DNA from: a virus
Lineage: Duplodnaviria; Caudoviricetes
Virus record (IMG/VR): IMGVR_UViG_3300044822_000018
Location: 1-51,152 of that record
Length of the DNA stretch: 51,152 nucleotides
Strand: one strand, 5' to 3'
Position numbers and translations under genes: made by a program. Positions 1-51,152 of this stretch are shown here, one piece after another (within the stretch, counting starts at the first letter, position 1; the number at the start of each line of letters is the position of its first letter). A model generated the notes under the pieces. That model searched no databases. It worked only from the letters and a program-made list of their open reading frames with translations, and was not told where the DNA came from.

Positions 1-127
1 GGCTTTAATTTCTTCGGCTGTTTCAGCCATTGTTTGCTCCTGCAAGTTTGAGTAATCTTAAACGCAGTTCACGCATAGCGTCGATGTGTCCTTGATGAAG
101 TGCAGCGTCAACATAGCAGCCGGTACG
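1..127. repeat. 127-bp terminal direct repeat (copy 1), indicating a circular contig
   Basis: 1-127 is identical to 51026-51152; ORF 23..256 runs across the join into the scaffold gene start. Confidence 0.97.
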
Positions 128-256
128 CGCGGCTTTCGCGACTAAATCTTGCCTATCTTCGACAATTTCGTGCATAACTTTTTCAACAAACTGCCAAGTT
201 TCTGAGTCTAACAAGTCGGCAAGGTCGTTTTTGTCGTCTTGAGTCATTAGGCGCAT
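23..256 (-). CDS. small conserved-position protein between portal and scaffold
   Basis: 77-aa helical ORF abutting the portal stop; its stop overlaps the scaffold ATG (ATGGCTGA) across the circle join. Confidence 0.7.
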   Translation of the reverse strand: MRLMTQDDKNDLADLLDSETWQFVEKVMHEIVEDRQDLVAKAARTGCYVDAALHQGHIDAMRELRLRLLKLAGANNG

Positions 257-257
257 T

Positions 258-2210
258 TTAGTGCTTGCCGTTCATAGCGTGTTGCTGTTGATTATTTTGA
301 GGATGCTGACCTGGCGGCGGCTGTCCGTGGGCTGCCGCCTGTTGAGCGGCCTGTTGTTGTTTTTGCAAGATTTGCTCTAGCTGCTCTTTGGTGCCGATCA
401 ACGTATCTACGTCTGAGTAGCCTGCGGATTCCAAAACTTTGCGCGTTATGGCGAACATTTTCATTGGGTCCTGCATGACTAACGGGTTTTGCATAAGAAG
501 CTGATAGATGCCCATATCTTGATTTAGCCGCGATTGGGCATCCACAGGGTCAGTTGCACCCGAAACGTCGAGCCGATAGTCCAATCCCATAATTTCAGGT
601 GAAATGGTAAAAAGCTGGCCTTGATTGTCCGTACCTTGAATGTCAGCATTGGTGTATTGTAGTTTGAGCCGGTGGACGAAGTTGAACAATGCGCGACACG
701 AAACTCTAAACCTAATGGCAACCAAGTCATTTCGCGTACCTGTTGAAGCGGCTTGGGTTTTTACTTCGCTTGCGCTGCGTCGTCCTGAGCTTTGCGCGCC
801 GATCATCGGCTGTCCTTGACCCGTAACTTGCGTGACATAGTTCATAAGAAGGCTTTCTTCTTGCGAACTTGCCAGGGGAATGTCGCTGAGTTGAATGACT
901 TCGGGTTTAGCCGTACCTTCCCACATGACGCCCGGTGCCCAAGTCTGTTCTCCGTCATGCAGTTCGGTGCCTGTTGGGATAAATAACGGCGGATCAATGC
1001 GTAAGTCAACGGCGTTGTTACGGTCGTTGTTCATTTTGTTGATTTGACCAACAAGCGCCGTCAAACGCTCGATAAACGAATATCCGGCAAACTGATCTTC
1101 GCGCGGAGCCCACGAATACTCAAAAAACGGGCGTTCGTGCGGATTTGGGTAGTCATACGGCATCCAACCCAACAGTTCTTGAGTCAAATAGTCGTAATAA
1201 AATATATTCTCTTCGCAAATGCCGTCGCCGTCCATATCGTATTCGCGAGAGTGTATTCTGTAAACCAGTACTGGCCCGCGATTACGAAAGAACGGCGAAT
1301 TGTGACTTCCTTGAGACAAGTATGGATTAACCTGTTTGCCGGTCGTCTTGTCGTAAACCCCTTGAATGTCAGTAGATATGCCGTCTTGTGACCCACTTTC
1401 AACGTAAGAAAGAGAACGCTCCACGGCGTCAGCCCAAAGCGTGCCCGCCTCGATCATTTCTAACAGTTCGCCCTCGTACAAAAACATTTTGCGCCACACG
1501 GCAGCGGCTTCGTTGATGCTAGGCGCTGTTGCGGGCAATACGCCAAAGTCTTTTAGTTTAAGAGCCTGAAGCCTAACGTCATCGTACAGCGTTTCTTCGA
1601 TCTGTTTTTCGACGTATTCGTAACGCTGCTGCATATTATCCTGGTCGATAACAGGCACGCCGTCGTTTTGAACAGGTTGGCGAATCTTAACTGTTCGACG
1701 TGTCTTTTTGCGAACCCAAACGGCTTCCATTATGCTTGTACCGCCGTGAAAGCTCTTATTCAGCCAGGAGATAAGTTCTTCAAACCAAGTATCGCTGCCG
1801 CGTTGGCGGACTAATTCGGTGTTGTAATACCGTTCTATCAGATAAGCATGGGGCTGCGCGTCTTGCGTGTTACCAGACACGATAAAAAAACGCGGTACTA
1901 ACGTGCGCGCCGCAATATACGCCAGGGCAGTTTCTAGTTGGGCCGGAATGATCGGCACGCAAATATTTGAAGCATCGTCCCACGGCTCGTTTTGCTGTGG
2001 GTCTAGCTCCATCTCAAACAGTTTTTCCCAATCATCGAGATTACGGTCAAGAGCGGCACGCGCGGCTATGCCAGCGATCATGCCGTTCATCAAGTCGGTA
2101 CTCAACAGTTGGCGCTCGTCCAACGAAAGTTTGCGCTTGGGCGAAGCATAGCTGATTTGCGGGTCATCTGGTTGGATCGTGCTGGTTGTCACGATCTTGG
2201 GTTTTGCCAT
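258..2210 (-). CDS. portal protein (P22-like)
   Basis: About 650 aa downstream of TerL; RPFFEYSWAPREDQFAGYSF and Q-rich C-terminal tail typical of podoviral portals; start placed at MAKPK (2210). Confidence 0.85.
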   Translation of the reverse strand: MAKPKIVTTSTIQPDDPQISYASPKRKLSLDERQLLSTDLMNGMIAGIAARAALDRNLDDWEKLFEMELDPQQNEPWDDASNICVPIIPAQLETALAYIAARTLVPRFFIVSGNTQDAQPHAYLIERYYNTELVRQRGSDTWFEELISWLNKSFHGGTSIMEAVWVRKKTRRTVKIRQPVQNDGVPVIDQDNMQQRYEYVEKQIEETLYDDVRLQALKLKDFGVLPATAPSINEAAAVWRKMFLYEGELLEMIEAGTLWADAVERSLSYVESGSQDGISTDIQGVYDKTTGKQVNPYLSQGSHNSPFFRNRGPVLVYRIHSREYDMDGDGICEENIFYYDYLTQELLGWMPYDYPNPHERPFFEYSWAPREDQFAGYSFIERLTALVGQINKMNNDRNNAVDLRIDPPLFIPTGTELHDGEQTWAPGVMWEGTAKPEVIQLSDIPLASSQEESLLMNYVTQVTGQGQPMIGAQSSGRRSASEVKTQAASTGTRNDLVAIRFRVSCRALFNFVHRLKLQYTNADIQGTDNQGQLFTISPEIMGLDYRLDVSGATDPVDAQSRLNQDMGIYQLLMQNPLVMQDPMKMFAITRKVLESAGYSDVDTLIGTKEQLEQILQKQQQAAQQAAAHGQPPPGQHPQNNQQQHAMNGKH

Positions 2211-2217
2211 CGCCGCT

Positions 2218-2246
2218 AGTATACGACAGAAGCCGCCTGTTTCCAA
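2218..2246 (-). promoter_or_regulatory. putative sigma70 promoter for a leaderless portal mRNA
   Basis: TTGGAA-17 nt-TATACT, then 7 nt, then ATG (2210); no Shine-Dalgarno; overlaps an 8-bp stem GAAGCCGC/GCGGCTTC (2229-2254). Confidence 0.45.
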
Positions 2247-2279
2247 GCGGCTTCCAGATTAGCCAGCACCGGCTAATTC

Positions 2280-2474
2280 TTAGGCTTTAGGGACTTTTGC
2301 GCCTTTGTAATGCAGTTGCGTGTTCAAGTGTCCCGACGTTTGACGATGCCCGAGTCCGTAAATGCCCATGTTCGGCACTTTGTTTTTACCTGGTTTCATG
2401 GTTGACGGAGCCACAGAAGTGCCTTTGCCGAACATTTTGGCGGTTTTAACCTTGTGGCCTTTCATCTTCTCCAC
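2280..2474 (-). CDS. small Lys-rich basic protein
   Basis: 64 aa, K/G/M-rich, tightly packed with neighbours. Confidence 0.65.
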   Translation of the reverse strand: MEKMKGHKVKTAKMFGKGTSVAPSTMKPGKNKVPNMGIYGLGHRQTSGHLNTQLHYKGAKVPKA

Positions 2475-2475
2475 G

Positions 2476-2661
2476 CTACTGGCCCATCAATTCGCGCAGT
2501 TTTTTGCTGGCCTGCGACGGGCGCTTGTAGCCACCGCCTTGGTTCATCTGCGCCGACAAACCCGCTTTGACGCTGCCGGTAAGTTTTGAGCCCTGGCCCA
2601 TTTTAACAGCCAAAGAACCAACATGGCTGTCACCGACTTTTTTGTTGTTGATTCCGGTCAC
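2476..2661 (-). CDS. small basic protein
   Basis: 61 aa, GGGAG RBS before GTG, K/G/S-rich. Confidence 0.65.
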   Translation of the reverse strand: MTGINNKKVGDSHVGSLAVKMGQGSKLTGSVKAGLSAQMNQGGGYKRPSQASKKLRELMGQ

Positions 2662-2714
2662 GTTGTCTCCCTATCATCCCGAAAAAGCCGTCTAGCGGCG
2701 ACACACAGAGCATA

Positions 2715-4364
2715 TCATGCGCGCAGGCGTTGTGTCGAGCGTCCGGTGTGACTTAGCGCGCGGCCTAGCACAGCCTCAACAGGCGTACCGCCGCCCCAAG
2801 AGATGCGTTCTTCTTCGGCTTCTAAGTGCGCGTATTGCTCGTACATGGCTTTGGTTGTAGCGGGCTTCGCGACTACTCGCTGCATCGCCAGGGAGTCGAT
2901 AACGTCGTCGAGATTGTTGGGTACGTCAGGCCAGGCGTTGAGTTGCCGGTATAAGTCGCCTGTTGTTCCACGGCGCAGATAGATTTTGCCTTCTCTAAAT
3001 CGAGGTTCCAGCGATTCAATGCGCTGCGCTTTGCCGCGTTTGCCTCGTTGCTCGTCGCGAAGTGCGCTATAACCCACAAGTTTGATGTGCTTATGATCTT
3101 CGAGTCCATCGTTTAGTTCCTTGATGCCCAAGCTAAGACGGGCGGTAAATTCCGCGTCTGCTCCCGCCGACTCTTGGACAACGACTTTTGGTTGGTAATA
3201 TCGGATAAGATACAGCACGCGAGCAGCTTGCTCGGATGGAAGTTTGCGAAAACCTTCACTATGTAAAACCCACCAACAGTCGTCTGCATCGCAACCAAGA
3301 ATAGTTACTCCCATTTGGTCGTTTGTTGGATTGCTCATTAAGGCCGGATCAATAGTCATTGTCACGAAAACAGGTATGTTTGCCACCTGTTGCTTATCTT
3401 CGTAGACTACGATAGGAAACGGACTGTGAAAATAGTCAAACTCGCGTTGCGGTATGCTTGTGAATACTTTTAAGCCTTCTTCAAAGGGTTGGTTTAAGTA
3501 CCACGACGCGAATAGCTTAGTTTCTAGAGATGCGCGCTGTTGCTCAAGAAATTTTTCGGTAATGGACGCAGGGAAAAACAAGTCACCGCTAACGGTGTAC
3601 GCGCCGCGAATGTAAGTTCGCCATTGTCGCGCAGTTGTAGGGTCAGGTTTGCCTTCAGTCCAACCATCGGCGGCGGCTTGCTCCAATGCGTCATCGTTAT
3701 CCATGACCCAACCGTACAGATCATTCGCTGCCCATCTAGTTCCAGATAGGACGATGCTTCCGTGCGTTTCGAGAACCGGAAACATTGATTGTATAGTTGT
3801 TCGGCCCGCCTGTTTAGCAGCGTCAGACAGGTAATTATTCTCGTTAACAAAGTCGTCCCCGAAGATTAAGTCTAAATGCTGTCCGGTGAGTGACGAACCA
3901 AGTCCAAACGTATCGACAGTTGGTTCGTGAAAAGCGCGTGTACGAGTGTTGACCACAATCTGATCGGCCGACCAAATTGGGGCGTCTTTTGATAAGTCAC
4001 CGAAAATTTCCAAGATGACAGGGTATTTGAGCTTCTGCTTAACCTCAAAAAGAAGCCCACGGGCCAGTTGCGCCGTCGCACGCCCGAGTCCGATGCGAAT
4101 ATTAGGATTTCGTAGTATACAATAGATAATGAAAGCCACCACCAAAGAAGTTTTATATGTTTTCCGTGGCGCAAGATATAGCTCTTTGTGTTGAACTCCA
4201 GTTCCTGGTATGGGCTCGCAACGCTCAAGTTCATCGCACATTTCCTTGTGTGGTTGTTCATAGATAGGATAAATAATGCCCGAGTCACGGCAAAATATAA
4301 AAAACGACGAGAGTATGTATTCTCGTCTTGTCGCCTTTGCCCAAAGATGAACTATTTTACTCAT
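2715..4364 (-). CDS. terL: terminase large subunit
   Basis: Walker A-like LAPRKTYKTS, Walker B DLIFGDD, coupling motif GTRW, nuclease motifs TIDPA and DDVIDSLA. Confidence 0.92.
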   Translation of the reverse strand: MSKIVHLWAKATRREYILSSFFIFCRDSGIIYPIYEQPHKEMCDELERCEPIPGTGVQHKELYLAPRKTYKTSLVVAFIIYCILRNPNIRIGLGRATAQLARGLLFEVKQKLKYPVILEIFGDLSKDAPIWSADQIVVNTRTRAFHEPTVDTFGLGSSLTGQHLDLIFGDDFVNENNYLSDAAKQAGRTTIQSMFPVLETHGSIVLSGTRWAANDLYGWVMDNDDALEQAAADGWTEGKPDPTTARQWRTYIRGAYTVSGDLFFPASITEKFLEQQRASLETKLFASWYLNQPFEEGLKVFTSIPQREFDYFHSPFPIVVYEDKQQVANIPVFVTMTIDPALMSNPTNDQMGVTILGCDADDCWWVLHSEGFRKLPSEQAARVLYLIRYYQPKVVVQESAGADAEFTARLSLGIKELNDGLEDHKHIKLVGYSALRDEQRGKRGKAQRIESLEPRFREGKIYLRRGTTGDLYRQLNAWPDVPNNLDDVIDSLAMQRVVAKPATTKAMYEQYAHLEAEEERISWGGGTPVEAVLGRALSHTGRSTQRLRA

Positions 4365-4552
4365 CGCATGAGTTTTGGAACGCGAACTGTCGTGTCATGG
4401 ATGCGTGCCTGTTGCCAAGCCAATTCCGCAGTATTTCGCGTATCCGCCTGTTTTTTCTTGCTCTCACACTCTCTGCAATGCGTCGGTGACGATTCAGAAT
4501 CGTATTTTGGCCGGAAGAATTTCGCCTCACAGACGACGCAAAAATGATACAC
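4361..4552 (-). CDS. small zinc-ribbon protein
   Basis: CVVC...CREC; ATGA overlap with terL start. Confidence 0.65.
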   Translation of the reverse strand: MYHFCVVCEAKFFRPKYDSESSPTHCRECESKKKQADTRNTAELAWQQARIHDTTVRVPKLMR

Positions 4553-4553
4553 C

Positions 4554-5243
4554 TCATGCCTCGCTTATCGCTGTCTCTTGAAGCAGTTTAGCGTATTGTT
4601 CTGGGCCTAGACTCGATTGCAACATGCGCTGATAGAGTTTTGCCTGTTCGATGCTTGGCGCTTCAACCTCGCCGCTAAGTTCTTTCTTAGAATCGTCGAT
4701 CACTTTCTGCCAGCCACGCTTTTGGCGTTCGCGACGTTCTTCGGCTTCTTGATCGTTGACGAGCTTGACGAATTTCATGGCGGCTTGAACCATCAACGCT
4801 TTGTCTTTAACGTCGCCTAGCAAGGAGTCGTTAAGTCCGACCTCGATAACATGCGTAGCCGAGTTAAGTATGCGCGCTTTCGCCTGTTCCGCGCTCCGCT
4901 GGTGCAAGCGCATAAGCAACATTTGCACACAATCGGCTCGCCAAGCCTTAGACGCGCGTATGCGAGTTTCCGGCGCGTTGGGAGAGAGTCGTGCGGCAAT
5001 TCCATAAGCTGTAACAATGAGACTTGGCGTTGCTGATTGGCGTTGAACTGAGGACAGGTAGTGTATAGCACAGACAAACCGAGCAAGTATTTCATCCCCG
5101 TCAAAGTTGTTGGTAAATTCTTCGCGGTCAACTTGGGGCAGCGCGCGCCACCAACGCAAAAAAGCGCCTTCGTCTAAATCCCAAAGTACGCCTGTTGACG
5201 AGATTGGTAGCGCAGGCGCTAACTCAAAGTCGTTGTCCAGCAC
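4554..5243 (-). CDS. helical protein, candidate terminase small subunit
   Basis: 229 aa, all-alpha composition, just upstream of terL; function inferred from position only. Confidence 0.45.
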   Translation of the reverse strand: MLDNDFELAPALPISSTGVLWDLDEGAFLRWWRALPQVDREEFTNNFDGDEILARFVCAIHYLSSVQRQSATPSLIVTAYGIAARLSPNAPETRIRASKAWRADCVQMLLMRLHQRSAEQAKARILNSATHVIEVGLNDSLLGDVKDKALMVQAAMKFVKLVNDQEAEERRERQKRGWQKVIDDSKKELSGEVEAPSIEQAKLYQRMLQSSLGPEQYAKLLQETAISEA

Positions 5244-5357
5244 TTATTTTTTCTTTTTCTTTTTTCCCATCATCTTAGGGTCCATCATCTTTTTGCCCAT
5301 CGCCATCATATCAGGCATCTTCTTCTTGCCTTTTTTCTTCTTGCCTTTGGCGGGCAT
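5244..5357 (-). CDS. 37-aa Lys/Met micro-protein (not in ORF track)
   Basis: Hand translation MPAKGKKKKGKKKMPDMMAMGKKMMDPKMMGKKKKKK*; TAA abuts the next GTG; possible TTG start at 5375. Confidence 0.65.
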   Translation of the reverse strand: MPAKGKKKKGKKKMPDMMAMGKKMMDPKMMGKKKKKK

Positions 5358-5377
5358 TTCTTTGTCGTCTTTCAAGA

Positions 5378-6028
5378 CTAACTCGCTTTCTTTTTGCGTG
5401 ATTTTGCTAGTTCCGATGGGCGCTTTGGGGTTGTTTCGACTTTACTCGATGCGGACTTAGGGATGCGTTTTGAGGCTGGCATATTGCCGCCGCCACCGGG
5501 TTTAGCGGCTTTGCGCGATGTGTTAGTCCTTTTATCGGCTTCGGCGTTTGCCTTAGCGTTTTTCTCGGCTTTGGTTACTCTGCCTTTGGGCAAAGCGCGT
5601 TGACCGCTTTTGAGTTGTTTGGCACTAGATAGAGATTTGGCGCTTGTAAGCGCGGATTTGCTGCTGGGGAGGGCAGGGCGTTGAGTGACGTTCTTGACGC
5701 TGGCTGACCCGCTGCGGCGTCCCGCAGAGCGCGCAAGGCCGCTTCCGGCGCGCTTGGCAAGGTCACCACCGACAGATTCGGCGGCGTCCACCGCCGCTCG
5801 TCCTCGTCCGCCTCCGGCCAAGGTTGCGACGGTTCCAAGAGCAATTTTATCAGTTGCGTTAGAATCGACGGAGTGGCTTTTTTTGCCAGCTTTGGCGTAG
5901 ATTTTATCGACTGTTGCTTGATCGCCTGTTTCTTCGGCGTGTTCACGCTGGGCAGAATAATATCGTTCTTTATAACGAGACTCAGATTCGCCCTTTTTTC
6001 TTTTCGGTGCCCATCCGGGGGTAGCCAC
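5378..6028 (-). CDS. K/A/S-rich basic protein (histone H1-like composition)
   Basis: 216 aa, strongly basic low-complexity C-terminal half. Confidence 0.7.
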   Translation of the reverse strand: MATPGWAPKRKKGESESRYKERYYSAQREHAEETGDQATVDKIYAKAGKKSHSVDSNATDKIALGTVATLAGGGRGRAAVDAAESVGGDLAKRAGSGLARSAGRRSGSASVKNVTQRPALPSSKSALTSAKSLSSAKQLKSGQRALPKGRVTKAEKNAKANAEADKRTNTSRKAAKPGGGGNMPASKRIPKSASSKVETTPKRPSELAKSRKKKAS

Positions 6029-6033
6029 ACTAA

Positions 6034-6201
6034 CTAGGCAGCTTTCTTGATCGCGATGGCGATAGGCCCGAGCGCGATTTTCTGCGTCCCAAGCGTCACA
6101 TCAAACTGCGGAATGTTGAGCGTGTACGACGAACCGGCCTCAAAAGCGGTAAACGCCTCAACCAGCGTTTGAACCAATGTGAGAATTTGCGCGAGTGACA
6201 T
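6034..6201 (-). CDS. 55-aa hypothetical protein
   Basis: MSLAQILTLVQ... preceded by AAGGAGA RBS; the longer track start overlaps the GroES-like gene. Confidence 0.6.
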   Translation of the reverse strand: MSLAQILTLVQTLVEAFTAFEAGSSYTLNIPQFDVTLGTQKIALGPIAIAIKKAA

Positions 6202-6217
6202 AATTGAGTCTCCTTGG

Positions 6218-6601
6218 TTAAATGGTTGCGGTGTAGAGTTGATGACTTGTTGCGCTGTCTGTTTCAACTTGGGCGGCATTACAATCATCGTCGGTGTCGG
6301 ATTCGAAGTCAAGGATTGCCCGGCAGTTGTCGATGTGGAGGACGTAGAGTGTAATGCCGGTGGCGGTGTCGGCTTCGTCGTAGGCGTGCTGCCTAAAGAC
6401 GACGACTGTTCCGGGGACGATTTCGGGTCGCCGATGTGCGACAGTTGGGTGGCATGATGTAACCAGGCCAAGAACTCTTGGTAAGCGTGCATGATGCTGG
6501 ACCTCGATCCCTGTCGGCGTAAAGCCGTCACCCGTGAGCGGTTCGATAAATACAGTATACGGCTGAAAAGGCAAATAGCTGCGATCGTCGTCATGGATCA
6601 T
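6218..6601 (-). CDS. GroES/Cpn10-like co-chaperonin
   Basis: VFIEPL...TPTGIEV mobile loop, GLVTS, IVPGTVVVF, LYVLHIDNCRAIL match the GroES pattern. Confidence 0.7.
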   Translation of the reverse strand: MIHDDDRSYLPFQPYTVFIEPLTGDGFTPTGIEVQHHARLPRVLGLVTSCHPTVAHRRPEIVPGTVVVFRQHAYDEADTATGITLYVLHIDNCRAILDFESDTDDDCNAAQVETDSATSHQLYTATI

Positions 6602-7149
6602 TCGGCCAAGCCCAAATCTTCTTCAACGGGAACAGGCGCAACAGGCATCGTGTCGATGCGCTGTAACTGCGGCGAATTGGGCAACGGCGTTGATATATCC
6701 GCCGCGATGCGCTGCATTTTCTGAGAATGAATATACGCCGGATCGTTTTCAGAGATTTCATCGACGATGCGCTCGACGAGCGGACGCGCGGCGCGCAGCG
6801 AGCCCGTCGTGAACGCCGTCGCCACTTTCGAGGGTTCGTTAAGCGCTTTGGCATACGCGCGCATGGGCGTGACTTTAACCAGGGCATCGCGGTCGGTACG
6901 CGCCGAGAACTCGCCGTAGCGTTGCAGGCCGTCAATCATGGCGTTTGTGGCTACGACGCTGACCGGCGTCGAATCAGCCTCAGCAATATCGCACAGGCGC
7001 TCAAAAACTTCGGGCAACACGCGCAATTTTAGCTCGACGCGGGCTTTTGCGGCCCGATTGAGCTTCATCGCGCGCTTACGCAGTTCGATAAGCTCTTGGT
7101 TTTCGGCCAACTTGGGCCGTCCGCGCTTTTTTACGGGCGGCGTCACCAT
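6598..7149 (-). CDS. DNA-binding protein (AT-hook-like plus ribbon-helix-helix)
   Basis: KKRGRPK, then LKLRVLPEVFERLCDIAEADSTPVSVVATNAM. Confidence 0.6.
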   Translation of the reverse strand: MVTPPVKKRGRPKLAENQELIELRKRAMKLNRAAKARVELKLRVLPEVFERLCDIAEADSTPVSVVATNAMIDGLQRYGEFSARTDRDALVKVTPMRAYAKALNEPSKVATAFTTGSLRAARPLVERIVDEISENDPAYIHSQKMQRIAADISTPLPNSPQLQRIDTMPVAPVPVEEDLGLAE

Positions 7150-7313
7150 ACGGTATGCCAAGACGAGTTATTTTTGCCCACGCGATAGCCTATGACCCAC
7201 CTAATAGCCCTGTCAAAACGATAATTGCAGGTTTTTCGGTCGAAGCACACCGGCGGTAAAGGGTTTGTGTCCACCTGATCGGACATAACCTGGCACATTA
7301 CACACGTAATCAT
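7143..7313 (-). CDS. 56-aa Cys-containing micro-protein (not in ORF track)
   Basis: Hand translation MITCVMCQVMSDQVDTNPLPPVCFDRKTCNYRF...HTVW*; overlaps both neighbours at start/stop. Confidence 0.5.
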   Translation of the reverse strand: MITCVMCQVMSDQVDTNPLPPVCFDRKTCNYRFDRAIRWVIGYRVGKNNSSWHTVW

Positions 7314-7714
7314 GCGGTTTTTTTCTTGTCAAAGTCCAAAAATGCCAAATCTTCGGCGGTATGCGCTGTCGAATCGGCATGATTGGGATACGCGCTAGGC
7401 GGCGGCGGGATATTTTTGTCGCCTTCTTGCGGTTGCACAAAGCAAAGCGACTCGATATAGCCAGGTATTTCCGACGTTGGCGGTTTGAGCGGCGCGACGC
7501 CTAGCGTATCGGGCCGAAAGTACGGATGCTCGAAGTCGGTTATGTAGCACAGGTACGCGCGCGTAAAATCTTCCATGAATTTGTTCATAGAGACATTGCG
7601 AATATAAGCATGAGCGCGTAAAACTGTCCAAATTTCAGGGGCGAAGCGCAGACTCATCGGCACCACGCCGTCTTTTGTTCTGCCTGTTCCTGGGGGTCGT
7701 CCTAATCTAGCCAC
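7310..7714 (-). CDS. ribbon-helix-helix (Arc-like) DNA-binding protein
   Basis: GRPPGTGR, then MSLRFAPEIWTVLRAHAYIRNVSMNKFMEDF. Confidence 0.65.
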   Translation of the reverse strand: MARLGRPPGTGRTKDGVVPMSLRFAPEIWTVLRAHAYIRNVSMNKFMEDFTRAYLCYITDFEHPYFRPDTLGVAPLKPPTSEIPGYIESLCFVQPQEGDKNIPPPPSAYPNHADSTAHTAEDLAFLDFDKKKTA

Positions 7715-8120
7715 GAATTTCCTCCGTTACGGTGTCAACTGCTTCTTCTGGGGTTTTACCCTCTGCCAGCCTAGCATACGCGCGCAATCCCAACCCAAGA
7801 ATCACATTTGTCACCGACGCAAGTGTGCGGCTCTCGGCGTGGGCGATTTCGCGCAAGGCGCGTTGCACAGCCGGATCAGCCCTGAGCATGAAGCGCCCCG
7901 GCAAGTTGCCCCCGCTTGGGTCGCGCTCGAACGTCGGCGGCTTGGCGTTCTTTAACAGGCGGCGAAGCTGGGAGAATTTGGGCCGCTCGACGGCCAGTAC
8001 AAGAGGCGGACCTTCGGGCGGTCTTGGAATTGGCCGATACTCTAAGTCTTTTAGTTGTTCGGCAAAACTGCGTTTTTCCATGCTGGCCTTTTCTAAGGGT
8101 GCGTGTAAGGACATAAACAC
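7707..8120 (-). CDS. ribbon-helix-helix (Arc-like) DNA-binding protein
   Basis: FMLRADPAVQRALREIAHAESRTLASVTNVIL. Confidence 0.65.
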   Translation of the reverse strand: MFMSLHAPLEKASMEKRSFAEQLKDLEYRPIPRPPEGPPLVLAVERPKFSQLRRLLKNAKPPTFERDPSGGNLPGRFMLRADPAVQRALREIAHAESRTLASVTNVILGLGLRAYARLAEGKTPEEAVDTVTEEIRG

Positions 8121-11100
8121 CTAGCAAGTCGCCGACGTTCCGGTATATCCCGGAGCGCCGGGAATGATGCAGGCATTGACGGCTTTGAAATATGCGTTCA
8201 TGTAATTTAGCGGTAGACCAAAGTTCACCACGTAGTCAGTATGACCGGCAAAACTCGTCGTCGATAACCCGTAATTCGAGGCCACAGTACTCCACGTTGG
8301 ATCACTGTCGCGCACGAACGTCCCGAACGCAGGCCCATAGCTCATTGTGTCGGTGACGACCGCGCCGTATGTAGCGAGACTGATCGCGTACATGACCTGC
8401 AGAGGATGGTTGAAGCCGTAGCTCACAGCATCGCCCGAAGTGCAGGTCGTGCCCGGTCCCGGCGTCACGTTGCATATTTGCGCTGGAGTGCGGTTGAGGA
8501 CGAGGTGATCGCCGTAGCTTAGGCCGGTAAAACCACGCCTACTTTGACAGTTCGTATCCGTGTTCGTGGATATAGCGGGCCAGACGTCGCTTTGCGAAGC
8601 CTGAGCGCAATCCAAAAACATGTATGTTTCATGCTTGATGGCTTTGTTTGTTAGAATATCGTTCGCGGTAATTATCATCGCACTTAGGCCGACTGCCCCA
8701 TGCTGCCCGTTGCCAGGGAATGTCGTCGAGCTACCACCCGAATCATAAGCTGGATTTGGAATACTACCGGGAATCGGATAATAACCGCTGTTATTATTCG
8801 ACGTTCCCGAGGTCCAGGCGGGCCCGCCCGTTGAGTAAATAGCAGCACCAAGGCCGGAAATATAACCCGTATTGCTCGTGTTATTAAACGTCGTGCAGGA
8901 CGTTGTACTCGTACCACCATTTTCTTGGGAAGTGCATGAAGCCGCCGCAGATTGGCTTGAGCCATATCCAGCGTTCTCGATAACAATCTCATACTGATAT
9001 GGTGAAGCTATCGTCGGCCAACCCGTTCCGTTAGTAGAAGATGGCTTCCAACCTACTGGTTCGATCACAATTAAGTGACAATCGCAACTACCGATTCCGT
9101 CTGCCGCTTCTGTCGTGGCCCCTGCGGGAACGTGTAGGTTACTTATGCCTGTTGTGAATCCACAATATGACGAAGTTTCACTGTTGGTAAAACAGTTGAA
9201 CGTGTATGTTGGATCGGTACTCTTCGCATAATAGAAGCCCGAGAACCCGGGCTGCGATGTACCAGGGACCGCGCTAACCGCGAGGCCCTTTGATGCCTGC
9301 CAACCCGCCACGCAACCAGAGCAACCGGAGTAACTTGAATACGTCGAGCCGGTGTAATTCGACATCGCCGATGCGCTATACGATTTGATGTTGTTGGCTA
9401 TCCCTGCGGTATTGACTCGCTGAGTCATGGCTAAAGCATTGGGCCACTGTGGTTCGGCGTAGCCAGTAATCGAATCAGTGCCAGGGTAGTTAGGATTTGG
9501 CGTAGTCGAAGGCGCAGCCGTTGGACTTGGGTACGGGTCTACAACAGCCGCGTTTGCAAGTGCCTGCAAATAGGTCGTGGGGATGGCCGTTGGGAATACT
9601 TGGACGCCCCATATGTCAGCTACGGCTTTACGCGATACCTGGTCGCTTGCAACGCCAATATTAAACGCAAGACCGGAAAAACTAAACGCCGCACTTGGTG
9701 CAGTATACGCGCTACACGTCTGCTGAAACAAGCAGATATAGTAAGTTAAGTTGCCTGTTGTACCTGAATCTTGCGTCATCGCAATCGTGTAAGTCTGTAA
9801 CGCCGTCAGGCCGTTTTGGGACGCGCTTGGGCCAGCCTGTGCGTTGGTCGTTACGTTGTAAGCGTGCGTGCCTGTTGAGCCTTGCGGATTGACCGTGCCG
9901 TTGCAAATGCCTAAGTCTATATCAAACACGCTCATCGAAACCGCGCTAGAGCCATTTGCCGTAGACGTGCATTTCGTGCTAAAAATAACCGTGATGCCTG
10001 GCGGCGTCGTCGGCAGGCTGGTGATATACGGATTCGGCGTATAATACAAGCCGCCAAACGGCGCAGCGTTAGTATAAATCGGCGTAGGACTCGGAACAGG
10101 CGTAGGCACTTGGACGGTTACAGGCAAATCGACTGAGTGTCCCGAGCCGTCATAAATCGTAACGACGACCGTACCCGAGGCTTGCGGAGTCAAAGTCAAC
10201 GTGCCTGTTGCGCTGCTGCCTGTTATCGAGCCGTTAACTATGCCGCTTTGCGGGATATTAAAACTAAACGCCGCAGAGTTATTCGGATCAGAAATCGCGA
10301 CTGTCGTCGGCGCGGCGGTCGGTCCAGAGAAAGTAATCGACGTAGGCGAGATAGTCAACGGTCCCGGCGTTGAGGGCGGCTGCGTCGGCGGCGCGGGCGT
10401 AGCGCCAGGCACGAAATACGCGAAGCCTAGTCCGACAGAACTTGTTGCGCCCGCCGCGCACGGATTTGCAACATCTTTGACTGTGATCGTAAGATAGCTA
10501 CTGGCCGAAGTTGTCGAGTATTTAATATTATAAAGCTCGCTTGAGCCAACGCCGTTATCGACATACGCGGCGTTTGTTGCGATAGGCGCAGGTGCTGTAT
10601 CAGAAGTCTGCGCCGTAATTTGCACGTTCGCGCAGTACGCGCCTAATACAAAGTTTAGTGTGTTTTTGGTTGTGTAGTTAGGCGTGCCTTTATTAACAAC
10701 AAAACTAAACCCGTTACCTACACCGGACGTGACAACCTGGGAAGAAATGCCACCTGTGTTGGCCGAATCGGGCTGTCCGTCGCCGGTGTCCCATGTAATT
10801 GTCGGCGGTGGACCGTAAGCGCCATAAAACAAACTCGGCCCGATTGCAGTATATGTCGAAATGATGCCGTTACACGTTGTCTTTGTGTCGAAGCCATTAA
10901 CAGTCGAACTTCCGGCTGACTGACCCCAGTTTGCCCAGCAATAACCCGTAGCGCCGACGCCGCCTGTTAAAGTTGTCAAGTCCAAAGAGTTAGAACTCGA
11001 ATGGGCAAAACTTTGTGCCGTAATCGCAATCGTGCCAACAGGCGGCGGCGTTGGCGATGGCGGCGGTGTCGCGCTCACGGTATAGGGCAGCGGCGTTGTT

Positions 11101-13676
11101 CGCGTGCCGTCTGAAACTGTGATTGTTCCCGAGCCCACGGTTAGAGGCATAATCTTAATCGTCGAGCCCGAAACGCTCACGTTGACGTTGTTCGCCGGTG
11201 GCGCTGTTGCCGTAAAGCTGCCCATGAAGTTGGGATCATAGATCGACACGGTTTGGCTTGGCGAGTTCGTATACGCGAACGTGACCGTCGTCGGCACGAT
11301 AGTAAGCGGGCCAGGCGTTGGCGACACGCCAGGGGTAGGCGATACGCCTGGACTGGGCGTCATGAACGGCGTGAAGCCGATGACCTGCGTCTGTTCGGTT
11401 ACGTTATAAGAATACGTCCAAGGCTGCGACGTACCGCCTGTTTGCGTGAACTGAATCGGCGCGGTTGCCGTGGTGCCGTCGAGATTAAACACCGTCAGAA
11501 CAGGCGTGCCGTTGTTTGGGTTGTAGGACGCCGGAACCGAGAACGTGACCGCCTGCGGCGCGGGCGTCGTTATGGTTGACGTGCCGATGACTTCGCGCTG
11601 AGCGTTGATATAATTCCAAAACGTCTTTTTGCCCGACGAATAATCAATGGTGGTGGACACGGTGTTTGCGGTGTTGCCGGTAAAACTGTAATACCAAACC
11701 GACGGCGTATAAGTTGTATTGGAGTCAGACAAAAGCGACGTGAAACTTTGAATCGCGACGCCCTGCGGCAAGAGCGCGTTCGATGCGCCTGACGAACAAG
11801 AGTTCTCCAAAGAATACGCCGCGAAGCCCGTCGAGCCAGGGCATAGCTGAAAATAATAGTTCGGCGCTAAGTACCCTTCGAGCATACGCTGCAAGTACAA
11901 GTGCGGCGTATACACAGTGATAGTTTGATCAGTCAGGCCACCGGCTGACACGTTGTCGCCCCAACCGCCTTCGCCCACGGCTACGGGCTTTGAGCCGTTC
12001 CAGCCGGTTAAGATCGTCTGGGACTCCGTCGAACTGGGGTCCTCAAACGTGGTATAGCATAGCTGACCGGCGAACGCCGTCGAGTGCGGACAGCCGATGT
12101 GCGGATTGTTGCCGCCTGTTGGATACCACGGATTCGTAATAGGATAGTTGTGATTGTTAAACACGTCAACCATCGGGTTTAAGTCATACCCGATGCCCGT
12201 GCATGAGCCGTAGTCGCTCAGACCAAGATTCTGCGCTTGTGTCGGCGTGCAAAAACTATACGCCCCCACGAACGCCGGTCCTAAAACTTGGACAGACGGC
12301 GCGACCGAGTGAATCAAGTCGTGAACGTGCTGACCGCGCTGTTCGTACCAGTTTTGCCACGAGCCATAATTAACGCCCAAGTTCGCCGTGCAATCATAAA
12401 TCGACGCCTGTTGATCGTCAGGCTCGTTTGGACCTAGAATAAAATACTTAATCGGCAAGTTTGGAATAGTAGCAGCGGCTGTTATAGTCGAATCCGTGTC
12501 GCACGCGCCCATGCCGACTGTCCAATCCGAATTTTCTATACTGGCGGCGGTCGCCGCGTTACCCCAGATAGTTGAGTTATCAGTCGAGTTAACGCCCGAA
12601 ACATGATGAATATTCATACTGGCAATCGCGTTCTGCCAGGACGAAGTGTTAGCGTTGTCCGTCGGAAGCTGATCGGGCCGCACGTTGACCCCCACGAGGT
12701 TCGCCACTTGCGACGCCGTGCGCTGCGTGCTGGCGGTAAAGCCCACGATGGGCGTCGGCGTTGGACCAGGGACGGCGGCGAACTGCGGCGCGAGCAGAGC
12801 CTCAAACACGAACCCGGCGTGATTCTGCGCCGCCGACGTGGTGATCGTGGGACCAATCGGCGTCACGGTGTCTTGCGTCACAAAATTCGACGTGAACGCA
12901 TAGCGCGTCGTAGGCATCGCCGCCGAATCTGAATAAAGTTTGGTTGTCCAGTTAAGCGGCGTGGTGTCTGTTTGACCCGTGGTGCCGCCCGACGTATGAA
13001 AAATAATCGGCTGAGTATACAGCGCATTGGGCGTAAGTTGCGGCGGCGTAACCGTCGTGCCTGTCGTCGCGGTCGCAAGTATGCCGTATTGATTAAACAC
13101 GCTAGAGTTCTGCACGACGTTTTGGTATTCAAGGCACTGAGCTAAAAGCGCCTTGGAGTTTGTGTTGTTCTTGGTAAACGTCGTTGTTGTGGTATCACCC
13201 GACGGTACAAAGCGATACCATATATAACCCGAATACGTCGGGTTGGTATTTAGACTCGTCAACTGCTGCCAAGTCGAGTCAGAGTTGGTGATCGTGTCTC
13301 CGGCCTCGTTGACAGTAAGCGCGCAAATTTGCAAATCGGTATTGTTCATGAAATACGTCCCGGCGTGCGGCCAGGTAACTACATCATTGGGCGACGTGAA
13401 CGTATCGGTATTAGTAACTTGCACCAGCTTAATCGCGCCTGGCGTCGCGGTCGGAACAGGCGTCGGCAGCGTCGGCACAGCCGTCGGCGTCGCTAGCATC
13501 GCAGGGTTAATTCCCGGCCCGCACAGCGTCACAGGCTGATTGTTGACGTTAAAGAGCTTCACGCAGTTAACTGTGGGAATCGCCATCGTCTGCGCCCACA
13601 AACTGCCAGGCAGGCCAGTTATTACGGCGAGAACTCCCATAAACAACAGTGCCCAAAGGCTCTTATTTATCGTCAC
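8121..13676 (-). CDS. 1851-aa exported multidomain protein (signal peptide, Pro/Thr linkers, clan GH-A-like domain, Ig-like repeats)
   Basis: Hydrophobic N-terminus ending SLWA-Q; PTP linkers; GPNEPD...NNHNY...VGEGGW; duplicated GPLTI.PT beta-domains; many paired Cys. Confidence 0.75.
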   Translation of the reverse strand: MTINKSLWALLFMGVLAVITGLPGSLWAQTMAIPTVNCVKLFNVNNQPVTLCGPGINPAMLATPTAVPTLPTPVPTATPGAIKLVQVTNTDTFTSPNDVVTWPHAGTYFMNNTDLQICALTVNEAGDTITNSDSTWQQLTSLNTNPTYSGYIWYRFVPSGDTTTTTFTKNNTNSKALLAQCLEYQNVVQNSSVFNQYGILATATTGTTVTPPQLTPNALYTQPIIFHTSGGTTGQTDTTPLNWTTKLYSDSAAMPTTRYAFTSNFVTQDTVTPIGPTITTSAAQNHAGFVFEALLAPQFAAVPGPTPTPIVGFTASTQRTASQVANLVGVNVRPDQLPTDNANTSSWQNAIASMNIHHVSGVNSTDNSTIWGNAATAASIENSDWTVGMGACDTDSTITAAATIPNLPIKYFILGPNEPDDQQASIYDCTANLGVNYGSWQNWYEQRGQHVHDLIHSVAPSVQVLGPAFVGAYSFCTPTQAQNLGLSDYGSCTGIGYDLNPMVDVFNNHNYPITNPWYPTGGNNPHIGCPHSTAFAGQLCYTTFEDPSSTESQTILTGWNGSKPVAVGEGGWGDNVSAGGLTDQTITVYTPHLYLQRMLEGYLAPNYYFQLCPGSTGFAAYSLENSCSSGASNALLPQGVAIQSFTSLLSDSNTTYTPSVWYYSFTGNTANTVSTTIDYSSGKKTFWNYINAQREVIGTSTITTPAPQAVTFSVPASYNPNNGTPVLTVFNLDGTTATAPIQFTQTGGTSQPWTYSYNVTEQTQVIGFTPFMTPSPGVSPTPGVSPTPGPLTIVPTTVTFAYTNSPSQTVSIYDPNFMGSFTATAPPANNVNVSVSGSTIKIMPLTVGSGTITVSDGTRTTPLPYTVSATPPPSPTPPPVGTIAITAQSFAHSSSNSLDLTTLTGGVGATGYCWANWGQSAGSSTVNGFDTKTTCNGIISTYTAIGPSLFYGAYGPPPTITWDTGDGQPDSANTGGISSQVVTSGVGNGFSFVVNKGTPNYTTKNTLNFVLGAYCANVQITAQTSDTAPAPIATNAAYVDNGVGSSELYNIKYSTTSASSYLTITVKDVANPCAAGATSSVGLGFAYFVPGATPAPPTQPPSTPGPLTISPTSITFSGPTAAPTTVAISDPNNSAAFSFNIPQSGIVNGSITGSSATGTLTLTPQASGTVVVTIYDGSGHSVDLPVTVQVPTPVPSPTPIYTNAAPFGGLYYTPNPYITSLPTTPPGITVIFSTKCTSTANGSSAVSMSVFDIDLGICNGTVNPQGSTGTHAYNVTTNAQAGPSASQNGLTALQTYTIAMTQDSGTTGNLTYYICLFQQTCSAYTAPSAAFSFSGLAFNIGVASDQVSRKAVADIWGVQVFPTAIPTTYLQALANAAVVDPYPSPTAAPSTTPNPNYPGTDSITGYAEPQWPNALAMTQRVNTAGIANNIKSYSASAMSNYTGSTYSSYSGCSGCVAGWQASKGLAVSAVPGTSQPGFSGFYYAKSTDPTYTFNCFTNSETSSYCGFTTGISNLHVPAGATTEAADGIGSCDCHLIVIEPVGWKPSSTNGTGWPTIASPYQYEIVIENAGYGSSQSAAASCTSQENGGTSTTSCTTFNNTSNTGYISGLGAAIYSTGGPAWTSGTSNNNSGYYPIPGSIPNPAYDSGGSSTTFPGNGQHGAVGLSAMIITANDILTNKAIKHETYMFLDCAQASQSDVWPAISTNTDTNCQSRRGFTGLSYGDHLVLNRTPAQICNVTPGPGTTCTSGDAVSYGFNHPLQVMYAISLATYGAVVTDTMSYGPAFGTFVRDSDPTWSTVASNYGLSTTSFAGHTDYVVNFGLPLNYMNAYFKAVNACIIPGAPGYTGTSATC

Positions 13677-14350
13677 CTCTTGAGACTATCATATTTTCTC
13701 TCGCGCGCGTATAGGCGCTTGAGTCCCGAACATATATAGAATCAAATAATTATGTGTTTTGAAAAATTGTGCGCGTATTTAGAGCAGCGCCGCGTGCCAA
13801 ATTCGCAAATCCTGCCGGTACACCCCCCTTGTGATCCCCATCACACTTGGCTTGAACAGGCAGGAACAGTCAGATTGTTAACAATTTGCAATTTAACAGG
13901 CAGATTTGTCGATTGTTAACAATTAACAGACGCATTTAACTGTTAACAGTTGACTCGAATACTTGTTTAACCTTAAACCTTCGGTACGCCGGGCATATTT
14001 CCTGCCTGTTTAACCCAAAACAGTTTTCACCTGTAAATCGTTAAGCTACACAAACTATTATGCCGGCAACAAATAATTAAGACAAGCAAACTATTTAGAA
14101 ACGTAGTGTGATTATTGTCACACTTAAACGGTATCAACAGGAGCAGGAATTAACAGCAGGTTTAGCGAAGCACGTTAGCGGTGGTCCTGGTTCGGTCGGC
14201 TACGGTATCGGTTTCGGCGATACACGGGCGCGACGGTTCGATACTCCTGGACAGGCAGCACGCTCGACGTGTTTGGCGCAGAGAGTCAGAAGTGAATCAA
14301 GTAATGCCACTAACTAAGACTTCACCAGTTAACTGGTAGGGAGCAGCAAG
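13677..14350. promoter_or_regulatory. divergent control region between late and early arms
   Basis: Largest low-coding, AT-rich stretch; gene orientation switches here; palindromes at 13874-13885, 13912-13923, 13938-13951 and 14324-14337. Confidence 0.7.
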
Positions 14351-14737
14351 TTGGACAACTACCACAAACACGGTAATGACGTGTATTCCTACGAGACGTG
14401 TATTTTAACACGGACGGATGAAGGCGTCTCAATCGTGAATCGAACATTCTATTCCAAAACCACGTTGCGTCACCTACAAGACGCGATACGCTCGGGCTAT
14501 TTGGAAACCTTGATAAACTACGGCACGGGCAAGTTCATCGTGAACCTGTATGATGTGCCGATTGGCGCTAGTGCGGAGGACTTGAAGAAGCTCGCGATCG
14601 GCAAACGCGTTGTAAACGTGCCGCTATTGTCAAACAAGGCGGCCTCGTCGAGTGAATCGCTGGACATCGTTCGGCGTGCGCCTGTTGTACCTGTCGCAGC
14701 GTCGCATGGGGACGAAGAATTGAGGCCGACGCTGTGA
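14351..14737 (+). CDS. early hypothetical protein
   Basis: 128 aa, AGGGAG RBS; YS..T.RH pattern seen in small phage early proteins. Confidence 0.7.
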   Translation: MDNYHKHGNDVYSYETCILTRTDEGVSIVNRTFYSKTTLRHLQDAIRSGYLETLINYGTGKFIVNLYDVPIGASAEDLKKLAIGKRVVNVPLLSNKAASSSESLDIVRRAPVVPVAASHGDEELRPTL

Positions 14738-14913
14738 AGATCGGCGATAGAGTTAAAACGCTACCGCACACTGACGCATTTATGCGTGGGTTGCGTTACG
14801 CGACGATAATAAACATAACGTCGAACGGCACGCGTATTCACGTTTCGTTTGATAATGAATCATCGTCTAAGCGTCGCGTGTTTTCACCGTCGTCTTTGGA
14901 GGTGGTTGAATGA
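14734..14913 (+). CDS. 59-aa SH3/KOW-like small protein (not in ORF track)
   Basis: Hand translation MKIGDRVKTLPHTDAFMRGLRYATIINI...SLEVVE*; GTGA and ATGA overlaps on both sides. Confidence 0.65.
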   Translation: MKIGDRVKTLPHTDAFMRGLRYATIINITSNGTRIHVSFDNESSSKRRVFSPSSLEVVE

Positions 14914-15047
14914 ACGTACACAACGCTGTGAGCGACTACGCGGAAGAACCGGCGATATTGCACGATGCGCTTTGCGAGATGGTTGACGGTTCGCCTTCGT
15001 GCAGTTGCGAAGTGATACCCGATGATTGGGCCCAGTTTTATGAGTGA
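14910..15047 (+). CDS. 45-aa acidic micro-protein (not in ORF track)
   Basis: MNVHNAVSDYAEEPAILHDALCEMVDGSPSCSCEVIPDDWAQFYE*; GGAGG RBS; overlaps the next ATG. Confidence 0.55.
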   Translation: MNVHNAVSDYAEEPAILHDALCEMVDGSPSCSCEVIPDDWAQFYE

Positions 15048-16557
15048 CACAATTACCGAATGGCGGCTTGGTAAGAAGCACGGTAACACCTACGAACATC
15101 GTGTGACGTTGACTCAATTAGGGTTTCGCTTTGATGGCGAAACAAAAGAATGGGTTACTTGGAACGAAGAACAGTTCGCGCAGGGTTACTTCTTAGTGAC
15201 CGGCCAACCCTATTCGGCCCGCACAGACGGGCAGAAAGATGGAGAAGTGAACGCAACCGAAAGCGAAATTGATTTAACTGGTAACGGACGCGGCTTTACC
15301 GACCCGCAATTAAATGCGGCGTTAAAGGCGTTAGGCGGTGGCTCGGTCGGGTTTGACTATGCCCGCGTATCCAAAGCCGGGCGTATCGCATACGGCGTTG
15401 AGAAGTATGGCTCGGACGCCCTAATGCGGGCCATTCGGTTCGTCATCGAAACCGAAGCCAAAGAAGGCCCAGAAGCGCCGCGCAAGCCTTCGCAGGCAGA
15501 TCGGCTCAACGAGCTAGGCAAGGCTCCTGTAGCGCCTGCGAAGGCCCCAAGTGAGGCTCCGCCTGTTCCGCCCGCCGACGACGTGACTTCGGCGGTAGCG
15601 GCATTGCGCAAGCTCATGGGAACGGGCGTGCTGGACGAAGCCCGCGTCCGAGCTATTGCCGACGAGGCGGTGAAAGACGGCGTCGGTGCCTTCGCTCAAG
15701 TCATCGACGATGCGGTAAAGGCCGCCGTCGGTCGGCCCAAGATTCTGGAAGTAAGGTCGCCGGGCGCGACTGTTCAAGTTAAGGGCGCACATCGTGACTT
15801 TGAGCGGGTTATGAAGTGTGTCGGCGCGGGGTTAAACGTGCTGATGACCGGGCCTAGCGGTTGCGGCAAAAGCGTAATAGCCAAACACGTCGCGCAAGGG
15901 TTAAATCGTCCGTTTCATTCAGAGTCTTTCTCCGGTGGCAAGACCGAATCGGCAATTACTGCCCGCCTGTTGCCAAGCAAAGGCGGGGACTTCATTCCCG
16001 TTGATAGTCAATGGCTCCACGCTTACGCGAATGGCTATGTCATCTTCGCCGACGAGTTAGACGCTGCCGATGCGAACGTCTGGATAGTCGCAAACGAGAT
16101 GCTTGGCTCAGACGGGTTTCATTGCGAGATTCGGGCTATCGGCAAAGATGGCACCGCCCGTGACGAGGCTGTTTGGGTTAAACGGCATCCCAACACGGTC
16201 TTGATTGGCGCAATGAATACGTTCGGCACAGGGCCGAACATGATGTTCCAAGGCCGTAACGCACTAGACGCAGCATCGTTAGATCGGTGGTTGTTGCTCG
16301 AAGTTAGCTATGACGAGGCTATCGACCGTGCTTACGAAGTTGACGATCAAACGCGCAATTTTGTAAACTGGGTCCTCGCTGCCCGTAAAATCGTTCTTGA
16401 ACGTGGCATGAAGCGCGTGGTGAGTCACCGGATGACGGCCAAAGGTTGCGCGCTTCTTGCTGCGGGATTCAAGCAAAAAGAAGTTCGCGAGATGCTTCTC
16501 GTCGGTTGGACGAAAGACGAAGTACTCCAAGTCAAAGACGCGGATACTCAAAGCTAA
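15040..16557 (+). CDS. MoxR/CbbQ/CobS-like AAA+ ATPase
   Basis: Walker A GPSGCGKS, Walker B IFADELD, RHPN..LIGAMNT, LDAASLDRW; small N-terminal GNTY..LGFRFDGETKEW domain. Confidence 0.85.
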   Translation: MSDTITEWRLGKKHGNTYEHRVTLTQLGFRFDGETKEWVTWNEEQFAQGYFLVTGQPYSARTDGQKDGEVNATESEIDLTGNGRGFTDPQLNAALKALGGGSVGFDYARVSKAGRIAYGVEKYGSDALMRAIRFVIETEAKEGPEAPRKPSQADRLNELGKAPVAPAKAPSEAPPVPPADDVTSAVAALRKLMGTGVLDEARVRAIADEAVKDGVGAFAQVIDDAVKAAVGRPKILEVRSPGATVQVKGAHRDFERVMKCVGAGLNVLMTGPSGCGKSVIAKHVAQGLNRPFHSESFSGGKTESAITARLLPSKGGDFIPVDSQWLHAYANGYVIFADELDAADANVWIVANEMLGSDGFHCEIRAIGKDGTARDEAVWVKRHPNTVLIGAMNTFGTGPNMMFQGRNALDAASLDRWLLLEVSYDEAIDRAYEVDDQTRNFVNWVLAARKIVLERGMKRVVSHRMTAKGCALLAAGFKQKEVREMLLVGWTKDEVLQVKDADTQS

Positions 16558-17420
16558 TGGCTAAGGCTAAAAAGCTAGTTTTTAATTATGACTCTTACGC
16601 TGCCGTGGTGGATGCGACTCTGCATCCACCCTCGGTAGCCGCTAGTAACAAAGCCGATTGGCAAAAGCGGGTCAACGGTGGTGACCCGGACAATTGCAGA
16701 GCCAAGTGGTATGGTTGGAACAATACCAAGGTGCCCGCCATCGACAAGTTAGCGGACTTTTTTCTAGTCAAAGGCTGGGATGCGGGCGTTAAAAAGATGC
16801 GCGCTTGCATGAACCAAATCAAAGCGCCAGAAGTTATGAGCGTTCGTCGCCGCCAAACTTGGCGCGAAGAAGGCGCAGAATTGTCCCGCGAACGGTTATA
16901 CGCGGGTTACGAGCAATTCTGGCGTGGTCGCGTCACGCAAGGCGTCAACATTCCCAAGCGCATACGTTTGGTGTTTGACGTTTGCGTAAATAGCGCCGTC
17001 ATGTCAGAAGACATGTTTTGGGTAGGTGCTGCGGGTGTGACGTTGGCCGAGGCACTAACCGAAGCCGGTCATTCGGTTGAGTTAGTCGCTTCGGTTCTTA
17101 TTTCAGACTACGCAACCGATACAACCTACAGAGTTAACACGATAGTCAAAGCCTTCGACCAACCGTTTAACTATTCGACGACGCTGGCTATTACGGGTCA
17201 TGCCGCGTACTTCCGGCAAGTTATACTCTGCCATCAACGGGCGTATACGCCTACTTTGTGGGCCGGTTGCGGTTCGCCGAGGCGGTTTTCTATAGATCGC
17301 GTAGATTCGACAGGTGTCGAGCAAATCTTAATCTCTCACATGACTAGCGCCGAACAGGCAAACAGTTATGTGGCCGAGACTATAGCCGAGTTAGAAACTC
17401 CGGCCAATGCGTTCGCGTAA
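16557..17420 (+). CDS. VWA-like partner of the AAA+ ATPase
   Basis: TAATG coupling; IRLVFDVCVNS...LAEALTEAGHSVEL resembles a degenerate VWA fold. Confidence 0.6.
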   Translation: MAKAKKLVFNYDSYAAVVDATLHPPSVAASNKADWQKRVNGGDPDNCRAKWYGWNNTKVPAIDKLADFFLVKGWDAGVKKMRACMNQIKAPEVMSVRRRQTWREEGAELSRERLYAGYEQFWRGRVTQGVNIPKRIRLVFDVCVNSAVMSEDMFWVGAAGVTLAEALTEAGHSVELVASVLISDYATDTTYRVNTIVKAFDQPFNYSTTLAITGHAAYFRQVILCHQRAYTPTLWAGCGSPRRFSIDRVDSTGVEQILISHMTSAEQANSYVAETIAELETPANAFA

Positions 17421-17430
17421 GCGCCGCCGC

Positions 17431-17589
17431 ATGTTAAACAGACCGAACAGGCCCCTGTTGTGGGGGCCTGCGCGTTCTAGTTTATGGGCTAGACTCAAGC
17501 AATCAAATAGTATTTGGTACATCGCTTGTTTGGCGCTTGGCCTGTTGGTGTATTTCGTACTCAAGCAAATCATCGGGAGTTTTTCGTAA
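17431..17589 (+). CDS. small membrane protein
   Basis: One hydrophobic segment IWYIACLALGLLVYFVL; start uncertain. Confidence 0.4.
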   Translation: MLNRPNRPLLWGPARSSLWARLKQSNSIWYIACLALGLLVYFVLKQIIGSFS

Positions 17590-17594
17590 TTGCT

Positions 17595-17631
17595 GCCCGG
17601 CCCAGGCTAGAGCCTGGGTCGGGCCTTTTTT
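17595..17631 (+). terminator. intrinsic terminator
   Basis: GCCCGGCCCAGGC-TAGA-GCCTGGGTCGGGC followed by CTTTTTT. Confidence 0.8.
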
Positions 17632-17651
17632 GTATATGATGGGGTGAAAAT

Positions 17652-19349
17652 TTGCAAGCAGAAAATAATCTTAACCGCCGTAGCGCGCAGATAAATCTCG
17701 CGCAATATCCGACAGATTGTTTGCTAACTAGAGTCTTGCCCGGAGTCAAGCAGCCAACAGCCAAAAAAGGCGAACAGGTAATTTATACGCCTGTTAAAGA
17801 GTTTGTCTTGGGTTTTGGCGAGAATTGCGGGCTGGGTTTAGCAGGCAAGTTTATATGCGTTGACATAGATCGGCCTGCTGATCCTGTAGCAGCCGAATAT
17901 TCGGCGCGTCTGCCTGTTACGTATACTGTCAAGACGCCTAGAGGCTGGCACTATTTGTTTCGTGTTCCGTCGGGTTGGACCGGCGCGAAGAAAAAAATCG
18001 CCTGTGGCGAGATTCTCACGTCGGGCTATATCGTGGGACCCGGAAGCTGGATTGAGCCGACTGAAGGGCATCCTGGGGGCGAATACCGGCTCGTAAACTT
18101 CTGCGATCCCGTGCCCGCCCCCGATTGGCTCTTAGACTTAGCGCGGCGTGACCCGGAGCCTAGTTTAGACGTAACGCGGACGGGGACGGAGCGCGACCGC
18201 ATCCTCGATGGTGAGCGCGACGATGCGTTGACGGCACTCGCCGGTTCGATGCGCCGCCAGGGCTATAGCGAAGATGCGATGCGCGCCATGTTGAGCGCCA
18301 TCGTTGAGAGCGGCGTCGTCGAGCAGCCGCCTGGGCGCGAGGTGACCGAGCGCGACGTAGCGCGCATCGCGCGTTCGATGGCGCAGCATCAAACAGGCGG
18401 CAGCACAGTTCCCGAGATTGCACTGTTGCCCGACAAGTGGACGACCGGCGCAGACGTATCGCGTGATTTTGAAAAACTAGAATGGGTCTTGCCAGGGTTT
18501 ATCCCGGCTGTTGGTTTAACCGTGTTATACGGCGATGGCAAGATCGGTAAAAGCTCTTGGGCGTCGTGGCTTGCGTCAGCCGTATCGCGGACAGGCAAAA
18601 AAGTCATCATGGTCCCGTCAGGCGAAGAAACTTTTAAGCAATTTGTTCAACGTGCTAGACTTACTGACTGTGAAGATTCCCTGTTTGTCTGTTGGCCTGG
18701 CGAAGCGCGCTTTGTTTTGCCCAAGTCCGTGCGTGAATTAAATCATGCAATAGAACTGCTCAAAGACGTAGGTTTAATTTACATAGATGCGTTGTACTCT
18801 CACTTTGGGGACACTCCGGGATTACACGCCGGAGAACGTGCGCGCTATAATTTGCAGGCTTTGGCGCAACTTGCGTTAGACCGACGTATCGCGGTACTTG
18901 GCACGATCCACGAAAACGCCTCGGGCGGCCTGTTGGGTTCGCGCGAGATGCGAAACGTAGCGCGCAGCTTGATTCATGCCAAACGCAAACCCGGAGGCGA
19001 CTTCACAATATGGTCGGACGGTTCCAATGGCTTTTCTAGCGATTTCGGTGTTAGTTTTCCAGGTGTTGCTGTGCCTGTCCTGGATAGTAATAATCGGCCT
19101 GTTGTGTTTACTGACTTATTTGGTCAGAATCATCCGCAAGCTGTGTGGGTTCTCAGACTTGGCGAAAAAATCGGTGCCCCCGATACTATAACAGTTGACG
19201 ACATCTCTAAAACGCCTGTTGAGTTAATCCGCGAATATTTAATCTTAAATCCCGGCGCAAGCAACGCCCAGATCGCCGACGCTCTGAGCATGGGCAAGTC
19301 CACTGTCGATAGGCACGCGCGCGAGGCTAGGTCTACGCTTGCTAACTAA
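17652..19349 (+). CDS. bifunctional primase-polymerase fused to PriCT and RecA-type (AAA_25-like) helicase
   Basis: CVDID, KTPRGWHYLF, GYIVGPGS (Prim-Pol); GERDDALTALAG (PriCT); YGDGKIGKS Walker A; C-terminal HTH. Confidence 0.88.
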   Translation: MQAENNLNRRSAQINLAQYPTDCLLTRVLPGVKQPTAKKGEQVIYTPVKEFVLGFGENCGLGLAGKFICVDIDRPADPVAAEYSARLPVTYTVKTPRGWHYLFRVPSGWTGAKKKIACGEILTSGYIVGPGSWIEPTEGHPGGEYRLVNFCDPVPAPDWLLDLARRDPEPSLDVTRTGTERDRILDGERDDALTALAGSMRRQGYSEDAMRAMLSAIVESGVVEQPPGREVTERDVARIARSMAQHQTGGSTVPEIALLPDKWTTGADVSRDFEKLEWVLPGFIPAVGLTVLYGDGKIGKSSWASWLASAVSRTGKKVIMVPSGEETFKQFVQRARLTDCEDSLFVCWPGEARFVLPKSVRELNHAIELLKDVGLIYIDALYSHFGDTPGLHAGERARYNLQALAQLALDRRIAVLGTIHENASGGLLGSREMRNVARSLIHAKRKPGGDFTIWSDGSNGFSSDFGVSFPGVAVPVLDSNNRPVVFTDLFGQNHPQAVWVLRLGEKIGAPDTITVDDISKTPVELIREYLILNPGASNAQIADALSMGKSTVDRHAREARSTLAN

Positions 19350-19358
19350 GCAGAGTCG

Positions 19359-19414
19359 CCACACTCACACACTCACACTCTCTAGTATATAGGGGTGCGA
19401 GTGTGTGAGTGTGG
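19359..19414. repeat. long inverted repeat of CACACT units, candidate replication origin
   Basis: CCACACTCACACACTCACAC ... GTGCGAGTGTGTGAGTGTGG, 20-bp arms with one mismatch around an AT-rich centre. Confidence 0.7.
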
Positions 19415-19482
19415 TTGCCTTGGACACCGAGCAAGCGTCGAGTCTTGAGAATAGTTCTCAATAGCGAATTGTATGGCATCGC

Positions 19483-19511
19483 TTGACACGGTTAATTATT
19501 AGCGGTATAAT
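19483..19511 (+). promoter_or_regulatory. consensus sigma70 promoter
   Basis: TTGACA-17 nt-TATAAT. Confidence 0.9.
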
Positions 19512-19546
19512 TAAAGCACGACACTCCACAACTGCTGAGGTGAAAA

Positions 19547-19930
19547 GTGGATCAAGACAAGTTATTCGCAGAACTCAGAAATATCGTCAGCGAAACCTCC
19601 GAGGCGTCCGACGCGCTAGACTTAGTGTCGGAACAGGTTCAAGTGGCTTTAGCGATGTCAAAGATCGCCGGGGCCATGATGGAGAACGCCGACGAAATCG
19701 ACAAGCTCTGCTTAAGCGCGGATCATGCTTTCGGCGGACACCAGTTCTTGCTTGTGTACGGCGCGCTTGTGAATATGCTGATGGTCGGCGTATATCACAG
19801 CCGCAAAGTCGATGCCCAACGGTACAAGACGGCCAAAGGCCAAAGACTGGCGGCTATCTACAACAAAGCCATCGTCGAGTATGCCAAGCGCGGCCTTGAC
19901 GAAATGCTCGTAACGACACTCGACGACTAA
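19547..19930 (+). CDS. hypothetical protein
   Basis: 127 aa, GAGG RBS, first gene after the promoter. Confidence 0.7.
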   Translation: MDQDKLFAELRNIVSETSEASDALDLVSEQVQVALAMSKIAGAMMENADEIDKLCLSADHAFGGHQFLLVYGALVNMLMVGVYHSRKVDAQRYKTAKGQRLAAIYNKAIVEYAKRGLDEMLVTTLDD

Positions 19931-20355
19931 TGGACGAGAAAGCAGGCGAAGATGCGGAGCGGTCGGTGAGCGACCTGCATAGTCCGGTCGTTTACCTGGA
20001 AGAAGCGCGTCACGTGCTGCGCAACATCCGCAAGGCGCTTCAAGTCCCCGAAGCAGAATCGATTACGGAATATGCGCGCTTGCACTTTGCGCGCTCCGTC
20101 GTCGCGTGTGACATCTACAACATCATGGACTCGATGCCGGAGGGTGTCGGCGAGGCGTTCATCCGCGACCGCATCATGGCCGCGCTCGCGAAGTTCCCTG
20201 CTCGGAACGCGGGAAGCGTGACCCCGGTCGTCATTGACGGCGCAACGTACAATCGCGTTGACGACGCACGTAAAACTCTCGAACAGCGGCTTCAAGAACT
20301 CGCCGACGCCTGTTCTTTGCCCGATGTTGAGCCGCAGGCCGAAGAACAAGCATGA
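19930..20355 (+). CDS. hypothetical protein
   Basis: 141 aa, TAATG and ATGA coupling. Confidence 0.7.
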   Translation: MDEKAGEDAERSVSDLHSPVVYLEEARHVLRNIRKALQVPEAESITEYARLHFARSVVACDIYNIMDSMPEGVGEAFIRDRIMAALAKFPARNAGSVTPVVIDGATYNRVDDARKTLEQRLQELADACSLPDVEPQAEEQA

Positions 20356-21752
20356 CGCCGAACTATCCGCATCAAGACTACGAGATTAAAAACTTCGGGC
20401 GCGCACCAAAGCGCGCCCTTTTTTGGTCGCCGCGAACAGGCAAGACACGCGCTGCGATACAGAGCGCACTCGAAGCTCGCGTCTATGACTTGCTTGTGAT
20501 AGCGCCGCTGTCAACGTGCCCTCAATGGGCCACCGCGCTCGAAGAGCATGGCCTGCCGGTCGTGCGCGGCTATGCCATGAATCGCGGACCGTTGCTCGCG
20601 GCCTTGCGTAAGCGCACAGGCGTCGTCGTGCTGTCCTGGCGACGCATCTCGGCCAAGAACCCCGAAGATCGCAAGCGCGGACGCCCAAGCAGCATCGCAG
20701 AAAGATTACTTGCCTGCAACTTTACTGGTATAATATGCGACGAATCGCACAACATGGCGAGCCCTAGCGCCGATCAAGCAAGATTAGCCAGGCGCTTGTG
20801 CTGGCAAGCTCCGTGGGTTCGCCTGTTAACAGGCACACCGGCAGCGAATCACTATGGCTCTTTGTGGGGGCAACTAAGCGCCTTAGACAAAGACGCATTT
20901 GGCGGAAGCTATGAAAAATTTGCTCAGAGATACTTGGTTCGCGATACGATGTTCCCTTCGCGTGTTCTCGGCCATTTACCGACTGTCGAGAACGAACTGC
21001 GGCCAAAAATGCTCCCATACATATCTATCGTCAGACGGGATGATGTTTTCGGGCCAGATAAATACGAAGAAAACGTCAGAATCGTGGATTTACCCCCCAA
21101 CGCTATTAGAATATATCGAACGCTTGCGACAAAGTGGTTGATCGACGACCTGTTGCAAGTTGACGCTACGCAAATACTCAAGCGCCTTGTGCGTTTGCAA
21201 CAGGTAGCAGCAGGCTTCGTCAAAGACGATGACGGCTTTATTCACAACCTGCATACGGCAAAAATCGACGCCGTGACCGAAGATTTAGCTAAGATCACCG
21301 AGAGCGACGAAAAAGCCGTCGTCTTTCACAGGTTTAGATGGGAAGGCGAACAGTTAATCAAGCGCGCCAAAACTCTAGGGGTGCCAGTCTATGAGATTAA
21401 CGGCGATACGCCTGTCGCCGAGCGCAGTATTTGCCTGTCAGAGATGGCAAAACCAGGCGCTAAGATCGCTGTCGTGCAAACCAAGTCTGGCGGAGTTGGT
21501 ATTAGTTTTGCAGAAGTACCGTACCAGTTGGTACTCTCTCAGTCTTTCAGTTTTACAGACGAAGAACAGGCACATGATCGCACATATAAGCCGCACACCG
21601 CGCGCTTTGTGACGTATTACAGAACTAGCGGAACCGTTGACGAATTTATCGCATCGGTGCTAAAATCCAAGCAGAGTTTGCGCACCGCCGTAACGCGCGC
21701 AGATTTAGAAGCGATGGCGTTCGGCACAATCAAAAAGATGAGGATGAAGTGA
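20352..21752 (+). CDS. SNF2-like SF2 helicase
   Basis: SPRTGKT, ICDESH, LLTGTP, SGGVGISF, EQAHDR. Confidence 0.9.
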   Translation: MTPNYPHQDYEIKNFGRAPKRALFWSPRTGKTRAAIQSALEARVYDLLVIAPLSTCPQWATALEEHGLPVVRGYAMNRGPLLAALRKRTGVVVLSWRRISAKNPEDRKRGRPSSIAERLLACNFTGIICDESHNMASPSADQARLARRLCWQAPWVRLLTGTPAANHYGSLWGQLSALDKDAFGGSYEKFAQRYLVRDTMFPSRVLGHLPTVENELRPKMLPYISIVRRDDVFGPDKYEENVRIVDLPPNAIRIYRTLATKWLIDDLLQVDATQILKRLVRLQQVAAGFVKDDDGFIHNLHTAKIDAVTEDLAKITESDEKAVVFHRFRWEGEQLIKRAKTLGVPVYEINGDTPVAERSICLSEMAKPGAKIAVVQTKSGGVGISFAEVPYQLVLSQSFSFTDEEQAHDRTYKPHTARFVTYYRTSGTVDEFIASVLKSKQSLRTAVTRADLEAMAFGTIKKMRMK

Positions 21753-21943
21753 AAGAGTTTAAAAACGACATCAATACGCCTGTTGTTGTAGAAAACAGGC
21801 AAAAGCAGCAGGCGAAAGAAAAACTCGCCGAAATCAAAAAAGCGAGCAACAAAACATTTTTTTGGGACAAGCGAGATAAACAAATTACGCCGCAAGAACT
21901 GTTTGACCTTATGGAGCAAGCCGGTTTCGAGTTGCCGCTGTGA
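21749..21943 (+). CDS. hypothetical protein
   Basis: 64 aa, GTGA overlaps. Confidence 0.6.
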   Translation: MKEFKNDINTPVVVENRQKQQAKEKLAEIKKASNKTFFWDKRDKQITPQELFDLMEQAGFELPL

Positions 21944-22113
21944 ACGACTACTTAGAACTATACTACTCGTCTGAGCCCGCCGAACACGTTCACGCCTACG
22001 AGTTTGTGCCAGGGGGTATACAAATAGATTGGCGCGTTCAAGGCTGGCGCATCGTGCGGTACTGCGCGGGCTGCGACTGTTACGAAGCCGTCACGGTGGC
22101 GTTCAATGACTAA
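21940..22113 (+). CDS. 57-aa protein with CxxC (not in ORF track)
   Basis: MNDYLELYYSSEPAEHVHAY...YCAGCDCYEAVTVAFND*; fills the gap with overlaps. Confidence 0.55.
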   Translation: MNDYLELYYSSEPAEHVHAYEFVPGGIQIDWRVQGWRIVRYCAGCDCYEAVTVAFND

Positions 22114-22345
22114 AAAGCTCGCGCTTGTTTTAGCTCTGGCGGGTTGCGCTCCTTCGGGGGCGCAGGCGGTCAAGCCGACTGTTATAGGCCAGTGGTGCGC
22201 GCCGCTGCCCAACCACAAAAGCGTCTGCGTCACACACGCAAACGCGAAAATCAAAGCCGTCATACGCTATTGCGCCGTGCGTTACGACAACGACAAGCAT
22301 CTTATTGCCTGTATTACTTCAGGCATGAAAGCAAAGAAATCATGA
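22106..22345 (+). CDS. putative lipoprotein
   Basis: MTKKLALVLALAG-C lipobox; four further Cys. Confidence 0.65.
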   Translation: MTKKLALVLALAGCAPSGAQAVKPTVIGQWCAPLPNHKSVCVTHANAKIKAVIRYCAVRYDNDKHLIACITSGMKAKKS

Positions 22346-22572
22346 TGCTGGATTGCATACAACAGGCATTACAGGCACAACCGCGTTTAACCCGCAGACA
22401 GTTAGATGTTTTAGTTTACACAGCAAAAGGTATGCCTGCAAAACAAATCGCCAAAACTCTTGGCATCGGAGAGCAAACAGTTAGGCACACAGCTTGGCGA
22501 CTTTACAAAAAACTAGGCGTCAAGAACAGTTTACAGGCAGCAATCTACGCTGCCAGGGCGGGGTACGTATGA
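22342..22572 (+). CDS. stand-alone LuxR-type HTH regulator
   Basis: LTRRQLDVL...G...KQIAKTLGIGEQTVRH...LYKKLGVKN. Confidence 0.85.
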   Translation: MMLDCIQQALQAQPRLTRRQLDVLVYTAKGMPAKQIAKTLGIGEQTVRHTAWRLYKKLGVKNSLQAAIYAARAGYV

Positions 22573-22724
22573 TGCCGGTGCCCTATTTTGGCAACGAAAA
22601 CGCTCCTGACGTGACGCAAGACGACGGAACAGACGAAACCAACATAGATTTTTTTGACGAAATACCCGAGTACGGCGACGACGAGGACACCGGAATGGGT
22701 AGCCCAACAGGTGAGGATATATGA
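22569..22724 (+). CDS. 51-aa highly acidic micro-protein
   Basis: MMPVPYFGNENAPDVTQDDGTDETNIDFFDEIPEYGDDEDTGMGSPTGEDI; ATGA overlaps. Confidence 0.6.
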   Translation: MMPVPYFGNENAPDVTQDDGTDETNIDFFDEIPEYGDDEDTGMGSPTGEDI

Positions 22725-22831
22725 ACGACCACTTTGAGTTTTACATTCTTATCGTCGTAATTGCATCATCGTTAGGCATAATCATTGGAAATGTGCTAGG
22801 TATGCTATGGATAATCAAAAAGTCGAAGTAG
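22721..22831 (+). CDS. 36-aa single-TM peptide (not in ORF track)
   Basis: MNDHFEFYILIVVIASSLGIIIGNVLGMLWIIKKSK*; GAGGA RBS. Confidence 0.55.
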   Translation: MNDHFEFYILIVVIASSLGIIIGNVLGMLWIIKKSK

Positions 22832-22971
22832 CTCAACAGGTGAGGACATTTGAAATGGAAGATGAATACGTTTGCGAAAACTGCGGACCCGAAATAGAGT
22901 GCGAAGAATGTGAAGCCTGCGGCGAGTGTCTAAACGGTGACTGCTATTGTGAGAACGAGGATGGAGGATGA
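22807..22971 (+). CDS. acidic 8-Cys micro-protein (not in ORF track)
   Basis: ...MEDEYVCENCGPEIECEECEACGECLNGDCYCENEDGG*; alternative start 22855 with GAGGA RBS. Confidence 0.55.
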   Translation: MDNQKVEVAQQVRTFEMEDEYVCENCGPEIECEECEACGECLNGDCYCENEDGG

Positions 22972-23318
22972 TGGATAGCCACGTTGACATAGCCTTTCGT
23001 AACCCTATACCCGCGCCTGTTCCACATCGCGCTCAACTGTTGCGTGATGCGACTTATGCTATACAGCTTTACGATGCGGCTAACTCAGCGCAACACGCGC
23101 GAAATCCTAACTGGCATGAGTTTGATCCGGTCTATAAGCCTGTTTCTCATAGCGGCGAACTAGGCTACGCCGCAGGGTTTTTGTGTGTCGATGCGGCTTT
23201 ACATGGTGCGATCAACTTGCTACACTTAGGCCCCAAAGCACACAACGCCGCTGATATATGGATGGCAACGCAGAGTGCAACAGGCATACTCAATACCAAT
23301 TCCAACAGACTCAAGTAA
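22968..23318 (+). CDS. hypothetical protein
   Basis: 116 aa, ATGA overlap, GGAGG upstream. Confidence 0.6.
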   Translation: MMDSHVDIAFRNPIPAPVPHRAQLLRDATYAIQLYDAANSAQHARNPNWHEFDPVYKPVSHSGELGYAAGFLCVDAALHGAINLLHLGPKAHNAADIWMATQSATGILNTNSNRLK

Positions 23319-25527
23319 CTGCACAGTTTGCCCAAGACACGCGAAATGCGCCTCGCCGGAGCTTGTTTCGAACGGCAACAGACGCGCGAAGGTCATGGTC
23401 GTAGGGCCAGGGCCTTCTTCGCGTGACGATACGCTAGGCGCGGCGTTCTCTGACTCGTCGGGACGCCTCTTGCGCGCGATGTTGGCCGACGCTGGGTTTG
23501 AGCTCGATGACGTGTTTTACTCGAACGCGGTGCGCTGCGGCGGTAAGCCGCCGACGCCGAGCGAAATAGACGCCTGTAGACCCTGGTTGGCCGCCGACAT
23601 AGCCGAAGTACAGCCGCAGGCGATCATCGCGCTTGGCGACCCTGCGCTGCGCGCTCTAACGAAGCTCTCGGGCCTTCAGACTAAGCGCGGTTCCTCGTAT
23701 AAGCTACACGCGAGTCTGAGCCCGCACACGTCCGAAGAAATCGTCTGGCCGACGTACTCACCGGCCTACGTCGCGATGTATCCGCAAGCGCGCCACACGG
23801 TTGTCGCAGACCTGCGCCGCGTTCGGGACAGAACCAAACAGGCAGAAGAAATACCTTGGGAATGGTGGGACGGTGCTGCGCTACCGCCAGGGCCTTACGG
23901 TTTTGACATAGAGACAGATTGGGACCGCAAGACTAAAACAGGCGGCGACAATATGATTCAATGCGCCGTTGCTGTGTCTAATCGCGTGTTTGTCGCATAC
24001 GGCCCAGAACAGGCAAAGCTCTTAGCACAACAATTAACAGGCGAGGTTTACACGTTAAATGGCTGGAAATTCGACAACCCAAAATGTCGGGCACTTGGAA
24101 TTGCCGTTCCGCATGGTGTGGACGTTATGGGAATGGCGTATTTGGATGACGAAACGCAACCCTTGGGACTCGAATCGCTCGCAGTTAAATATTTGGGCGT
24201 CCGGGGATGGAAGGACTTGCGTGACGCTGAACCTGGTACTGATGAGTTTGCCCTTTACAACGCGAAAGATAGTTATTACACTCTATTGCTTGCGCTTAAA
24301 CTCCGAAATGTCCTGGGAAAACGGACAGCCTTAATCACGCACGTTATGTCACCGGCCAGGCTTGCGCTCGACGCTTGTACGGAGAGAGGAGTACCGCTAA
24401 ATGCTGGAGCCATACAGCGAGCAAGAGATTCTTACGTCGCCGCCTTACATAGCGAACATGATGAGGTTATACAACTTGCATGTGCAAGCGGCTACACAGA
24501 ACACAACCCTAACAGTACCGCCGAAGTCGGAGCAATACTTACGGCGCGGGGAATACACCTTTCACATACGCCCTCCGGCAAACTCGCAACAGGTAAAGGC
24601 GTGTTGCAGGAGGCCGGGGGAGATGCGTATGCTGCTGCGCTACTTTCATATCGTGAGGCTCGCAAGGCGCTATCCACCTATGTGGAACCGTATGAGCGGG
24701 CAATTCAAAGTACGGGCCGCGTTCACCCGGAGTACACCATCTGGCGGACTGTTACGAATCGTACGAGTGCGCGTAATCCGAACGTCCAAAACTTGCCCAG
24801 AAACCTCAAAGATTTCTTCAACGTCACTAGCGTTGATTACTCAGCTATTGAGTTCCGCCTTGCAGCGTGGTGCGCCGGAGAAACCGGCATCCTGCGACGT
24901 TTTGCCGAAAACCCGGCGTGGGACCCGCACCGTTACTTCGCGGCGCTTTTTTACAACAAGCCAGAGAGTGAAGTTACAAAGAGCGAAAGGCAAGTGGCTA
25001 AGTCCGCTAACTTTTCGCAACTCTACATGGGAAACGGCGATACTCTGCAAGCGTACGCCGGGAAGATGGGCATCGTATTGGACAGCCGAACGTGTCACGA
25101 CATTCATCATAGATGGCATGCCACGTTCCCCGCGTTCCGTCATTTCTACCAGCAAACCCTGGTGGAACTTATGGAGTGCGGCTATGTCGAAACGGCCACG
25201 GGCTATCGGCGGCATTATGGTGACTTCCGCGCTCTACCGCCAATTAGGCGAACTGCAGCGTTACGAGAGTGCGTTAATGTCAAAGTCCAAACTCTAGCGG
25301 CGCACGTCGCGCTGATCGGCCTGGCCGAATGTCACAGGCAAGGTTTGCCTGTTTGCGGATTCATTCACGACGCGAATCTTTTTGACTTCAAGACTAAGCG
25401 AGAAGCCCTTGACGCGATGCCGTTAATTGAGTATTGTATGATTACGCATCCGGTAAAAGTCTTGCGTGAACACTTTAACGTAAATCTCGATGTTCCCTTG
25501 ATTGTGGAGGCGACATTCGCGGCGTGA
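23275..25527 (+). CDS. polA: family-A DNA polymerase with N-terminal family-4 UDG-like domain and 3'-5' exonuclease
   Basis: UDG-like CTVC..GPGPS..NAVRC..DAC..TYSPAY; exonuclease FDIETD, NGWKFD, YNAKD; polymerase motifs DYSAIEFR, RQVAKSANFSQLY, IHD. Confidence 0.92.
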   Translation: MQQAYSIPIPTDSSNCTVCPRHAKCASPELVSNGNRRAKVMVVGPGPSSRDDTLGAAFSDSSGRLLRAMLADAGFELDDVFYSNAVRCGGKPPTPSEIDACRPWLAADIAEVQPQAIIALGDPALRALTKLSGLQTKRGSSYKLHASLSPHTSEEIVWPTYSPAYVAMYPQARHTVVADLRRVRDRTKQAEEIPWEWWDGAALPPGPYGFDIETDWDRKTKTGGDNMIQCAVAVSNRVFVAYGPEQAKLLAQQLTGEVYTLNGWKFDNPKCRALGIAVPHGVDVMGMAYLDDETQPLGLESLAVKYLGVRGWKDLRDAEPGTDEFALYNAKDSYYTLLLALKLRNVLGKRTALITHVMSPARLALDACTERGVPLNAGAIQRARDSYVAALHSEHDEVIQLACASGYTEHNPNSTAEVGAILTARGIHLSHTPSGKLATGKGVLQEAGGDAYAAALLSYREARKALSTYVEPYERAIQSTGRVHPEYTIWRTVTNRTSARNPNVQNLPRNLKDFFNVTSVDYSAIEFRLAAWCAGETGILRRFAENPAWDPHRYFAALFYNKPESEVTKSERQVAKSANFSQLYMGNGDTLQAYAGKMGIVLDSRTCHDIHHRWHATFPAFRHFYQQTLVELMECGYVETATGYRRHYGDFRALPPIRRTAALRECVNVKVQTLAAHVALIGLAECHRQGLPVCGFIHDANLFDFKTKREALDAMPLIEYCMITHPVKVLREHFNVNLDVPLIVEATFAA

Positions 25528-25919
25528 GGGCTTTCAAATTTATCGGCAATCCTATTGACAACTTGTACGGGCGCGCTGCCAGTACACTACCAACATTTGA
25601 GGAGATTAAACCCGTGACTACCGTACTCGAAAAGTCAGACCTGCTTAGTCGGCTCGACGCGCTCGAACCCGTCAAACGTACCAACAAAGGCGGCGGGGGC
25701 CGTCCTCCGGCATACAGCGTCGCTGACGTTGAAGCGTTTTACTCCGCGCGTTCACGCGGCATCTCTTGGGCGCAGATCAACGGCGTTCTCGACAAGCCGC
25801 TAAAGCGCCCAGGATCGCTCGCACAAAGCGTTCACGCTGCCGCCGAGCGGCATGGCATCCCGACCCAACGCGCCGCGCGTGCGCCGAAGAAAGTTCACAT
25901 TCTCGACACACCGGCTTAG
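25524..25919 (+). CDS. hypothetical, possible HTH DNA-binding protein
   Basis: GRPPAY...RSRGISWAQINGVL. Confidence 0.55.
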   Translation: MRAFKFIGNPIDNLYGRAASTLPTFEEIKPVTTVLEKSDLLSRLDALEPVKRTNKGGGGRPPAYSVADVEAFYSARSRGISWAQINGVLDKPLKRPGSLAQSVHAAAERHGIPTQRAARAPKKVHILDTPA

Positions 25920-26004
25920 GCCCCGGCGGACAGTTTCAGCGGTTTATGCGGGGCCGCTGCCTCCGCTTTCCTGACACGTCGCCTGTCGTGTGGGGACAAC
26001 AGGC

Positions 26005-26045
26005 AAAACCCCTTGACGGTTTAAGAGTGCCGTCAAGGGGTTTTT
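26005..26045 (+). terminator. intrinsic terminator (possibly bidirectional)
   Basis: AAAACCCCTTGACGG-loop-CCGTCAAGGGGTTTTT. Confidence 0.85.
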
Positions 26046-26047
26046 GT

Positions 26048-26076
26048 TTGACACTTTTGTAATTTTATGGTATCAT
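26048..26076 (+). promoter_or_regulatory. sigma70 promoter with extended -10
   Basis: TTGACA-17 nt-TATCAT preceded by TG; AGGAGG RBS follows. Confidence 0.85.
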
Positions 26077-26091
26077 TGGGCAGGAGGATAT

Positions 26092-26937
26092 ATGAACGAT
26101 TTTGTTATTAGTGCGTCCGCTCTAAGCGCGTTCAAGCGTTGCCCGAAAAGCTATTACTTCGGCTACGAACAGGCGCTAACAGTCATCGAACAAAAAGAGG
26201 CTCTAACCAACGGCATCGACTTTCACACGTATGCCGCCGACTATGCGATCTATCGGCGCGATGGCGTGGAGCCTGACTTCGGCAAGTACGACAACGACAA
26301 GATGTACGAAGTATTCAACGCATGGGTTAGGCATCGCGGCGCGACAGAGTTTGACAACATGGCCGAGATTTTGCACGTCGAAGAACCCATGTTCACCGAA
26401 CTGTTGCCCGGCGTTCAACTCCGCACGACGTTAGACTTAGTTTATCGCGACAAAAACGGCTGGATCGTAATTCGCGACTACAAGACGTTCGCAAAGATGC
26501 CGTCGCTCGACGCTAGTCTCGATTTTCAAGCGCGCATTTACATCGCTGCGATCATGCGTAAGTACCAGACTGAAAACGTCAAGTTTGAACACGTCTACGT
26601 TCGGCGCGACCTGTTCCACGAAGGCAAACAGTCTCACGTCGCCTGGACGCCCGAAGAATCTTACGTCTACGAAGAAATCGTTATCCCGCGCGCCGAGGCC
26701 GATCGGCTCTGGAAAGAAACGCAATACGTGGCGGGTATTATTCTAGACGCAACAGGTACGAACATCTTTTACAGAGTTGACCTTAAAGGCACGTCGCCGT
26801 TTACGTGCGGGTCGTGCTTTTACAAGACGGTCTGTGCAGCCGAGAATCAGAACGGCGGCATGGATGGCCTAGACCTCGAAGAACTAGACTATCGCGTCAA
26901 CAGAAACGAGCGCAATCAACAAGAGATACCAGCATGA
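26092..26937 (+). CDS. PD-(D/E)xK Cas4/RecB-like exonuclease
   Basis: SASALSAFKRCPK, LDLVY, IRDYKT, QARIY, CGSCFYKTVC; ATG after AGGAGG. Confidence 0.88.
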   Translation: MNDFVISASALSAFKRCPKSYYFGYEQALTVIEQKEALTNGIDFHTYAADYAIYRRDGVEPDFGKYDNDKMYEVFNAWVRHRGATEFDNMAEILHVEEPMFTELLPGVQLRTTLDLVYRDKNGWIVIRDYKTFAKMPSLDASLDFQARIYIAAIMRKYQTENVKFEHVYVRRDLFHEGKQSHVAWTPEESYVYEEIVIPRAEADRLWKETQYVAGIILDATGTNIFYRVDLKGTSPFTCGSCFYKTVCAAENQNGGMDGLDLEELDYRVNRNERNQQEIPA

Positions 26938-27230
26938 ACGACGACACGATCCGCGTAAAGAACGCGCTTGCGCTCAAACTCGCGCTTGAAAATGCGTACC
27001 ACGCGCAACCCGACGTTACCGAGATATACGACTTGGTGAACTGCGCTTTTGACGCCCTCATCGCAGCCACGCCGCAAGAACAGCCGCCCGAGATTAGTCC
27101 ATGTGACGATTGTGGTTACTGCAATAATCCAACTTCGCCCGAGGCGCACAATCACGGGCCTTGCTTCAACTGCTACTGCCCTTCACATAAAGCCCATTAT
27201 ATAGCGCCCGAGAGCGAGGCAAAGCCATGA
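26934..27230 (+). CDS. Cys-rich hypothetical protein
   Basis: MNDDTIRV...CDDCGYC...CFNCYC; ATGA overlaps. Confidence 0.6.
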   Translation: MNDDTIRVKNALALKLALENAYHAQPDVTEIYDLVNCAFDALIAATPQEQPPEISPCDDCGYCNNPTSPEAHNHGPCFNCYCPSHKAHYIAPESEAKP

Positions 27231-27505
27231 ACGACGAACAGGCTATTTTTAGACGCAGACCTGTTTGGCGCTGTGTAAACTGCTCGCATTTAAGTCTACG
27301 TGTTGACGAAAGTCAACTGTGCGACGCCTGTTCTGCCAGGGCCAATTTACTGCGCGGAATAAAATGCTCGCTGCTCTTGATCGCGATGTACGTGTCCGTC
27401 ATCGTCGGACTACTCAATTTAGACACTGGCGTAGTGACGTTGTTTTGTGCTATGATTTTTGGCATGAGCGTAATATATTTTAACTCACTACTCACACACA
27501 AATGA
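27227..27505 (+). CDS. zinc-finger membrane protein
   Basis: CVNC...CDAC followed by two hydrophobic segments. Confidence 0.6.
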   Translation: MNDEQAIFRRRPVWRCVNCSHLSLRVDESQLCDACSARANLLRGIKCSLLLIAMYVSVIVGLLNLDTGVVTLFCAMIFGMSVIYFNSLLTHK

Positions 27506-28290
27506 TCTACTTGCTCGACGCCGATCAGAACGGCTCAGACTCGATTCAGCACCTTGTTGACTCCGGCAAAATTAAATACTTGCCTATGTCAACTTTTCAA
27601 GTGTTCGACAAAACAGTTAAAGAACTGTTGCCTGTTGTGGGACCTGATGACTTAGTCATCATCGACACAATAGGCTCGCTTTTTGAAACTACGCGAGGGG
27701 ACGCAAAACTTGGAACTGACGTATCGGTTGACCTATGGACGCTACGGGGAAAGTACCTAGACGGGGACAAGAACTATCTCACCGTCTACTCTTTGGCAGG
27801 TGATACGATTATACGTCGGATTAAAAATCTCAGGGCAAGGGGTGCGAGAATTATTACTACGTCGCATGAGTCCGAGAAACAAGACCCTACGGACTTGATG
27901 AAAAAGCGCGCACCGGCTCTGAGTGACGCGCTCTATAAGTCAATCATGGCGAACACGTCCGACGTTGTGCGCCTGTCGGAAATTATCGACCCAATCTTAA
28001 ACGAGGATGGTAGTGTCAAGGTACCGAGTGGGACACGAATCTTACAACTCCGTAAAACGGAGGAAGCCGTCGCTAAGTACCACGTCTTGCCGGAGGTTTC
28101 TGACCGAATCAAAAGGTTATTGCGACTACCTTCGAGAAGTGGTTTGTATACTTACTACGCGCATGTCCAAAAACGTCCAACCTGGTTACACATATACGGA
28201 CCGCCAGGAGTAGGTAAAACCGCGCTTTCTGCTTCAGAAGCCGAAACTCCAAACCCACAACACACAACACCAAATCAAGAAAGCGACTAA
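27502..28290 (+). CDS. Sak4/AAA_24-like P-loop ATPase, apparently circularly permuted
   Basis: N-terminal YLLDAD, Walker B LVIIDTIG, IITTSHE; Walker A HIYGPPGVGKT at the C-terminus; lies between Cas4-like and SSB-like genes. Confidence 0.75.
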   Translation: MIYLLDADQNGSDSIQHLVDSGKIKYLPMSTFQVFDKTVKELLPVVGPDDLVIIDTIGSLFETTRGDAKLGTDVSVDLWTLRGKYLDGDKNYLTVYSLAGDTIIRRIKNLRARGARIITTSHESEKQDPTDLMKKRAPALSDALYKSIMANTSDVVRLSEIIDPILNEDGSVKVPSGTRILQLRKTEEAVAKYHVLPEVSDRIKRLLRLPSRSGLYTYYAHVQKRPTWLHIYGPPGVGKTALSASEAETPNPQHTTPNQESD

Positions 28291-28291
28291 C

Positions 28292-28819
28292 ATGGCCGAA
28301 GAAATGTTCACAGTAGACGAAATCACGATCATCAACGAACAAGTGCCTGTTGGTGATTACAAAGCGCGCTTGGTCGATGCAACCGGCGAGCTTTCCAAGA
28401 GCAAACAAAAGCCCACGGTCTACGCGACCTGGGAAATCGTGGCGGGCGAACACGAAGGCAAAGAAACCCGCTCGTTCTACTCTCTAGCCGTGACGCGCAA
28501 ACAAAACAAGAAAGGCGTCATGCAGACCTACGCGGGCGGCATCGCCGACTACACCGCCGCGATGCGCCTCGTAAAGCCGCAATTCAACGGAACCTGGCCG
28601 GTCAACCCGACGCTCGAACTGGCCGAACAAGCCGCCGTTGGCTTCAAGAAGGCGTTCTCGGGCAAGGTCGTTAATCTCAAAGTCATGCCGAATAACTACA
28701 CCGATGATTCGGGCCAAGCTGTCAACGGAACGCGCGTCAAAGTCATCGGGACAGGCGGCGGTGTGCCTGTTGCTGCTGCCGCAGTTAAAAGCGGCGTAGA
28801 TATGTTCGACGATCTATGA
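28292..28819 (+). CDS. phage ssDNA-binding protein (DUF669-like)
   Basis: VPVGDYKARL...WEIVAGEHEGK; acidic aromatic tail DMFDDL. Confidence 0.7.
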   Translation: MAEEMFTVDEITIINEQVPVGDYKARLVDATGELSKSKQKPTVYATWEIVAGEHEGKETRSFYSLAVTRKQNKKGVMQTYAGGIADYTAAMRLVKPQFNGTWPVNPTLELAEQAAVGFKKAFSGKVVNLKVMPNNYTDDSGQAVNGTRVKVIGTGGGVPVAAAAVKSGVDMFDDL

Positions 28820-29172
28820 CCGAAGCGCAGTTAAAAACCGGGCTTTGTGCAAAACTAAAGGCCGCTTACCCAGCGGCCTTCTTTTTTAGAACAGGAGCGG
28901 GCGCGTTCGCGATGGCAGGTTTGCCGGATATTATAGGCATCGTGTTTGGCCGGTTTGTCGGCATCGAGGCTAAACGGCCAGGCAAATACTCAACACCCTT
29001 AAAAGGCTGTACGCCAGCACAGCTTCATGTGCGCGATTTAATCTTTCGCGCAGGCGGCATTTGGCTGGCGACAGACGACATTGACGACTGTTTAGTTAGA
29101 CTCAAAAAAGCGTTGTACTCGTGTGGCGCGTCTGTCAACGATGAAGAAAAAACGCCAATAGGATCGTTGTAA
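28816..29172 (+). CDS. VRR-NUC nuclease / Holliday junction resolvase
   Basis: MTEAQL...GLPDI...FVGIEAKRP...TPAQ. Confidence 0.85.
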   Translation: MTEAQLKTGLCAKLKAAYPAAFFFRTGAGAFAMAGLPDIIGIVFGRFVGIEAKRPGKYSTPLKGCTPAQLHVRDLIFRAGGIWLATDDIDDCLVRLKKALYSCGASVNDEEKTPIGSL

Positions 29173-29434
29173 TAACGCCCAACATTGGCAGCACGTAGCC
29201 GGGAAGCTGGTTCGACGTAAGTCGTTCCAGCTTCTTGTTTACTTCATCGCGCCAGTTCTTTTCGATTGTCCAATGTAGCTCTTGCTCTTGACGCGGAACG
29301 AGGTTTTGAACATTGGCCTTTAATTCGTTGACGTTTTGACTCACAGCGCGCACGTCCTCTTTGGTTGCGAACAAGTTGATGGCCTCTCTATAGGTCAAGT
29401 ACTTGTCATCTTGGCTTCCCTGTTCGTGTATCAT
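29135..29434 (-). CDS. coiled-coil protein with C-terminal TM, possible lysis accessory
   Basis: AAGGGAG RBS before MIHEQ; ends YVLPMLGVITTILLAFFLHR. Confidence 0.55.
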   Translation of the reverse strand: MIHEQGSQDDKYLTYREAINLFATKEDVRAVSQNVNELKANVQNLVPRQEQELHWTIEKNWRDEVNKKLERLTSNQLPGYVLPMLGVITTILLAFFLHR

Positions 29435-29444
29435 TAAAACTCCC

Positions 29445-31826
29445 TTATTGGGATTCCCTACTGATCGTCCGATCAGTTCTCGCGGCGGCTTTGGCACTAC
29501 GCGGCTTCTGCGAGTGCAAGCCAAAAACTTGAAGTAGCATTTCATGCAAAAGAGAATGTGGACCGCTTAACGCGGTAGGACCATACGGCTGAAAAATTGC
29601 GTCTTTGCGATGAAGAAATTCTTGGCCGACGACGTTTGCGGCGTTCATGCCTAAACTTGCGCCGGGAACAGTATTTTCGATAAACTGTTCGCCCATGCTA
29701 ACAGGCGACGTGCCGTGCGGATTCTTCGCGTCTATCTCGGCTCCAAGCGCCGCGCCAACTGGCCCTGCCGTCGCGCCCGAGGCGAAGTAATCAGCCTGGT
29801 TAAAATAACCCTCGGCGGCGTCTTTGACCGGGCCGCCTATCACAATCTCGCTATTGTGCTTGCGGTCGGTAAGCGCGTCTTGAGCCTTGATGATCGACTC
29901 AGGGTAAAACGGACGCGCGCGAATGGCTCGGCCAACGGCGCTAGGAACGGTTCCAACTCGAAAGGCGACAAACGGACCGCCAAGAGCTTGCAACGCGCTC
30001 ACAAAGGCGCTGACGTTGCGATAATCGCCCAGGTCGCGGTTAATATGATCGGCAATTTGGTAGTCGCGCGCAATTTCGTGCCCCGGCAACGCTTTGGGCA
30101 AAAACGAATCGTAGTGTTCGTAAAGCGCCTGACGATAGCCGAGTTCAAGCCTGTTGAGTATGTTCGAGTCAATTTTACCAACCTGGCTAATGCCAAGCGG
30201 GCCTTTGATGCTTGAGATATAATCAGCGTGCAAGCCTAAGTCTGACATACGTGCTAACTGTTGCGCGTCCAGACCGCGAAACGCATAGGCCAGGCCCTTG
30301 CCGAACGCAACAGGTCCGCCGCTGATATACGCCAGCATACCCACGTTGCGAAGTCCGTGCGGCAACGGGTCGAGCATAACAGAGTTGCGACCTGCGCCTC
30401 GCGCGAAGCCTGCCAGTTTATCTATCGGTCCGCCTGCAGGGCCAATAGTAACGCGCTTGGGTCCAAAAGACAGGCTCTGGACTGTTTGATTTGCCTGTCT
30501 GTCGCGTTCGGCTTGAGTTGCGTTGGCCCAATCAAAGTCTTTGATGCCGCCGTGATTAGCCAAAAAGTCGCGTGTTTCTCGCGTAATCAAGCCGTGCGCT
30601 ACGTCTGTTCGCGTGTTATCTAGGTGCTGTTTCCAGATTTGAAATTCGTCCGCGCCTGGTGCAGTTAGACGAGTCTGCAAGTCCTGCATCGCGTTGTGAA
30701 CGTCGTATTTGCTTGTACCCAGAGGCGCGGTAGAGTCTTGACGCAAAAAATAGTCGTTGCCGTGCAATTTGCGCGTTAGTTGCTCGTAGCCAAGATTCAT
30801 CGCCTGTGCGCGCATCTGTTGATTGCCGTAAACAAACGCATGTTCAAGCACGCGCTGTCTAAGCGGATCGACGTTAAGACCCTGGCCTTTGACGGCGGCC
30901 TTGTTTTGCTCTAACAGTTCTTTGTCTTTTTGCATTGCAGGACGAATAAACTTGTTAGAGATTTTGTTTTCGATGCCCATGCGCGCAGTTTTGCCCACGT
31001 CGCCGGTTAGATATTTGTCTAGTTCGGGCCGACGGCCAAAATACTGCCCGCCTGTTTTTACTACGTCTTTGCCCAGAGTTTGTATTGAAGTCAAAACCGG
31101 GGCAAGTGCTTTGCTGCCAGGTACGATAGCCGCTATGCCGCTAGCCGCCTGTTGAACGTGTCCTGCGAGATTAGCCATGTCAGCAAGTTTGCTAACTGGC
31201 CCTGCCCAAAAGAGCGGATCGACGATAAGATTTGTGCCAAATTTAAGCACGCCGTGAACTATGGGATGATTTTTCTTGCCTGTTACATGGTCATCTAAGT
31301 ATTCGTTAAAATAATCGACGCCCAGTTTTCGCATAACGGTGTCTAGGTTTTTGCCAACTTTGGCTGTATCGAACGGATGTACTGCGTTGTCGATGCCGTT
31401 TCTGACGATCTTGACTACGTCTGGGTGGCTAGGATCAAACGCTGCGATGCCGCCTTGTAGCGCGCGACCGGGCGCGCCCAGTACCGCGTCGAGCCCGCCA
31501 AGCGTGTCGTTCCAAGCGTGCGCCATGAACTGTTCGCCGCCTGTGACGCCTTGCGCCACGGCGTGCGTCGCCGCTCCAAAAAACTTTTGCGCTTGATTCT
31601 GGGCGTGAACGTGCGGCGATGGCGTCTTACGAATGGCGCTATCGTCGTGGAACTGAGTTGGCGGCGGCGGCGTGGGCAGCTTGGACGCGCCAGGGGGTTG
31701 TGCAGGCTGACTGTCCTGACCAGACGGCGCAGCATCGACAAAACCCTTAGGGGCTGTTGTAGGAGCGTCGTCAACAAAGCCATGTTTGGGCGCAGGCGTT
31801 GTTACGGACTCGTCCACGAACGGCAT
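29445..31826 (-). CDS. large internal virion / ejection protein
   Basis: 793 aa, A/G-rich, N-terminal (G)FVD repeats; last large gene of a podoviral structural arm. Confidence 0.6.
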   Translation of the reverse strand: MPFVDESVTTPAPKHGFVDDAPTTAPKGFVDAAPSGQDSQPAQPPGASKLPTPPPPTQFHDDSAIRKTPSPHVHAQNQAQKFFGAATHAVAQGVTGGEQFMAHAWNDTLGGLDAVLGAPGRALQGGIAAFDPSHPDVVKIVRNGIDNAVHPFDTAKVGKNLDTVMRKLGVDYFNEYLDDHVTGKKNHPIVHGVLKFGTNLIVDPLFWAGPVSKLADMANLAGHVQQAASGIAAIVPGSKALAPVLTSIQTLGKDVVKTGGQYFGRRPELDKYLTGDVGKTARMGIENKISNKFIRPAMQKDKELLEQNKAAVKGQGLNVDPLRQRVLEHAFVYGNQQMRAQAMNLGYEQLTRKLHGNDYFLRQDSTAPLGTSKYDVHNAMQDLQTRLTAPGADEFQIWKQHLDNTRTDVAHGLITRETRDFLANHGGIKDFDWANATQAERDRQANQTVQSLSFGPKRVTIGPAGGPIDKLAGFARGAGRNSVMLDPLPHGLRNVGMLAYISGGPVAFGKGLAYAFRGLDAQQLARMSDLGLHADYISSIKGPLGISQVGKIDSNILNRLELGYRQALYEHYDSFLPKALPGHEIARDYQIADHINRDLGDYRNVSAFVSALQALGGPFVAFRVGTVPSAVGRAIRARPFYPESIIKAQDALTDRKHNSEIVIGGPVKDAAEGYFNQADYFASGATAGPVGAALGAEIDAKNPHGTSPVSMGEQFIENTVPGASLGMNAANVVGQEFLHRKDAIFQPYGPTALSGPHSLLHEMLLQVFGLHSQKPRSAKAAARTDRTISRESQ

Positions 31827-33253
31827 TAGTTACGCCACGTTCTAGTAGTTTTTCCGTCCGAAACTTCAAATGTACCGTCAGCGTTTTTGCTAACTGTGCG
31901 CCATCCCGCAGGTAAACCTACAGCCCCGCCGCTGTTGTTTTTACTAGGCGCGTCTTGTCCAGGTACGACTTGAACTTTGTGACCTGTTGTTGCCGACAAA
32001 GAATTGTCTTGCGCTGTACCGATAGCTTGAAGGGCTGCTGCCTGTTTAGTAACTAAATCTTCGTATTTGCTCGCAAGTGTCGGCACGGCTTGGCCGGTGT
32101 CGGGGTCTGTATAATTGGGGTCGAGTTCGCGCACTATATCGTCAGGGACTTCTTTACCGGCGGCGATATAATTGCGAGCCTGACTGTTGAGAAAGTCTAA
32201 CTGTTGCTTCATCAAGCTCGTTGTTTGTTTTAGGCCGTAATTGCCTTCGAGTTCTTGCTGGTATTGCCACTTGTTTAAGCTAATCTGTCCGTTTTTTTCG
32301 TAAACAGCTAGGCGGCGTTCGGCCATGCTCGCAGCGTTTTGCGCTATATTTATGCGTTGTTGCGTTGCCTGTTCCATTATTTGATCGTGTCTGCTTTTGC
32401 GCGCCTCACCCAAACCAAATTCGCGCGTTTTTTCGACTAAAGCACGGTTTTTATATTTCATCTCGTCATCGAACTGAAAACCCAGGCGTTTTAGTCTGTC
32501 GATTTTTGCTTGTTCGGCCTGTCCTATTAAGCCTTGTGAGTACGCGCTTTTAGGATCAACGAGTTCGTTGTAGTTATACATGGGCGGTTCGCCGCCGTTA
32601 GACACAAAAGCGGCGTTACTCGGTCCCATGTTTTTAATTTGCTGCACGAAGTTCTTGTACGGCACGACGCCTTTGGACACGTTTTCTTGCAAACTGTCCA
32701 TGTTGCGCCGGATCGTATCGGCTTGGGCGCTATTAAGCGCGGGCAAAACTTGGGCTTCGCCCATAAGTTGCTGCTTTTGCTCGGGCGAGCCGCCATAGGC
32801 ATCGACTTTAGCTTTGCGCTGCGGCGAGTTAGGAGGCCAGGCTAGGATGCTGTCGCGCTCTTGGGGCGAGATTTGGCTTATGTCGGGCATTGGTTGGGCC
32901 GTAAACTGCGCCCAGTTGTAGATTTTGGTACCGTTGGGACCATCTTCAGCCGGAGGTGGGTCAATGCCGTACTTGCGGAACTTTGCTAACAACAAGTCCG
33001 TATACTTAGGTTGTTGCAACTGTTCGGGTTTAAGCTGACTTAAAGTCGTGTTAATGTCTTGTATGCCAGCTTGACGTTGACTTTGCTGCAAGTCAAACTG
33101 TTGGCGCTGCATTTGGAGTTTTTGCAGAGCTAGTTGGTTTTGGTTTTGCTGCATGAGCATATTGCGATCTTGCCGCTGCTCGGATGCTTGTTTAGCCTGA
33201 TTGGCTCCCTGGGCAAGACCAGCTAGTATGCCTAAGATTGGATTAAAAGACAT
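31826..33253 (-). CDS. internal virion / ejection protein
   Basis: ILGILAGLAQG amphipathic start then Q-rich coiled coil. Confidence 0.6.
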   Translation of the reverse strand: MSFNPILGILAGLAQGANQAKQASEQRQDRNMLMQQNQNQLALQKLQMQRQQFDLQQSQRQAGIQDINTTLSQLKPEQLQQPKYTDLLLAKFRKYGIDPPPAEDGPNGTKIYNWAQFTAQPMPDISQISPQERDSILAWPPNSPQRKAKVDAYGGSPEQKQQLMGEAQVLPALNSAQADTIRRNMDSLQENVSKGVVPYKNFVQQIKNMGPSNAAFVSNGGEPPMYNYNELVDPKSAYSQGLIGQAEQAKIDRLKRLGFQFDDEMKYKNRALVEKTREFGLGEARKSRHDQIMEQATQQRINIAQNAASMAERRLAVYEKNGQISLNKWQYQQELEGNYGLKQTTSLMKQQLDFLNSQARNYIAAGKEVPDDIVRELDPNYTDPDTGQAVPTLASKYEDLVTKQAAALQAIGTAQDNSLSATTGHKVQVVPGQDAPSKNNSGGAVGLPAGWRTVSKNADGTFEVSDGKTTRTWRN

Positions 33254-33256
33254 TGT

Positions 33257-34588
33257 TCACTCCAGCAGCCCAGGCGGGCACCAAAAACCGGAAGCAAGCA
33301 TCGAATCCCCATCTTTAAGGATACAATCCGCTGCATCCGTTCGGTACTGTAACCCTGGCGCATCAATTTTTTTCGCGGTATCTAACGCACTAGAGTTTAA
33401 CTCCGAAAGAGAATCGCCAATATGAATAGCAAGTCCAACGATGCCCTCGGGACTCGCGACGTGCAGCCCTTTGACGGAATCGAAAGCGAGTTCATAGGGC
33501 AAGAAATCACCGCCGATCAAATCATCGACTTTGATGCCGCGCACTTCAACATCGAGCGACGTGTGCTTCATCTCTCGCTTCCCATGTTCCCAAGGGTACG
33601 GTGGGATCGTTAAGCGCAATGAGAAAGCCGTTTGATTTGACCATTCGGGCAGGTCTGTACCTGTTGCCAGGGCATAAAGAAGCTGACTCGCGCTTTCCCA
33701 CAGGCACAGACTCGTCGGCTCAGAGTCATACCCAAAGCGCGGCGTCCATTCCAAGAAATACGCCTCGCCATCTTCACCGGCGATGGCGTTCATATCATAT
33801 ATGCCTGGCGGAGCCTGTTCTCGCAAGAAAACCTGTGTTAGATTGGAAAACCCAAGTTTTAGGGCTATGTCAGGCTCGTCCGCGTAGAACCATACCGCGT
33901 TAAACGCGCAACCTGTTGCGGGGCCAATGTCGTCGTTCCAGCACTTTTTGTGTTCGATTGTGCCTTCATAGGGTCCGACAAATGCACGACCGTTCCACCA
34001 GCGCGCTGTCGAAAGCGGTACGCCGTCGATCTTTTGCTGCACCATGCACTCGCCGCGCGGCCCAAAACGCCGTATAACAGAATCAAGATATTCGCTTAAC
34101 TGTTGCCCGCCTGTTGCGCTCTTAGTTGCGTCAGACTCTAAAAACCTGTCGGACTTCCAGTAGACGCTTTCTTCTTGTGGCAGTTTTTGAGCCCATTGGC
34201 GTGCCTCTTGAAATGACTTAAAGTCTACGTAGGAAGGTAAAGTTGCCCCACAGTTTTTGGCTATCTCAAAGCCGTAACTTCTATCTTTTTCGAGTTTATC
34301 GCAAAATTTACCGCCGCCTACTACCAACAGGCCCCAACGTCGCGCCTCGTCGGCCTGTTCGCCCATGCCAGAGGAATCAAACAAAACAACCGTAGGCTGA
34401 TTAGCCAACGCGCCTTGTTTGGCCCAATCGAGTAGTTTTGCCCACGTCGAACAGGTCGGCACTAAGCCAGTACCTACCTGTTGCTGTTCTTTGTCTTGGT
34501 TCCAGACAAGAACTTTGCAGCCTTCGGCTTGAAGTCTAAGCCAAAAACTAAGGCCGCACGAAAACGACGTAGCAATAGCGACGTTCAC
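33257..34588 (-). CDS. PurD-like ATP-grasp ligase
   Basis: LEKDR, MVQQKIDG, EHKKCWNDDIGPATG, YFLEWTPRFGY, LQYRTD parallel PurD motifs. Confidence 0.75.
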   Translation of the reverse strand: MNVAIATSFSCGLSFWLRLQAEGCKVLVWNQDKEQQQVGTGLVPTCSTWAKLLDWAKQGALANQPTVVLFDSSGMGEQADEARRWGLLVVGGGKFCDKLEKDRSYGFEIAKNCGATLPSYVDFKSFQEARQWAQKLPQEESVYWKSDRFLESDATKSATGGQQLSEYLDSVIRRFGPRGECMVQQKIDGVPLSTARWWNGRAFVGPYEGTIEHKKCWNDDIGPATGCAFNAVWFYADEPDIALKLGFSNLTQVFLREQAPPGIYDMNAIAGEDGEAYFLEWTPRFGYDSEPTSLCLWESASQLLYALATGTDLPEWSNQTAFSLRLTIPPYPWEHGKREMKHTSLDVEVRGIKVDDLIGGDFLPYELAFDSVKGLHVASPEGIVGLAIHIGDSLSELNSSALDTAKKIDAPGLQYRTDAADCILKDGDSMLASGFWCPPGLLE

Positions 34589-35964
34589 CCGAACAGGCTT
34601 CCCAGACCGCCCAAAATAGAGCCAATTAAGTTAAGATTGCCGGATTGCGCCTGTTGCGCCTGTTGATTGTTGTACTGTTGGCCTGCGAAGTAAGAATTAC
34701 CGGCGTTTTGCCCTGCGCCTAGAAACGAGTTGAGCGTATTTTGATCTAGTCCTAACGAGCCCAACAAGTTAGAATAAGCGTTTTCTTGCGCCGTTTGTTG
34801 TTGTCCCTGTACGTTGCCATAGATATTCGCCGCGCCGCTCTGGTCGGTAGCATACTGACTTGCTGCCTGGGACGCAAGATTGCCTGAGTCCGCGTAGGCG
34901 CTATTAGCGTTAGATTGATTTTGGTTAGCGAGTCCTCCCGCCGAACTCCAAGCGTTGTTTAGCGTGTTCTGCGAAGTGTTATACAAGCTGCCTGCGCCTT
35001 CGAGCGCGCTTTGTTGCAAGCCCGACGTAGCGTTGTAAAGATTACCCGCGCCGGATAAAGCACTTTGTTGTAGGCCCGTTACGGCGTTGCCTAGCGAGCC
35101 TGAGTTTGCAATCGCTGAGTTTTGCTGTCCTGCGTTTGCTAGGCTCATGTTGCCCGCTGCCTGTTGTGCGGTCAAGTTCTGACCGGCTAGTTGGCTTTGC
35201 AGGCTTTGCGCGGTCTGCATGTTTGAATTGGCTTGATTACCGGCGATTTGATTTATGAGCGCGCCTTGATTAGCCGTACCGCCGAGTTGGTTTTGCAGCG
35301 AGTTAAGCAAAGACGTATTGGCCGAGTTCGCGACGTTTTGGCTTGCTTGAACTTCGGGGCCTTGCGTTTGCGCGAAGTTTAACAGATTATTCGTTGCCTG
35401 GTTCGCGCCTGTTGCTTGGACGCCGCCGCCACTTAGATTTTGCGCCGCCATCGTGCCATACGGCGACGAGCCCGAATTTGCCAGCGAGCCAGCCAACGAT
35501 CCTGCGTTTGAGATATACGGCGAGTTGCTCAAAGTCGAAAGCTGACCGGCGTTCGACGCGCCTGAATCGGCGTAATACTGACTGTTGAGCAGGTTTGACT
35601 GTGCCTGGCCTGATGCTTGCGGCACTCCAGCGTTGTTATACAGCGCGTTAGTGGCGTTTTGCTGTCCTTGCGTGCCGCCTGTTCCTATAGCGCCTAAGCT
35701 ATTAGCGGCGTTAAATTGACTCGCATAGTTGCCCGCTGCCGTGTAAGGCTGTTGAATGTTCGGGCTTAAATTGTTGTATGCCTGTCCTGTCGCCCCAAGC
35801 TGATAGTTTTGCGGCTGATTTGTGCTGATTGTTTGCCCGGTGTTTGGGTTGACGCCTGTGAACGTAGCAATTTGCGAGCCAATAGAATTAACAATCGGCC
35901 CAAGGGCTTGATTCATAAGCCCCTGGTCGATATTAGCTTGGTTTTGCTGCGCTCCTCCGCCCAT
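34585..35964 (-). CDS. G/N/Q/A-rich ejection (DNA pilot-like) protein
   Basis: Starts MGGG; low complexity; C-terminal LIGSILGGLGSLFG glycine-zipper. Confidence 0.6.
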   Translation of the reverse strand: MGGGAQQNQANIDQGLMNQALGPIVNSIGSQIATFTGVNPNTGQTISTNQPQNYQLGATGQAYNNLSPNIQQPYTAAGNYASQFNAANSLGAIGTGGTQGQQNATNALYNNAGVPQASGQAQSNLLNSQYYADSGASNAGQLSTLSNSPYISNAGSLAGSLANSGSSPYGTMAAQNLSGGGVQATGANQATNNLLNFAQTQGPEVQASQNVANSANTSLLNSLQNQLGGTANQGALINQIAGNQANSNMQTAQSLQSQLAGQNLTAQQAAGNMSLANAGQQNSAIANSGSLGNAVTGLQQSALSGAGNLYNATSGLQQSALEGAGSLYNTSQNTLNNAWSSAGGLANQNQSNANSAYADSGNLASQAASQYATDQSGAANIYGNVQGQQQTAQENAYSNLLGSLGLDQNTLNSFLGAGQNAGNSYFAGQQYNNQQAQQAQSGNLNLIGSILGGLGSLFG

Positions 35965-36425
35965 TAAACTACTCCGTAAACAAAAACAAGTGCGTATAAA
36001 CTACTATGCCGAATAGGTGCTAATTTTTCTTTCTCGAAAACTTTTGCCAGGGCGTTGATGAACTCGGTATTGGCTGCAAGGACGTGACAGATAAGGCCCT
36101 TGACTTCAGTTGGGTTGTCAACCATAGCCCGTAGCATTTTAAGTGCAGCATAAGTAGCCAACACTCCAAATCGTCCTTTAACCGGGCAAACATTCATAAC
36201 CTCCAACAGATACGGACTAATCATTCTGACGTTTACGGCGATGGCTAAACGCTTGTTGTAAAACAGTCCTAGCCAGATCGAACCGTCAACAGGTACCGGA
36301 CCTCGGTTAAGCCCGAAACGCTCTCGATAACGATTTAGTAAAATCTCTGTTCGCGCGTCGTTTACCGTGTCTAGTATTACAGGTCCGTCAAATTCGACGG
36401 GCTTAGTACGAGTTGCCGTTGCCAC
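35964..36425 (-). CDS. putative GNAT-fold protein
   Basis: 153 aa; LEVMNVCP..GRFG...CHVLAAN pattern; position matches the acetyltransferase-like gene preceding podoviral ejection genes. Confidence 0.4.
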   Translation of the reverse strand: MATATRTKPVEFDGPVILDTVNDARTEILLNRYRERFGLNRGPVPVDGSIWLGLFYNKRLAIAVNVRMISPYLLEVMNVCPVKGRFGVLATYAALKMLRAMVDNPTEVKGLICHVLAANTEFINALAKVFEKEKLAPIRHSSLYALVFVYGVV

Positions 36426-36882
36426 TTGGTAGTGTCGAACTTGACGATGATCCTGGTAATGGATTTTGCGAACTCATTAGAGCTTGTATCAGCGTTGAAA
36501 TGCCGCCGCCTAGCGCGCCGTTTGAGCCGCCCATGTTCATGTTAGGTTGCGGAGCGTTTGCGCCTTGTGCGCCTTGACTCATGCCATAAGAGCCGTTGCC
36601 CATGCCCTGCGGCATCGGATTAGCGCCCTGGACGCCTTGGGTTGCCGTTCCGGCACGTTGACTTTGCTGTTGCGCTTGGTGTTGAGCCAGCATAGCCATA
36701 AGCTGCAAAAGCTCCTGACCTTGTTGGCCCTGTTGATTCGTATTTTGAGTTGCTTGACCTTGTGGTGACTGTTGCTGCGTGCCGCCAAGTTGGTTTTGGC
36801 CCGTCATGCCGTTGTTGTTGGCGGTGCCTGTTGGCGCGGTTCCGGCACTTTGCGCCTGCATTTGCTGCAAATACTGTCCCAT
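36403..36882 (-). CDS. Q/G/N/M-rich low-complexity virion-module protein
   Basis: 159 aa, AGGAG RBS, almost no charged residues. Confidence 0.6.
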   Translation of the reverse strand: MGQYLQQMQAQSAGTAPTGTANNNGMTGQNQLGGTQQQSPQGQATQNTNQQGQQGQELLQLMAMLAQHQAQQQSQRAGTATQGVQGANPMPQGMGNGSYGMSQGAQGANAPQPNMNMGGSNGALGGGISTLIQALMSSQNPLPGSSSSSTLPSGNGNSY

Positions 36883-36897
36883 GCTGCTCCTATCTTA

Positions 36898-37143
36898 TCA
36901 CAGTATCGGAACCCAGGCGGTTCCGTTAGAGCGGTAAATAAATGTGCCCGATACTCCGTCACTTCGGAGATAGATCGAGCCTGCTGCTTGAATTTGCTGG
37001 TTGTCGGGAACTCCCGCGCCGATTGTGATTGTGCCCGCAGGTAACGTGGTGACGTTAGTGGTTAAAGGGTTAATTGCGCGAGGGCCAGTCTTAACGCTGT
37101 ACTGAAGCTGTGAGCTTTGTGACGAGTTTTGTTTAGCGGGCAT
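36898..37143 (-). CDS. small tail-associated protein
   Basis: TAATG coupling; GSIYLRSDG...YRSNGTAW motif seen in fibre modules. Confidence 0.55.
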   Translation of the reverse strand: MPAKQNSSQSSQLQYSVKTGPRAINPLTTNVTTLPAGTITIGAGVPDNQQIQAAGSIYLRSDGVSGTFIYRSNGTAWVPIL

Positions 37144-39167
37144 TATGATTGCTGTAGCCATGCTCTTTCTTGCGTACCTGCAACTGTTACCGAATAAATA
37201 ACAGGCGGCGTAGTTGTCGCAGTAGATTGTATGCTGACATATAATTGTGCGCTAAATCCGCGTGCGTTGGCCTGCGGAATAGGGATTATTTGACTTGGGC
37301 CTTTGCTTAGATCGACAGTTATGTTCGTCGTAACTGTTCCGCCAAATCCAAGTACGTCAAGTTTAATTTCTGCTGTATTAACTTGGACAGGCGCTTCAAC
37401 GCAAATATAGTGATAGCTCTTTTCAATCCAAGGCGTCTGCGACGATTCGACGCCTGTTTGCCATACTGCCGTCGCCGGATTGCCCAAGTCACCGTCGCGG
37501 GCAAACCAGGCATCTAACGCAGGCGTCGTCGTGCGCGAGGCTACAACGTAGTTGTGCCTAGGCGTAATGGCTTTGCCGTTGGCGTCTGTCGGCGGCGCTG
37601 ATTCTGATGGCACGCTAACTGCCGACAAGCAAGCATACGGCAACGGCGAAATCCATTCTTGACTTGGCAAGTAATAGCCCAGAGTCACGTTAGAAGCCGG
37701 AAAAGAAAGCCAGTATGTTCGATCAGCGAAGAATCCAACGGCGTTTTGTTGATCGGCAACAGGTATCTGCTCTATAAAACCGCGCACTTTTTCGCCGATA
37801 TAAAGCGGCGTATTGCCATCAAACTGATAGACGCCTTCTTCTGAAAGCCAGAACACGACGCCTTGACAGTTACATACTGACTGTTGAGACACGCAGCCTA
37901 TATCAGCGGCCTTGATTACTATAAAAGTTGCGGGATCGTTGCCAAATAGCAACCAAAAAGTGCGCTGCTTAAATAATACGGCACAGCTTGCTAGACTCAC
38001 GGCAGCAACAGGCAAATCGCCAAAGTACCTAGGCAGCACAGAGCTAGGCGGGTTCGGCACACCAGAATTGCCAACAAGAGTTACGGAGTCGGCCTTGTTA
38101 AACGACCAGGGCAAGCCGTAATCAGACCACCAAAGCTGAATCTGCGGCTGATTTAACGTGTCTGCGTTGTTGACTACTAGAAAACAAAACAATCTTTCGA
38201 CGTGTTGAAACACGACGCCTGTTGCGACAGCGTTGCTAACTGTCGTGGTAAACGGCGGTGGATCGTGATTTAAGTCAAGCTGTGCGTTACTAGCAATAGC
38301 GCCGTCGGCTACGTCGTCGCTGTACGCCGCGTTCCCTGTTAAGCCCGACGCGATTAGAAACCACGTAGGCTGGTTTGTGCTAAGGCGATAAATATTTGTC
38401 TTGTACGTCGAGCCGTCTGCGTTAGTGCCTGACCAAGTATGCCCCGCGAGCAAGTTAATAACTGAGTATGTGGGCGCGCTTGTTGTAGACACCCCTGCGA
38501 GAACATAGTCACGATAAATAAACTCGCCGTCTATCGTGTTTTCGCCATAATTACCTGGCAAAGTCAACAGGCTATCGGGACTTGTTTCTTGGGTTGTGCC
38601 GTCTGCATACGTAACTGTGCGCGTCAGCGTGTAAAAATATATGCCTTGCGCGAGTGCGACGTAACTCCCACTTGGCGTCGTACTAACGCAGTTTATGTCC
38701 GTGCCAATTAGATAAGCTGTAGGCGGCTGCTGCCATATATAGATTGACCCGTCGCGAATTTGTGTGCCGTTGTTTAGGTACAAAGCTGTTCCGTATTGAG
38801 CCGCTGAATTAAACGAAGCTGTGTACTGCAAACTTGCTAACGTGGCAGTTTGCGTGTTGTACACGCCTGTTATGTAATATATGCTACTGGCAGGTTCATA
38901 ATACGGCGCGCAAAAAACTACAAAACGCTGATCTTCTTTTGGCGTAAAACTTGTTACGAACGTAATCGGACTTGTTGTCGGTATGCCAGAAACTTCTATA
39001 GGTACGCGACCACGTTGCACCATCATAGCGGCTAAGACGCGGTGCGTATCGACATTAATTGAACCCGATGAAGCGTCTGCGGGGTCGATATACTCGTCGG
39101 CGGCTGTTGCGTCGTAACCCTTAAACGGTCCTACACGTATAAGCGCTTGATATTTTTCGCTTGGCAT
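37143..39167 (-). CDS. tail nozzle / DNA stabilisation protein (P22 gp10-like)
   Basis: 674 aa; LWWSD, DIGCVSQQSV, VFWLSEEGVYQFDG, IGEKVR beta-propeller pattern. Confidence 0.8.
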   Translation of the reverse strand: MPSEKYQALIRVGPFKGYDATAADEYIDPADASSGSINVDTHRVLAAMMVQRGRVPIEVSGIPTTSPITFVTSFTPKEDQRFVVFCAPYYEPASSIYYITGVYNTQTATLASLQYTASFNSAAQYGTALYLNNGTQIRDGSIYIWQQPPTAYLIGTDINCVSTTPSGSYVALAQGIYFYTLTRTVTYADGTTQETSPDSLLTLPGNYGENTIDGEFIYRDYVLAGVSTTSAPTYSVINLLAGHTWSGTNADGSTYKTNIYRLSTNQPTWFLIASGLTGNAAYSDDVADGAIASNAQLDLNHDPPPFTTTVSNAVATGVVFQHVERLFCFLVVNNADTLNQPQIQLWWSDYGLPWSFNKADSVTLVGNSGVPNPPSSVLPRYFGDLPVAAVSLASCAVLFKQRTFWLLFGNDPATFIVIKAADIGCVSQQSVCNCQGVVFWLSEEGVYQFDGNTPLYIGEKVRGFIEQIPVADQQNAVGFFADRTYWLSFPASNVTLGYYLPSQEWISPLPYACLSAVSVPSESAPPTDANGKAITPRHNYVVASRTTTPALDAWFARDGDLGNPATAVWQTGVESSQTPWIEKSYHYICVEAPVQVNTAEIKLDVLGFGGTVTTNITVDLSKGPSQIIPIPQANARGFSAQLYVSIQSTATTTPPVIYSVTVAGTQERAWLQQS

Positions 39168-40514
39168 TTAATAGCCAATGAGTTCGAGCGTAAACGGCTG
39201 ACTAGGCGTAGACGAGCCCACATAAACAGTTTGAGGATTAGCCCAATTCGCGTTAAACAAGGTGCCACCAAGCGGCGAAAACCAAACGCCGTTGCCGTTA
39301 GTTTGAGCTATGCCGTTGACGCCAAAACTTGACAAATTCGTATTAACCGCCGTAAACGCCGCTACGCCTGTTGGCAGCGTGATCGTTGCACAGTAATACA
39401 TACCCGTAGGATAGTACGGCCCACAGCCAGTTTGTGCCGTGCTGGGCGTTTGCGGGTAAAGCATCACAATGTGCGGCGCGTTGATGGGGTTGCCGTTTTG
39501 GTCATAAGCTAAAAGCGTCGTGCCGCCGATGGTATGCAATATGCCGTTAGAATCGAGCCAAAATACTTTCGCCGCCTGTCCTGGCGAATAAACTTGAATC
39601 ATATCGGCTGTTTGGCCGTTTTGTTCGAGCATGGTCAGCGGGACTTGCATCGTCGTGCGGCCATATAAATTAGCCGTGCCGTTGTATTGCCCGCCGCCAG
39701 GGATGAGCGGGATCGTCGTTGGGCTTGTGCTGGGTTGTGGCGTAGGCGTGGCCGGAGGCGTCGGCGTGGCACTAGGACTCGGCGAAGGCGACGGCGTGCC
39801 GTCAGGCGGCGCGACGGCCCCTGTCGTGAGCGTGTAGCCTTGCAGGCCGATGAAAGCGTTCGCGCCGTCACAGTTGGCCCCATTATTGACGTAGGAGAAC
39901 GTCATGCCCGAGTTAGCCGCCGCCGTCGTGAACTGAACCGAGATTGTATTGTTTTGCCGAGAAAACGTGTTTTGCGAAATCGTGCCGGATTGCGGCGTAA
40001 AACTGTTGTCGTCTGCGCTAACTGTCCAAGTCGCGTTCGAGCAATAATTTTGCACAAAAGCGTTGAACGTATAAGTCTGATTCGCCGATAAGCCCGTATT
40101 ACCGCCGCCGCCAGTTAAGCCCGTATCTATCGTGAAAGAGCCCGACCCGCCTGTTATGATGCTTGTATACGGATCAGCCGTTCCCGTTGTGTTGGGCAAA
40201 GCGCCGTCTGTCCAAGTCGCTAACGGTCCGCCGCTTGATGAAGAAATAGAAATTCCGGACGGCGCAACGATGACTGTCGTATATGTCGTCGAAGCTTTGA
40301 ACGCAACTACGTCGCCGCTAAACTCATAGCCGTAACCAATGCCGCCAGGAGACGTGCCGCCCGACAAGTTTGTGTAATTGTGCGTGACGCTGCCTGTCGG
40401 CGTCACAACGACAACGACGCCCGCCGCTGTGCTGCTTGCCAGCGTCGTGCAAACGCCGAATAGGATTAACGCGATGCAGAGCGCGCGATAAAATCTAATA
40501 GCCAATCGCGACAT
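39168..40514 (-). CDS. signal-peptide-bearing tail-fibre-like protein
   Basis: Hydrophobic N-terminus, T/G/S-rich beta domain, PSPSPTP linker, C-terminus ending LELIGY. Confidence 0.55.
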   Translation of the reverse strand: MSRLAIRFYRALCIALILFGVCTTLASSTAAGVVVVVTPTGSVTHNYTNLSGGTSPGGIGYGYEFSGDVVAFKASTTYTTVIVAPSGISISSSSGGPLATWTDGALPNTTGTADPYTSIITGGSGSFTIDTGLTGGGGNTGLSANQTYTFNAFVQNYCSNATWTVSADDNSFTPQSGTISQNTFSRQNNTISVQFTTAAANSGMTFSYVNNGANCDGANAFIGLQGYTLTTGAVAPPDGTPSPSPSPSATPTPPATPTPQPSTSPTTIPLIPGGGQYNGTANLYGRTTMQVPLTMLEQNGQTADMIQVYSPGQAAKVFWLDSNGILHTIGGTTLLAYDQNGNPINAPHIVMLYPQTPSTAQTGCGPYYPTGMYYCATITLPTGVAAFTAVNTNLSSFGVNGIAQTNGNGVWFSPLGGTLFNANWANPQTVYVGSSTPSQPFTLELIGY

Positions 40515-40854
40515 AATACACCGTGCAAGTTGATCCTGTGTTACCGCCTGAAACAGACACGCTAAAGCCTGCCGTGTTTGGCGGTCCGTATGCCTCGGGC
40601 GTTAAGCTAAACCCAGACGGACTTGTGCCAGGGGTGCCAATCGAAAGCTGCAACGAGACAAGTGCGTTTGGAAACACTTCTGGAAAAGCAACGACAGCCG
40701 CCGCAGAAGCATCGCCCGCAACGCCTTGAACTTGGCCCCATTGAAAAGTATACGGCGTCGAACCCGTGCCGATAAAAGTCAGCGAGTTGTTGCCTGTTAC
40801 GGGTTCATAACTACCTGGCGCGAACGGCAACGGTGTGAAATAGCTCATTCCCAT
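40495..40854 (-). CDS. gp53-like / H-lectin-like fibre-tip domain protein
   Basis: FQWG...VAFPEVFPNA...GFSV...VYYVAIGY. Confidence 0.7.
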   Translation of the reverse strand: MGMSYFTPLPFAPGSYEPVTGNNSLTFIGTGSTPYTFQWGQVQGVAGDASAAAVVAFPEVFPNALVSLQLSIGTPGTSPSGFSLTPEAYGPPNTAGFSVSVSGGNTGSTCTVYYVAIGY

Positions 40855-41690
40855 TCTCCCGTATAGCCGTATGCCTTGTGGTTGCCTTTAATATAAAAGC
40901 TGCGATTTGTACGCACTTTGGGCGCGCGGGCATCGTCGCCTGTTCTACGCCTGTTCCAAGTGCGTAAATTACGCATTTCTTTTTCGTATTCGCCTGCCGC
41001 ATAGTTGCGCGCCTCGGCGGCTTTGTCTGAATCGTCAGAAAATTTAGCGTACTCGCACATCTTCCAGACGATAGCGTTCACAAAGTTTATCGGAAAATAC
41101 GTCGCGTCTGTTAGCAAAACCAAATCCGGCACAACAGGCACGCCATACATCGTGATAGTGCCCGCGCCACCGGGCGCTGGCTGTATGCCGAGATAGCCGC
41201 CGTCCCAGTAATACTCCGGCGCAAAGCCGCCATACCAGGGCGAGCCCGGTCCTGCCGCGCCAATGCCCTGGTAGGGAAAAATCGACGGAGCCGCGCTGAT
41301 CCAAGCCGGAGCGAACTGACCGGTGACACCGCCAGGTATTTCTACGCCTGTGGCTGTCGGCAGCATCGTGCCGCTCGAATCGTTAACGCCGATTTGCTGC
41401 CCAGACATAATTTTTTTAGTCGTGCGCGGGCACAGTTGGCCGTTAACAAATACGGCGTCTGTTGTGATTACAACAGGCGAGATTTGATACGTTGCCTGGT
41501 TAGGAATAATAGTTATGTCCCAACGCGCTTGCGGAAACAGCACGTCGCGGTTGACGGCTTTGCAAGCGTCGTTTGCGAAACTAATCATGGAATTGTCAGA
41601 CCAACGACCGTTTGACGATGGGTCGTTAAGACGCAAACGCGCCTTGCTAACTAAGTCCGAGCATTGAAGATTCGCGCCGATAACAGGCAT
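40845..41690 (-). CDS. head-tail adaptor (tail tubular A-like)
   Basis: LVSKARLRLND...WSDNSMISFANDA...YLGIQPAP...FVNAIVWKMCEYA. Confidence 0.75.
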   Translation of the reverse strand: MPVIGANLQCSDLVSKARLRLNDPSSNGRWSDNSMISFANDACKAVNRDVLFPQARWDITIIPNQATYQISPVVITTDAVFVNGQLCPRTTKKIMSGQQIGVNDSSGTMLPTATGVEIPGGVTGQFAPAWISAAPSIFPYQGIGAAGPGSPWYGGFAPEYYWDGGYLGIQPAPGGAGTITMYGVPVVPDLVLLTDATYFPINFVNAIVWKMCEYAKFSDDSDKAAEARNYAAGEYEKEMRNLRTWNRRRTGDDARAPKVRTNRSFYIKGNHKAYGYTGEWE

Positions 41691-44281
41691 TATGGGAACG
41701 GGTTCCCTTCACAGAGTGGTGCGCCTGTGGGGTTCGGGTTCGGCGTGTATCCGGTCGGGCACACGACAGGTTGCGGCGTCGCGGGGTTTGGCGTGCTGCC
41801 GGTGACGTTACCGATTTGCAGAATGATCGGCATATCCCAAACAGGCACGACGACACTCGCCAAACCAGTGTACGCCGTCAATGGAGTCGTTGTTACTGCG
41901 CCGGTTAGCGGATTGATGGCCCACGTCGTGTAGCTCGCGTTGGCTTGATTAAATCTAATAGTCGGTGTTGTCGTGGGCACCGCGATGGGGGCGAGCGGCG
42001 ATGACTGCTCAAAACCCCCATCATTCTTCCAAACAACTAACCAAAAGCTGCCATCGGCTTTTTCAAGCAACAGGCTTTTCACGTCGCTTGTGCCGTCGAT
42101 GTAATACGACAGCGATGCGTGCGGTAACGTGGCGGTGCTTGGGAATGTGTCGCCAGGGTCGTTGAGAATTTGAGAAAACGCACGCATCGACGTATACGCT
42201 GGTGTCGGGTTGAGATACCCGTCTAATAAAGCGTAGAAGTCCGAGTTATTTTCCATCGCCAGGTCGTAGATGTACACGCCATCTGCGCCGTCAGACTCAC
42301 CTTGCAGCATTGCGCGCATCGTGTACTTTGATTTGGTTGGGAAGTCGATGTACGCCGGTTGATTGCCATACGTACCATTTGCGTCATACGCACCTTCTTC
42401 GCTGACCACGACGGGCTGCACGGGGGAACTGCCGCAAATAATTTGTGTCGTAGCCATCGTTTGTGCGAGGCCCGATTCACCGGGCACAACCGTAACGTCA
42501 GGGTTGCCGACACCTGCAAAGGTATACCCGTGCAGGTTACACAGGTCCGTATACGTGCCCGGCTGCACGCCTTGCGACGTGTAATAGTTCGCCAGTGTAT
42601 TAAAGTCGAGATTGTCGCTGGCAAAGATAACCGGCGATGAAATTAGCTTAACGCTATGCGGAAACGGGCTTGCTGTTGGGCCGTAGCTGACCGAGCGCGC
42701 GCTTGACATCGCCTGCTGATTGGCGAACACGTAGGCCGCCCAATTCGACGACGTGCAAGGCGTGCCGCCAGTTGTTGGATTAGGCGTCGCGTTCGTGCTA
42801 GACCCGCATGACGCCGCAGCGGGCGACGGCGAGGCTAGGGGCAGAGTTCCGACAAATGTTCCAACTGTTGCGTTCGGATGCGGTGCTGCGGTGCTGCCGG
42901 TGTTTCCGCCGTGTTCGTAAGAGCCGTCCCCCGATGCGTTGTATTCGTTGAGTCCCTCGAATCCGCGCATGGCTAACGGGGTCGTGCCATTGTCCGTAAC
43001 GCAGTTATAAAGCGTCGTTAGGCTTGCGATGGTGCTGTAATCGACGGTGCCCGACTCAATGTCGTAGCCGAGCGGAACGAGCGTATTCTGATACCAGCCG
43101 CAGATCGTCGATACGCTCTCGGAGCCGAGCCCGTCGCGAAGATGGCGGAATACCATATCGGCCATGATATTACGGCCCGTTCCGGTTGCACCCGAGATGA
43201 GCGTGTTGCCGTTGGGTGCCGGGGTTGTGGCGTAATAGTAGAAGGCACCACCGCCGCTGTCTTGGTAGGAGAAGTGCGTATTAACGCCCTCATTGTAGAG
43301 CAGCGTGTTTGCGGGAATTGCTACAACCGGAATCGGGCTGGGATAGGGCGTTGCGGGTACGATAGACGGGCCAGGTAAAACCGATAGCGTTTCGTTTAGA
43401 ATATTTTTGGATGCAGGCCAAACGCTGTATCCAAGTTCCGACCCAAAGTACGACGCGGCGGCGTTGCTTGTCGTGGTTGGGTACGTCGCTTGTGCGTAAA
43501 CAATGTTCGAGTAGTCGACCGTCGTTGGACCGACGCCCTCAACGCTTTCGCCTGTCGTGTTGCCGACGCTGTTGCCGTTTGAGAAGTAAAACGGAGGATA
43601 CATGACGGCACTTGGATAGTACGTGCCGTCTAAACCGTTAAAGTCCCAAGCCTGCAAGACATAGGTGCCCGCTGTAGCCGACGAGATCGTGTTGCCGGAA
43701 AGAGTTTTGTTGGCCGAACTCGTCCAGGGTCCCGTTGTCGCGGCAACCGATGGCAGCGGATTTGGAACAGTTGCCGTTACGCTGCCAGGGCATCCGTTGG
43801 CATTTGCCAGGTCCACGAGAATCGTTTTTGAGGGCGTGTTGGTGCTACTCGACAGCAGTAAGCTTGCCGTTGTGCCTTCGCCGCTTGCCGCCGCGCATTT
43901 TACCCAAATACCGTATGTTGGGGAGCCGCTAGGCGTCGAGATTTCCGTCCAGCCGCTAATCGTGCCACCGGGCTGCGTCGATGATCCTAACGCTCCCTGT
44001 GCTTCAAAGACAAGCATGTGTGACGAGGACGCAGGCGTGGCGGACAACGATGCCGTGACCGTTTGGCTCCCTAAGTTTGTCGTGTTGACGCCATACCCCG
44101 GAGATTGCGCTGGATACGCCATCGCGAGCGGTGACGCGGTTGGGTACGCCGTGATCGACGGACTCGGTGAGGGCGATGCGCTGGTGACAAATGTCCAGAC
44201 ACCGGCACGACTTGAATTGTCAATCGCAAGGAAAATAGCAAATAAAGCACCTAGTATTGCTAAAATGCGAATTGACTTCAA
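41690..44281 (-). CDS. 863-aa exported protein with clan GH-A-like glycoside hydrolase domain
   Basis: Signal peptide ending SSRA-G; GVNTH, HLRDG, FEGLNEY, NLHGY, VVSEEG, YIYDL. Confidence 0.7.
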   Translation of the reverse strand: MKSIRILAILGALFAIFLAIDNSSRAGVWTFVTSASPSPSPSITAYPTASPLAMAYPAQSPGYGVNTTNLGSQTVTASLSATPASSSHMLVFEAQGALGSSTQPGGTISGWTEISTPSGSPTYGIWVKCAAASGEGTTASLLLSSSTNTPSKTILVDLANANGCPGSVTATVPNPLPSVAATTGPWTSSANKTLSGNTISSATAGTYVLQAWDFNGLDGTYYPSAVMYPPFYFSNGNSVGNTTGESVEGVGPTTVDYSNIVYAQATYPTTTSNAAASYFGSELGYSVWPASKNILNETLSVLPGPSIVPATPYPSPIPVVAIPANTLLYNEGVNTHFSYQDSGGGAFYYYATTPAPNGNTLISGATGTGRNIMADMVFRHLRDGLGSESVSTICGWYQNTLVPLGYDIESGTVDYSTIASLTTLYNCVTDNGTTPLAMRGFEGLNEYNASGDGSYEHGGNTGSTAAPHPNATVGTFVGTLPLASPSPAAASCGSSTNATPNPTTGGTPCTSSNWAAYVFANQQAMSSARSVSYGPTASPFPHSVKLISSPVIFASDNLDFNTLANYYTSQGVQPGTYTDLCNLHGYTFAGVGNPDVTVVPGESGLAQTMATTQIICGSSPVQPVVVSEEGAYDANGTYGNQPAYIDFPTKSKYTMRAMLQGESDGADGVYIYDLAMENNSDFYALLDGYLNPTPAYTSMRAFSQILNDPGDTFPSTATLPHASLSYYIDGTSDVKSLLLEKADGSFWLVVWKNDGGFEQSSPLAPIAVPTTTPTIRFNQANASYTTWAINPLTGAVTTTPLTAYTGLASVVVPVWDMPIILQIGNVTGSTPNPATPQPVVCPTGYTPNPNPTGAPLCEGNPFP

Positions 44282-44290
44282 GGTATTTTC

Positions 44291-45964
44291 CTAGAACTGA
44301 CTGTACGTGATAATGCCGTTCACGCCGCCAGTTCCCGTCACAACGAGGCACAATGAACGAGTAGTGGCTAATGGAGCTAGAATTGTTCCAATAGCTCCAC
44401 CGTAATTGGTACTAGCGGCGTATGCGCCTGTTATGTCAGTTGTACCGCTCCCACACGTTGCGCTTGAACTTGACTGAAGTTTAGCAGTTGTAGAGGCTCC
44501 AAGCTGCAACGAAATGCCGCAGACGTAAATATTTTTTGTGGTTGAATAGGTGACAGCGGTCGTCGTCCCGGCTGTCGTAATGTTGTCAATCGCATAACTG
44601 GAATCACACGCAATGGGCGCGTTGCCGCCTGTTGAGTTTTGCGTCGTTGCGACAATGCCAGCGTTGTGCTTAAAACCATCGATATTCGATGACGACTCAA
44701 CCTGCGAGTCCCACGAGTTTGAACCGCCGCTGTAGAGTTCGCCAAACGAGGCTGTAAAGAGCGAACCCGTTGACGAGTAGTTTTGCCCGGATGGATTAGC
44801 GTTCGATATAACTTGGCCCGCCGAACCGATAATCGACGTAGTCCCAGGGTTGCCGCCCGTATGCCAGTTGATCGTCGCGCTCGTTCCCGCGAAAGACGTC
44901 AGCGCCAGTTTCACGTTGGCGTGCGGCGCGATGTTACAGGTATACGAGTTGTTGACCGTAGTCGAGGCTACAACCCCTCCTGGCGCGTTGCCGGTACACA
45001 TCTGCGACCAGGGGAACGTGCCCGAGCCGTCGTCTGCCGTAAAGGTAAACGTGCCTGTCCAAGTACCGGAAATGTTAAACGCAAGTCCGGCGTAGCCGCC
45101 AACCGGAATAATGACGCTGCCATTAGCGGTTAATGTCTGCGAACCGGATTGACTGCCCGCATCGGTAACAAGATCACCTGTGGCTGCGGTTTGATTGACG
45201 GCGGCGCTGTTTGAGCCCGAAATCGGCCACAAGCCGCTGCTTGTCACGGTACCGGATACCGCGATAGGCGTCATGCCGGTAATGCCTTGAATCGTCTGTA
45301 CGCCCGTTGCAGGCGTTCCCGCTGCTCCCGAGCCTATAGTTGTAACACTGCCAGCTAAAGAAACTGGAACAGTCGTCGCTATCGAAACGGGCTGCGTGGC
45401 CTGGTAAAAATTTCCCGTAACCGGCACAGAAGTCGCAAGAGACACGGGCACAGTCGTGGCAATCGAAACTGGCTGAGTTGCTTGATAAAACGTACCCGAC
45501 ACAGGCACAGCGATGCCGCCTGTTATGCCTTGAATAGCCTGCGCGACTGTGCCGTTCGTGCCAGCCGCCGTAACTGAGCCGCCTGTCGAACCGCCGCCTG
45601 TTACGACGTTGACTTTGAGATTGCCACTTGCGTCAAGTTGAACGGGCGCAAATTGACCATTGGTAAGAGTTGGCGCGCTTGAATTATAAATACCGCCTGC
45701 GCCTAGAAAAGACTGAATGGTGGCAGTTTGACCGCTCGTTGTGCCCGAATACGGGAACGTGACTGTTGCGGTGCCGCCTCCCGATATGACGTTGACGTTA
45801 AGCGCGTTAGCCGATGTGCCAATAGCCGAATTACACGTTGGTACGTTAAGAACAGTTGCCAGGGCCGCAGTATACGCGCAAGTCGCGCCGTCGGCTTTGG
45901 CGATTTGCGGATAGGCAAAAGCGCACAAAAAAAGCGCGAAAGCTAGTAAATTACGAAACCGCAA
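44291..45964 (-). CDS. signal-peptide-bearing fibre-like protein
   Basis: TTG start after AGGTGG; LLAFALFLCAFAYPQIAKA-D; FYQATQPVS repeats; T/G/S-rich. Confidence 0.65.
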   Translation of the reverse strand: MRFRNLLAFALFLCAFAYPQIAKADGATCAYTAALATVLNVPTCNSAIGTSANALNVNVISGGGTATVTFPYSGTTSGQTATIQSFLGAGGIYNSSAPTLTNGQFAPVQLDASGNLKVNVVTGGGSTGGSVTAAGTNGTVAQAIQGITGGIAVPVSGTFYQATQPVSIATTVPVSLATSVPVTGNFYQATQPVSIATTVPVSLAGSVTTIGSGAAGTPATGVQTIQGITGMTPIAVSGTVTSSGLWPISGSNSAAVNQTAATGDLVTDAGSQSGSQTLTANGSVIIPVGGYAGLAFNISGTWTGTFTFTADDGSGTFPWSQMCTGNAPGGVVASTTVNNSYTCNIAPHANVKLALTSFAGTSATINWHTGGNPGTTSIIGSAGQVISNANPSGQNYSSTGSLFTASFGELYSGGSNSWDSQVESSSNIDGFKHNAGIVATTQNSTGGNAPIACDSSYAIDNITTAGTTTAVTYSTTKNIYVCGISLQLGASTTAKLQSSSSATCGSGTTDITGAYAASTNYGGAIGTILAPLATTRSLCLVVTGTGGVNGIITYSQF

Positions 45965-46457
45965 AACACACCACCTGCACACCGTTTGTCGGCGCTGATC
46001 CACCAGTTAAAATAGTCGCAACGGCGCGCACGGCAACAAGCGGCCAGTTTACGCGCAAAATCGGTGCCGTTCCCGAAAGCATTGGGTTTGCCATGACGCC
46101 TGTTGAGCCTTGTTCGCTAGGTCCGGGCAAAATAAACCACGATGTTAGTAAAGCCGTTGGGCTGGACCCTTTGCCTGTTGGCGTGATATTGACGCCGTTG
46201 ACGTTTTGAGTTGGTTGACCTACGGGCTGACCCGCCACGTAAATAGCGGGGTCTAGCGTGCCATACACAGTCACAGAATAGCCGACTGTTTGCGCGCCAG
46301 GGCCAATAAACTGAAACGCAAAGTCTTTAAAGCCGATAGCCTCGGTCATTTGAATACCCGAGTCTAACGCTGCGCCTGTCGATGCAGGTAAAAGGCTAAG
46401 TAATAGCTCGCCGCCGCGCAGCCCAACGCGGTTTAGTCCCGCGCCTGACGCGCCCAT
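45951..46457 (-). CDS. virion-module hypothetical protein
   Basis: 168 aa, beta-rich, tightly packed after capsid genes. Confidence 0.65.
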   Translation of the reverse strand: MGASGAGLNRVGLRGGELLLSLLPASTGAALDSGIQMTEAIGFKDFAFQFIGPGAQTVGYSVTVYGTLDPAIYVAGQPVGQPTQNVNGVNITPTGKGSSPTALLTSWFILPGPSEQGSTGVMANPMLSGTAPILRVNWPLVAVRAVATILTGGSAPTNGVQVVCFAVS

Positions 46458-46458
46458 T

Positions 46459-47112
46459 TCAGTAGTCTACGCCAGGCAAAACGAGCGATTGTGCGATAAG
46501 AGGATCGCCTGCTACGGCGCGACGTATGCCAACGGGCACAATAGCCATAACGACCTGCGCGCCTGCGCCGATAGAGCCGGTCGAAGCAACAGTCGTAACG
46601 CGCAGCGTAATTTGAATCCCTGCGGGATAAACCGCGTCCCAGTTTGTCGGTACAAAGATGCCCGAACCGCCAGTAGTCGCAAGCGAAAGCCAGCCTACGT
46701 TCGGCGGTGCCTGGCCGATGAGATTGCCCGGCGTATACGCCGTGTTCGACGCTGCGGTATTAGCCGAGTTAAACGGCACATCATTGGCAAAAACACAGTT
46801 GCCTGCGACGGCTGTTACAGCGTTAACGCCCGACGTGTCGAATGTGTCGTTTGGCGCGATGTTGCCTTGTGTATATGCGCCTGAGCCGACCACAAGATTA
46901 AACGAATCGCCGCCCGCTACCGCGTCGATAGACGGCACGTAGATAACAACTTTGCGAATCTTGAAGTTAAACGGCAGAACTTTCAAACTTTGAACAGTTG
47001 CGTTGGCTACGCCCGCTCCGATAGCGCCCGCCGAACTAAGCGACGCTTCGCTCAGCGAATAAAGCGTATCAGAAGTAGGAGTTTCGTTGAGGCCGCGCAG
47101 CGTTACTGGCAT
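46459..47112 (-). CDS. virion-module protein (capsid accessory candidate)
   Basis: 217 aa directly after the MCP gene; GGAG RBS. Confidence 0.65.
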   Translation of the reverse strand: MPVTLRGLNETPTSDTLYSLSEASLSSAGAIGAGVANATVQSLKVLPFNFKIRKVVIYVPSIDAVAGGDSFNLVVGSGAYTQGNIAPNDTFDTSGVNAVTAVAGNCVFANDVPFNSANTAASNTAYTPGNLIGQAPPNVGWLSLATTGGSGIFVPTNWDAVYPAGIQITLRVTTVASTGSIGAGAQVVMAIVPVGIRRAVAGDPLIAQSLVLPGVDY

Positions 47113-47115
47113 TAT

Positions 47116-48069
47116 TTAGCTCCCCTGCGAGCCGACGATACCCCACGGCGTAATAAAGCCGTATGTTGACCGGAACGACGTTGCCATGTTGAAGTTTTTC
47201 GTGCTTGGTTCCATCCAAGACGACACGCGGTTTTCCCACTTGTGCCCAACGACCAGGCTGTGCGAGTCGCCTTGAATGTCGCCTGCGGCAGCGGCCACGC
47301 ACCAAAACGTCGGCGACGTGAGATACCGCACGACCATAAGCGTGACAGTATCGCGAACCACGTTGATCGTGTTCTGGTTCGAGTATACCGAATTGGGCGT
47401 GCCGAGAATTTCTTCGGCAACCTTGGCAAGCTGCGGTCCGCAGAGCAAGTAAACCGGCGTCTTGCGACGCGGCAGGCCACGGTCAGACAACATCGTTTCA
47501 AACAGGATGTACGCCTGTTGAAGCGCCTCGGGCGTTAGCTGCAACGCGCCGAGCGAATTGCTCTGGGTTAAGCCAATCATCGAGACAACGCCGGTCGGCG
47601 TGCTGCGTGGTGCCAGGGGATGAACAGTTGAGAACAGCGGCAGGCCGTCCGAGCCTAACGCCGTGGGCGAGAAGCCCAGGTTTAGCGTGTTCCAGAAAGT
47701 CAGGTCCTTCGTGACCTGTTCGGCGTCCGAGAGCATTTCGGGCAGCTTGCCCATGAAGCCAATCGCATCTTCGACTTGGGCTTCTTCGGTGATGGCCGCC
47801 GCGAGCGCGAACGTGAAGTAATTAAACGTCGTCGGAATCAACTCGAACGGCTGATCGTAAACCGGCGCGCTGCCTTCAGGCTTGTAGCGCAACGTGCCGA
47901 TTTCGGCGTAAGGCATGAACGTCGCGAAACTGCGCTTAGGATCGGTTGAAATGACGTTGAAGAATTTCTTGTAAAGCGGCGGAACTTTCGACGCTCGATT
48001 CGTAAACGAGCGTTCCATCGCTTTACTAGCGGTCTGTACGCTAGAACGGGTATTAAGAATAATCGCCAT
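47116..48069 (-). CDS. major capsid protein (HK97 fold, Mu gpT-like)
   Basis: KPEGSAPVYD, ITEEAQVED, GSDGLPLFSTVHP, YLTSPTFW, FRSTYGFITPWGIVGSQG. Confidence 0.88.
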   Translation of the reverse strand: MAIILNTRSSVQTASKAMERSFTNRASKVPPLYKKFFNVISTDPKRSFATFMPYAEIGTLRYKPEGSAPVYDQPFELIPTTFNYFTFALAAAITEEAQVEDAIGFMGKLPEMLSDAEQVTKDLTFWNTLNLGFSPTALGSDGLPLFSTVHPLAPRSTPTGVVSMIGLTQSNSLGALQLTPEALQQAYILFETMLSDRGLPRRKTPVYLLCGPQLAKVAEEILGTPNSVYSNQNTINVVRDTVTLMVVRYLTSPTFWCVAAAAGDIQGDSHSLVVGHKWENRVSSWMEPSTKNFNMATSFRSTYGFITPWGIVGSQGS

Positions 48070-48072
48070 GAT

Positions 48073-48999
48073 TTAGACCAATCCCGTTCCGTTGAACGAC
48101 ACAATTACTCGCTTTCCTAAATCGCCTATGCTTCCGACAACGCTTTGCACGCCATCGGACGAATTAATGATCGTACAAATCGCACCGTTAGCCGATGGAT
48201 CAACGACCCAAAAACCGCTTACGGTATCCAGCGTTAGGCCGCAGGTCGTGCCGATAAGCGCGGGCGTCCAGGTGTAAGTTTGACGCAGCGAAAATTCCCA
48301 GTACGTAAAGCCTTGCAGCTTGACGACATACGCCGTATACGCTTCGTTTGGCGTTAGCGGCGGAACTGTGACAGTCGCGCCGTAAAGACTTTGGTTGCCG
48401 ACGTTGATGCTGCCGCCGATGCCGCTGAAAAAGTTAGCGTTTGAGTCGTTGACCGCGATGCCGACGATGTTCGTGCTAGGATTCGTGGCCGCGCGTTGGA
48501 CGCCGATGCTATTGGCAAACGGGTTCGCAACAGTCACAGTCGAGCCGAGCGTCGTGCCGGTGGACTGTCTGACTTCGTAGCCAGGCAGCTTAGAAGCATA
48601 AACCGCGAAGCCGGTCGCCATAGCTGGGGCTCCGGCAGCGGCCACGCTGATCGTCGGCAAGTAGCCAGGCAATGAATTAACTACGAACTCGGTACCCGGC
48701 AGCGATTCATTAGTGGACGTGCCGGTGTAGGTCAAGACGTAATAATAAGAGCCGCCCGGTGCATTTGCCGTTACTGTCTGAGTGACAGTTACAGCCGACG
48801 CGAGCGGCCCTGCGACTCCTACGCCCGTACCGACGCCGAGCCCTGGCGGATTTACGATTGTGCCGGTCGGCGTCGAGATTAAAACATCGCCTTCGCGCCA
48901 AAACGCTGAAGGCGCTGGCACATACGATTGTTGTACCGGCGCTTCAAAACTCGGATTGCCAGCCCATTGCGGCATCAAGTACGGGATAGTCAAACCCAT
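48073..48999 (-). CDS. capsid decoration/cement protein with inserted beta domain
   Basis: Directly upstream of MCP; EGDVL...IVGIA...ALIGTTCGL pattern. Confidence 0.55.
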   Translation of the reverse strand: MGLTIPYLMPQWAGNPSFEAPVQQSYVPAPSAFWREGDVLISTPTGTIVNPPGLGVGTGVGVAGPLASAVTVTQTVTANAPGGSYYYVLTYTGTSTNESLPGTEFVVNSLPGYLPTISVAAAGAPAMATGFAVYASKLPGYEVRQSTGTTLGSTVTVANPFANSIGVQRAATNPSTNIVGIAVNDSNANFFSGIGGSINVGNQSLYGATVTVPPLTPNEAYTAYVVKLQGFTYWEFSLRQTYTWTPALIGTTCGLTLDTVSGFWVVDPSANGAICTIINSSDGVQSVVGSIGDLGKRVIVSFNGTGLV

Positions 49000-49030
49000 T
49001 AAAAAGCTCCCAGATTTAACATTTGAGAGC

Positions 49031-49060
49031 AGCTTATCATGCTATAACAGTTAGCGTCAA
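49031..49060 (-). promoter_or_regulatory. putative promoter for capsid genes
   Basis: TTGACG-18 nt-TAAGCT with TG extension; GGGAG RBS downstream. Confidence 0.45.
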
Positions 49061-49071
49061 CAGATACACGT

Positions 49072-49329
49072 TTAACTCGATGGTGTATTTTGTCCGTTTA
49101 ACTCTTTGACAACTGCTTGATGCGCCCGATAATACGGCCCAACACCAAAAATTAAGCCAACAAGTCCAGCCCACCAATTACTAGCAAAAAAATGCAAAGC
49201 GTCAAGCGGCGTGTTGCATAGCCCCATACCCCACCCAACAACAAACATGCCCAGAATCAAACTTTGCAAGCCGAATAGCGCCGATACGGCATAAGATTTA
49301 AGCGTCTGGTATACAACAGGCGGCATCAT
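49072..49329 (-). CDS. putative holin
   Basis: 85 aa, two hydrophobic segments, Met-Met start overlapping the lysozyme stop (ATGA). Confidence 0.55.
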   Translation of the reverse strand: MMPPVVYQTLKSYAVSALFGLQSLILGMFVVGWGMGLCNTPLDALHFFASNWWAGLVGLIFGVGPYYRAHQAVVKELNGQNTPSS

Positions 49330-49760
49330 GGCGGCGTTAAAAATAAGGCTTTTTCGGCTGCGCGCCTGTTGACCAGGCCCTGAAGTACGCGCCCGCCTGC
49401 ATAAACCCAACGACTAAATTCGTTAGCGGCTAAATCAAACTTGCGCTGATTTACATAGAACATGAGCGTAGAATCGGCCAACGCCGTAATGCCTAAGTTA
49501 TACGCAAAACTAACAAGCGCGCTAAATTGATTAGGATTTAGCACAACGTCAGTTTCGTTTTGGACTTGGTTGGCGACTTCTTGTAACTGTTCGACGAGCC
49601 ATACTTCGGCTTGGGTTTGCGTGCATGTTTGACCTGGCACAACGCCGGAAGTGCGCCCGTAGCCTATCGTCCAGACGCCTACAGGATCGGCGTAGGCGAC
49701 CAGGCTACAGCCCTCAAAACGCTTGACTAGCTCTAAGCCCGCGCTGTTGATGCTAGGCAT
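49326..49760 (-). CDS. endolysin, GH24 lysozyme
   Basis: FEGCSLVAYADPVGVWTIGYG (E-8x-D-5x-T triad), QFSALVSFAYNLG, GLVNRRAAEKALF. Confidence 0.95.
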   Translation of the reverse strand: MPSINSAGLELVKRFEGCSLVAYADPVGVWTIGYGRTSGVVPGQTCTQTQAEVWLVEQLQEVANQVQNETDVVLNPNQFSALVSFAYNLGITALADSTLMFYVNQRKFDLAANEFSRWVYAGGRVLQGLVNRRAAEKALFLTPP

Positions 49761-50285
49761 TTATTTGTCTTTAATTTGCATCGTACCTTGGTACGCGCCA
49801 TGCGACTCGCCTTCAATCTGGTCGCTAAATTCAACGGCTTGGTTTGCAAGCCGCGAATAGGCGTAATCTTCGTAGGCCGTGTAATAGCGTTCGACGTACT
49901 TCGCTGGCATTTCAAACAACGCTTGATCTTCCCACACGACGTAATTGCCGCTAGGAGTTTCTAAGTCGATGATTGCTGCGAGCGCGCAGTTCGGATCGAC
50001 TTCGTCAAATTCAACAGGTCGCATATGTCCTGCGCGAACCATCGAGCCTGTTTTTGGCTGCGTGCGAACGCGCCACACGTATTTAGAATTTGGATTGGGC
50101 TTTTTGAGAATCTTTTCCGGCGACCCTAGCAGAAGCGTTGCATCTTCGCCAGGGTATTTCTTGCCAATATACGGCGCGGCGCTAATGCGTCCGCCGTTGG
50201 GCGTCGTCACTTTGATGCCACGTTGCATACGGGCCGAATGATCGGCGATAAGGGCCTGTCGGGTGATTTCTGCTGCGTCTGCCAT
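49761..50285 (-). CDS. head-module hypothetical protein
   Basis: 174 aa, AGGAG RBS, follows the scaffold gene. Confidence 0.7.
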   Translation of the reverse strand: MADAAEITRQALIADHSARMQRGIKVTTPNGGRISAAPYIGKKYPGEDATLLLGSPEKILKKPNPNSKYVWRVRTQPKTGSMVRAGHMRPVEFDEVDPNCALAAIIDLETPSGNYVVWEDQALFEMPAKYVERYYTAYEDYAYSRLANQAVEFSDQIEGESHGAYQGTMQIKDK

Positions 50286-50293
50286 AATTGCTC

Positions 50294-51055
50294 CTAGTAG
50301 CCGTAATCGGCGTTGACTTCAGATTCGATGGCTTCAACGTCCTCGTCTGTTAGCGAACCGCGCCGTTTCATCGTGGCGATGAGTTGGTTCAAGCCTTCGT
50401 CTTTTTGCAGGTCGGGATTAGCGAAGATGGCCCCCTCGGGGCGCTTGCCGAGCGCGCGGCGTCCTGGGGCACCGCCGCCGCCCATCTGAGGCGGTTCGGG
50501 CTTTGGCGCGCTCGCAGCGGCCTTGCGGTAGAGCCCAGCGGCGGCGGCGTCCCAGCGTAGGTTTAACTGGCGCTGGCGCTGGTTGGCGGGCAATTGCAGC
50601 AAGGCGCGCACGTCAATGTCGGACAGTTCTTTGCGAAAAATGGGCTCGATCTTCGAGAACATCACATCCTGACCGGATTTTTGCGTGATAAAATTCTCAA
50701 CAAATAAATCGCCCGACGTTTGCATATAGGGATTTGCGTGTTGAGCAAACTCCTCCATGCGCTCGTTTGTCATCATTTCGGCAAGGTTCATCATCGCCGC
50801 CGTAGGATTGGCCGCGATCTGAAGGTCTAATTGGGCGCGCTGTTCGGGCGTCAGCATCGCCAACTGTTGCTTGAGCGTCATTTTGGGCGGCGGCGCAGGC
50901 GCTTGAACTTGACGCGCGCCAAATGTCTCGGCCAGGCCGCGCGCGACGGCTTCGGCGATGGCGGCGCTGTTATCTACCGGCGCGGCGACAGGCGGTTTTT
51001 CTTCGTCTTTGATTTCGTCTAAAGCGGCTTTAATTTCTTCGGCTGTTTCAGCCAT
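50294..51055 (-). CDS. scaffolding protein (putative)
   Basis: Helical, acidic, P/G-rich linker before C-terminal helix; AGGAG RBS before MAETAEE; between portal and capsid. Confidence 0.65.
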   Translation of the reverse strand: MAETAEEIKAALDEIKDEEKPPVAAPVDNSAAIAEAVARGLAETFGARQVQAPAPPPKMTLKQQLAMLTPEQRAQLDLQIAANPTAAMMNLAEMMTNERMEEFAQHANPYMQTSGDLFVENFITQKSGQDVMFSKIEPIFRKELSDIDVRALLQLPANQRQRQLNLRWDAAAAGLYRKAAASAPKPEPPQMGGGGAPGRRALGKRPEGAIFANPDLQKDEGLNQLIATMKRRGSLTDEDVEAIESEVNADYGY

Positions 51056-51152
51056 TGTTTGCTCCTGCAAGTTTGAGTAATCTTAAACGCAGTTCACGCA
51101 TAGCGTCGATGTGTCCTTGATGAAGTGCAGCGTCAACATAGCAGCCGGTACG
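51026..51152. repeat. 127-bp terminal direct repeat (copy 2)
   Basis: Identical to 1-127. Confidence 0.97.

What the first reader, a model, noticed from the sequence alone, without database searches (positions are those of the whole stretch)
337..50053. Genome-wide iterated heptamer GCCTGTT/AACAGGC: about 110 copies vs about 6 expected
Seen in sequence: by hand I count roughly 74 GCCTGTT plus 39 AACAGGC, about one per 450 bp. Uniform expectation is 2x51,025/4^7 = 6.2. Examples: 337, 349, 969, 2235, 6631/6640, 10203/10218, 24008/24036, 34649/34657, 40938/40949, and a head-to-head palindrome GCCTGTTAACAGGC at 20821. It occurs in both arms, on both strands, in non-coding DNA and in all six frames (Gln-Ala, Thr-Gly, Asn-Arg using AGG, Pro-Val, Ala-Cys, Leu-Leu/Phe), so one peptide motif cannot explain it. 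One-off variants ACCTGTT and GCCTGTC also look frequent, and the preceding base is usually C or T. Inference: a DNA-level signal written through the coding sequence. Candidates are a Chi-like anti-nuclease/recombination site, a HIP1- or uptake-sequence-like host motif, a priming site for the phage Prim-Pol, or a binding lattice for a phage protein that coats or shields the genome. I saw no methyltransferase gene that would explain it.
Basis: partly seen in the sequence, partly recalled or inferred. Interest (0 to 1): 0.88.

Follow-up and report, generated by a model that had tools for sequence, protein, structure and literature searches.

The report
Selected 8-letter DNA word saturating a phage
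An uncultured peat phage carries about 110 copies of the DNA word (C/T)GCCTGTT, on both strands and written through its genes, and a distantly related phage has built up the same word independently, so some still-unidentified protein must read it.

Summary
GCCTGTT/AACAGGC occurs 113 times (74 on +, 39 on -) in this 51-kb phage genome, against 7.6 +/- 2.4 in dinucleotide shuffles and 22.3 +/- 3.9 in synonymous-codon shuffles.

- **The word.** It is YGCCTGTT (98 of 113 copies), with random flanks. It is enriched in both orientations and all six frames. Spacing is Poisson-like, with no clustering.
- **How it is written.** Codon-pair choice and amino-acid choice both contribute.
- **Relatives.** The same word saturates a distant relative (75 copies in 46.9 kb) and probably a third phage (5 in 4.7 kb). 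It is absent from 18 other family members, including the sister lineages. None of the 15 sites in the PolA genes is homologous, so the word accumulated independently.
- **What does not track it.** No methyltransferase was found. Neither the Prim-Pol nor the SNF2 tree follows the word. Unlike known Chi-rich phages, there is no polarity and no end clustering. None of 462 sampled bacterial genomes is dense in the word.
- **One lead.** The only gene found in both word-rich phages and in none of the 18 others is a VWA-like DUF7192 protein, which in the window sits next to a MoxR/CobS-like ATPase.

My best guess (about 0.33) is a host-supplied, orientation-independent "spare or repair this DNA" signal. 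The scan has found similar unexplained phage words before, on other DNA.

The parts
337..50052 (.). 113 dispersed copies of GCCTGTT (74 on +, 39 on -). The true word is YGCCTGTT (98 of 113). Mean spacing is 453 bp.
   Evidence: One search lists all coordinates. One search gives the logo, with flanks of about 0 bits. Searches give the nulls. Searches give the spacing.
20821..20834 (.). Head-to-head pair GCCTGTTAACAGGC, inside the SNF2 helicase gene.
337..355 (+). Close same-strand pair of the word. Similar pairs lie at 6631-6646 (-), 10203-10224 (+), 34649-34664 (+) and 40938-40955 (+).
   Evidence: Nine gaps are <=30 bp, against 7.2 expected by chance.
15022..16557 (+). MoxR/CobS-like AAA_5 ATPase of 511 aa, with an N-terminal extension of about 220 aa of unknown fold. 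It is translationally coupled to the next gene.
   Evidence: PF07728, E 2e-10; phrog_249, E 2e-40. No homologue in G001-G005. The atlas search on residues 1-235 was uninformative.
16557..17420 (+). DUF7192 protein of 287 aa with a VWA-like fold (NorD-like). It is the only gene shared by the two word-rich phages and absent from all 18 word-free relatives.
   Evidence: PF23822, E 1.4e-21; homologue at L342:147-1265, E 9e-27; 0 of 18 relatives, with a positive control in G000; fold model and PDB matches.
17652..19349 (+). Prim-Pol / PriCT-1 / AAA_25 helicase fusion, the candidate reader in the priming-site hypothesis.
   Evidence: In the tree its sister is the Prim-Pol of word-free L017.
26044..28290 (+). 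The phage's own recombination genes: a PD-(D/E)XK nuclease (26044-26937) and an AAA_24/Sak4-like ATPase (27502-28290).

Best explanation
YGCCTGTT is a recognition word kept at about one copy per 450 bp by selection on the DNA itself, and it works in either orientation.

The same 8-mer accumulated independently in non-sister lineages of one phage family, and no core phage gene tracks it. My leading candidate is a host DNA-processing enzyme (a helicase-nuclease or a similar surveillance or repair machine) shared by the hosts of these phages.

On this view the word marks the phage DNA as "stop degrading / repair by recombination". That is Chi-like in purpose, but the word is needed in both orientations because breaks, for example from restriction, can occur anywhere in a replicating genome whose physical ends are not known.

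- **Shown:** the selection, the symmetry, the random placement and the independent accumulation.
For: **DNA-level selection.** 113 copies against 22.3 +/- 3.9 under synonymous shuffling. Codon-pair choice is biased, and the dipeptides TG, PV and QA are 1.3-1.5 times over expectation.

**Orientation does not matter.** Both orientations are enriched in every frame. The synonymous null already predicts a 76:24 split by sense strand, against 63:37 observed. The orientation runs test gives z -1.06.

**No positional function.** The gap CV is 0.94 against 0.99 +/- 0.09 at random. Per-strand CVs of 0.89-1.21 are also within the random range, in both phages.

**Protein-like recognition profile.** Variants at the central positions are not enriched (for example GCCTATT 2 against 5.1 expected). 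Variants at the outer positions are 4-5 times enriched.

**The same word elsewhere.** G001 has 63 copies against 6 for the control, and 62 of 63 carry a pyrimidine at -1. The joined second phage P2 has 75 copies in 46.9 kb. L335 has 5 of 5 Y-form copies in 4.7 kb.

**Patchy distribution.**
- The PolA sister L334 has 0 copies in 5.1 kb.
- G015, the PolA sister of the second phage, has 4 copies in 54.7 kb.
- G002-G005 have 3-9 copies each.
- In the PolA alignment, 0 of 15 sites share a column.

**No core gene tracks it.** The Prim-Pol and SNF2 trees do not follow the word.

**Heavy restriction pressure.** In the window, 34 of 55 testable 6-bp palindromes have O/E <=0.25. In the second phage it is 18 of 39. 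These two have the lowest overall O/E of the six genomes compared (0.37 and 0.51), and their avoidance profiles correlate best with each other (r 0.45).

**Precedent.** Phages are known to accumulate a host word, Chi (passages of PMC12315714).
Against: **No host identified.** None of 301 Acidobacteriota, 151 Alphaproteobacteria or 10 other bacterial genomes exceeds about 0.2 YGCCTGTT (or 0.3 GCCTGTT) per kb, against 1.9 per kb in the phage.

**G+C mismatch.** The three word-rich phages have 53%, 63% and 67% G+C, which fits a single shared host poorly.

**Unlike known Chi-rich phages.** Those are strongly polar (20:3 and 32:0), clustered at one end, and mostly lack Rec genes. This phage is none of these, and it encodes a PD-(D/E)XK nuclease and an AAA_24 protein.

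**Seen only in one family.** I found the word only inside this phage family. A complete mixed-orientation scan of IMG/VR gave 30 hits, none of them dense. That scan would catch only roughly 10-20% of dense genomes; this figure is my own estimate, not a measurement.

**A phage gene does co-occur with the word.** DUF7192 is in 2 of 2 word-rich phages and 0 of 18 word-free ones, which favours a phage-borne reader.
Confidence: 0.33

Rival explanations
1. The reader is phage-encoded and travels on an exchangeable accessory module. The candidate is the MoxR/CobS-like AAA_5 ATPase (with its uncharacterised 220-aa N-terminal extension) together with its VWA-like DUF7192 partner, which would bind or act at YGCCTGTT along the genome.
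For: - DUF7192 is the only solid gene shared exclusively by the two word-rich phages (E 9e-27).
- It is absent from all 18 word-free family records, 11 of which are >=90% complete. The search rings in G000 as a positive control.
- It lies just upstream of the Prim-Pol gene in both phages.
- The ATPase and DUF7192 genes are coupled, the start codon of one overlapping the stop of the other at 16557.
Against: - The DUF7192 model (pLDDT 92) matches NorD VWA domains in NorQ-NorD complexes (Foldseek E 1e-5, but TM only 0.23-0.27). That points to a chaperone-type MoxR-VWA pair, which has no known DNA-sequence reading.
- The family is large: 3019 clusters at E<=0.001. Two distant DUF7192-bearing phage loci, L444 and L445, have no dense word.
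- Whether the second phage also has the ATPase is unknown. About 3.3 kb of its contig was not available to me.
- The association was found after the fact among about 60 genes, and it could simply reflect a shared gene pool or host.
Confidence: 0.2
2. The word is a priming-site lattice. The Prim-Pol/helicase fusion would start primers only on an 8-nt template word, so both strands need a site roughly every 0.7-1.3 kb.
For: - The phage NrS-1 Prim-Pol depends on an 8-nt recognition sequence (passages of PMC7102993).
- The window encodes a Prim-Pol/PriCT-1/AAA_25 fusion.
- Per-strand mean spacing of 691 and 1312 bp is about Okazaki-fragment size.
- The word is present on both strands across the whole genome.
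Against: - The window's Prim-Pol is sister (100*) to that of L017, which has 1 Y-form copy in 22 kb.
- The second phage's Prim-Pol groups with those of word-free G005, G003 and L003.
- The two word-rich Prim-Pols are only about 33% identical.
- NrS-1 itself has only two copies of its word.
- Spacing is not more even than random on either strand.
Confidence: 0.08
3. The word is produced by a mutational or repair drive (HIP1-like, or like very-short-patch repair). A sequence-specific modification or mismatch-correction activity, from host or phage, would convert near-cognate sites into the word, so its abundance would need no function.
For: - One-off variants at the outer positions are 4-5 times enriched, as expected if sites keep arising and decaying.
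- An earlier scan note (e1-5356755, unchecked) tied another phage word to a phage methyltransferase.
- Independent accumulation in separate lineages is what a shared drive would produce.
Against: - No methyltransferase, Vsr-like or glycosylase-specific domain was found beyond the UDG-like domain of PolA, in the 50 ORFs scanned.
- No single precursor variant is clearly depleted.
- Several sites were made by amino-acid replacements, not just silent changes.
- The word is not a palindrome and contains no familiar methylation core. That last point is from my own recall, not from a tool.
Confidence: 0.12
4. The word is a classical host Chi site, or a host uptake or architecture word that the phage merely mirrors.
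For: The length (7-8 nt), non-palindromic nature and over-representation are typical of Chi, DUS/USS and KOPS. Chi-rich phages exist.
Against: - There is no polarity beyond what coding constraint explains, and no end clustering.
- The density is about four times that of the Chi-rich phage LLS (1 per 1.86 kb).
- There is no extended flank consensus.
- No dense bacterial genome turned up among 462 sampled.
- No integrase was seen among the 50 Pfam-scanned ORFs, so this may be a lytic phage, and my own reasoning is that an uptake-driven drive would not reach a lytic phage.
Confidence: 0.07

Closest known systems
Chi-rich phages (LLS, MD8 and other lambdoid phages without Rec modules; Zheng et al. 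2025, PMC12315714; I read passages only)
   Same: A short non-palindromic word accumulated far above chance in a phage genome by selection on the DNA. One-off variants are also frequent. The word is written through coding sequence.
   Different: Chi-rich phages show strong polarity (20:3, 32:0), clustering at one end, a density of about 1 per 1.9 kb, no Rec genes of their own, and a known reader (RecBCD).
DNA uptake sequences (DUS of Neisseriaceae, USS of Pasteurellaceae); features recalled, not taken from a call
   Same: Orientation-independent, genome-wide, roughly one or more per kb, with a strict core and more tolerant outer positions.
   Different: Uptake sequences belong to competent bacteria, extend to 9-12 nt with flank preferences, and often form inverted pairs at terminators. 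Here the carrier is a phage, the word is 8 nt with random flanks, and there is only one abutting inverted pair.
HIP1 and other highly iterated palindromes of cyanobacteria; features recalled, not taken from a call
   Same: Extreme iteration of one octamer through coding DNA, achieved by codon choice.
   Different: HIP1 is palindromic, chromosome-wide in the host, and linked to methyltransferases. This word is asymmetric, no methyltransferase was found, and this genome strongly avoids palindromes.
The 8-nt recognition sequence of the phage NrS-1 Prim-Pol (PMC7102993; I read passages only)
   Same: A phage Prim-Pol/helicase fusion that needs an 8-nt template word.
   Different: NrS-1 has two copies, which look like an origin. 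Here there are 113 copies, and the Prim-Pol phylogeny does not follow the word.
Other phage "signature words" noted earlier in this scan (GAGTCGT, TCCAGAC, GGAAAWT, GGCTCTA); these are unchecked AI notes
   Different: This is a different word. Here it is additionally shown to be identical in non-sister lineages while absent from their sisters. It is neither evenly spaced nor linked to a methyltransferase.

Membership tests
Chi recombination hotspot (as accumulated in phages) | Strong orientation polarity relative to the DNA end or replication direction | tested here: not met
   74:39 by strand. By sense strand the split is 63:37, against 76:24 expected from coding constraint alone. Both orientations are enriched in all frames. 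Runs test z -1.06.
Chi recombination hotspot (as accumulated in phages) | Clustering toward the end where the nuclease enters | tested here: not met
   3-10 copies in every 3-kb bin; gap CV 0.94; largest gap 2357 bp against 2408 expected. The physical ends are unknown, because the record ends in a 127-bp assembly overlap.
Chi recombination hotspot (as accumulated in phages) | Recognised by the host RecBCD/AddAB, and enriched and skewed in the host chromosome | tested here: inconclusive
   The host is unknown. 462 bacterial genomes reach at most about 0.2-0.3 copies per kb. Skew could not be measured.
Chi recombination hotspot (as accumulated in phages) | The phage lacks its own recombination module | tested here: not met
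   PD-(D/E)XK nuclease at 26044-26937 and AAA_24 protein at 27502-28290. Whether the phage has an anti-RecBCD function is unknown.
DNA uptake sequence (DUS/USS) | Extended 9-12 nt consensus with flank preferences | tested here: not met
   Information content is confined to positions -1 to +6. The flanks carry <=0.15 bit.
DNA uptake sequence (DUS/USS) | Dense in the genome of a competent host | tested here: inconclusive
   No dense genome was found in the samples. The host is unknown.
HIP1-type iterated palindrome | Palindromic word | tested here: not met
   GCCTGTT differs from its reverse complement. 6-bp palindromes are strongly avoided.
HIP1-type iterated palindrome | A cognate DNA methyltransferase | tested here: not met
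   No methyltransferase domain in the 50 ORFs scanned against Pfam. About 10 very small ORFs were not scanned.
Primase / Prim-Pol recognition site | The word co-varies with the primase lineage | tested here: not met
   The window's Prim-Pol is sister to that of word-free L017. The second phage's Prim-Pol groups with word-free G005, G003 and L003.
Primase / Prim-Pol recognition site | Primers start on the word | not testable with these tools
   This needs priming assays.
Dispersed repressor sites (mycobacteriophage stoperators; features recalled) | Intergenic location and a fixed orientation relative to transcription | tested here: not met
   109 of 113 copies lie in coding sequence, and 4 are intergenic where 5.2 would be expected. 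There is no orientation rule.
MoxR-VWA (NorQ/NorD, CobS/CobT-like) pair, for genes 15022-17420 | AAA_5 ATPase next to a VWA-domain partner | tested here: met
   PF07728 at E 2e-10 and phrog_249 at E 2e-40. The DUF7192 model (pLDDT 92.1) has NorD VWA chains as its best PDB matches at E 1e-5, though TM is only 0.23-0.27.

The most novel reading that the evidence does not exclude
These phages use a previously undescribed, orientation-free genome-marking system. The 8-letter word, written about every 450 bp, would be read by a dedicated machine, either the mobile MoxR-like ATPase/VWA pair or an unknown host surveillance enzyme, to tell phage DNA from other DNA for protection, repair or selective degradation of the host chromosome.
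Probability: 0.2. Interest if true: 0.85.

Novelty: new variant of a known kind. Interest (0 to 1): 0.62.

Why it matters
Short words that organisms select across a whole genome (Chi, uptake sequences, HIP1) have each revealed a DNA-reading machine. Here a lytic-type phage pays a measurable coding cost, through biased codon pairs and changed amino acids, to keep about 110 copies of one word.

The identical word arose independently in a non-sister relative. That makes a specific reader almost unavoidable, and it supplies a natural comparison set for finding it: word-rich phages against their word-free sisters.

With the other signature words seen in this scan, it suggests the phenomenon is common in uncultured phages and not yet described. 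My five literature searches found no description of this word.

Tried and rejected
**Order-5 Markov model.** It expects 103.9 copies. I rejected it as a test because the word's own 6-mers feed the expectation.

**Looking for a host or other dense genomes.**
- A same-strand triple-word pattern was scanned over genome contigs and viral contigs. What they returned was collagen-like 9-nt periodic coding repeats, heptamer tandem repeats and chance hits.
- Five bacterial genomes picked from those hits have only 0.18-0.30 GCCTGTT per kb.
- The mixed-orientation triple scan of viral contigs ran to completion with 30 hits. None is dense.
- 301 Acidobacteriota genomes (the tally includes unpublished G167, G039 and G064) and 151 Alphaproteobacteria genomes (includes unpublished G373) contain no dense genome.
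- Eremiobacterota and other peat phyla could not be sampled.

**A "second word" in relatives.** GAGAGGT in the second phage, and the top words of G002 and G003, turned out to be local 15-bp or longer tandem arrays, not dispersed words.

**TGTTAACA palindromes and AACTGTT enrichment.** Both are specific to the window and absent from the second word-rich phage, so they are a separate feature.

**RHH and LuxR proteins as readers.** The RHH genes have homologues in word-free G005. No LuxR homologue exists in the second phage.

**SNF2 helicase as reader.** The window and L335 are sisters on the SNF2 tree, but the second phage is not with them.

**Searches that gave nothing useful.**
- GenBank phages: no DNA match, and TerL hits of at most about 25% identity.
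- TerL in IMG/VR: no relatives.
- DUF7192 searches: the two-sequence alignment gave no confirmed loci. The word-indexed protein search found only the query itself. P0123 is not in IMG/VR. The cluster look-up gave no names.
- PADLOC and NCBIfam: nothing informative for the ATPase/DUF7192 pair.
- The first structure model, from a two-sequence alignment, was poor (pLDDT 41.5). It was replaced by the 60-sequence model.
- The atlas search on the ATPase N-domain was uninformative.
- Literature searches with the raw word returned only primers and unrelated papers. A concept search found no description of such a phage word.
- The run search found the window only in one peat metagenome run, which may be its own source. 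That is not evidence of habitat breadth.

**Not used or not available.** Read laying and complex prediction were not used. Supplementary files of the two papers were not seen; the tables of Zheng et al. could refine the Chi comparison.

Full report
**What the window is.** The window is a complete phage genome: one contig of 51,152 bp with an exact 127-bp terminal overlap.
- It has SU10-type portal and adaptor proteins, a capsid protein and a lysozyme, and a large terminase.
- Its replication arm encodes a Prim-Pol/PriCT-1/AAA_25 fusion, an SNF2 helicase, a PolA fused to a UDG-like domain, a PD-(D/E)XK nuclease and an AAA_24 ATPase.
- GenBank phages contain nothing close.
- The DNA was found in one peat metagenome run only, which may be its own source.

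**Checking the observation.** GCCTGTT occurs 74 times on the + strand and 39 times on the - strand, 113 in all.
- Dinucleotide shuffles give 7.6 +/- 2.4, maximum 13.
- Markov models of order 0-3 expect 6.5 to 36, and the word ranks first among all 7-mers under orders 1 and 3.
- Shuffling synonymous codons within each gene, which keeps every protein sequence and each gene's codon usage, gives 22.3 +/- 3.9, maximum 32 in 200 shuffles.
- The order-5 model expects 104, but only because the word's own hexamers are its input.
- Aligning the sites shows information only at position -1 (C 58, T 40, A 8, G 7) and in the heptamer. The flanks are random.
- Every single-base variant is far rarer: 2-25 copies against 113.

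So the word is YGCCTGTT and is not part of any longer repeat.

**How the word is written.**
- 109 copies lie in genes and 4 in the 4.6% of the genome that is non-coding.
- All six orientation/frame classes are enriched over the synonymous null, by 2.9- to 11.5-fold.
- Thr-Gly is encoded ACA-GGC in 54 of 151 cases, and Pro-Val is encoded CCT-GTT in 38 of 101. From single-codon usage I calculate about 21 and 7.5 expected.
- The dipeptides TG, PV and QA are themselves 1.3-1.5 times over expectation.
- In PolA, some sites differ from relatives only by synonymous codons. For example, KTG is AAA ACA GGC in the window and AAA ACC GGG in L334. Other sites sit where the amino acids were changed.

This is selection, or a drive, acting on the DNA.

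**Geometry.**
- The 74:39 strand bias is not intrinsic. Relative to transcription the split is 63:37, and the coding-constraint null alone predicts 76:24.
- Orientation runs are random (z -1.06), every 3-kb bin holds 3-10 copies, and gap statistics are Poisson-like: CV 0.94 against 0.99 +/- 0.09, largest gap 2357 bp.
- The same holds for each strand separately, in this phage and in the second one.

There is therefore no polarity, no end clustering, no even spacing and no operator-like clustering.

**Relatives.** PolA homologues define a family of 45-55-kb metagenomic phages. I retrieved 19 family loci from IMG/VR and 30 from metagenomes.
- Only one other phage is saturated with the same word. 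IMG/VR record G001 has 63 copies against 6 for the reversed control, and 62 of 63 carry a pyrimidine at -1.
- Metagenome locus L342 is the same phage at 100% identity. Joined together, the two give 75 copies in 46.9 kb.
- A third, short contig, L335, has 5 copies in 4.7 kb, all in the Y-form.
- Complete relatives G002-G005 have 3-9 copies, and G015 has 4 in 54.7 kb.
- The window's closest available relative, L334 (59% PolA identity), has none in 5.1 kb.
- On the PolA tree the word-rich phages sit in three places, each next to word-free sisters (a quick IQ-TREE search with SH-aLRT support).
- On the SNF2 tree the window and L335 are sisters (96*), so there may be two origins rather than three.
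- Of the 15 sites in the three PolA genes, none occupies a homologous column.

The word therefore accumulated independently, after these lineages diverged.

**What does not explain it.**
- No methyltransferase was found in 50 scanned ORFs.
- The Prim-Pol tree pairs the window with word-free L017, and the second phage with word-free G005, G003 and L003.
- The RHH genes have homologues in word-free G005, and the LuxR gene has none in the second phage.
- The TGTTAACA palindromes and the AACTGTT excess are specific to the window.
- Apparent "own words" of other relatives are local tandem arrays.
- Known Chi-rich phages are polar, end-clustered, four times sparser and mostly lack Rec genes (passages of PMC12315714).
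- The NrS-1 Prim-Pol needs an 8-nt word, but that genome has only two copies (passages of PMC7102993).
- No bacterial genome among 301 Acidobacteriota, 151 Alphaproteobacteria and 10 others comes near the phage's density. Most peat phyla remain unsampled, and the pattern scans were either truncated or insensitive.

**One positive lead.** An all-ORF comparison found a single solid gene shared by the two word-rich phages and missing from the word-free ones. It is the DUF7192 protein at 16557-17420, which matches L342:147-1265 at E 9e-27.
- The Pfam model rings in the window and in none of 18 word-free family records, 11 of them at least 90% complete.
- With a 60-sequence alignment it folds confidently (pLDDT 92.1). 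Its best PDB matches are the NorD VWA domain in NorQ-NorD complexes (E 1e-5, TM only 0.23-0.27).
- Its upstream, translationally coupled neighbour is a MoxR/CobS-like AAA_5 ATPase with an unexplained 220-residue N-terminal extension.
- Such pairs are known as chaperone-type remodelling machines, not DNA readers.
- The family is large (3019 clusters), and two distant DUF7192-bearing phage loci have no dense word.

The association is 2 of 2 against 0 of 18. By my calculation that is a Fisher probability of about 0.005, before correcting for having looked at about 60 genes. It may equally reflect a shared gene pool or host.

**Reading.** The facts are an identical 8-mer, independent accumulation, strand symmetry, random placement, a strict centre with tolerant edges, and no tracking core gene. 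Together they point to a sequence-specific protein reader that is not part of the vertically inherited phage core.
- I give about 0.33 to a host enzyme, with the word acting as an orientation-free "stop degrading / repair" mark. This fits the extreme restriction pressure visible in both word-rich genomes.
- I give about 0.20 to a phage-borne reader on the MoxR-VWA accessory module.
- I give about 0.12 to a modification or repair drive.
- I give about 0.08 to a Prim-Pol priming lattice.
- I give about 0.07 to a classical Chi or uptake word mirrored from the host.
- The remainder goes to something not yet thought of.

A compositional or codon artefact is excluded by the nulls.

**Novelty.** Selected iterated words are a known kind (Chi, USS/DUS, HIP1, Chi-rich phages). 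This one fails the defining tests of each, and its reader is unknown. Earlier notes in this scan report four other phage words with the same general behaviour on other DNA (unchecked AI notes). What is new here is that the identical word appears in non-sister lineages while being absent from their sisters. My literature searches found no description of this word or of such orientation-free dense words in phages.

Noticed in passing
window 1-51152 (whole genome): Extreme avoidance of 6-bp palindromes. 34 of 55 testable hexamer palindromes have O/E <=0.25 (for example GGCGCC 0 against 28 expected, AACGTT 0 against 20, GCCGGC 1 against 25), and overall O/E is 0.37. The second word-rich phage is next (0.51, 18 of 39), while G004 barely avoids any (0.74). 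This suggests very heavy restriction pressure.
   Followed up: partly
window 15022-17420 (+): A translationally coupled MoxR/CobS-like AAA_5 ATPase (with a 220-aa unknown N-terminal domain) and a DUF7192 protein with a NorD-like VWA fold. Within this phage family the pair occurs only in the word-rich members.
   Followed up: partly
L320 (G001) 21-260; L331/L332 (G003) 24164-24539; L323 (G002) 26528-27742: Relatives carry long arrays of 15-bp (or longer) tandem repeats in the replication gene region, possibly origin iterons or repeat-encoded peptides. The window has no such array: TRF finds only three tiny repeats.
   Followed up: partly
window 13876, 13914, 13941, 20824: TGTTAACA-core palindromes cluster in the divergent intergenic region, and AACTGTT/AACAGTT is also enriched (40 copies against about 7 expected). 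Neither feature is present in the second word-rich phage. The distant DUF7192 locus L444 also shows AACAGTT at 22 against 3.5 expected.
   Followed up: partly
window, whole genome: GCCAGGG is strongly strand-biased, with 25 copies on + and 4 on - (about 4 expected for both strands together). The cause was not examined.
   Followed up: no
window 1-127 and 51026-51152: An exact 127-bp direct terminal repeat, most simply an assembly overlap of a circular or terminally redundant genome. Cumulative GC skew rises almost monotonically from 5.4 to 48.8 kb.
   Followed up: partly
window 258-2246 and 40845-41690 (-): The portal and adaptor match the SU10 (C3 podovirus) families PF23899 and PF24175, which places the virion module near kuravirus-like phages.
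   Followed up: no
viral loci L213, L218, L236, L255, L264, L309, L314: Many unrelated IMG/VR phages carry genes with collagen-like 9-nt periodic repeats that contain GCCTGTT on one strand. These dominate any same-strand multi-copy pattern scan.
   Followed up: no

Follow-up and report, generated by a model that had tools for sequence, protein, structure and literature searches.

A gene in this 51,152-nt stretch of phage DNA (hereafter the window) appears to encode a true circular permutant, fixed in evolution, of the Sak4/AAA_24 type of ATPase, which is a "core-only RecA" protein. We put the probability of this reading at roughly 80%. That the permutation itself is real and conserved is almost certain. 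The gene is an open reading frame of 262 amino acids plus a stop codon, with an ATG start. In the canonical AAA_24 order, beta1 and Walker A are at the N-terminus, followed by the D-x-E strand, Walker B, and the H-E strand, and this ORF does not follow that order. Walker A, Walker B, and the H-E strand are all kept, as in Sak4, and the extra domains of RecA and Rad51 are absent, also as in Sak4. In contrast to Sak4, where beta1, Walker A, and alpha1 are N-terminal, they are C-terminal here. The parts of the protein are:

27502..28290, + strand: the permuted Sak4/AAA_24-like ATPase gene (recognized by Pfam's AAA_24, by PHROG 124, and by its family)
27502..27525, + strand: the new N-terminus, MIYLLDAD (residues 1-8), which corresponds to canonical beta2 (permuted-family HMM; model strand at residues 2-6)
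27652..27669, + strand: the Walker B strand, LVIIDT (residues 51-56), with D55 in 124/124 sequences (model strand at 51-55)
27847..27870, + strand: the strand RIITTSHE (residues 116-123), with the conserved H122-E123 motif (model strand at 116-127)
28129..28173, + strand: a helix (residues 210-224) that corresponds to the canonical C-terminal helix of AAA_24 and leads into beta1 (HMM, fold alignment, and model helix at 214-222)
28183..28221, + strand: the relocated beta1 and Walker A, WLHIYGPPGVGKT (residues 228-240; AAA_24 profile match and model strand at 228-233)
28222..28287, + strand: the short helix alpha1 (to about residue 247; model helix at 239-247), and then a variable tail of low confidence in the model (last pLDDT blocks)

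For the new N-terminus, Walker B, RIITTSHE, and Walker A, the placement agrees with the initial annotation, which had read these motifs from the sequence and had put Walker A in the last ~35 residues (WLHIYGPPGVGKTALSAS at residues 228-245).

Profile searches find the protein in two pieces whose order is swapped. Pfam's AAA_24 matches the protein with 37.6 bits (the cut-off is 27 bits; E = 2.6e-9), and residues 25-192 align to positions 46-192 of the 195 positions in the profile. PHROG 124, which is Sak4, also matches (E = 1.4e-16). When the AAA_24 HMM is aligned to the DNA, profile positions 45-192 come first and profile positions 6-21 follow in the same frame, at nt 28189-28236. As a control, all 34 AAA_24 matches in bacteria (from 23 of 401 genomes) begin at profile position 2-5.

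The reverse comparison gave the same result. We built a permuted-family HMM from 124 permuted sequences and compared it to eight canonical relatives from AAA_24 (P0144-P0151). All eight were matched as two pieces in swapped order: their N-termini align to HMM positions 216-251 (domain E = 7e-10 to 6e-5), and the remainder of each protein aligns within HMM positions 5-225. From positions 5-6 onward, the HMM aligns with the canonical residues directly past alpha1. The new termini correspond to the alpha1-beta2 loop, and a break in that loop makes the P-loop strand the last core element of the permuted ATPase. At the other end, the terminus of P0144 coincides exactly with the helix found before beta1 in the permuted proteins (its C-terminus, up to residue 282 of 283, aligns with profile positions up to 224). 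The junction thus links the canonical C-terminal helix to the N-terminal leader and beta1 of the canonical form. The linker from the helix to beta1 is about five residues long and has the pattern K-x-P-S/T, with P226 present in 115/124 sequences. The closest canonical relatives that we found, P0144-P0146, have full-sequence E values of 1.7e-32 to 2.3e-22 with the permuted-family HMM. Like the permuted form, these three proteins contain the LIYGPPGVGKT element and the C-terminal helix. Their order is the normal one, however: a leader of ~25-45 residues at the N-terminus comes ahead of beta1, and the chain stops directly past the C-terminal helix.

The permuted order is common to a family of more than 100 proteins from uncultured phages. 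We fetched 139 relatives, down to ~21% identity, and 129 of them pass a strict rule that requires Walker A to lie inside the final 65 residues. None of the 139 has a real N-terminal P-loop. The permuted order is present in assemblies from JGI, ENA, NCBI, and Logan. A set of 84 representatives at E ≤ 1e-3 is nearly all colinear across residues ~1-245, and 62 clusters have 37-100% identity with at least 91% coverage. Most relatives start with M-I-Y, and the tail beyond GK[ST] varies from 5 to 60 residues. In the ESM Atlas, we found AAA_24 phage clusters only, and a structure of the permuted ATPase is absent there. Using tblastn with the ATPase protein against GenBank phages gave no match, and a scan of viral contigs found one true relative (L003) and one match to the P-loop only. 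Three giant proteins that were hit by phmmer (P0107, P0114, and P0129) are repeat proteins with ~10 bits per repeat, so we disregarded them as spurious.

Judging from its codons, the C-terminal segment is under purifying selection. Across codons 226-247, the comparison to locus L012 gives 9 identical codons, 10 synonymous changes, and 3 non-synonymous changes. Synonymous changes also outnumber non-synonymous changes in this segment for the six closest of ten loci.

AlphaFold (AF2) predicts that the monomer is a single domain, with a pLDDT of 91.3 and a pTM of 0.89. The blocks that contain strand 228-233 and helix 239-247 have mean pLDDT values of 93-97, while the final two blocks of the model average 62 and 38. 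The model is a RecA-like core with no extra domain. Its best match among solved folds is Sak4 from phage 52A (8rc5_1A; Z = 13.6, rmsd 2.6 Å over 169 residues). The fold aligners are sequential and cover residues 1..224 of the model only; these align to residues 50..257 of 8rc5_1A, so that the alignment begins just past the Walker A helix of Sak4. The next matches are the cores of RAD51, DMC1, RadA, and RecA (Z = 8.7-10.2). The RAD51 matches start at residue 156 and the RecA matches at residue 89, which is again past their Walker A helix. In BFVD, the top TM-scores (0.5-0.65) are to canonical phage AAA_24/RecA-like proteins, and a full-length colinear match is absent among the matches listed. 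From the confidence values and the homology, we infer that strand 228-233 fills the beta1 slot between the core strands. In a mean-field coupling analysis of the 124 sequences (Neff = 111), columns linked by gaps dominated, and there was no signal on the packing of beta1.

The apparent closeness to the characterized Sak4 proteins comes from the profiles and the predicted fold, as the pairwise sequence match is limited to the P-loop. For instance, the Sak4 of HK620 has the canonical order, with Walker A at residues 9-16, and its sequence similarity to the permuted ATPase is confined to the P-loop; hhalign of the permuted family against this single protein aligned the P-loop only, with a probability of 8%. 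Also, a sequence search of the PDB with residues 1-200 gave no meaningful match.

The initial annotation had proposed a natural circular permutation of a Sak4/AAA_24 ATPase, and had suggested looking for homologs with the same order and for packing of the C-terminal motif into the core. The swapped two-piece alignments, the deep family of proteins with Walker A near the C-terminal end, and the single confident AlphaFold domain, which includes the C-terminal strand and the P-loop, all support this proposal.

The initial annotation had also raised the alternative that the P-loop is donated in trans: the beta1-Walker A element might be swapped into the neighboring protomer, so that the ATP site would be complete only within an oligomer or filament. 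The ATP sites of RecA-family proteins are at protomer interfaces, and a terminal strand-helix is the type of element that can be swapped between chains. Furthermore, the Sak4 of phage 52A forms filaments, and in the solved filament, ATP-gamma-S is contacted by residues from two protomers (PMC11846896). However, the AlphaFold monomer packs its own beta1-Walker A element, with the high confidence values given above, and the five or so residues of conserved linker between helix 214-222 and strand 228-233 fit a tight connection in cis. Also, a permutation that arose by duplication and fusion requires no swap. We consider complementation in trans to be unlikely. We give similarly low odds to the idea that the permutation is functional rather than neutral, with the ATP site, whose central P-loop strand comes last in the chain, forming only once synthesis is complete or only by exchange of the C-terminal strand-loop-helix between neighboring protomers. 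If the permutation were functional, then filament assembly and ATP binding would be obligatorily coupled, and the result would be a domain-swapped RecA-type filament, which has no known counterpart.

It seems quite unlikely that the protein is a chimera in which an unrelated AAA+ gene supplied, from its 5' end, the C-terminal P-loop. When we searched the PDB with the profile, the top matches were AAA+ proteins of the VCP/Cdc48 type, across profile positions 200-246 (the pre-beta1 helix, beta1, and GPPGxGKT). Their full-sequence E value is 1.5e-7, yet each domain contributes just 14-18 bits. Similarly, a scan of genome contigs with a smaller alignment (A2) gave six loci that cover residues 165-256 only, and the two that we inspected are the P-loops of RarA-like and Lon-like AAA+ proteins, so we rejected these candidates. 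Short P-loop segments match numerous families, though, and the canonical AAA_24 relatives share both LIYGPPGVGKT(T/W)LAAS and the K-P-S/P leader ahead of beta1 (domain E = 7e-10 to 2e-8). The pre-beta1 helix aligns with the canonical C-terminal helix of AAA_24, and not with a foreign element.

Within the circular permutation reading, we propose that a canonical gene was duplicated in tandem and that the two copies were fused in frame. The beta1-alpha1 segment of the first copy would then have been lost, along with all of the second copy beyond alpha1. In the sample that we examined, this would have been one event. We used FastTree to build a tree from the core only, for 130 permuted and 124 canonical proteins, and just one change is needed to explain the distribution of the permuted order (support = 99). 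In a subsample analyzed with IQ-TREE, the tree that unites the permuted proteins is 23.5 log-likelihood units above the free tree (p-AU = 0.824). In these core trees, the permuted proteins lie on one side of a branch. A single origin of the permutation fits best within the sample; the canonical sequences were from a word-limited search around eight seeds, so this result is valid for that sample only.

The protein might instead be a degenerate pseudo-ATPase that kept the fold as a scaffold and lost the ability to hydrolyze ATP. Residue 8 of the permuted ATPase is the acidic position of the canonical D-x-E motif, and the canonical Glu after beta2 is replaced by Asp in most members (Asp in 95/124 and Glu in 22/124). 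This change, which is seen in the main clade, might alter catalysis. On the other hand, the position is acidic in 117 of the 118 rows without a gap. The other functional residues are highly conserved in the alignment of the permuted family: D55, G238, and K239 are invariant (124/124), and T/S240, H122, and E123 are each conserved in over 90% of the sequences (122/124 for H122 and 113/124 for E123). Loss of ATP hydrolysis is therefore very unlikely.

The gene immediately upstream bears on whether the unusual order could be an error:

27227..27505, + strand: an ORF of 92 amino acids with CxxC pairs and a hydrophobic stretch (from the ORF list and its translation)

The initial annotation had argued against a frameshift by pointing to the absence of a P-loop in this ORF and to its ATGA overlap with the ATPase gene. 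The sequence bears out both points: the translation has no GK[ST] motif or P-loop, and the ATG of the ATPase gene (27502-27504) overlaps the TGA of the upstream ORF (27503-27505). The upstream ORF is not conserved (0 matches in 20 related loci at E = 1e-3), and it has only sub-threshold matches in Pfam. None of the 20 related loci has an upstream ORF with a P-loop, and in locus L015, the gene for the exonuclease directly abuts the permuted gene. The initial annotation had also named mis-assembly as an outcome that would count against it, and in a 51,055-base Logan contig assembled from run X1, positions 27200-28900 of the window are covered with zero differences and zero joints. Because run X1 is possibly the source sample itself, the contig counts as an independent assembly but not as an independent sample. 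Among the sequencing runs listed as holding the sequence, none is of RNA. As the unusual motif order is the sole hint that a mis-assembly, a frameshift, or a miscalled start conceals an ordinary N-terminal P-loop, and the identical X1 assembly, the upstream regions of the related loci, the M-I-Y start of most relatives, and the same order in proteins from JGI, ENA, NCBI, and Logan all argue against it, we dismiss this explanation as having almost no chance of being correct.

The permuted gene lies in a conserved module, whose order is a UDG-PolA fusion, a Cas4-like exonuclease, the permuted Sak4, a DUF669/OB-fold SSB-like protein, and a resolvase-like nuclease. In the window, the other members are:

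23275..25527, + strand: UDG-DNA polymerase A fusion, the first gene of the module (Pfam UDG, E = 6.9e-28; DNA_pol_A, E = 3.8e-44)
26044..26937, + strand: Cas4-like PD-(D/E)XK exonuclease, with an uncertain start codon (PDDEXK_1, E = 4.4e-18; PHROG 69 exonuclease, E = 1.8e-21)
28292..28819, + strand: DUF669-like OB-fold protein with an acidic C-terminal tail (Pfam matches of its family, AF2 model, and fold search)
28816..29172, + strand: small nuclease, possibly a Holliday-junction resolvase (PHROG 93 endonuclease, E = 9.1e-9)

The initial annotation had viewed the Cas4-like and SSB-like neighbors as part of a recombination module, and the broader comparison agrees. Among the 20 related loci, the exonuclease is upstream of the permuted gene in 13, the DUF669-like gene is downstream in 12, and the small nuclease is present in 12. 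The UDG-PolA fusion is found in 6/20, which are the loci that are long enough to reach the gene.

The product of 28292..28819 is likely to be the cognate ssDNA-binding protein of the permuted ATPase. Five of eight homologs of this neighbor match DUF669 (best E = 1.3e-5), and the copy in the window has no match at E = 0.1. The AF2 model of this protein has a pLDDT of 75.7, and its best fold match, which is middling, is to PrgE (Z = 8.9, rmsd 4.9 Å), followed by OB-fold SSBs. A scan of viral contigs with this SSB-like protein gave no match. Relatives of the small nuclease have sub-threshold matches to Hjc (3/8) or a match to RecU (1/8), which suggests that the product of 28816..29172 is possibly a Holliday-junction resolvase.

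A Sak4-like function for the permuted protein is fairly likely, by analogy. The Sak4 family (HkaL/Sak4 of HK620, Sak4 of phage 52A, AAA_24 or PF13479, and PHROG 124) shares its RecA-like core, and as with Sak4, an SSB-like gene adjoins the ATPase gene in a phage recombination module. The Sak4 of HK620 binds and anneals ssDNA in an ATP-dependent manner, and it is stimulated via the last six residues of its SSB (PMC5928155). In the permuted protein, the C-terminal strand would take up a place in cis at the center of the sheet and so restore the normal ATP site. The protein would then act as Sak4 does, with the aid of the adjacent DUF669/OB-fold SSB-like protein, while the upstream Cas4-like exonuclease would resect ends and the downstream small nuclease would cut junctions.

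A pair of a DUF669 SSB and an AAA protein is described as a phage recombination pair in PMC13687109. This "Healer" pair of a Pseudomonas phage consists of a DUF669 SSB (Gp63) and an AAA recombinase (Gp64), which are found together in the replication cluster. Our locus differs in that the ATPase is permuted and the order is the ATPase followed by the DUF669-like protein, whose assignment to DUF669 comes via five of eight relatives and not from the window's copy.

Natural circular permutation of P-loop NTPases has been reported for GTPases, namely the YRG family (YlqF/YawG) and cpRAS, in which the P-loop (G1) likewise comes after other motifs (PMC2430557). In contrast to the RecA-like ASCE ATPase described here, which is broken in the alpha1-beta2 loop, those GTPases belong to the TRAFAC class and have other break points. 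Our full-text literature searches found no description of circular permutation for Sak4, AAA_24, or RecA-like ATPases; in PMC10853773, the term "circularly permuted" is applied to methylases only.

In function, the permuted ATPase is probably no different from ordinary phage recombinases, so this finding is of structural and evolutionary interest and does not amount to a new biological system. The compact exonuclease-annealase-SSB-resolvase module is of the type that is mined for recombineering tools. For annotation, rules that rely on the order of motifs, or that check for an N-terminal P-loop, would label such proteins as truncated. For engineering, the permuted proteins also show at which sites a RecA-like protein can be split or permuted. 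The existence of a deep permuted family implies that the RecA-type core tolerates making its central P-loop strand the last one, which bears on how this domain folds.

On the plus strand of the window, nucleotides 27502..28290 encode a protein of 262 residues with an ATG start. We found all of the motifs named in the initial annotation in this protein:

residues 1-8, MIYLLDAD
residues 51-56, LVIIDT (Walker B)
residues 116-123, RIITTSHE
residues 228-245, WLHIYGPPGVGKTALSAS

The protein matches Pfam AAA_24 at 37.6 bits (the threshold is 27), with residues 25-192 aligned to positions 46-192 of the 195 in the profile, and it matches PHROG 124 (Sak4-like ssDNA annealing protein; E = 1.4e-16). When the AAA_24 model was compared to the DNA, it matched in two pieces in the same frame and in swapped order: nucleotides 27571-28077 correspond to profile positions 45-192, and nucleotides 28189-28236 to positions 6-21. 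This confirms that a Sak4/AAA_24-like protein carries its Walker A motif at the C-terminus. As a control, we examined 401 bacterial genomes from one class; 23 of these contain AAA_24 matches, 34 in total, and all 34 begin at profile position 2-5. Leaving out genome G143, which has two of the matches, the other 32 (22 genomes) are all canonical.

A separate assembly, from sequencing run X1, matches the window exactly across 27200-28900, without joints. Because this run (labelled as a peat metagenome) may come from the very sample that yielded the window, it does not count as an independent sample. Also as proposed from the sequence, the ATG overlaps the TGA of a 92-amino-acid upstream ORF (ATGA), and the translation of that ORF has no P-loop. 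In comparisons with ten related loci, synonymous changes are frequent in codons 226-247; for instance, compared to metagenomic locus L012, 9 codons are identical, 10 differ synonymously, and 3 differ non-synonymously. The homolog at L012:135-947 is the closest from metagenomes (71% identity) and is intact. Its sequence starts with I-L-Y, and none of ATG, GTG, or TTG is found where the start is conserved, so it may have an unusual start codon or may start one codon upstream.

Homologs with the same order of motifs do exist. A word-indexed search gave 62 clusters (37-100% identity, coverage of at least 91%, 243-321 residues). Exhaustive phmmer against 1.84 billion representatives, with no length restriction, gave 84 proteins at E ≤ 1e-3 (56 at 1e-10 and 31 at 1e-30), and nearly all of these align colinearly over about residues 1-245. 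Among the 139 proteins that we fetched, 129 have Walker A near the C-terminal end, by the strict rule of [AG]xxxxGK[ST] within the last 65 residues. Of the ten that fail this rule, four have serine instead of the first glycine at the same position, one is a 96-residue fragment with the motif at its end, and two are fragments without the C-terminal part. We disregarded the other three (P0107, P0114, and P0129) as spurious matches. These are giant repeat proteins of 1,974-3,384 amino acids, with 6-13 weak repeat matches to query residues 130-179 or 39-90; their summed scores are significant, so repeats can inflate whole-sequence E-values. The sole N-terminal match to the motif, in P0138, overlaps the β2 strand, and we consider it to be due to chance.

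Across 124 aligned full-length members, D55, G238, and K239 never vary, and G11, H122, E123, P138, R157, R179, P210, P226, Y232, G233, and T240 are at least 90% conserved. The acidic residue after β2 is aspartate in 95 of the 124 (the main clade, including the window at 27502-27525) and glutamate in distant members (22/124) and in the canonical relatives examined. We conclude that the permuted order is not an artefact.

A later search retrieved eight AAA_24 proteins (P0144-P0151) of the canonical form, in which the P-loop is N-terminal. All eight match an HMM of the 124 permuted sequences in two pieces, with the order swapped: their β1/Walker A/α1 region corresponds to HMM positions 216-251 (domain E = 7e-10 to 6e-5), and the remainder lies within positions 5-225. 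In P0146, residues 46-69 and then 73-276 are aligned, which places the new termini in the short loop between α1 and β2. The end of P0144 (residue 282 of 283) corresponds to the helix that precedes β1 in the permuted proteins, and the canonical proteins have a K-P-S/P leader directly before β1 that resembles the permuted linker. Thus, the join links the old C-terminus to the old N-terminus. These alignments bear out the proposal of a natural permutation and show that this is a true circular permutation of a Sak4/AAA_24 ATPase. The join that we observe is what would be left if the gene were duplicated in tandem, fused in frame, and then stripped of both outer parts; the phmmer search of 1.84 billion representatives gave no double-length intermediate.

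A further search, drawn around eight seeds and thus not a census, gave 123 canonical relatives. For the trees, we removed β1, the P-loop, and α1 from all rows. FastTree separated 130 permuted from 124 canonical rows by one branch (support 99). A mixture-model tree from IQ-TREE (44 permuted and 42 canonical rows) required two changes. Holding the permuted rows together gave a log-likelihood that was 23.5 higher (p-AU = 0.824), so a single origin is favoured within this sample.

AlphaFold2, with a 23-sequence alignment as input, gave a monomer with mean pLDDT of 91.3 and pTM of 0.89. The blocks spanning residues 221-250 average 93-97. The elements of the model include:

residues 2-6, strand
residues 51-55, strand (Walker B)
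residues 116-127, strand
residues 214-222, helix
residues 228-233, strand
residues 239-247, helix

Among solved structures, the top match is Sak4 from phage 52A (a recombinase; 8rc5_1A; Z = 13.6, rmsd 2.6 Å over 169 residues), with residues 1..224 of the model superposed on 50..257 of the chain. The Walker A residues of that Sak4 are K41 and T42, according to PMC11846896, so residue 1 of the model lies just after α1 of Sak4. The next matches (Z = 8.7-10.2) are the cores of RAD51, DMC1, and RadA, starting at 144-156, and RecA, starting at 89. The C-terminal strand probably fills the β1 slot in cis, as suggested by the confidence values, by the linker (which is short and conserved), and by homology.

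The record appears to be a complete phage. It has an exact direct terminal repeat of 127 nt (1-127 and 51026-51152), so one unit is 51,025 bases long; the contig in Logan from run X1 has 51,055 bases. It encodes terminase, a head-tail adaptor, a major head protein, and endolysin. The largest gene, a 1,851-amino-acid ORF in the structural region (8121-13676, minus strand), has no matches in PHROGs at E ≤ 1e-5 or in Pfam at E ≤ 1e-4. The replication-recombination block includes:

15022-16557, AAA_5 ATPase (MoxR/CobS-like, at the head of the block; labelled "porphyrin biosynthesis" in PHROGs)
16446-17420, DUF7192 protein
17652-19349, Prim-Pol/PriCT/AAA_25 primase-helicase
20352-21752, SNF2 helicase
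23275-25527, UDG-PolA fusion
26044-26937, PDDEXK_1/Cas4-like exonuclease
27502-28290, permuted ATPase
28292-28819, SSB-like protein of 175 amino acids (DUF669 in some relatives, OB-fold-like model)
28816-29172, nuclease of 118 amino acids (PHROG 93; relatives weakly like Hjc/RecU)

The fusion has an N-terminal UDG superfamily domain (Pfam UDG, residues 33-173, E = 6.9e-28) and DNA_pol_A (E = 3.8e-44), with full-length relatives in loci L003, L014, L027, and L029.

Among 20 related loci, several of which are near-duplicates and many of which are short, the exonuclease is upstream of the permuted ATPase in 13, the 175-amino-acid protein is downstream in 12, the nuclease is present in 12, and PolA is present in 6. 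The exonuclease and the ATPase are separated by two small ORFs (26805-27230 and 27227-27505), one with a hydrophobic stretch and two CxxC pairs. Neither has a counterpart in any of the 20 loci, which suggests that gene content varies at this position. Pfam DUF669 matches five of eight members of the 175-amino-acid family (the window's own protein has no match), and several members have acidic C-terminal tails. The model of this protein (pLDDT 75.7) is nearest to PrgE (Z = 8.9) and then to OB-fold ssDNA-binding proteins. The exonuclease upstream and the OB-fold-like protein downstream fit the recombination module that was suggested initially.

Sak4 from HK620 is described in PMC5928155 as binding and annealing ssDNA in an ATP-dependent manner, with stimulation via the six C-terminal residues of its SSB. 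Two protomers contact the nucleotide in Sak4 filaments (PMC11846896), and DUF669 and AAA proteins are described as a recombination pair in PMC13687109. By analogy, the permuted ATPase most likely binds to ssDNA in the presence of ATP, assembles as a filament, and anneals or pairs DNA strands, and the SSB-like neighbour would help it do so.

We found no description of a permuted Sak4, AAA_24, or RecA-like ATPase in full-text searches of the literature, where matches to "circularly permuted" or "circular permutation" concern GTPases, methylases, or the ends of phage genomes. No family members were found among 50,697 GenBank phage records or in the species-representative bacterial genomes that we scanned, and the best 50 rows of a BFVD fold search contained no colinear counterpart. 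Both the fold and the family are known, as is the probable function; what is new is the order of the chain, which has become fixed across a sizeable group of proteins from uncultured phages.

Follow-up and report, generated by a model that had tools for sequence, protein, structure and literature searches.

Why does a phage genome carry a gene resembling purD among the genes for its virion proteins, and what might the product do? The window, that is, the whole stretch of viral DNA analyzed here, is a complete genome of 51,152 bp with a DTR. On its minus strand, a GTG-initiated gene (33257..34588) encodes a 443-aa ATP-grasp protein with the PurD fold that is not PurD and belongs to a large, mostly viral family. 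The description of this gene in the first-pass annotation was confirmed: the ORF contains the quoted motifs DDIGPATG, LEWTPRFG, and QYRTD, shares the nucleotides GTGA between its start codon and the TGA of an upstream 459-aa ORF, and ends 3 nt ahead of the ATG, at 33253, of a 475-aa ORF. A scan for promoters and terminators yielded nothing above shuffled sequences.

Relationship of the ligase to PurD

The likeness of the 443-aa protein (hereafter, ligase) to PurD is real, being weak in sequence and strong in predicted fold. Pfam GARS_A matched the ligase with an E-value of 0.011 and 16 bits, under the 27-bit cut-off, and a phmmer search of the PDB retrieved five sequences, all of them PurD (best match 2yrw; E = 4.4e-8; residues 78-420). 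The AF2 model (pLDDT 93.0, pTM 0.90) is a confident four-domain PurD fold, and the Foldseek matches ranked 1 to 15 are all GAR synthetases (E-values from 8e-27 to 3e-21; TMq 0.70-0.75). The next-best structural matches, at E-values of about 1e-17, come from the PurK/PurT/biotin carboxylase clade; these are far weaker than the matches to PurD, and both the C domain and the R416/D418 motif of the ligase are PurD-like.

Searches for relatives yielded 282 sequences among 5431 candidates at E<=1e-3; clustering at 50% identity left 1049 clusters at an E-value threshold of 1e-3, 603 at 1e-10, and 140 at 1e-30. The ligase gene is real, given these hundreds of relatives (the 282 sequences at E<=1e-3 and the 603 clusters at E<=1e-10). 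A scan of viral contigs with the single ligase protein as the query gave no match, and the relatives in viral contigs were instead recovered with an alignment as the query. The ligase had no match among the PHROGs and no cultured member was found; the best match in a structure search of BFVD reached a TMq of 0.48, and the phage collection contained, besides the true purD of a jumbo phage, a single uncultured record. Other than the intein-bearing alleles described below, a search for longer, fused forms retrieved none, which is weak evidence. In the literature searched, no paper was found that places a PurD-like or ATP-grasp ligase in a virion module; supplementary tables of virome studies may list members as purD. 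The family is large, mostly viral, and so far undescribed; its members are predicted ATP-driven ligases in which the substrate pocket has been rebuilt.

Against the purD model TIGR00877, the ligase scores 27.9 bits, compared with a cut-off of 288. In a tree with 27 true PurDs (that of E. coli, 24 from the phylum of an Acidobacteriaceae MAG, so assigned by its title, and two from other MAGs), the 146 viral sequences are monophyletic, with a support of 0.967 and a stem of 1.81 substitutions per site, and none nests among the cellular enzymes; the mean identity between the two groups is 19.5%, and the maximum 26.5%. Among the genomes of the Acidobacteriota group, 25 of 26 (a tally that includes one unpublished genome) have a gene above the purD cut-off. 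The viral gene also occurs in three MAGs; two of these have a purD of their own, scoring 394 and 419 bits, and the third has a fragment that, at 253 bits, is under the cut-off. The absence of other purine genes noted in the first-pass annotation holds for the three families searched, purF, purM, and purN, none of which is present in the complete genome. Its view that the protein is a PurD-derived ATP-grasp enzyme outside the purine pathway is therefore borne out by the score, the tree, the missing purF, purM, and purN, and the residue changes detailed next.

Retained catalytic core and altered substrate pockets

Residues were counted in the alignment of the 146 viral sequences; those lost from PurD are given in E. 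coli numbering, and the roles of the PurD-equivalent residues follow the available text of PMC8880213 and PMC2978367. The predicted ATP-grasp phosphoryl-transfer residues, E100, R103, K145, K214, E280, and R284, are retained. E100, R103 (a Lys in PurD), K145, G189, E212 (an Asp in PurD), G222, R284, and G286 are present in all 146 sequences, E280 and D418 in 145, N267 in 144, R416 in 143, and K214 in 141. The family thus shows the ATP-grasp hallmarks, namely, the fold, conserved Lys and Arg residues for the ATP phosphates, and acidic Mg ligands (K145, R103, K214, E280).

By contrast with this core, the residues that in PurD bind PRA and glycine are lost or inverted, as judged from the alignment, and the N-terminal substrate region, already recognized as divergent in the first-pass annotation, is the most changed part of the protein. 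The N-domain Arg of the PurD motif GxGGREHA, which binds the acyl-phosphate/PRA according to the available text of PMC2978367, corresponds to R11; it is replaced with Asp in 67 and with Glu in 19 of the 146 sequences, and with Cys in the window protein, and the adjacent E12 and H13 are lost. G71 is replaced with Asp in 133 sequences, and G71-P-E reads D-x-x. The columns of the B-loop GLAAGKG, which in PurD lies over the gamma-phosphate, contain no conserved Gly or Lys. The general base D293 is replaced with Tyr, Phe, or Trp in 140/146, the glycine-binding E295 with Ala or Ser in 132/146, D214 with Glu in every sequence, and N288, the canonical Asn ligand of Mg, with Thr in 127/146; R383 is lost, and the ribose-binding Glu is kept in 87/146 but is Pro in the window protein. 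Given the lost B-loop, the Asn to Thr change at the Mg ligand and the Glu to Pro change at the ribose site, nucleotide use might conceivably be reduced or altered.

The conserved motifs are themselves family-specific in part. PurD ExN-xRxGDPE is rebuilt as ExT-xRxG[YFW], which in the window protein aligns as E280-W-T-P-R284-F-G286-Y-D288 (33725..33751, minus strand). The alignment also delineates the E212-H-K214 ... G222-P-A-T225-G226-C227 loop (33908..33955, minus strand), where C227 replaces PurD Gly229 in 127 of the 146 sequences, and D265-M-N267 (33788..33796, minus strand), at the positions of PurD Tyr271/Gly273, with D265 found in 136 of the sequences. N267 appears to occupy the position of the PurT Mg ligand Glu267, as mapped from the human numbering given in the available text of PMC2978367.

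Two relatives carry LAGLIDADG inteins, one (locus L079) inside ExT|PRxG, aligning with T282/P283, and the other (L075) inside the GPx|TG loop, aligning with A224/T225. The two inserts match LAGLIDADG_3 with E-values of 7.5e-7 and 2.4e-5, respectively, and, by alignment with the intein-free sequences from L078 and L072, have the junctions C...GN|C and C...GN|S. Both are in frame, start with Cys, end with Asn followed by Cys or Ser at position +1, contain the homing endonuclease domain, and are absent from close relatives; the penultimate residue is Gly, not His. Inteins typically sit in functionally critical motifs. Their insertion exactly within ExT-PRxG and GPxTG suggests that these two best-conserved motifs of the ligase are important.

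Genomic context across phage lineages

Of the 80 viral loci, 73 yielded a PurD-like ORF, and in 56 of these, the ORFs on both sides run in the same direction as the ligase. With head and virion families seeded from PHROG matches, such a family is present within five genes on either side of the ligase in 41 of the 73 loci, and anywhere in the locus in 56; in the other 17, none of the genes could be assigned to such a family. The neighbors in lineages with differing gene orders include portal, capsid, and terminase genes, giant ORFs, and ejection-like genes. For example, the orders TerL-129aa-ligase-portal-scaffold-MCP (L029), portal-ligase-..-MCP (L066), and portal/MuF-like fusion-80aa-ligase-..-MCP (L064) were observed, and in three loci (L060, L061, L067), an ORF of 3200-3300 aa overlaps the ligase start by 1-4 nt. 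The contrary locus is L074, where the ligase follows helicase and primase genes, outside the virion block. The position in virion modules, for which the first-pass annotation had proposed a neighborhood survey, is thus conserved across many phages.

Among the loci compared, no single neighbor or candidate target protein is common to all lineages, and by BLAST, the giant ORFs that precede the ligase show no likeness from one lineage to another. An ORF family of ~128 aa, with the motifs IPHxxQRYxTxGDW, HExxE, and EPGDxxAPY, immediately precedes the ligase in 19 loci of distant lineages; it has no Pfam or PHROG match and is absent from the window.

Proteins encoded next to the ligase

In the window, the cassette is anchored upstream by a 674-aa protein matching phrog_511, 'internal virion protein' (37143..39167, minus strand). 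It is followed, on the same strand, by a 159-aa protein (36403..36882) that starts with Met-Gly and is, by composition, Q/G/N-rich, with no Lys and one Arg; the 153-aa GNAT-fold protein (35964..36425); and, between the latter and the ligase, a 459-aa protein (34585..35964) rich in Q, N, G, S, and A and devoid of Lys, Arg, and His. Directly downstream of the ligase are a 475-aa protein of no assigned family (31826..33253, minus strand), the place of which is occupied in the close clade by ORFs of about 400-650 aa, and a 793-aa protein (29445..31826, minus strand), the last large gene of the virion block, relatives of which are found at position +2 or +3 from the ligase in 13 loci. None of the 159-, 459-, 475-, and 793-aa ORFs has a significant Pfam or PHROG match, and a sequence search of the PDB yielded nothing for the 793-, 475-, 674-, and 1851-aa ORFs or for the giant ORF of L060. 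The nearest named ESM-Atlas clusters of the 793-aa protein, a weak lead at scores of 0.88-0.92, bear the LPD and MuF_C domains of polyvalent proteins. The ejection or pilot role of these neighbors is putative, being assigned by position and composition. C39 peptidases (PF03412, PF13529) are absent from the window genome.

The Met-Gly starts of two neighbors had been offered as a clue to protein modification. Such starts are indeed in excess among low-complexity ORFs (14/52, compared with 32/488 other ORFs; Fisher p = 2.5e-5), but when the glycine content of these proteins (15.9%) is taken as the expectation, the excess becomes marginal (binomial p = 0.037), and the counted sequences are interrelated. 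The Gly-rich composition accounts for most of the excess, and we rejected Met-Gly as a specific signal. We also rejected a conserved C-terminal Gly of the upstream neighbor, which would have fitted a PurD-like activation: the window protein ends in ..GSLFG, but its positional homologs have no common C-terminus.

The GNAT-like assignment of the 153-aa protein proved right at the level of the predicted fold. Foldseek retrieved 36 matches at E<=1e-3 with its AF2 model (pLDDT 87.2) as the query; among the matches listed, every chain is an acetyltransferase or GNAT entry, the lowest E-value is 6.7e-5, and TMq reaches 0.61. Pfam had no match for the window protein; Acetyltransf_1 matched weakly in 3 of 16 members of this GNAT family (best E = 0.02). 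GNAT motif A, canonically Q/R-x-x-G-x-G/A, reads [RK]-x-G-x-x-A, with A90 invariant. Of 85 loci, 25 encode this protein together with the ligase, and each of them belongs to the close clade or adjoins it; the protein is missing from all 56 loci from L025 to L080, so that a joint GNAT-ligase pathway, if there is one, is clade-specific. In MW202796.1, a GNAT with no detectable relationship to that of the window is encoded four genes upstream of the ligase, and it was rejected as kin. The predicted ligase-GNAT complex, with a score of 0.08, has no bearing either way.

Possible functions of the ligase

From these observations, we infer that the 443-aa protein is, very probably, a neofunctionalized descendant of PurD, a carboxylate-amine ligase that has kept the acyl-phosphate machinery of ATP-grasp enzymes, has had both pockets rebuilt, and has lost the ability to couple glycine with phosphoribosylamine. 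In place of glycine, another carboxylate would be phosphorylated from ATP (K214, R284), and the acyl-phosphate would then be attacked by an amine. The acceptor is probably cationic and not a sugar phosphate, because the phosphate-binding Arg of the N domain is replaced with Asp or Glu or lost and Gly71 is replaced with Asp.

As for the role in infection, we infer a target that ends up in the particle, since the head or virion blocks of many unrelated phage lineages include this gene as a co-transcribed member. Modification or cross-linking of virion proteins and co-ejection of the enzyme had both been put forward in the first-pass annotation; the best reading, which we adopt tentatively, is that of a late-acting amide ligase modifying a virion-bound component, with a co-ejected effector nearly as likely. 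The likeliest target would belong to the ejection or head-cargo proteins and would receive its modification in the cytoplasm, at a late stage of infection. In the close clade, an amine on this target would also be acylated by the GNAT, and the first candidates would be the low-complexity, lysine-free proteins whose genes lie between those for the two enzymes. Modification of cell-wall peptides, also proposed, would be unlikely for an ATP-dependent enzyme if it had to take place outside the cytoplasm.

Somewhat less probably, the ligase, along with the GNAT in the close clade, would instead be packaged in the capsid and co-ejected; drawing on the ATP (and acyl-CoA) of the new host, it would modify a host molecule soon after entry, in the service of take-over or counter-defense. 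Enzymes delivered inside phage heads, namely, T4 Alt, P1 Dar, N4 virion RNA polymerase, and MuF-fused toxins, could serve as precedents. The ligase is among the last genes of the virion block and adjoins large proteins of no known family; in other lineages, it directly follows the portal/MuF-like fusion, the portal, or ORFs of 1100-3300 aa with overlapping start and stop codons. The conserved catalytic core, the inteins in two relatives, and the LPD/MuF_C-bearing clusters near the 793-aa neighbor are compatible with such a cargo. However, the ligase has no recognizable capsid-targeting element, such blocks also encode assembly factors missing from particles, the setting in L074 is exceptional, and the available text of PMC5512222 mentions no ATP-grasp ligase domain among polyvalent cargo proteins. 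Synthesis late in infection of a free amide, such as an aminoacyl or acyl polyamine-like compound, for use in DNA packaging or as a protectant, with the GNAT tailoring the same amine, is unlikely. The acidic replacements at former phosphate-binding positions would suit a cationic amine, the ligase is linked to TerL and portal genes in some lineages, and the polyamine acetyltransferase SpeG (6vfm, TMq 0.61) has the top TM-score, not the best E-value, among the GNAT matches listed. Nevertheless, the amine-producing AdoMetDC-type decarboxylase PF02675 is found in 0 of 11 records (the window genome and those of 10 relatives, 3 of the 10 at least 92% complete), no other biosynthetic genes are nearby, and so tight an embedding among structural genes would be unusual for metabolic ones.

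The remaining explanations fare worse. That only the PurD fold is used, in a catalytically inert structural or assembly protein, would agree with the location in a structural block and with the loss of the B-loop, the Asn Mg ligand, and the ribose-binding Glu in the window protein; it is very unlikely, as the residues conserved in 141-146 of the 146 sequences are the phosphoryl-transfer residues of PurD, D265 and N267, polar residues new to the family and invariant in it, are found in the same sequence region, and inteins occupy two catalytic motifs. Modification of DNA or nucleotides was another proposal of the first-pass annotation; as a joint action with the GNAT on phage DNA ahead of packaging, we consider it highly improbable, even with late expression, nearby packaging genes in some lineages, and Mu Mom, a GNAT-fold enzyme that modifies DNA, as a possible precedent. 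The ORFs scanned include no other base-modification genes, and in all annotated loci but L074, the ligase is in the virion block rather than in a nucleotide-metabolism block. Finally, that the product is a true PurD, with the phage using the gene to raise purine synthesis as an auxiliary metabolic function, is extremely unlikely: the fold is that of PurD, 31 of the 120 relatives listed are named 'phosphoribosylamine-glycine ligase' by JGI, and purD is counted as an auxiliary metabolic gene in virome literature (available text of PMC11097641), but the profile score, the lost PRA and glycine residues, the separate clade, the absence of purF, purM, and purN, and the virion context all argue against it. 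The purine-metabolism label is probably wrong, and calls of this kind by annotation pipelines inflate claims of phage reprogramming of purine metabolism. A conserved, intein-bearing, predicted ATP-dependent ligase in virion blocks of hundreds of lineages would point to an unrecognized covalent chemistry of particles or of the first moments of infection.

Comparison with known systems

The closest known system is PurD itself (EC 6.3.4.13; TIGR00877; PDB 2ys6, 1gso, 2qk4, 2yw2), which shares with the ligase the four-domain N-B-A-C fold over nearly the whole length, the residues E100, K145, K214, G222-P-x-T-G, E280, R284, G286, R416, and D418, and, presumably, the acyl-phosphate chemistry. The ligase differs in lacking GxGGREHA, GPE, the B-loop GLAAGKG, Asp293, Glu295, and Arg383, in having Glu for PurD Asp214 and Arg for Lys105, and in the new D265, N267, and C227; its clade is separate, unlinked to pur genes, and sited in virion blocks. 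For enzymology, it would be a natural case of an ATP-grasp enzyme with the phosphoryl-transfer core kept, both pockets rebuilt, and the charge reversed at the acceptor site, with concrete residues named. Acyl-phosphate carboxylate-amine ligases that act on proteins include RimK, alongside the Rim GNATs, and PafA with Pup, and ligases and GNATs can share protein targets; RimK (RimK-type ATP-grasp) and PafA (glutamine synthetase-like) belong to families other than that of the ligase.

The genes for head-delivered enzymes and polyvalent proteins likewise lie within blocks of head or ejection genes, in many cases adjacent to portal, MuF, and giant proteins, and the ligase shares this placement in most of the loci surveyed, L074 being contrary. 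We know of no ATP-grasp amide ligase among head-delivered phage enzymes. If co-ejected, the ligase would be the first such enzyme found as virion cargo, a host target would be amide- or acyl-marked within seconds of infection, and a new class of take-over or counter-defense effectors would extend across hundreds of uncultured phage lineages.

Another phage ATP-grasp ligase without a known substrate is encoded, alongside amide-forming or tailoring enzymes, in LUZ24-like phages, where the available text of PMC3890496 describes an early-module cluster of ATP-grasp, amidoligase, glutamine amidotransferase, and GGCT genes. That protein, of 291 aa, belongs to a different family and is encoded on the early/replication strand with the amidoligase and GATase genes, whereas the members of the present family are PurD-derived, 420-470 aa long, and encoded in virion blocks.

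Genome organization and the ligase gene cassette

The 51,152-bp window carries direct terminal repeats at its ends, and the virus record is complete. Replication genes occupy the plus strand, and a long minus-strand block encodes the terminase, portal/adaptor, major capsid, and tail proteins. The ligase cassette forms the end of this block. In the order of transcription, it consists of a 674-aa protein (37143-39167) matching phrog_511 ('internal virion protein', E 2.5e-12); an 87-aa ORF; a 159-aa Q/G/N-rich ORF (36403-36882); a 153-aa ORF (35964-36425) with a GNAT fold in its structure model; a 459-aa Q/N/G-rich ORF (34585-35964); the 443-aa ligase ORF (33257-34588), with a PurD fold; and, directly after the ligase, a 475-aa ORF and a 793-aa ORF, all on the minus strand. 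The gene boundaries and the three motifs (DDIGPATG, LEWTPRFG, QYRTD) described for the ligase in the first-pass annotation were all recovered: the GTG start shares bases with the upstream TGA stop (GTGA), and 3 nt separate the gene's end from the next ATG.

A 1851-aa ORF (8121-13676, minus strand) located upstream of the terminase block is without a match in Pfam, PHROG, or PDB sequences and without a BLAST relative in 80 loci. In the early block, a 511-aa protein (15022-16557, plus strand) has hits to ATPase families and to phrog_249 ('porphyrin biosynthesis', E 2e-40), and is probably a CobS/MoxR-type AAA ATPase.

The ligase has a PurD fold but is not PurD

The likeness of the ligase to PurD is weak by sequence but clear by structure. 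The Pfam GARS_A match is below threshold (E 0.011), and all five PDB sequence matches at E<=1 are PurD (best E 4.4e-8, residues 78-420). From a 28-sequence alignment, AlphaFold2 produced a model with a pLDDT of 93.0; in a Foldseek search with this model, ranks 1-15 were held by GAR synthetases without exception (E 8e-27 to 3e-21, TM-score 0.70-0.75), followed by PurK and biotin carboxylase at about 1e-17.

The ligase is nevertheless not PurD. It scores 27.9 bits against the curated purD model, for which the cut-off is 288 bits, whereas in two of the three metagenome-assembled genomes (MAGs) in which the viral gene also occurs, the genuine purD scores 394 and 419 bits. For phylogenetic analysis, 146 viral-family members (132 cluster representatives and 14 distant loci) were aligned with 27 true PurDs: that of E. 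coli, 24 belonging to the phylum of a MAG titled as Acidobacteriaceae, and two from other MAGs, an unpublished locus being left out. The viral family forms a single clade apart from the cellular PurDs (support 0.967, stem of 1.81 substitutions/site), with a mean identity between the two sets of 19.5% and a maximum of 26.5%. The reported absence of other purine genes was borne out for purF, purM, and purN, none of which is present in the genome.

Family size and distribution

A 90%-identity protein collection contains 282 relatives of the ligase, many on 47-52-kb contigs, and 603 family clusters were obtained at 50% identity (E<=1e-10). There is no PHROG family for the ligase and no close structure in BFVD (best TM-score 0.48). 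Among 50,697 phage records, one uncultured relative was found, MW202796.1 (24.6% identity), in which the un-annotated ORF lies at the end of the record (42140-43441; L122:9001-10302) and is the sole representative of the viral family in INPHARED; two Acinetobacter jumbo phage records in the same collection also match, with the match annotated as purD. Scanned by pattern, 185,579 species genomes yielded three MAG contigs with the ligase, which point tentatively to hosts in Acidobacteriota and Eremiobacterota. The searches brought up no cultured member of the family. The ESM-Atlas neighbours are mainly viral, and two of the three highest-ranked clusters carry a label of about 65% bacterial, so that we call the family mostly viral.

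In one Vulcanimicrobiota MAG, a ligase and a GNAT of the close clade, that is, the clade of relatives closest to the window, occur together on each of two different contigs (L090, G002:C129, and L085); these are either two related phages binned in one genome or prophages. Among the family members listed, 31 of 120 bear the JGI name 'phosphoribosylamine-glycine ligase'. No description of the family was found in the literature covered.

Gene neighbourhood

When viral contigs were scanned with an alignment as query, 90 relatives emerged; 80 of the loci were retained, and a PurD-like ORF was called in 73. The close clade (L001-L024) conserves the order phrog_511-like protein, low-complexity protein, GNAT, low-complexity protein, ligase, followed by an ORF of ~450 aa, an ORF of 800-1400 aa, and replication genes on the opposite strand. 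Outside this clade, the neighbours vary and the ligase is still found in the head or virion block: TerL-129aa-ligase-portal-scaffold-MCP in L029, portal-ligase-..-MCP in L066, portal/MuF-like fusion-80aa-ligase-..-MCP in L064, MCP-..-ligase in L058, and adaptor-like-ligase-..-phrog_511 in L063. Some other lineages encode ORFs of 1100-3300 aa immediately upstream of the ligase. With the annotation of 17 PHROG seeds extended along BLAST clusters, a head or virion family is encoded within +-5 genes of the ligase in 41 of 73 loci and anywhere in the locus in 56; both flanking ORFs are co-directional in 56/73. The survey thus places the ligase in head or virion blocks across lineages, with a single contrary locus, L074 (5169-11332), where it follows helicase and primase rather than virion genes.

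The portal of L064 (773-2905) is a 710-aa protein whose C-terminal part is MuF-like ('minor head protein/head morphogenesis'), and the ligase is encoded two genes downstream. In distant lineages, a family of ~128-aa ORFs (IPHxxQRYxTxGDW, HExxE, EPGDxxAPY) directly precedes the ligase, the start of which is often overlapped (L044:9628-10011, L029:9615-10004, and 17 other loci); L007 and L018 encode a member elsewhere, on the opposite strand. This family has no match in Pfam or PHROG and is absent from the window. Two candidate partner enzymes were likewise not found: an AdoMetDC-type decarboxylase (PF02675) in the window or in the records of 10 relatives, 3 of them at least 92% complete, and C39 peptidases (PF03412, PF13529) in the window.

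The GNAT and the low-complexity neighbours

The 153-aa protein has no Pfam match, and the GNAT-like assignment stands at the level of the fold: with a model of pLDDT 87.2, from a family of 16 aligned members, Foldseek returned 36 matches at E<=1e-3, and among those listed all chains are acetyltransferase/GNAT. The corresponding HMM detected 25 ORFs in 85 loci (22 of 24 close-clade loci and 3 MAG loci) but none in the 56 loci of L025-L080, so the pairing is clade-specific and the GNAT is not a universal partner of the ligase. The two genes co-travel in the close clade and perhaps recurrently elsewhere: MW202796.1 encodes, four genes upstream of the ligase, a Pfam-positive GNAT unrelated to that of the window and annotated as 'N-acetyltransferase gcN5'.

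Apart from gene position, nothing marks the neighbours of the ligase as ejection proteins, but their composition is striking. The 459-aa protein is rich in Q/N/G/S/A and lacks Lys, Arg, and His altogether; in the 159-aa protein, Lys is missing too and Arg occurs once. Their positional homologues are likewise depleted (K+R 2.4% vs 11.3% in other ORFs), possibly because binding to DNA or amine-directed modification is avoided. The Met-Gly start noted for two neighbours is enriched among low-complexity ORFs (14/52 vs 32/488 of the others), but the excess is marginal given the glycine content (p 0.037).

Inteins in ligase relatives

Two relatives encode longer ligases, of 750 and 784 aa, in which the Pfam matches to GARS_A and GARS_C are separated by LAGLIDADG_3 domains. 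In L079 (7660-10014), the LAGLIDADG intein lies between aligned T282/P283, inside ExT-PRxG, and in L075 (3024-5276), between aligned A224/T225, inside the GPxTG loop. Aligned with intein-free siblings, the inserts are in-frame, with junctions Cys...Gly-Asn|Cys and Cys...Gly-Asn|Ser. The inteins are related to each other, occupy two sites, each within one of the two best-conserved ligase motifs, and have Gly, not His, as the penultimate residue. Inteins are usually located in functionally critical motifs of important genes, which argues that the ligase fold is not inert.

Possible roles of the ligase

The family to which the ligase belongs is large, mostly viral, and undescribed; its members are ATP-grasp ligases derived from PurD and linked to virion gene blocks. 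The window ligase very probably forms amides outside purine metabolism, with a function connected to the particle, and the more specific possibilities are weighed within this reading. Late modification of a virion-bound component is a reasonable candidate, at somewhat less than an even chance. Co-ejection of the ligase as an effector comes second, not far behind. Synthesis of a free small molecule is improbable.

An inert fold would be quite unlikely, given the inteins inside the ExT-PRxG and GPxTG motifs of the relatives, and a role in DNA modification is very unlikely. That the enzyme is after all a true PurD, as the fold and the JGI name might suggest, is scarcely credible in view of the score far below the purD cut-off, the separate clade, and the lack of purF, purM, and purN. 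In a snow-virome study, purD, by name, is among the auxiliary metabolic genes of complete viral genomes (PMC11097641). Of all these readings, late modification of a virion-bound component is favoured.

Comparison of the active site with PurD

Residue roles in PurD follow two studies (PMC2978367, PMC8880213). E100, R103, K145, G189, K214, E280, R284, G286, R416, and D418 (ligase numbering) are kept in 141-146 of 146 viral sequences, as are G222 and G226 of the GPxTG loop, where Pro is present in 120/146 and Thr in 103/146. According to these sources, the PurD equivalents of K145, K214, and R284 serve ATP, phosphoryl transfer, and the acyl-phosphate together with the glycine backbone, respectively, and the Lys that occupies the R103 position in PurD is an ATP ligand.

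The residues that bind PRA and glycine, in contrast, are replaced family-wide. In E. coli numbering, Glu takes the place of Asp214, the ligand of the glycine amine, in 146/146; Ala or Ser that of Glu295, the second glycine ligand, in 132/146; and Tyr, Phe, or Trp that of Asp293, proposed to act as general base for PRA, in 140/146 (roles from the same sources). Arg11 of GxGGREHA is Asp/Glu in 86/146 (Cys in the window ligase), Gly71 of GPE is Asp in 133/146, Asn288 of ExN is Thr in 127/146, and the B-loop GLAAGKG and Arg383 are lost across the family. Near-invariant residues new to the family are D265 (136/146), N267 (144/146), and C227 (127/146); in our mapping, N267 would fall at the position of the PurT Mg ligand Glu267. 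Compared with PurD, the viral enzymes thus appear to retain the acyl-phosphate engine with both substrate pockets rebuilt, and we read the acceptor site as changed from phosphate-binding to acidic, which would make a cationic, non-phosphorylated amine the likely substrate in place of PRA.
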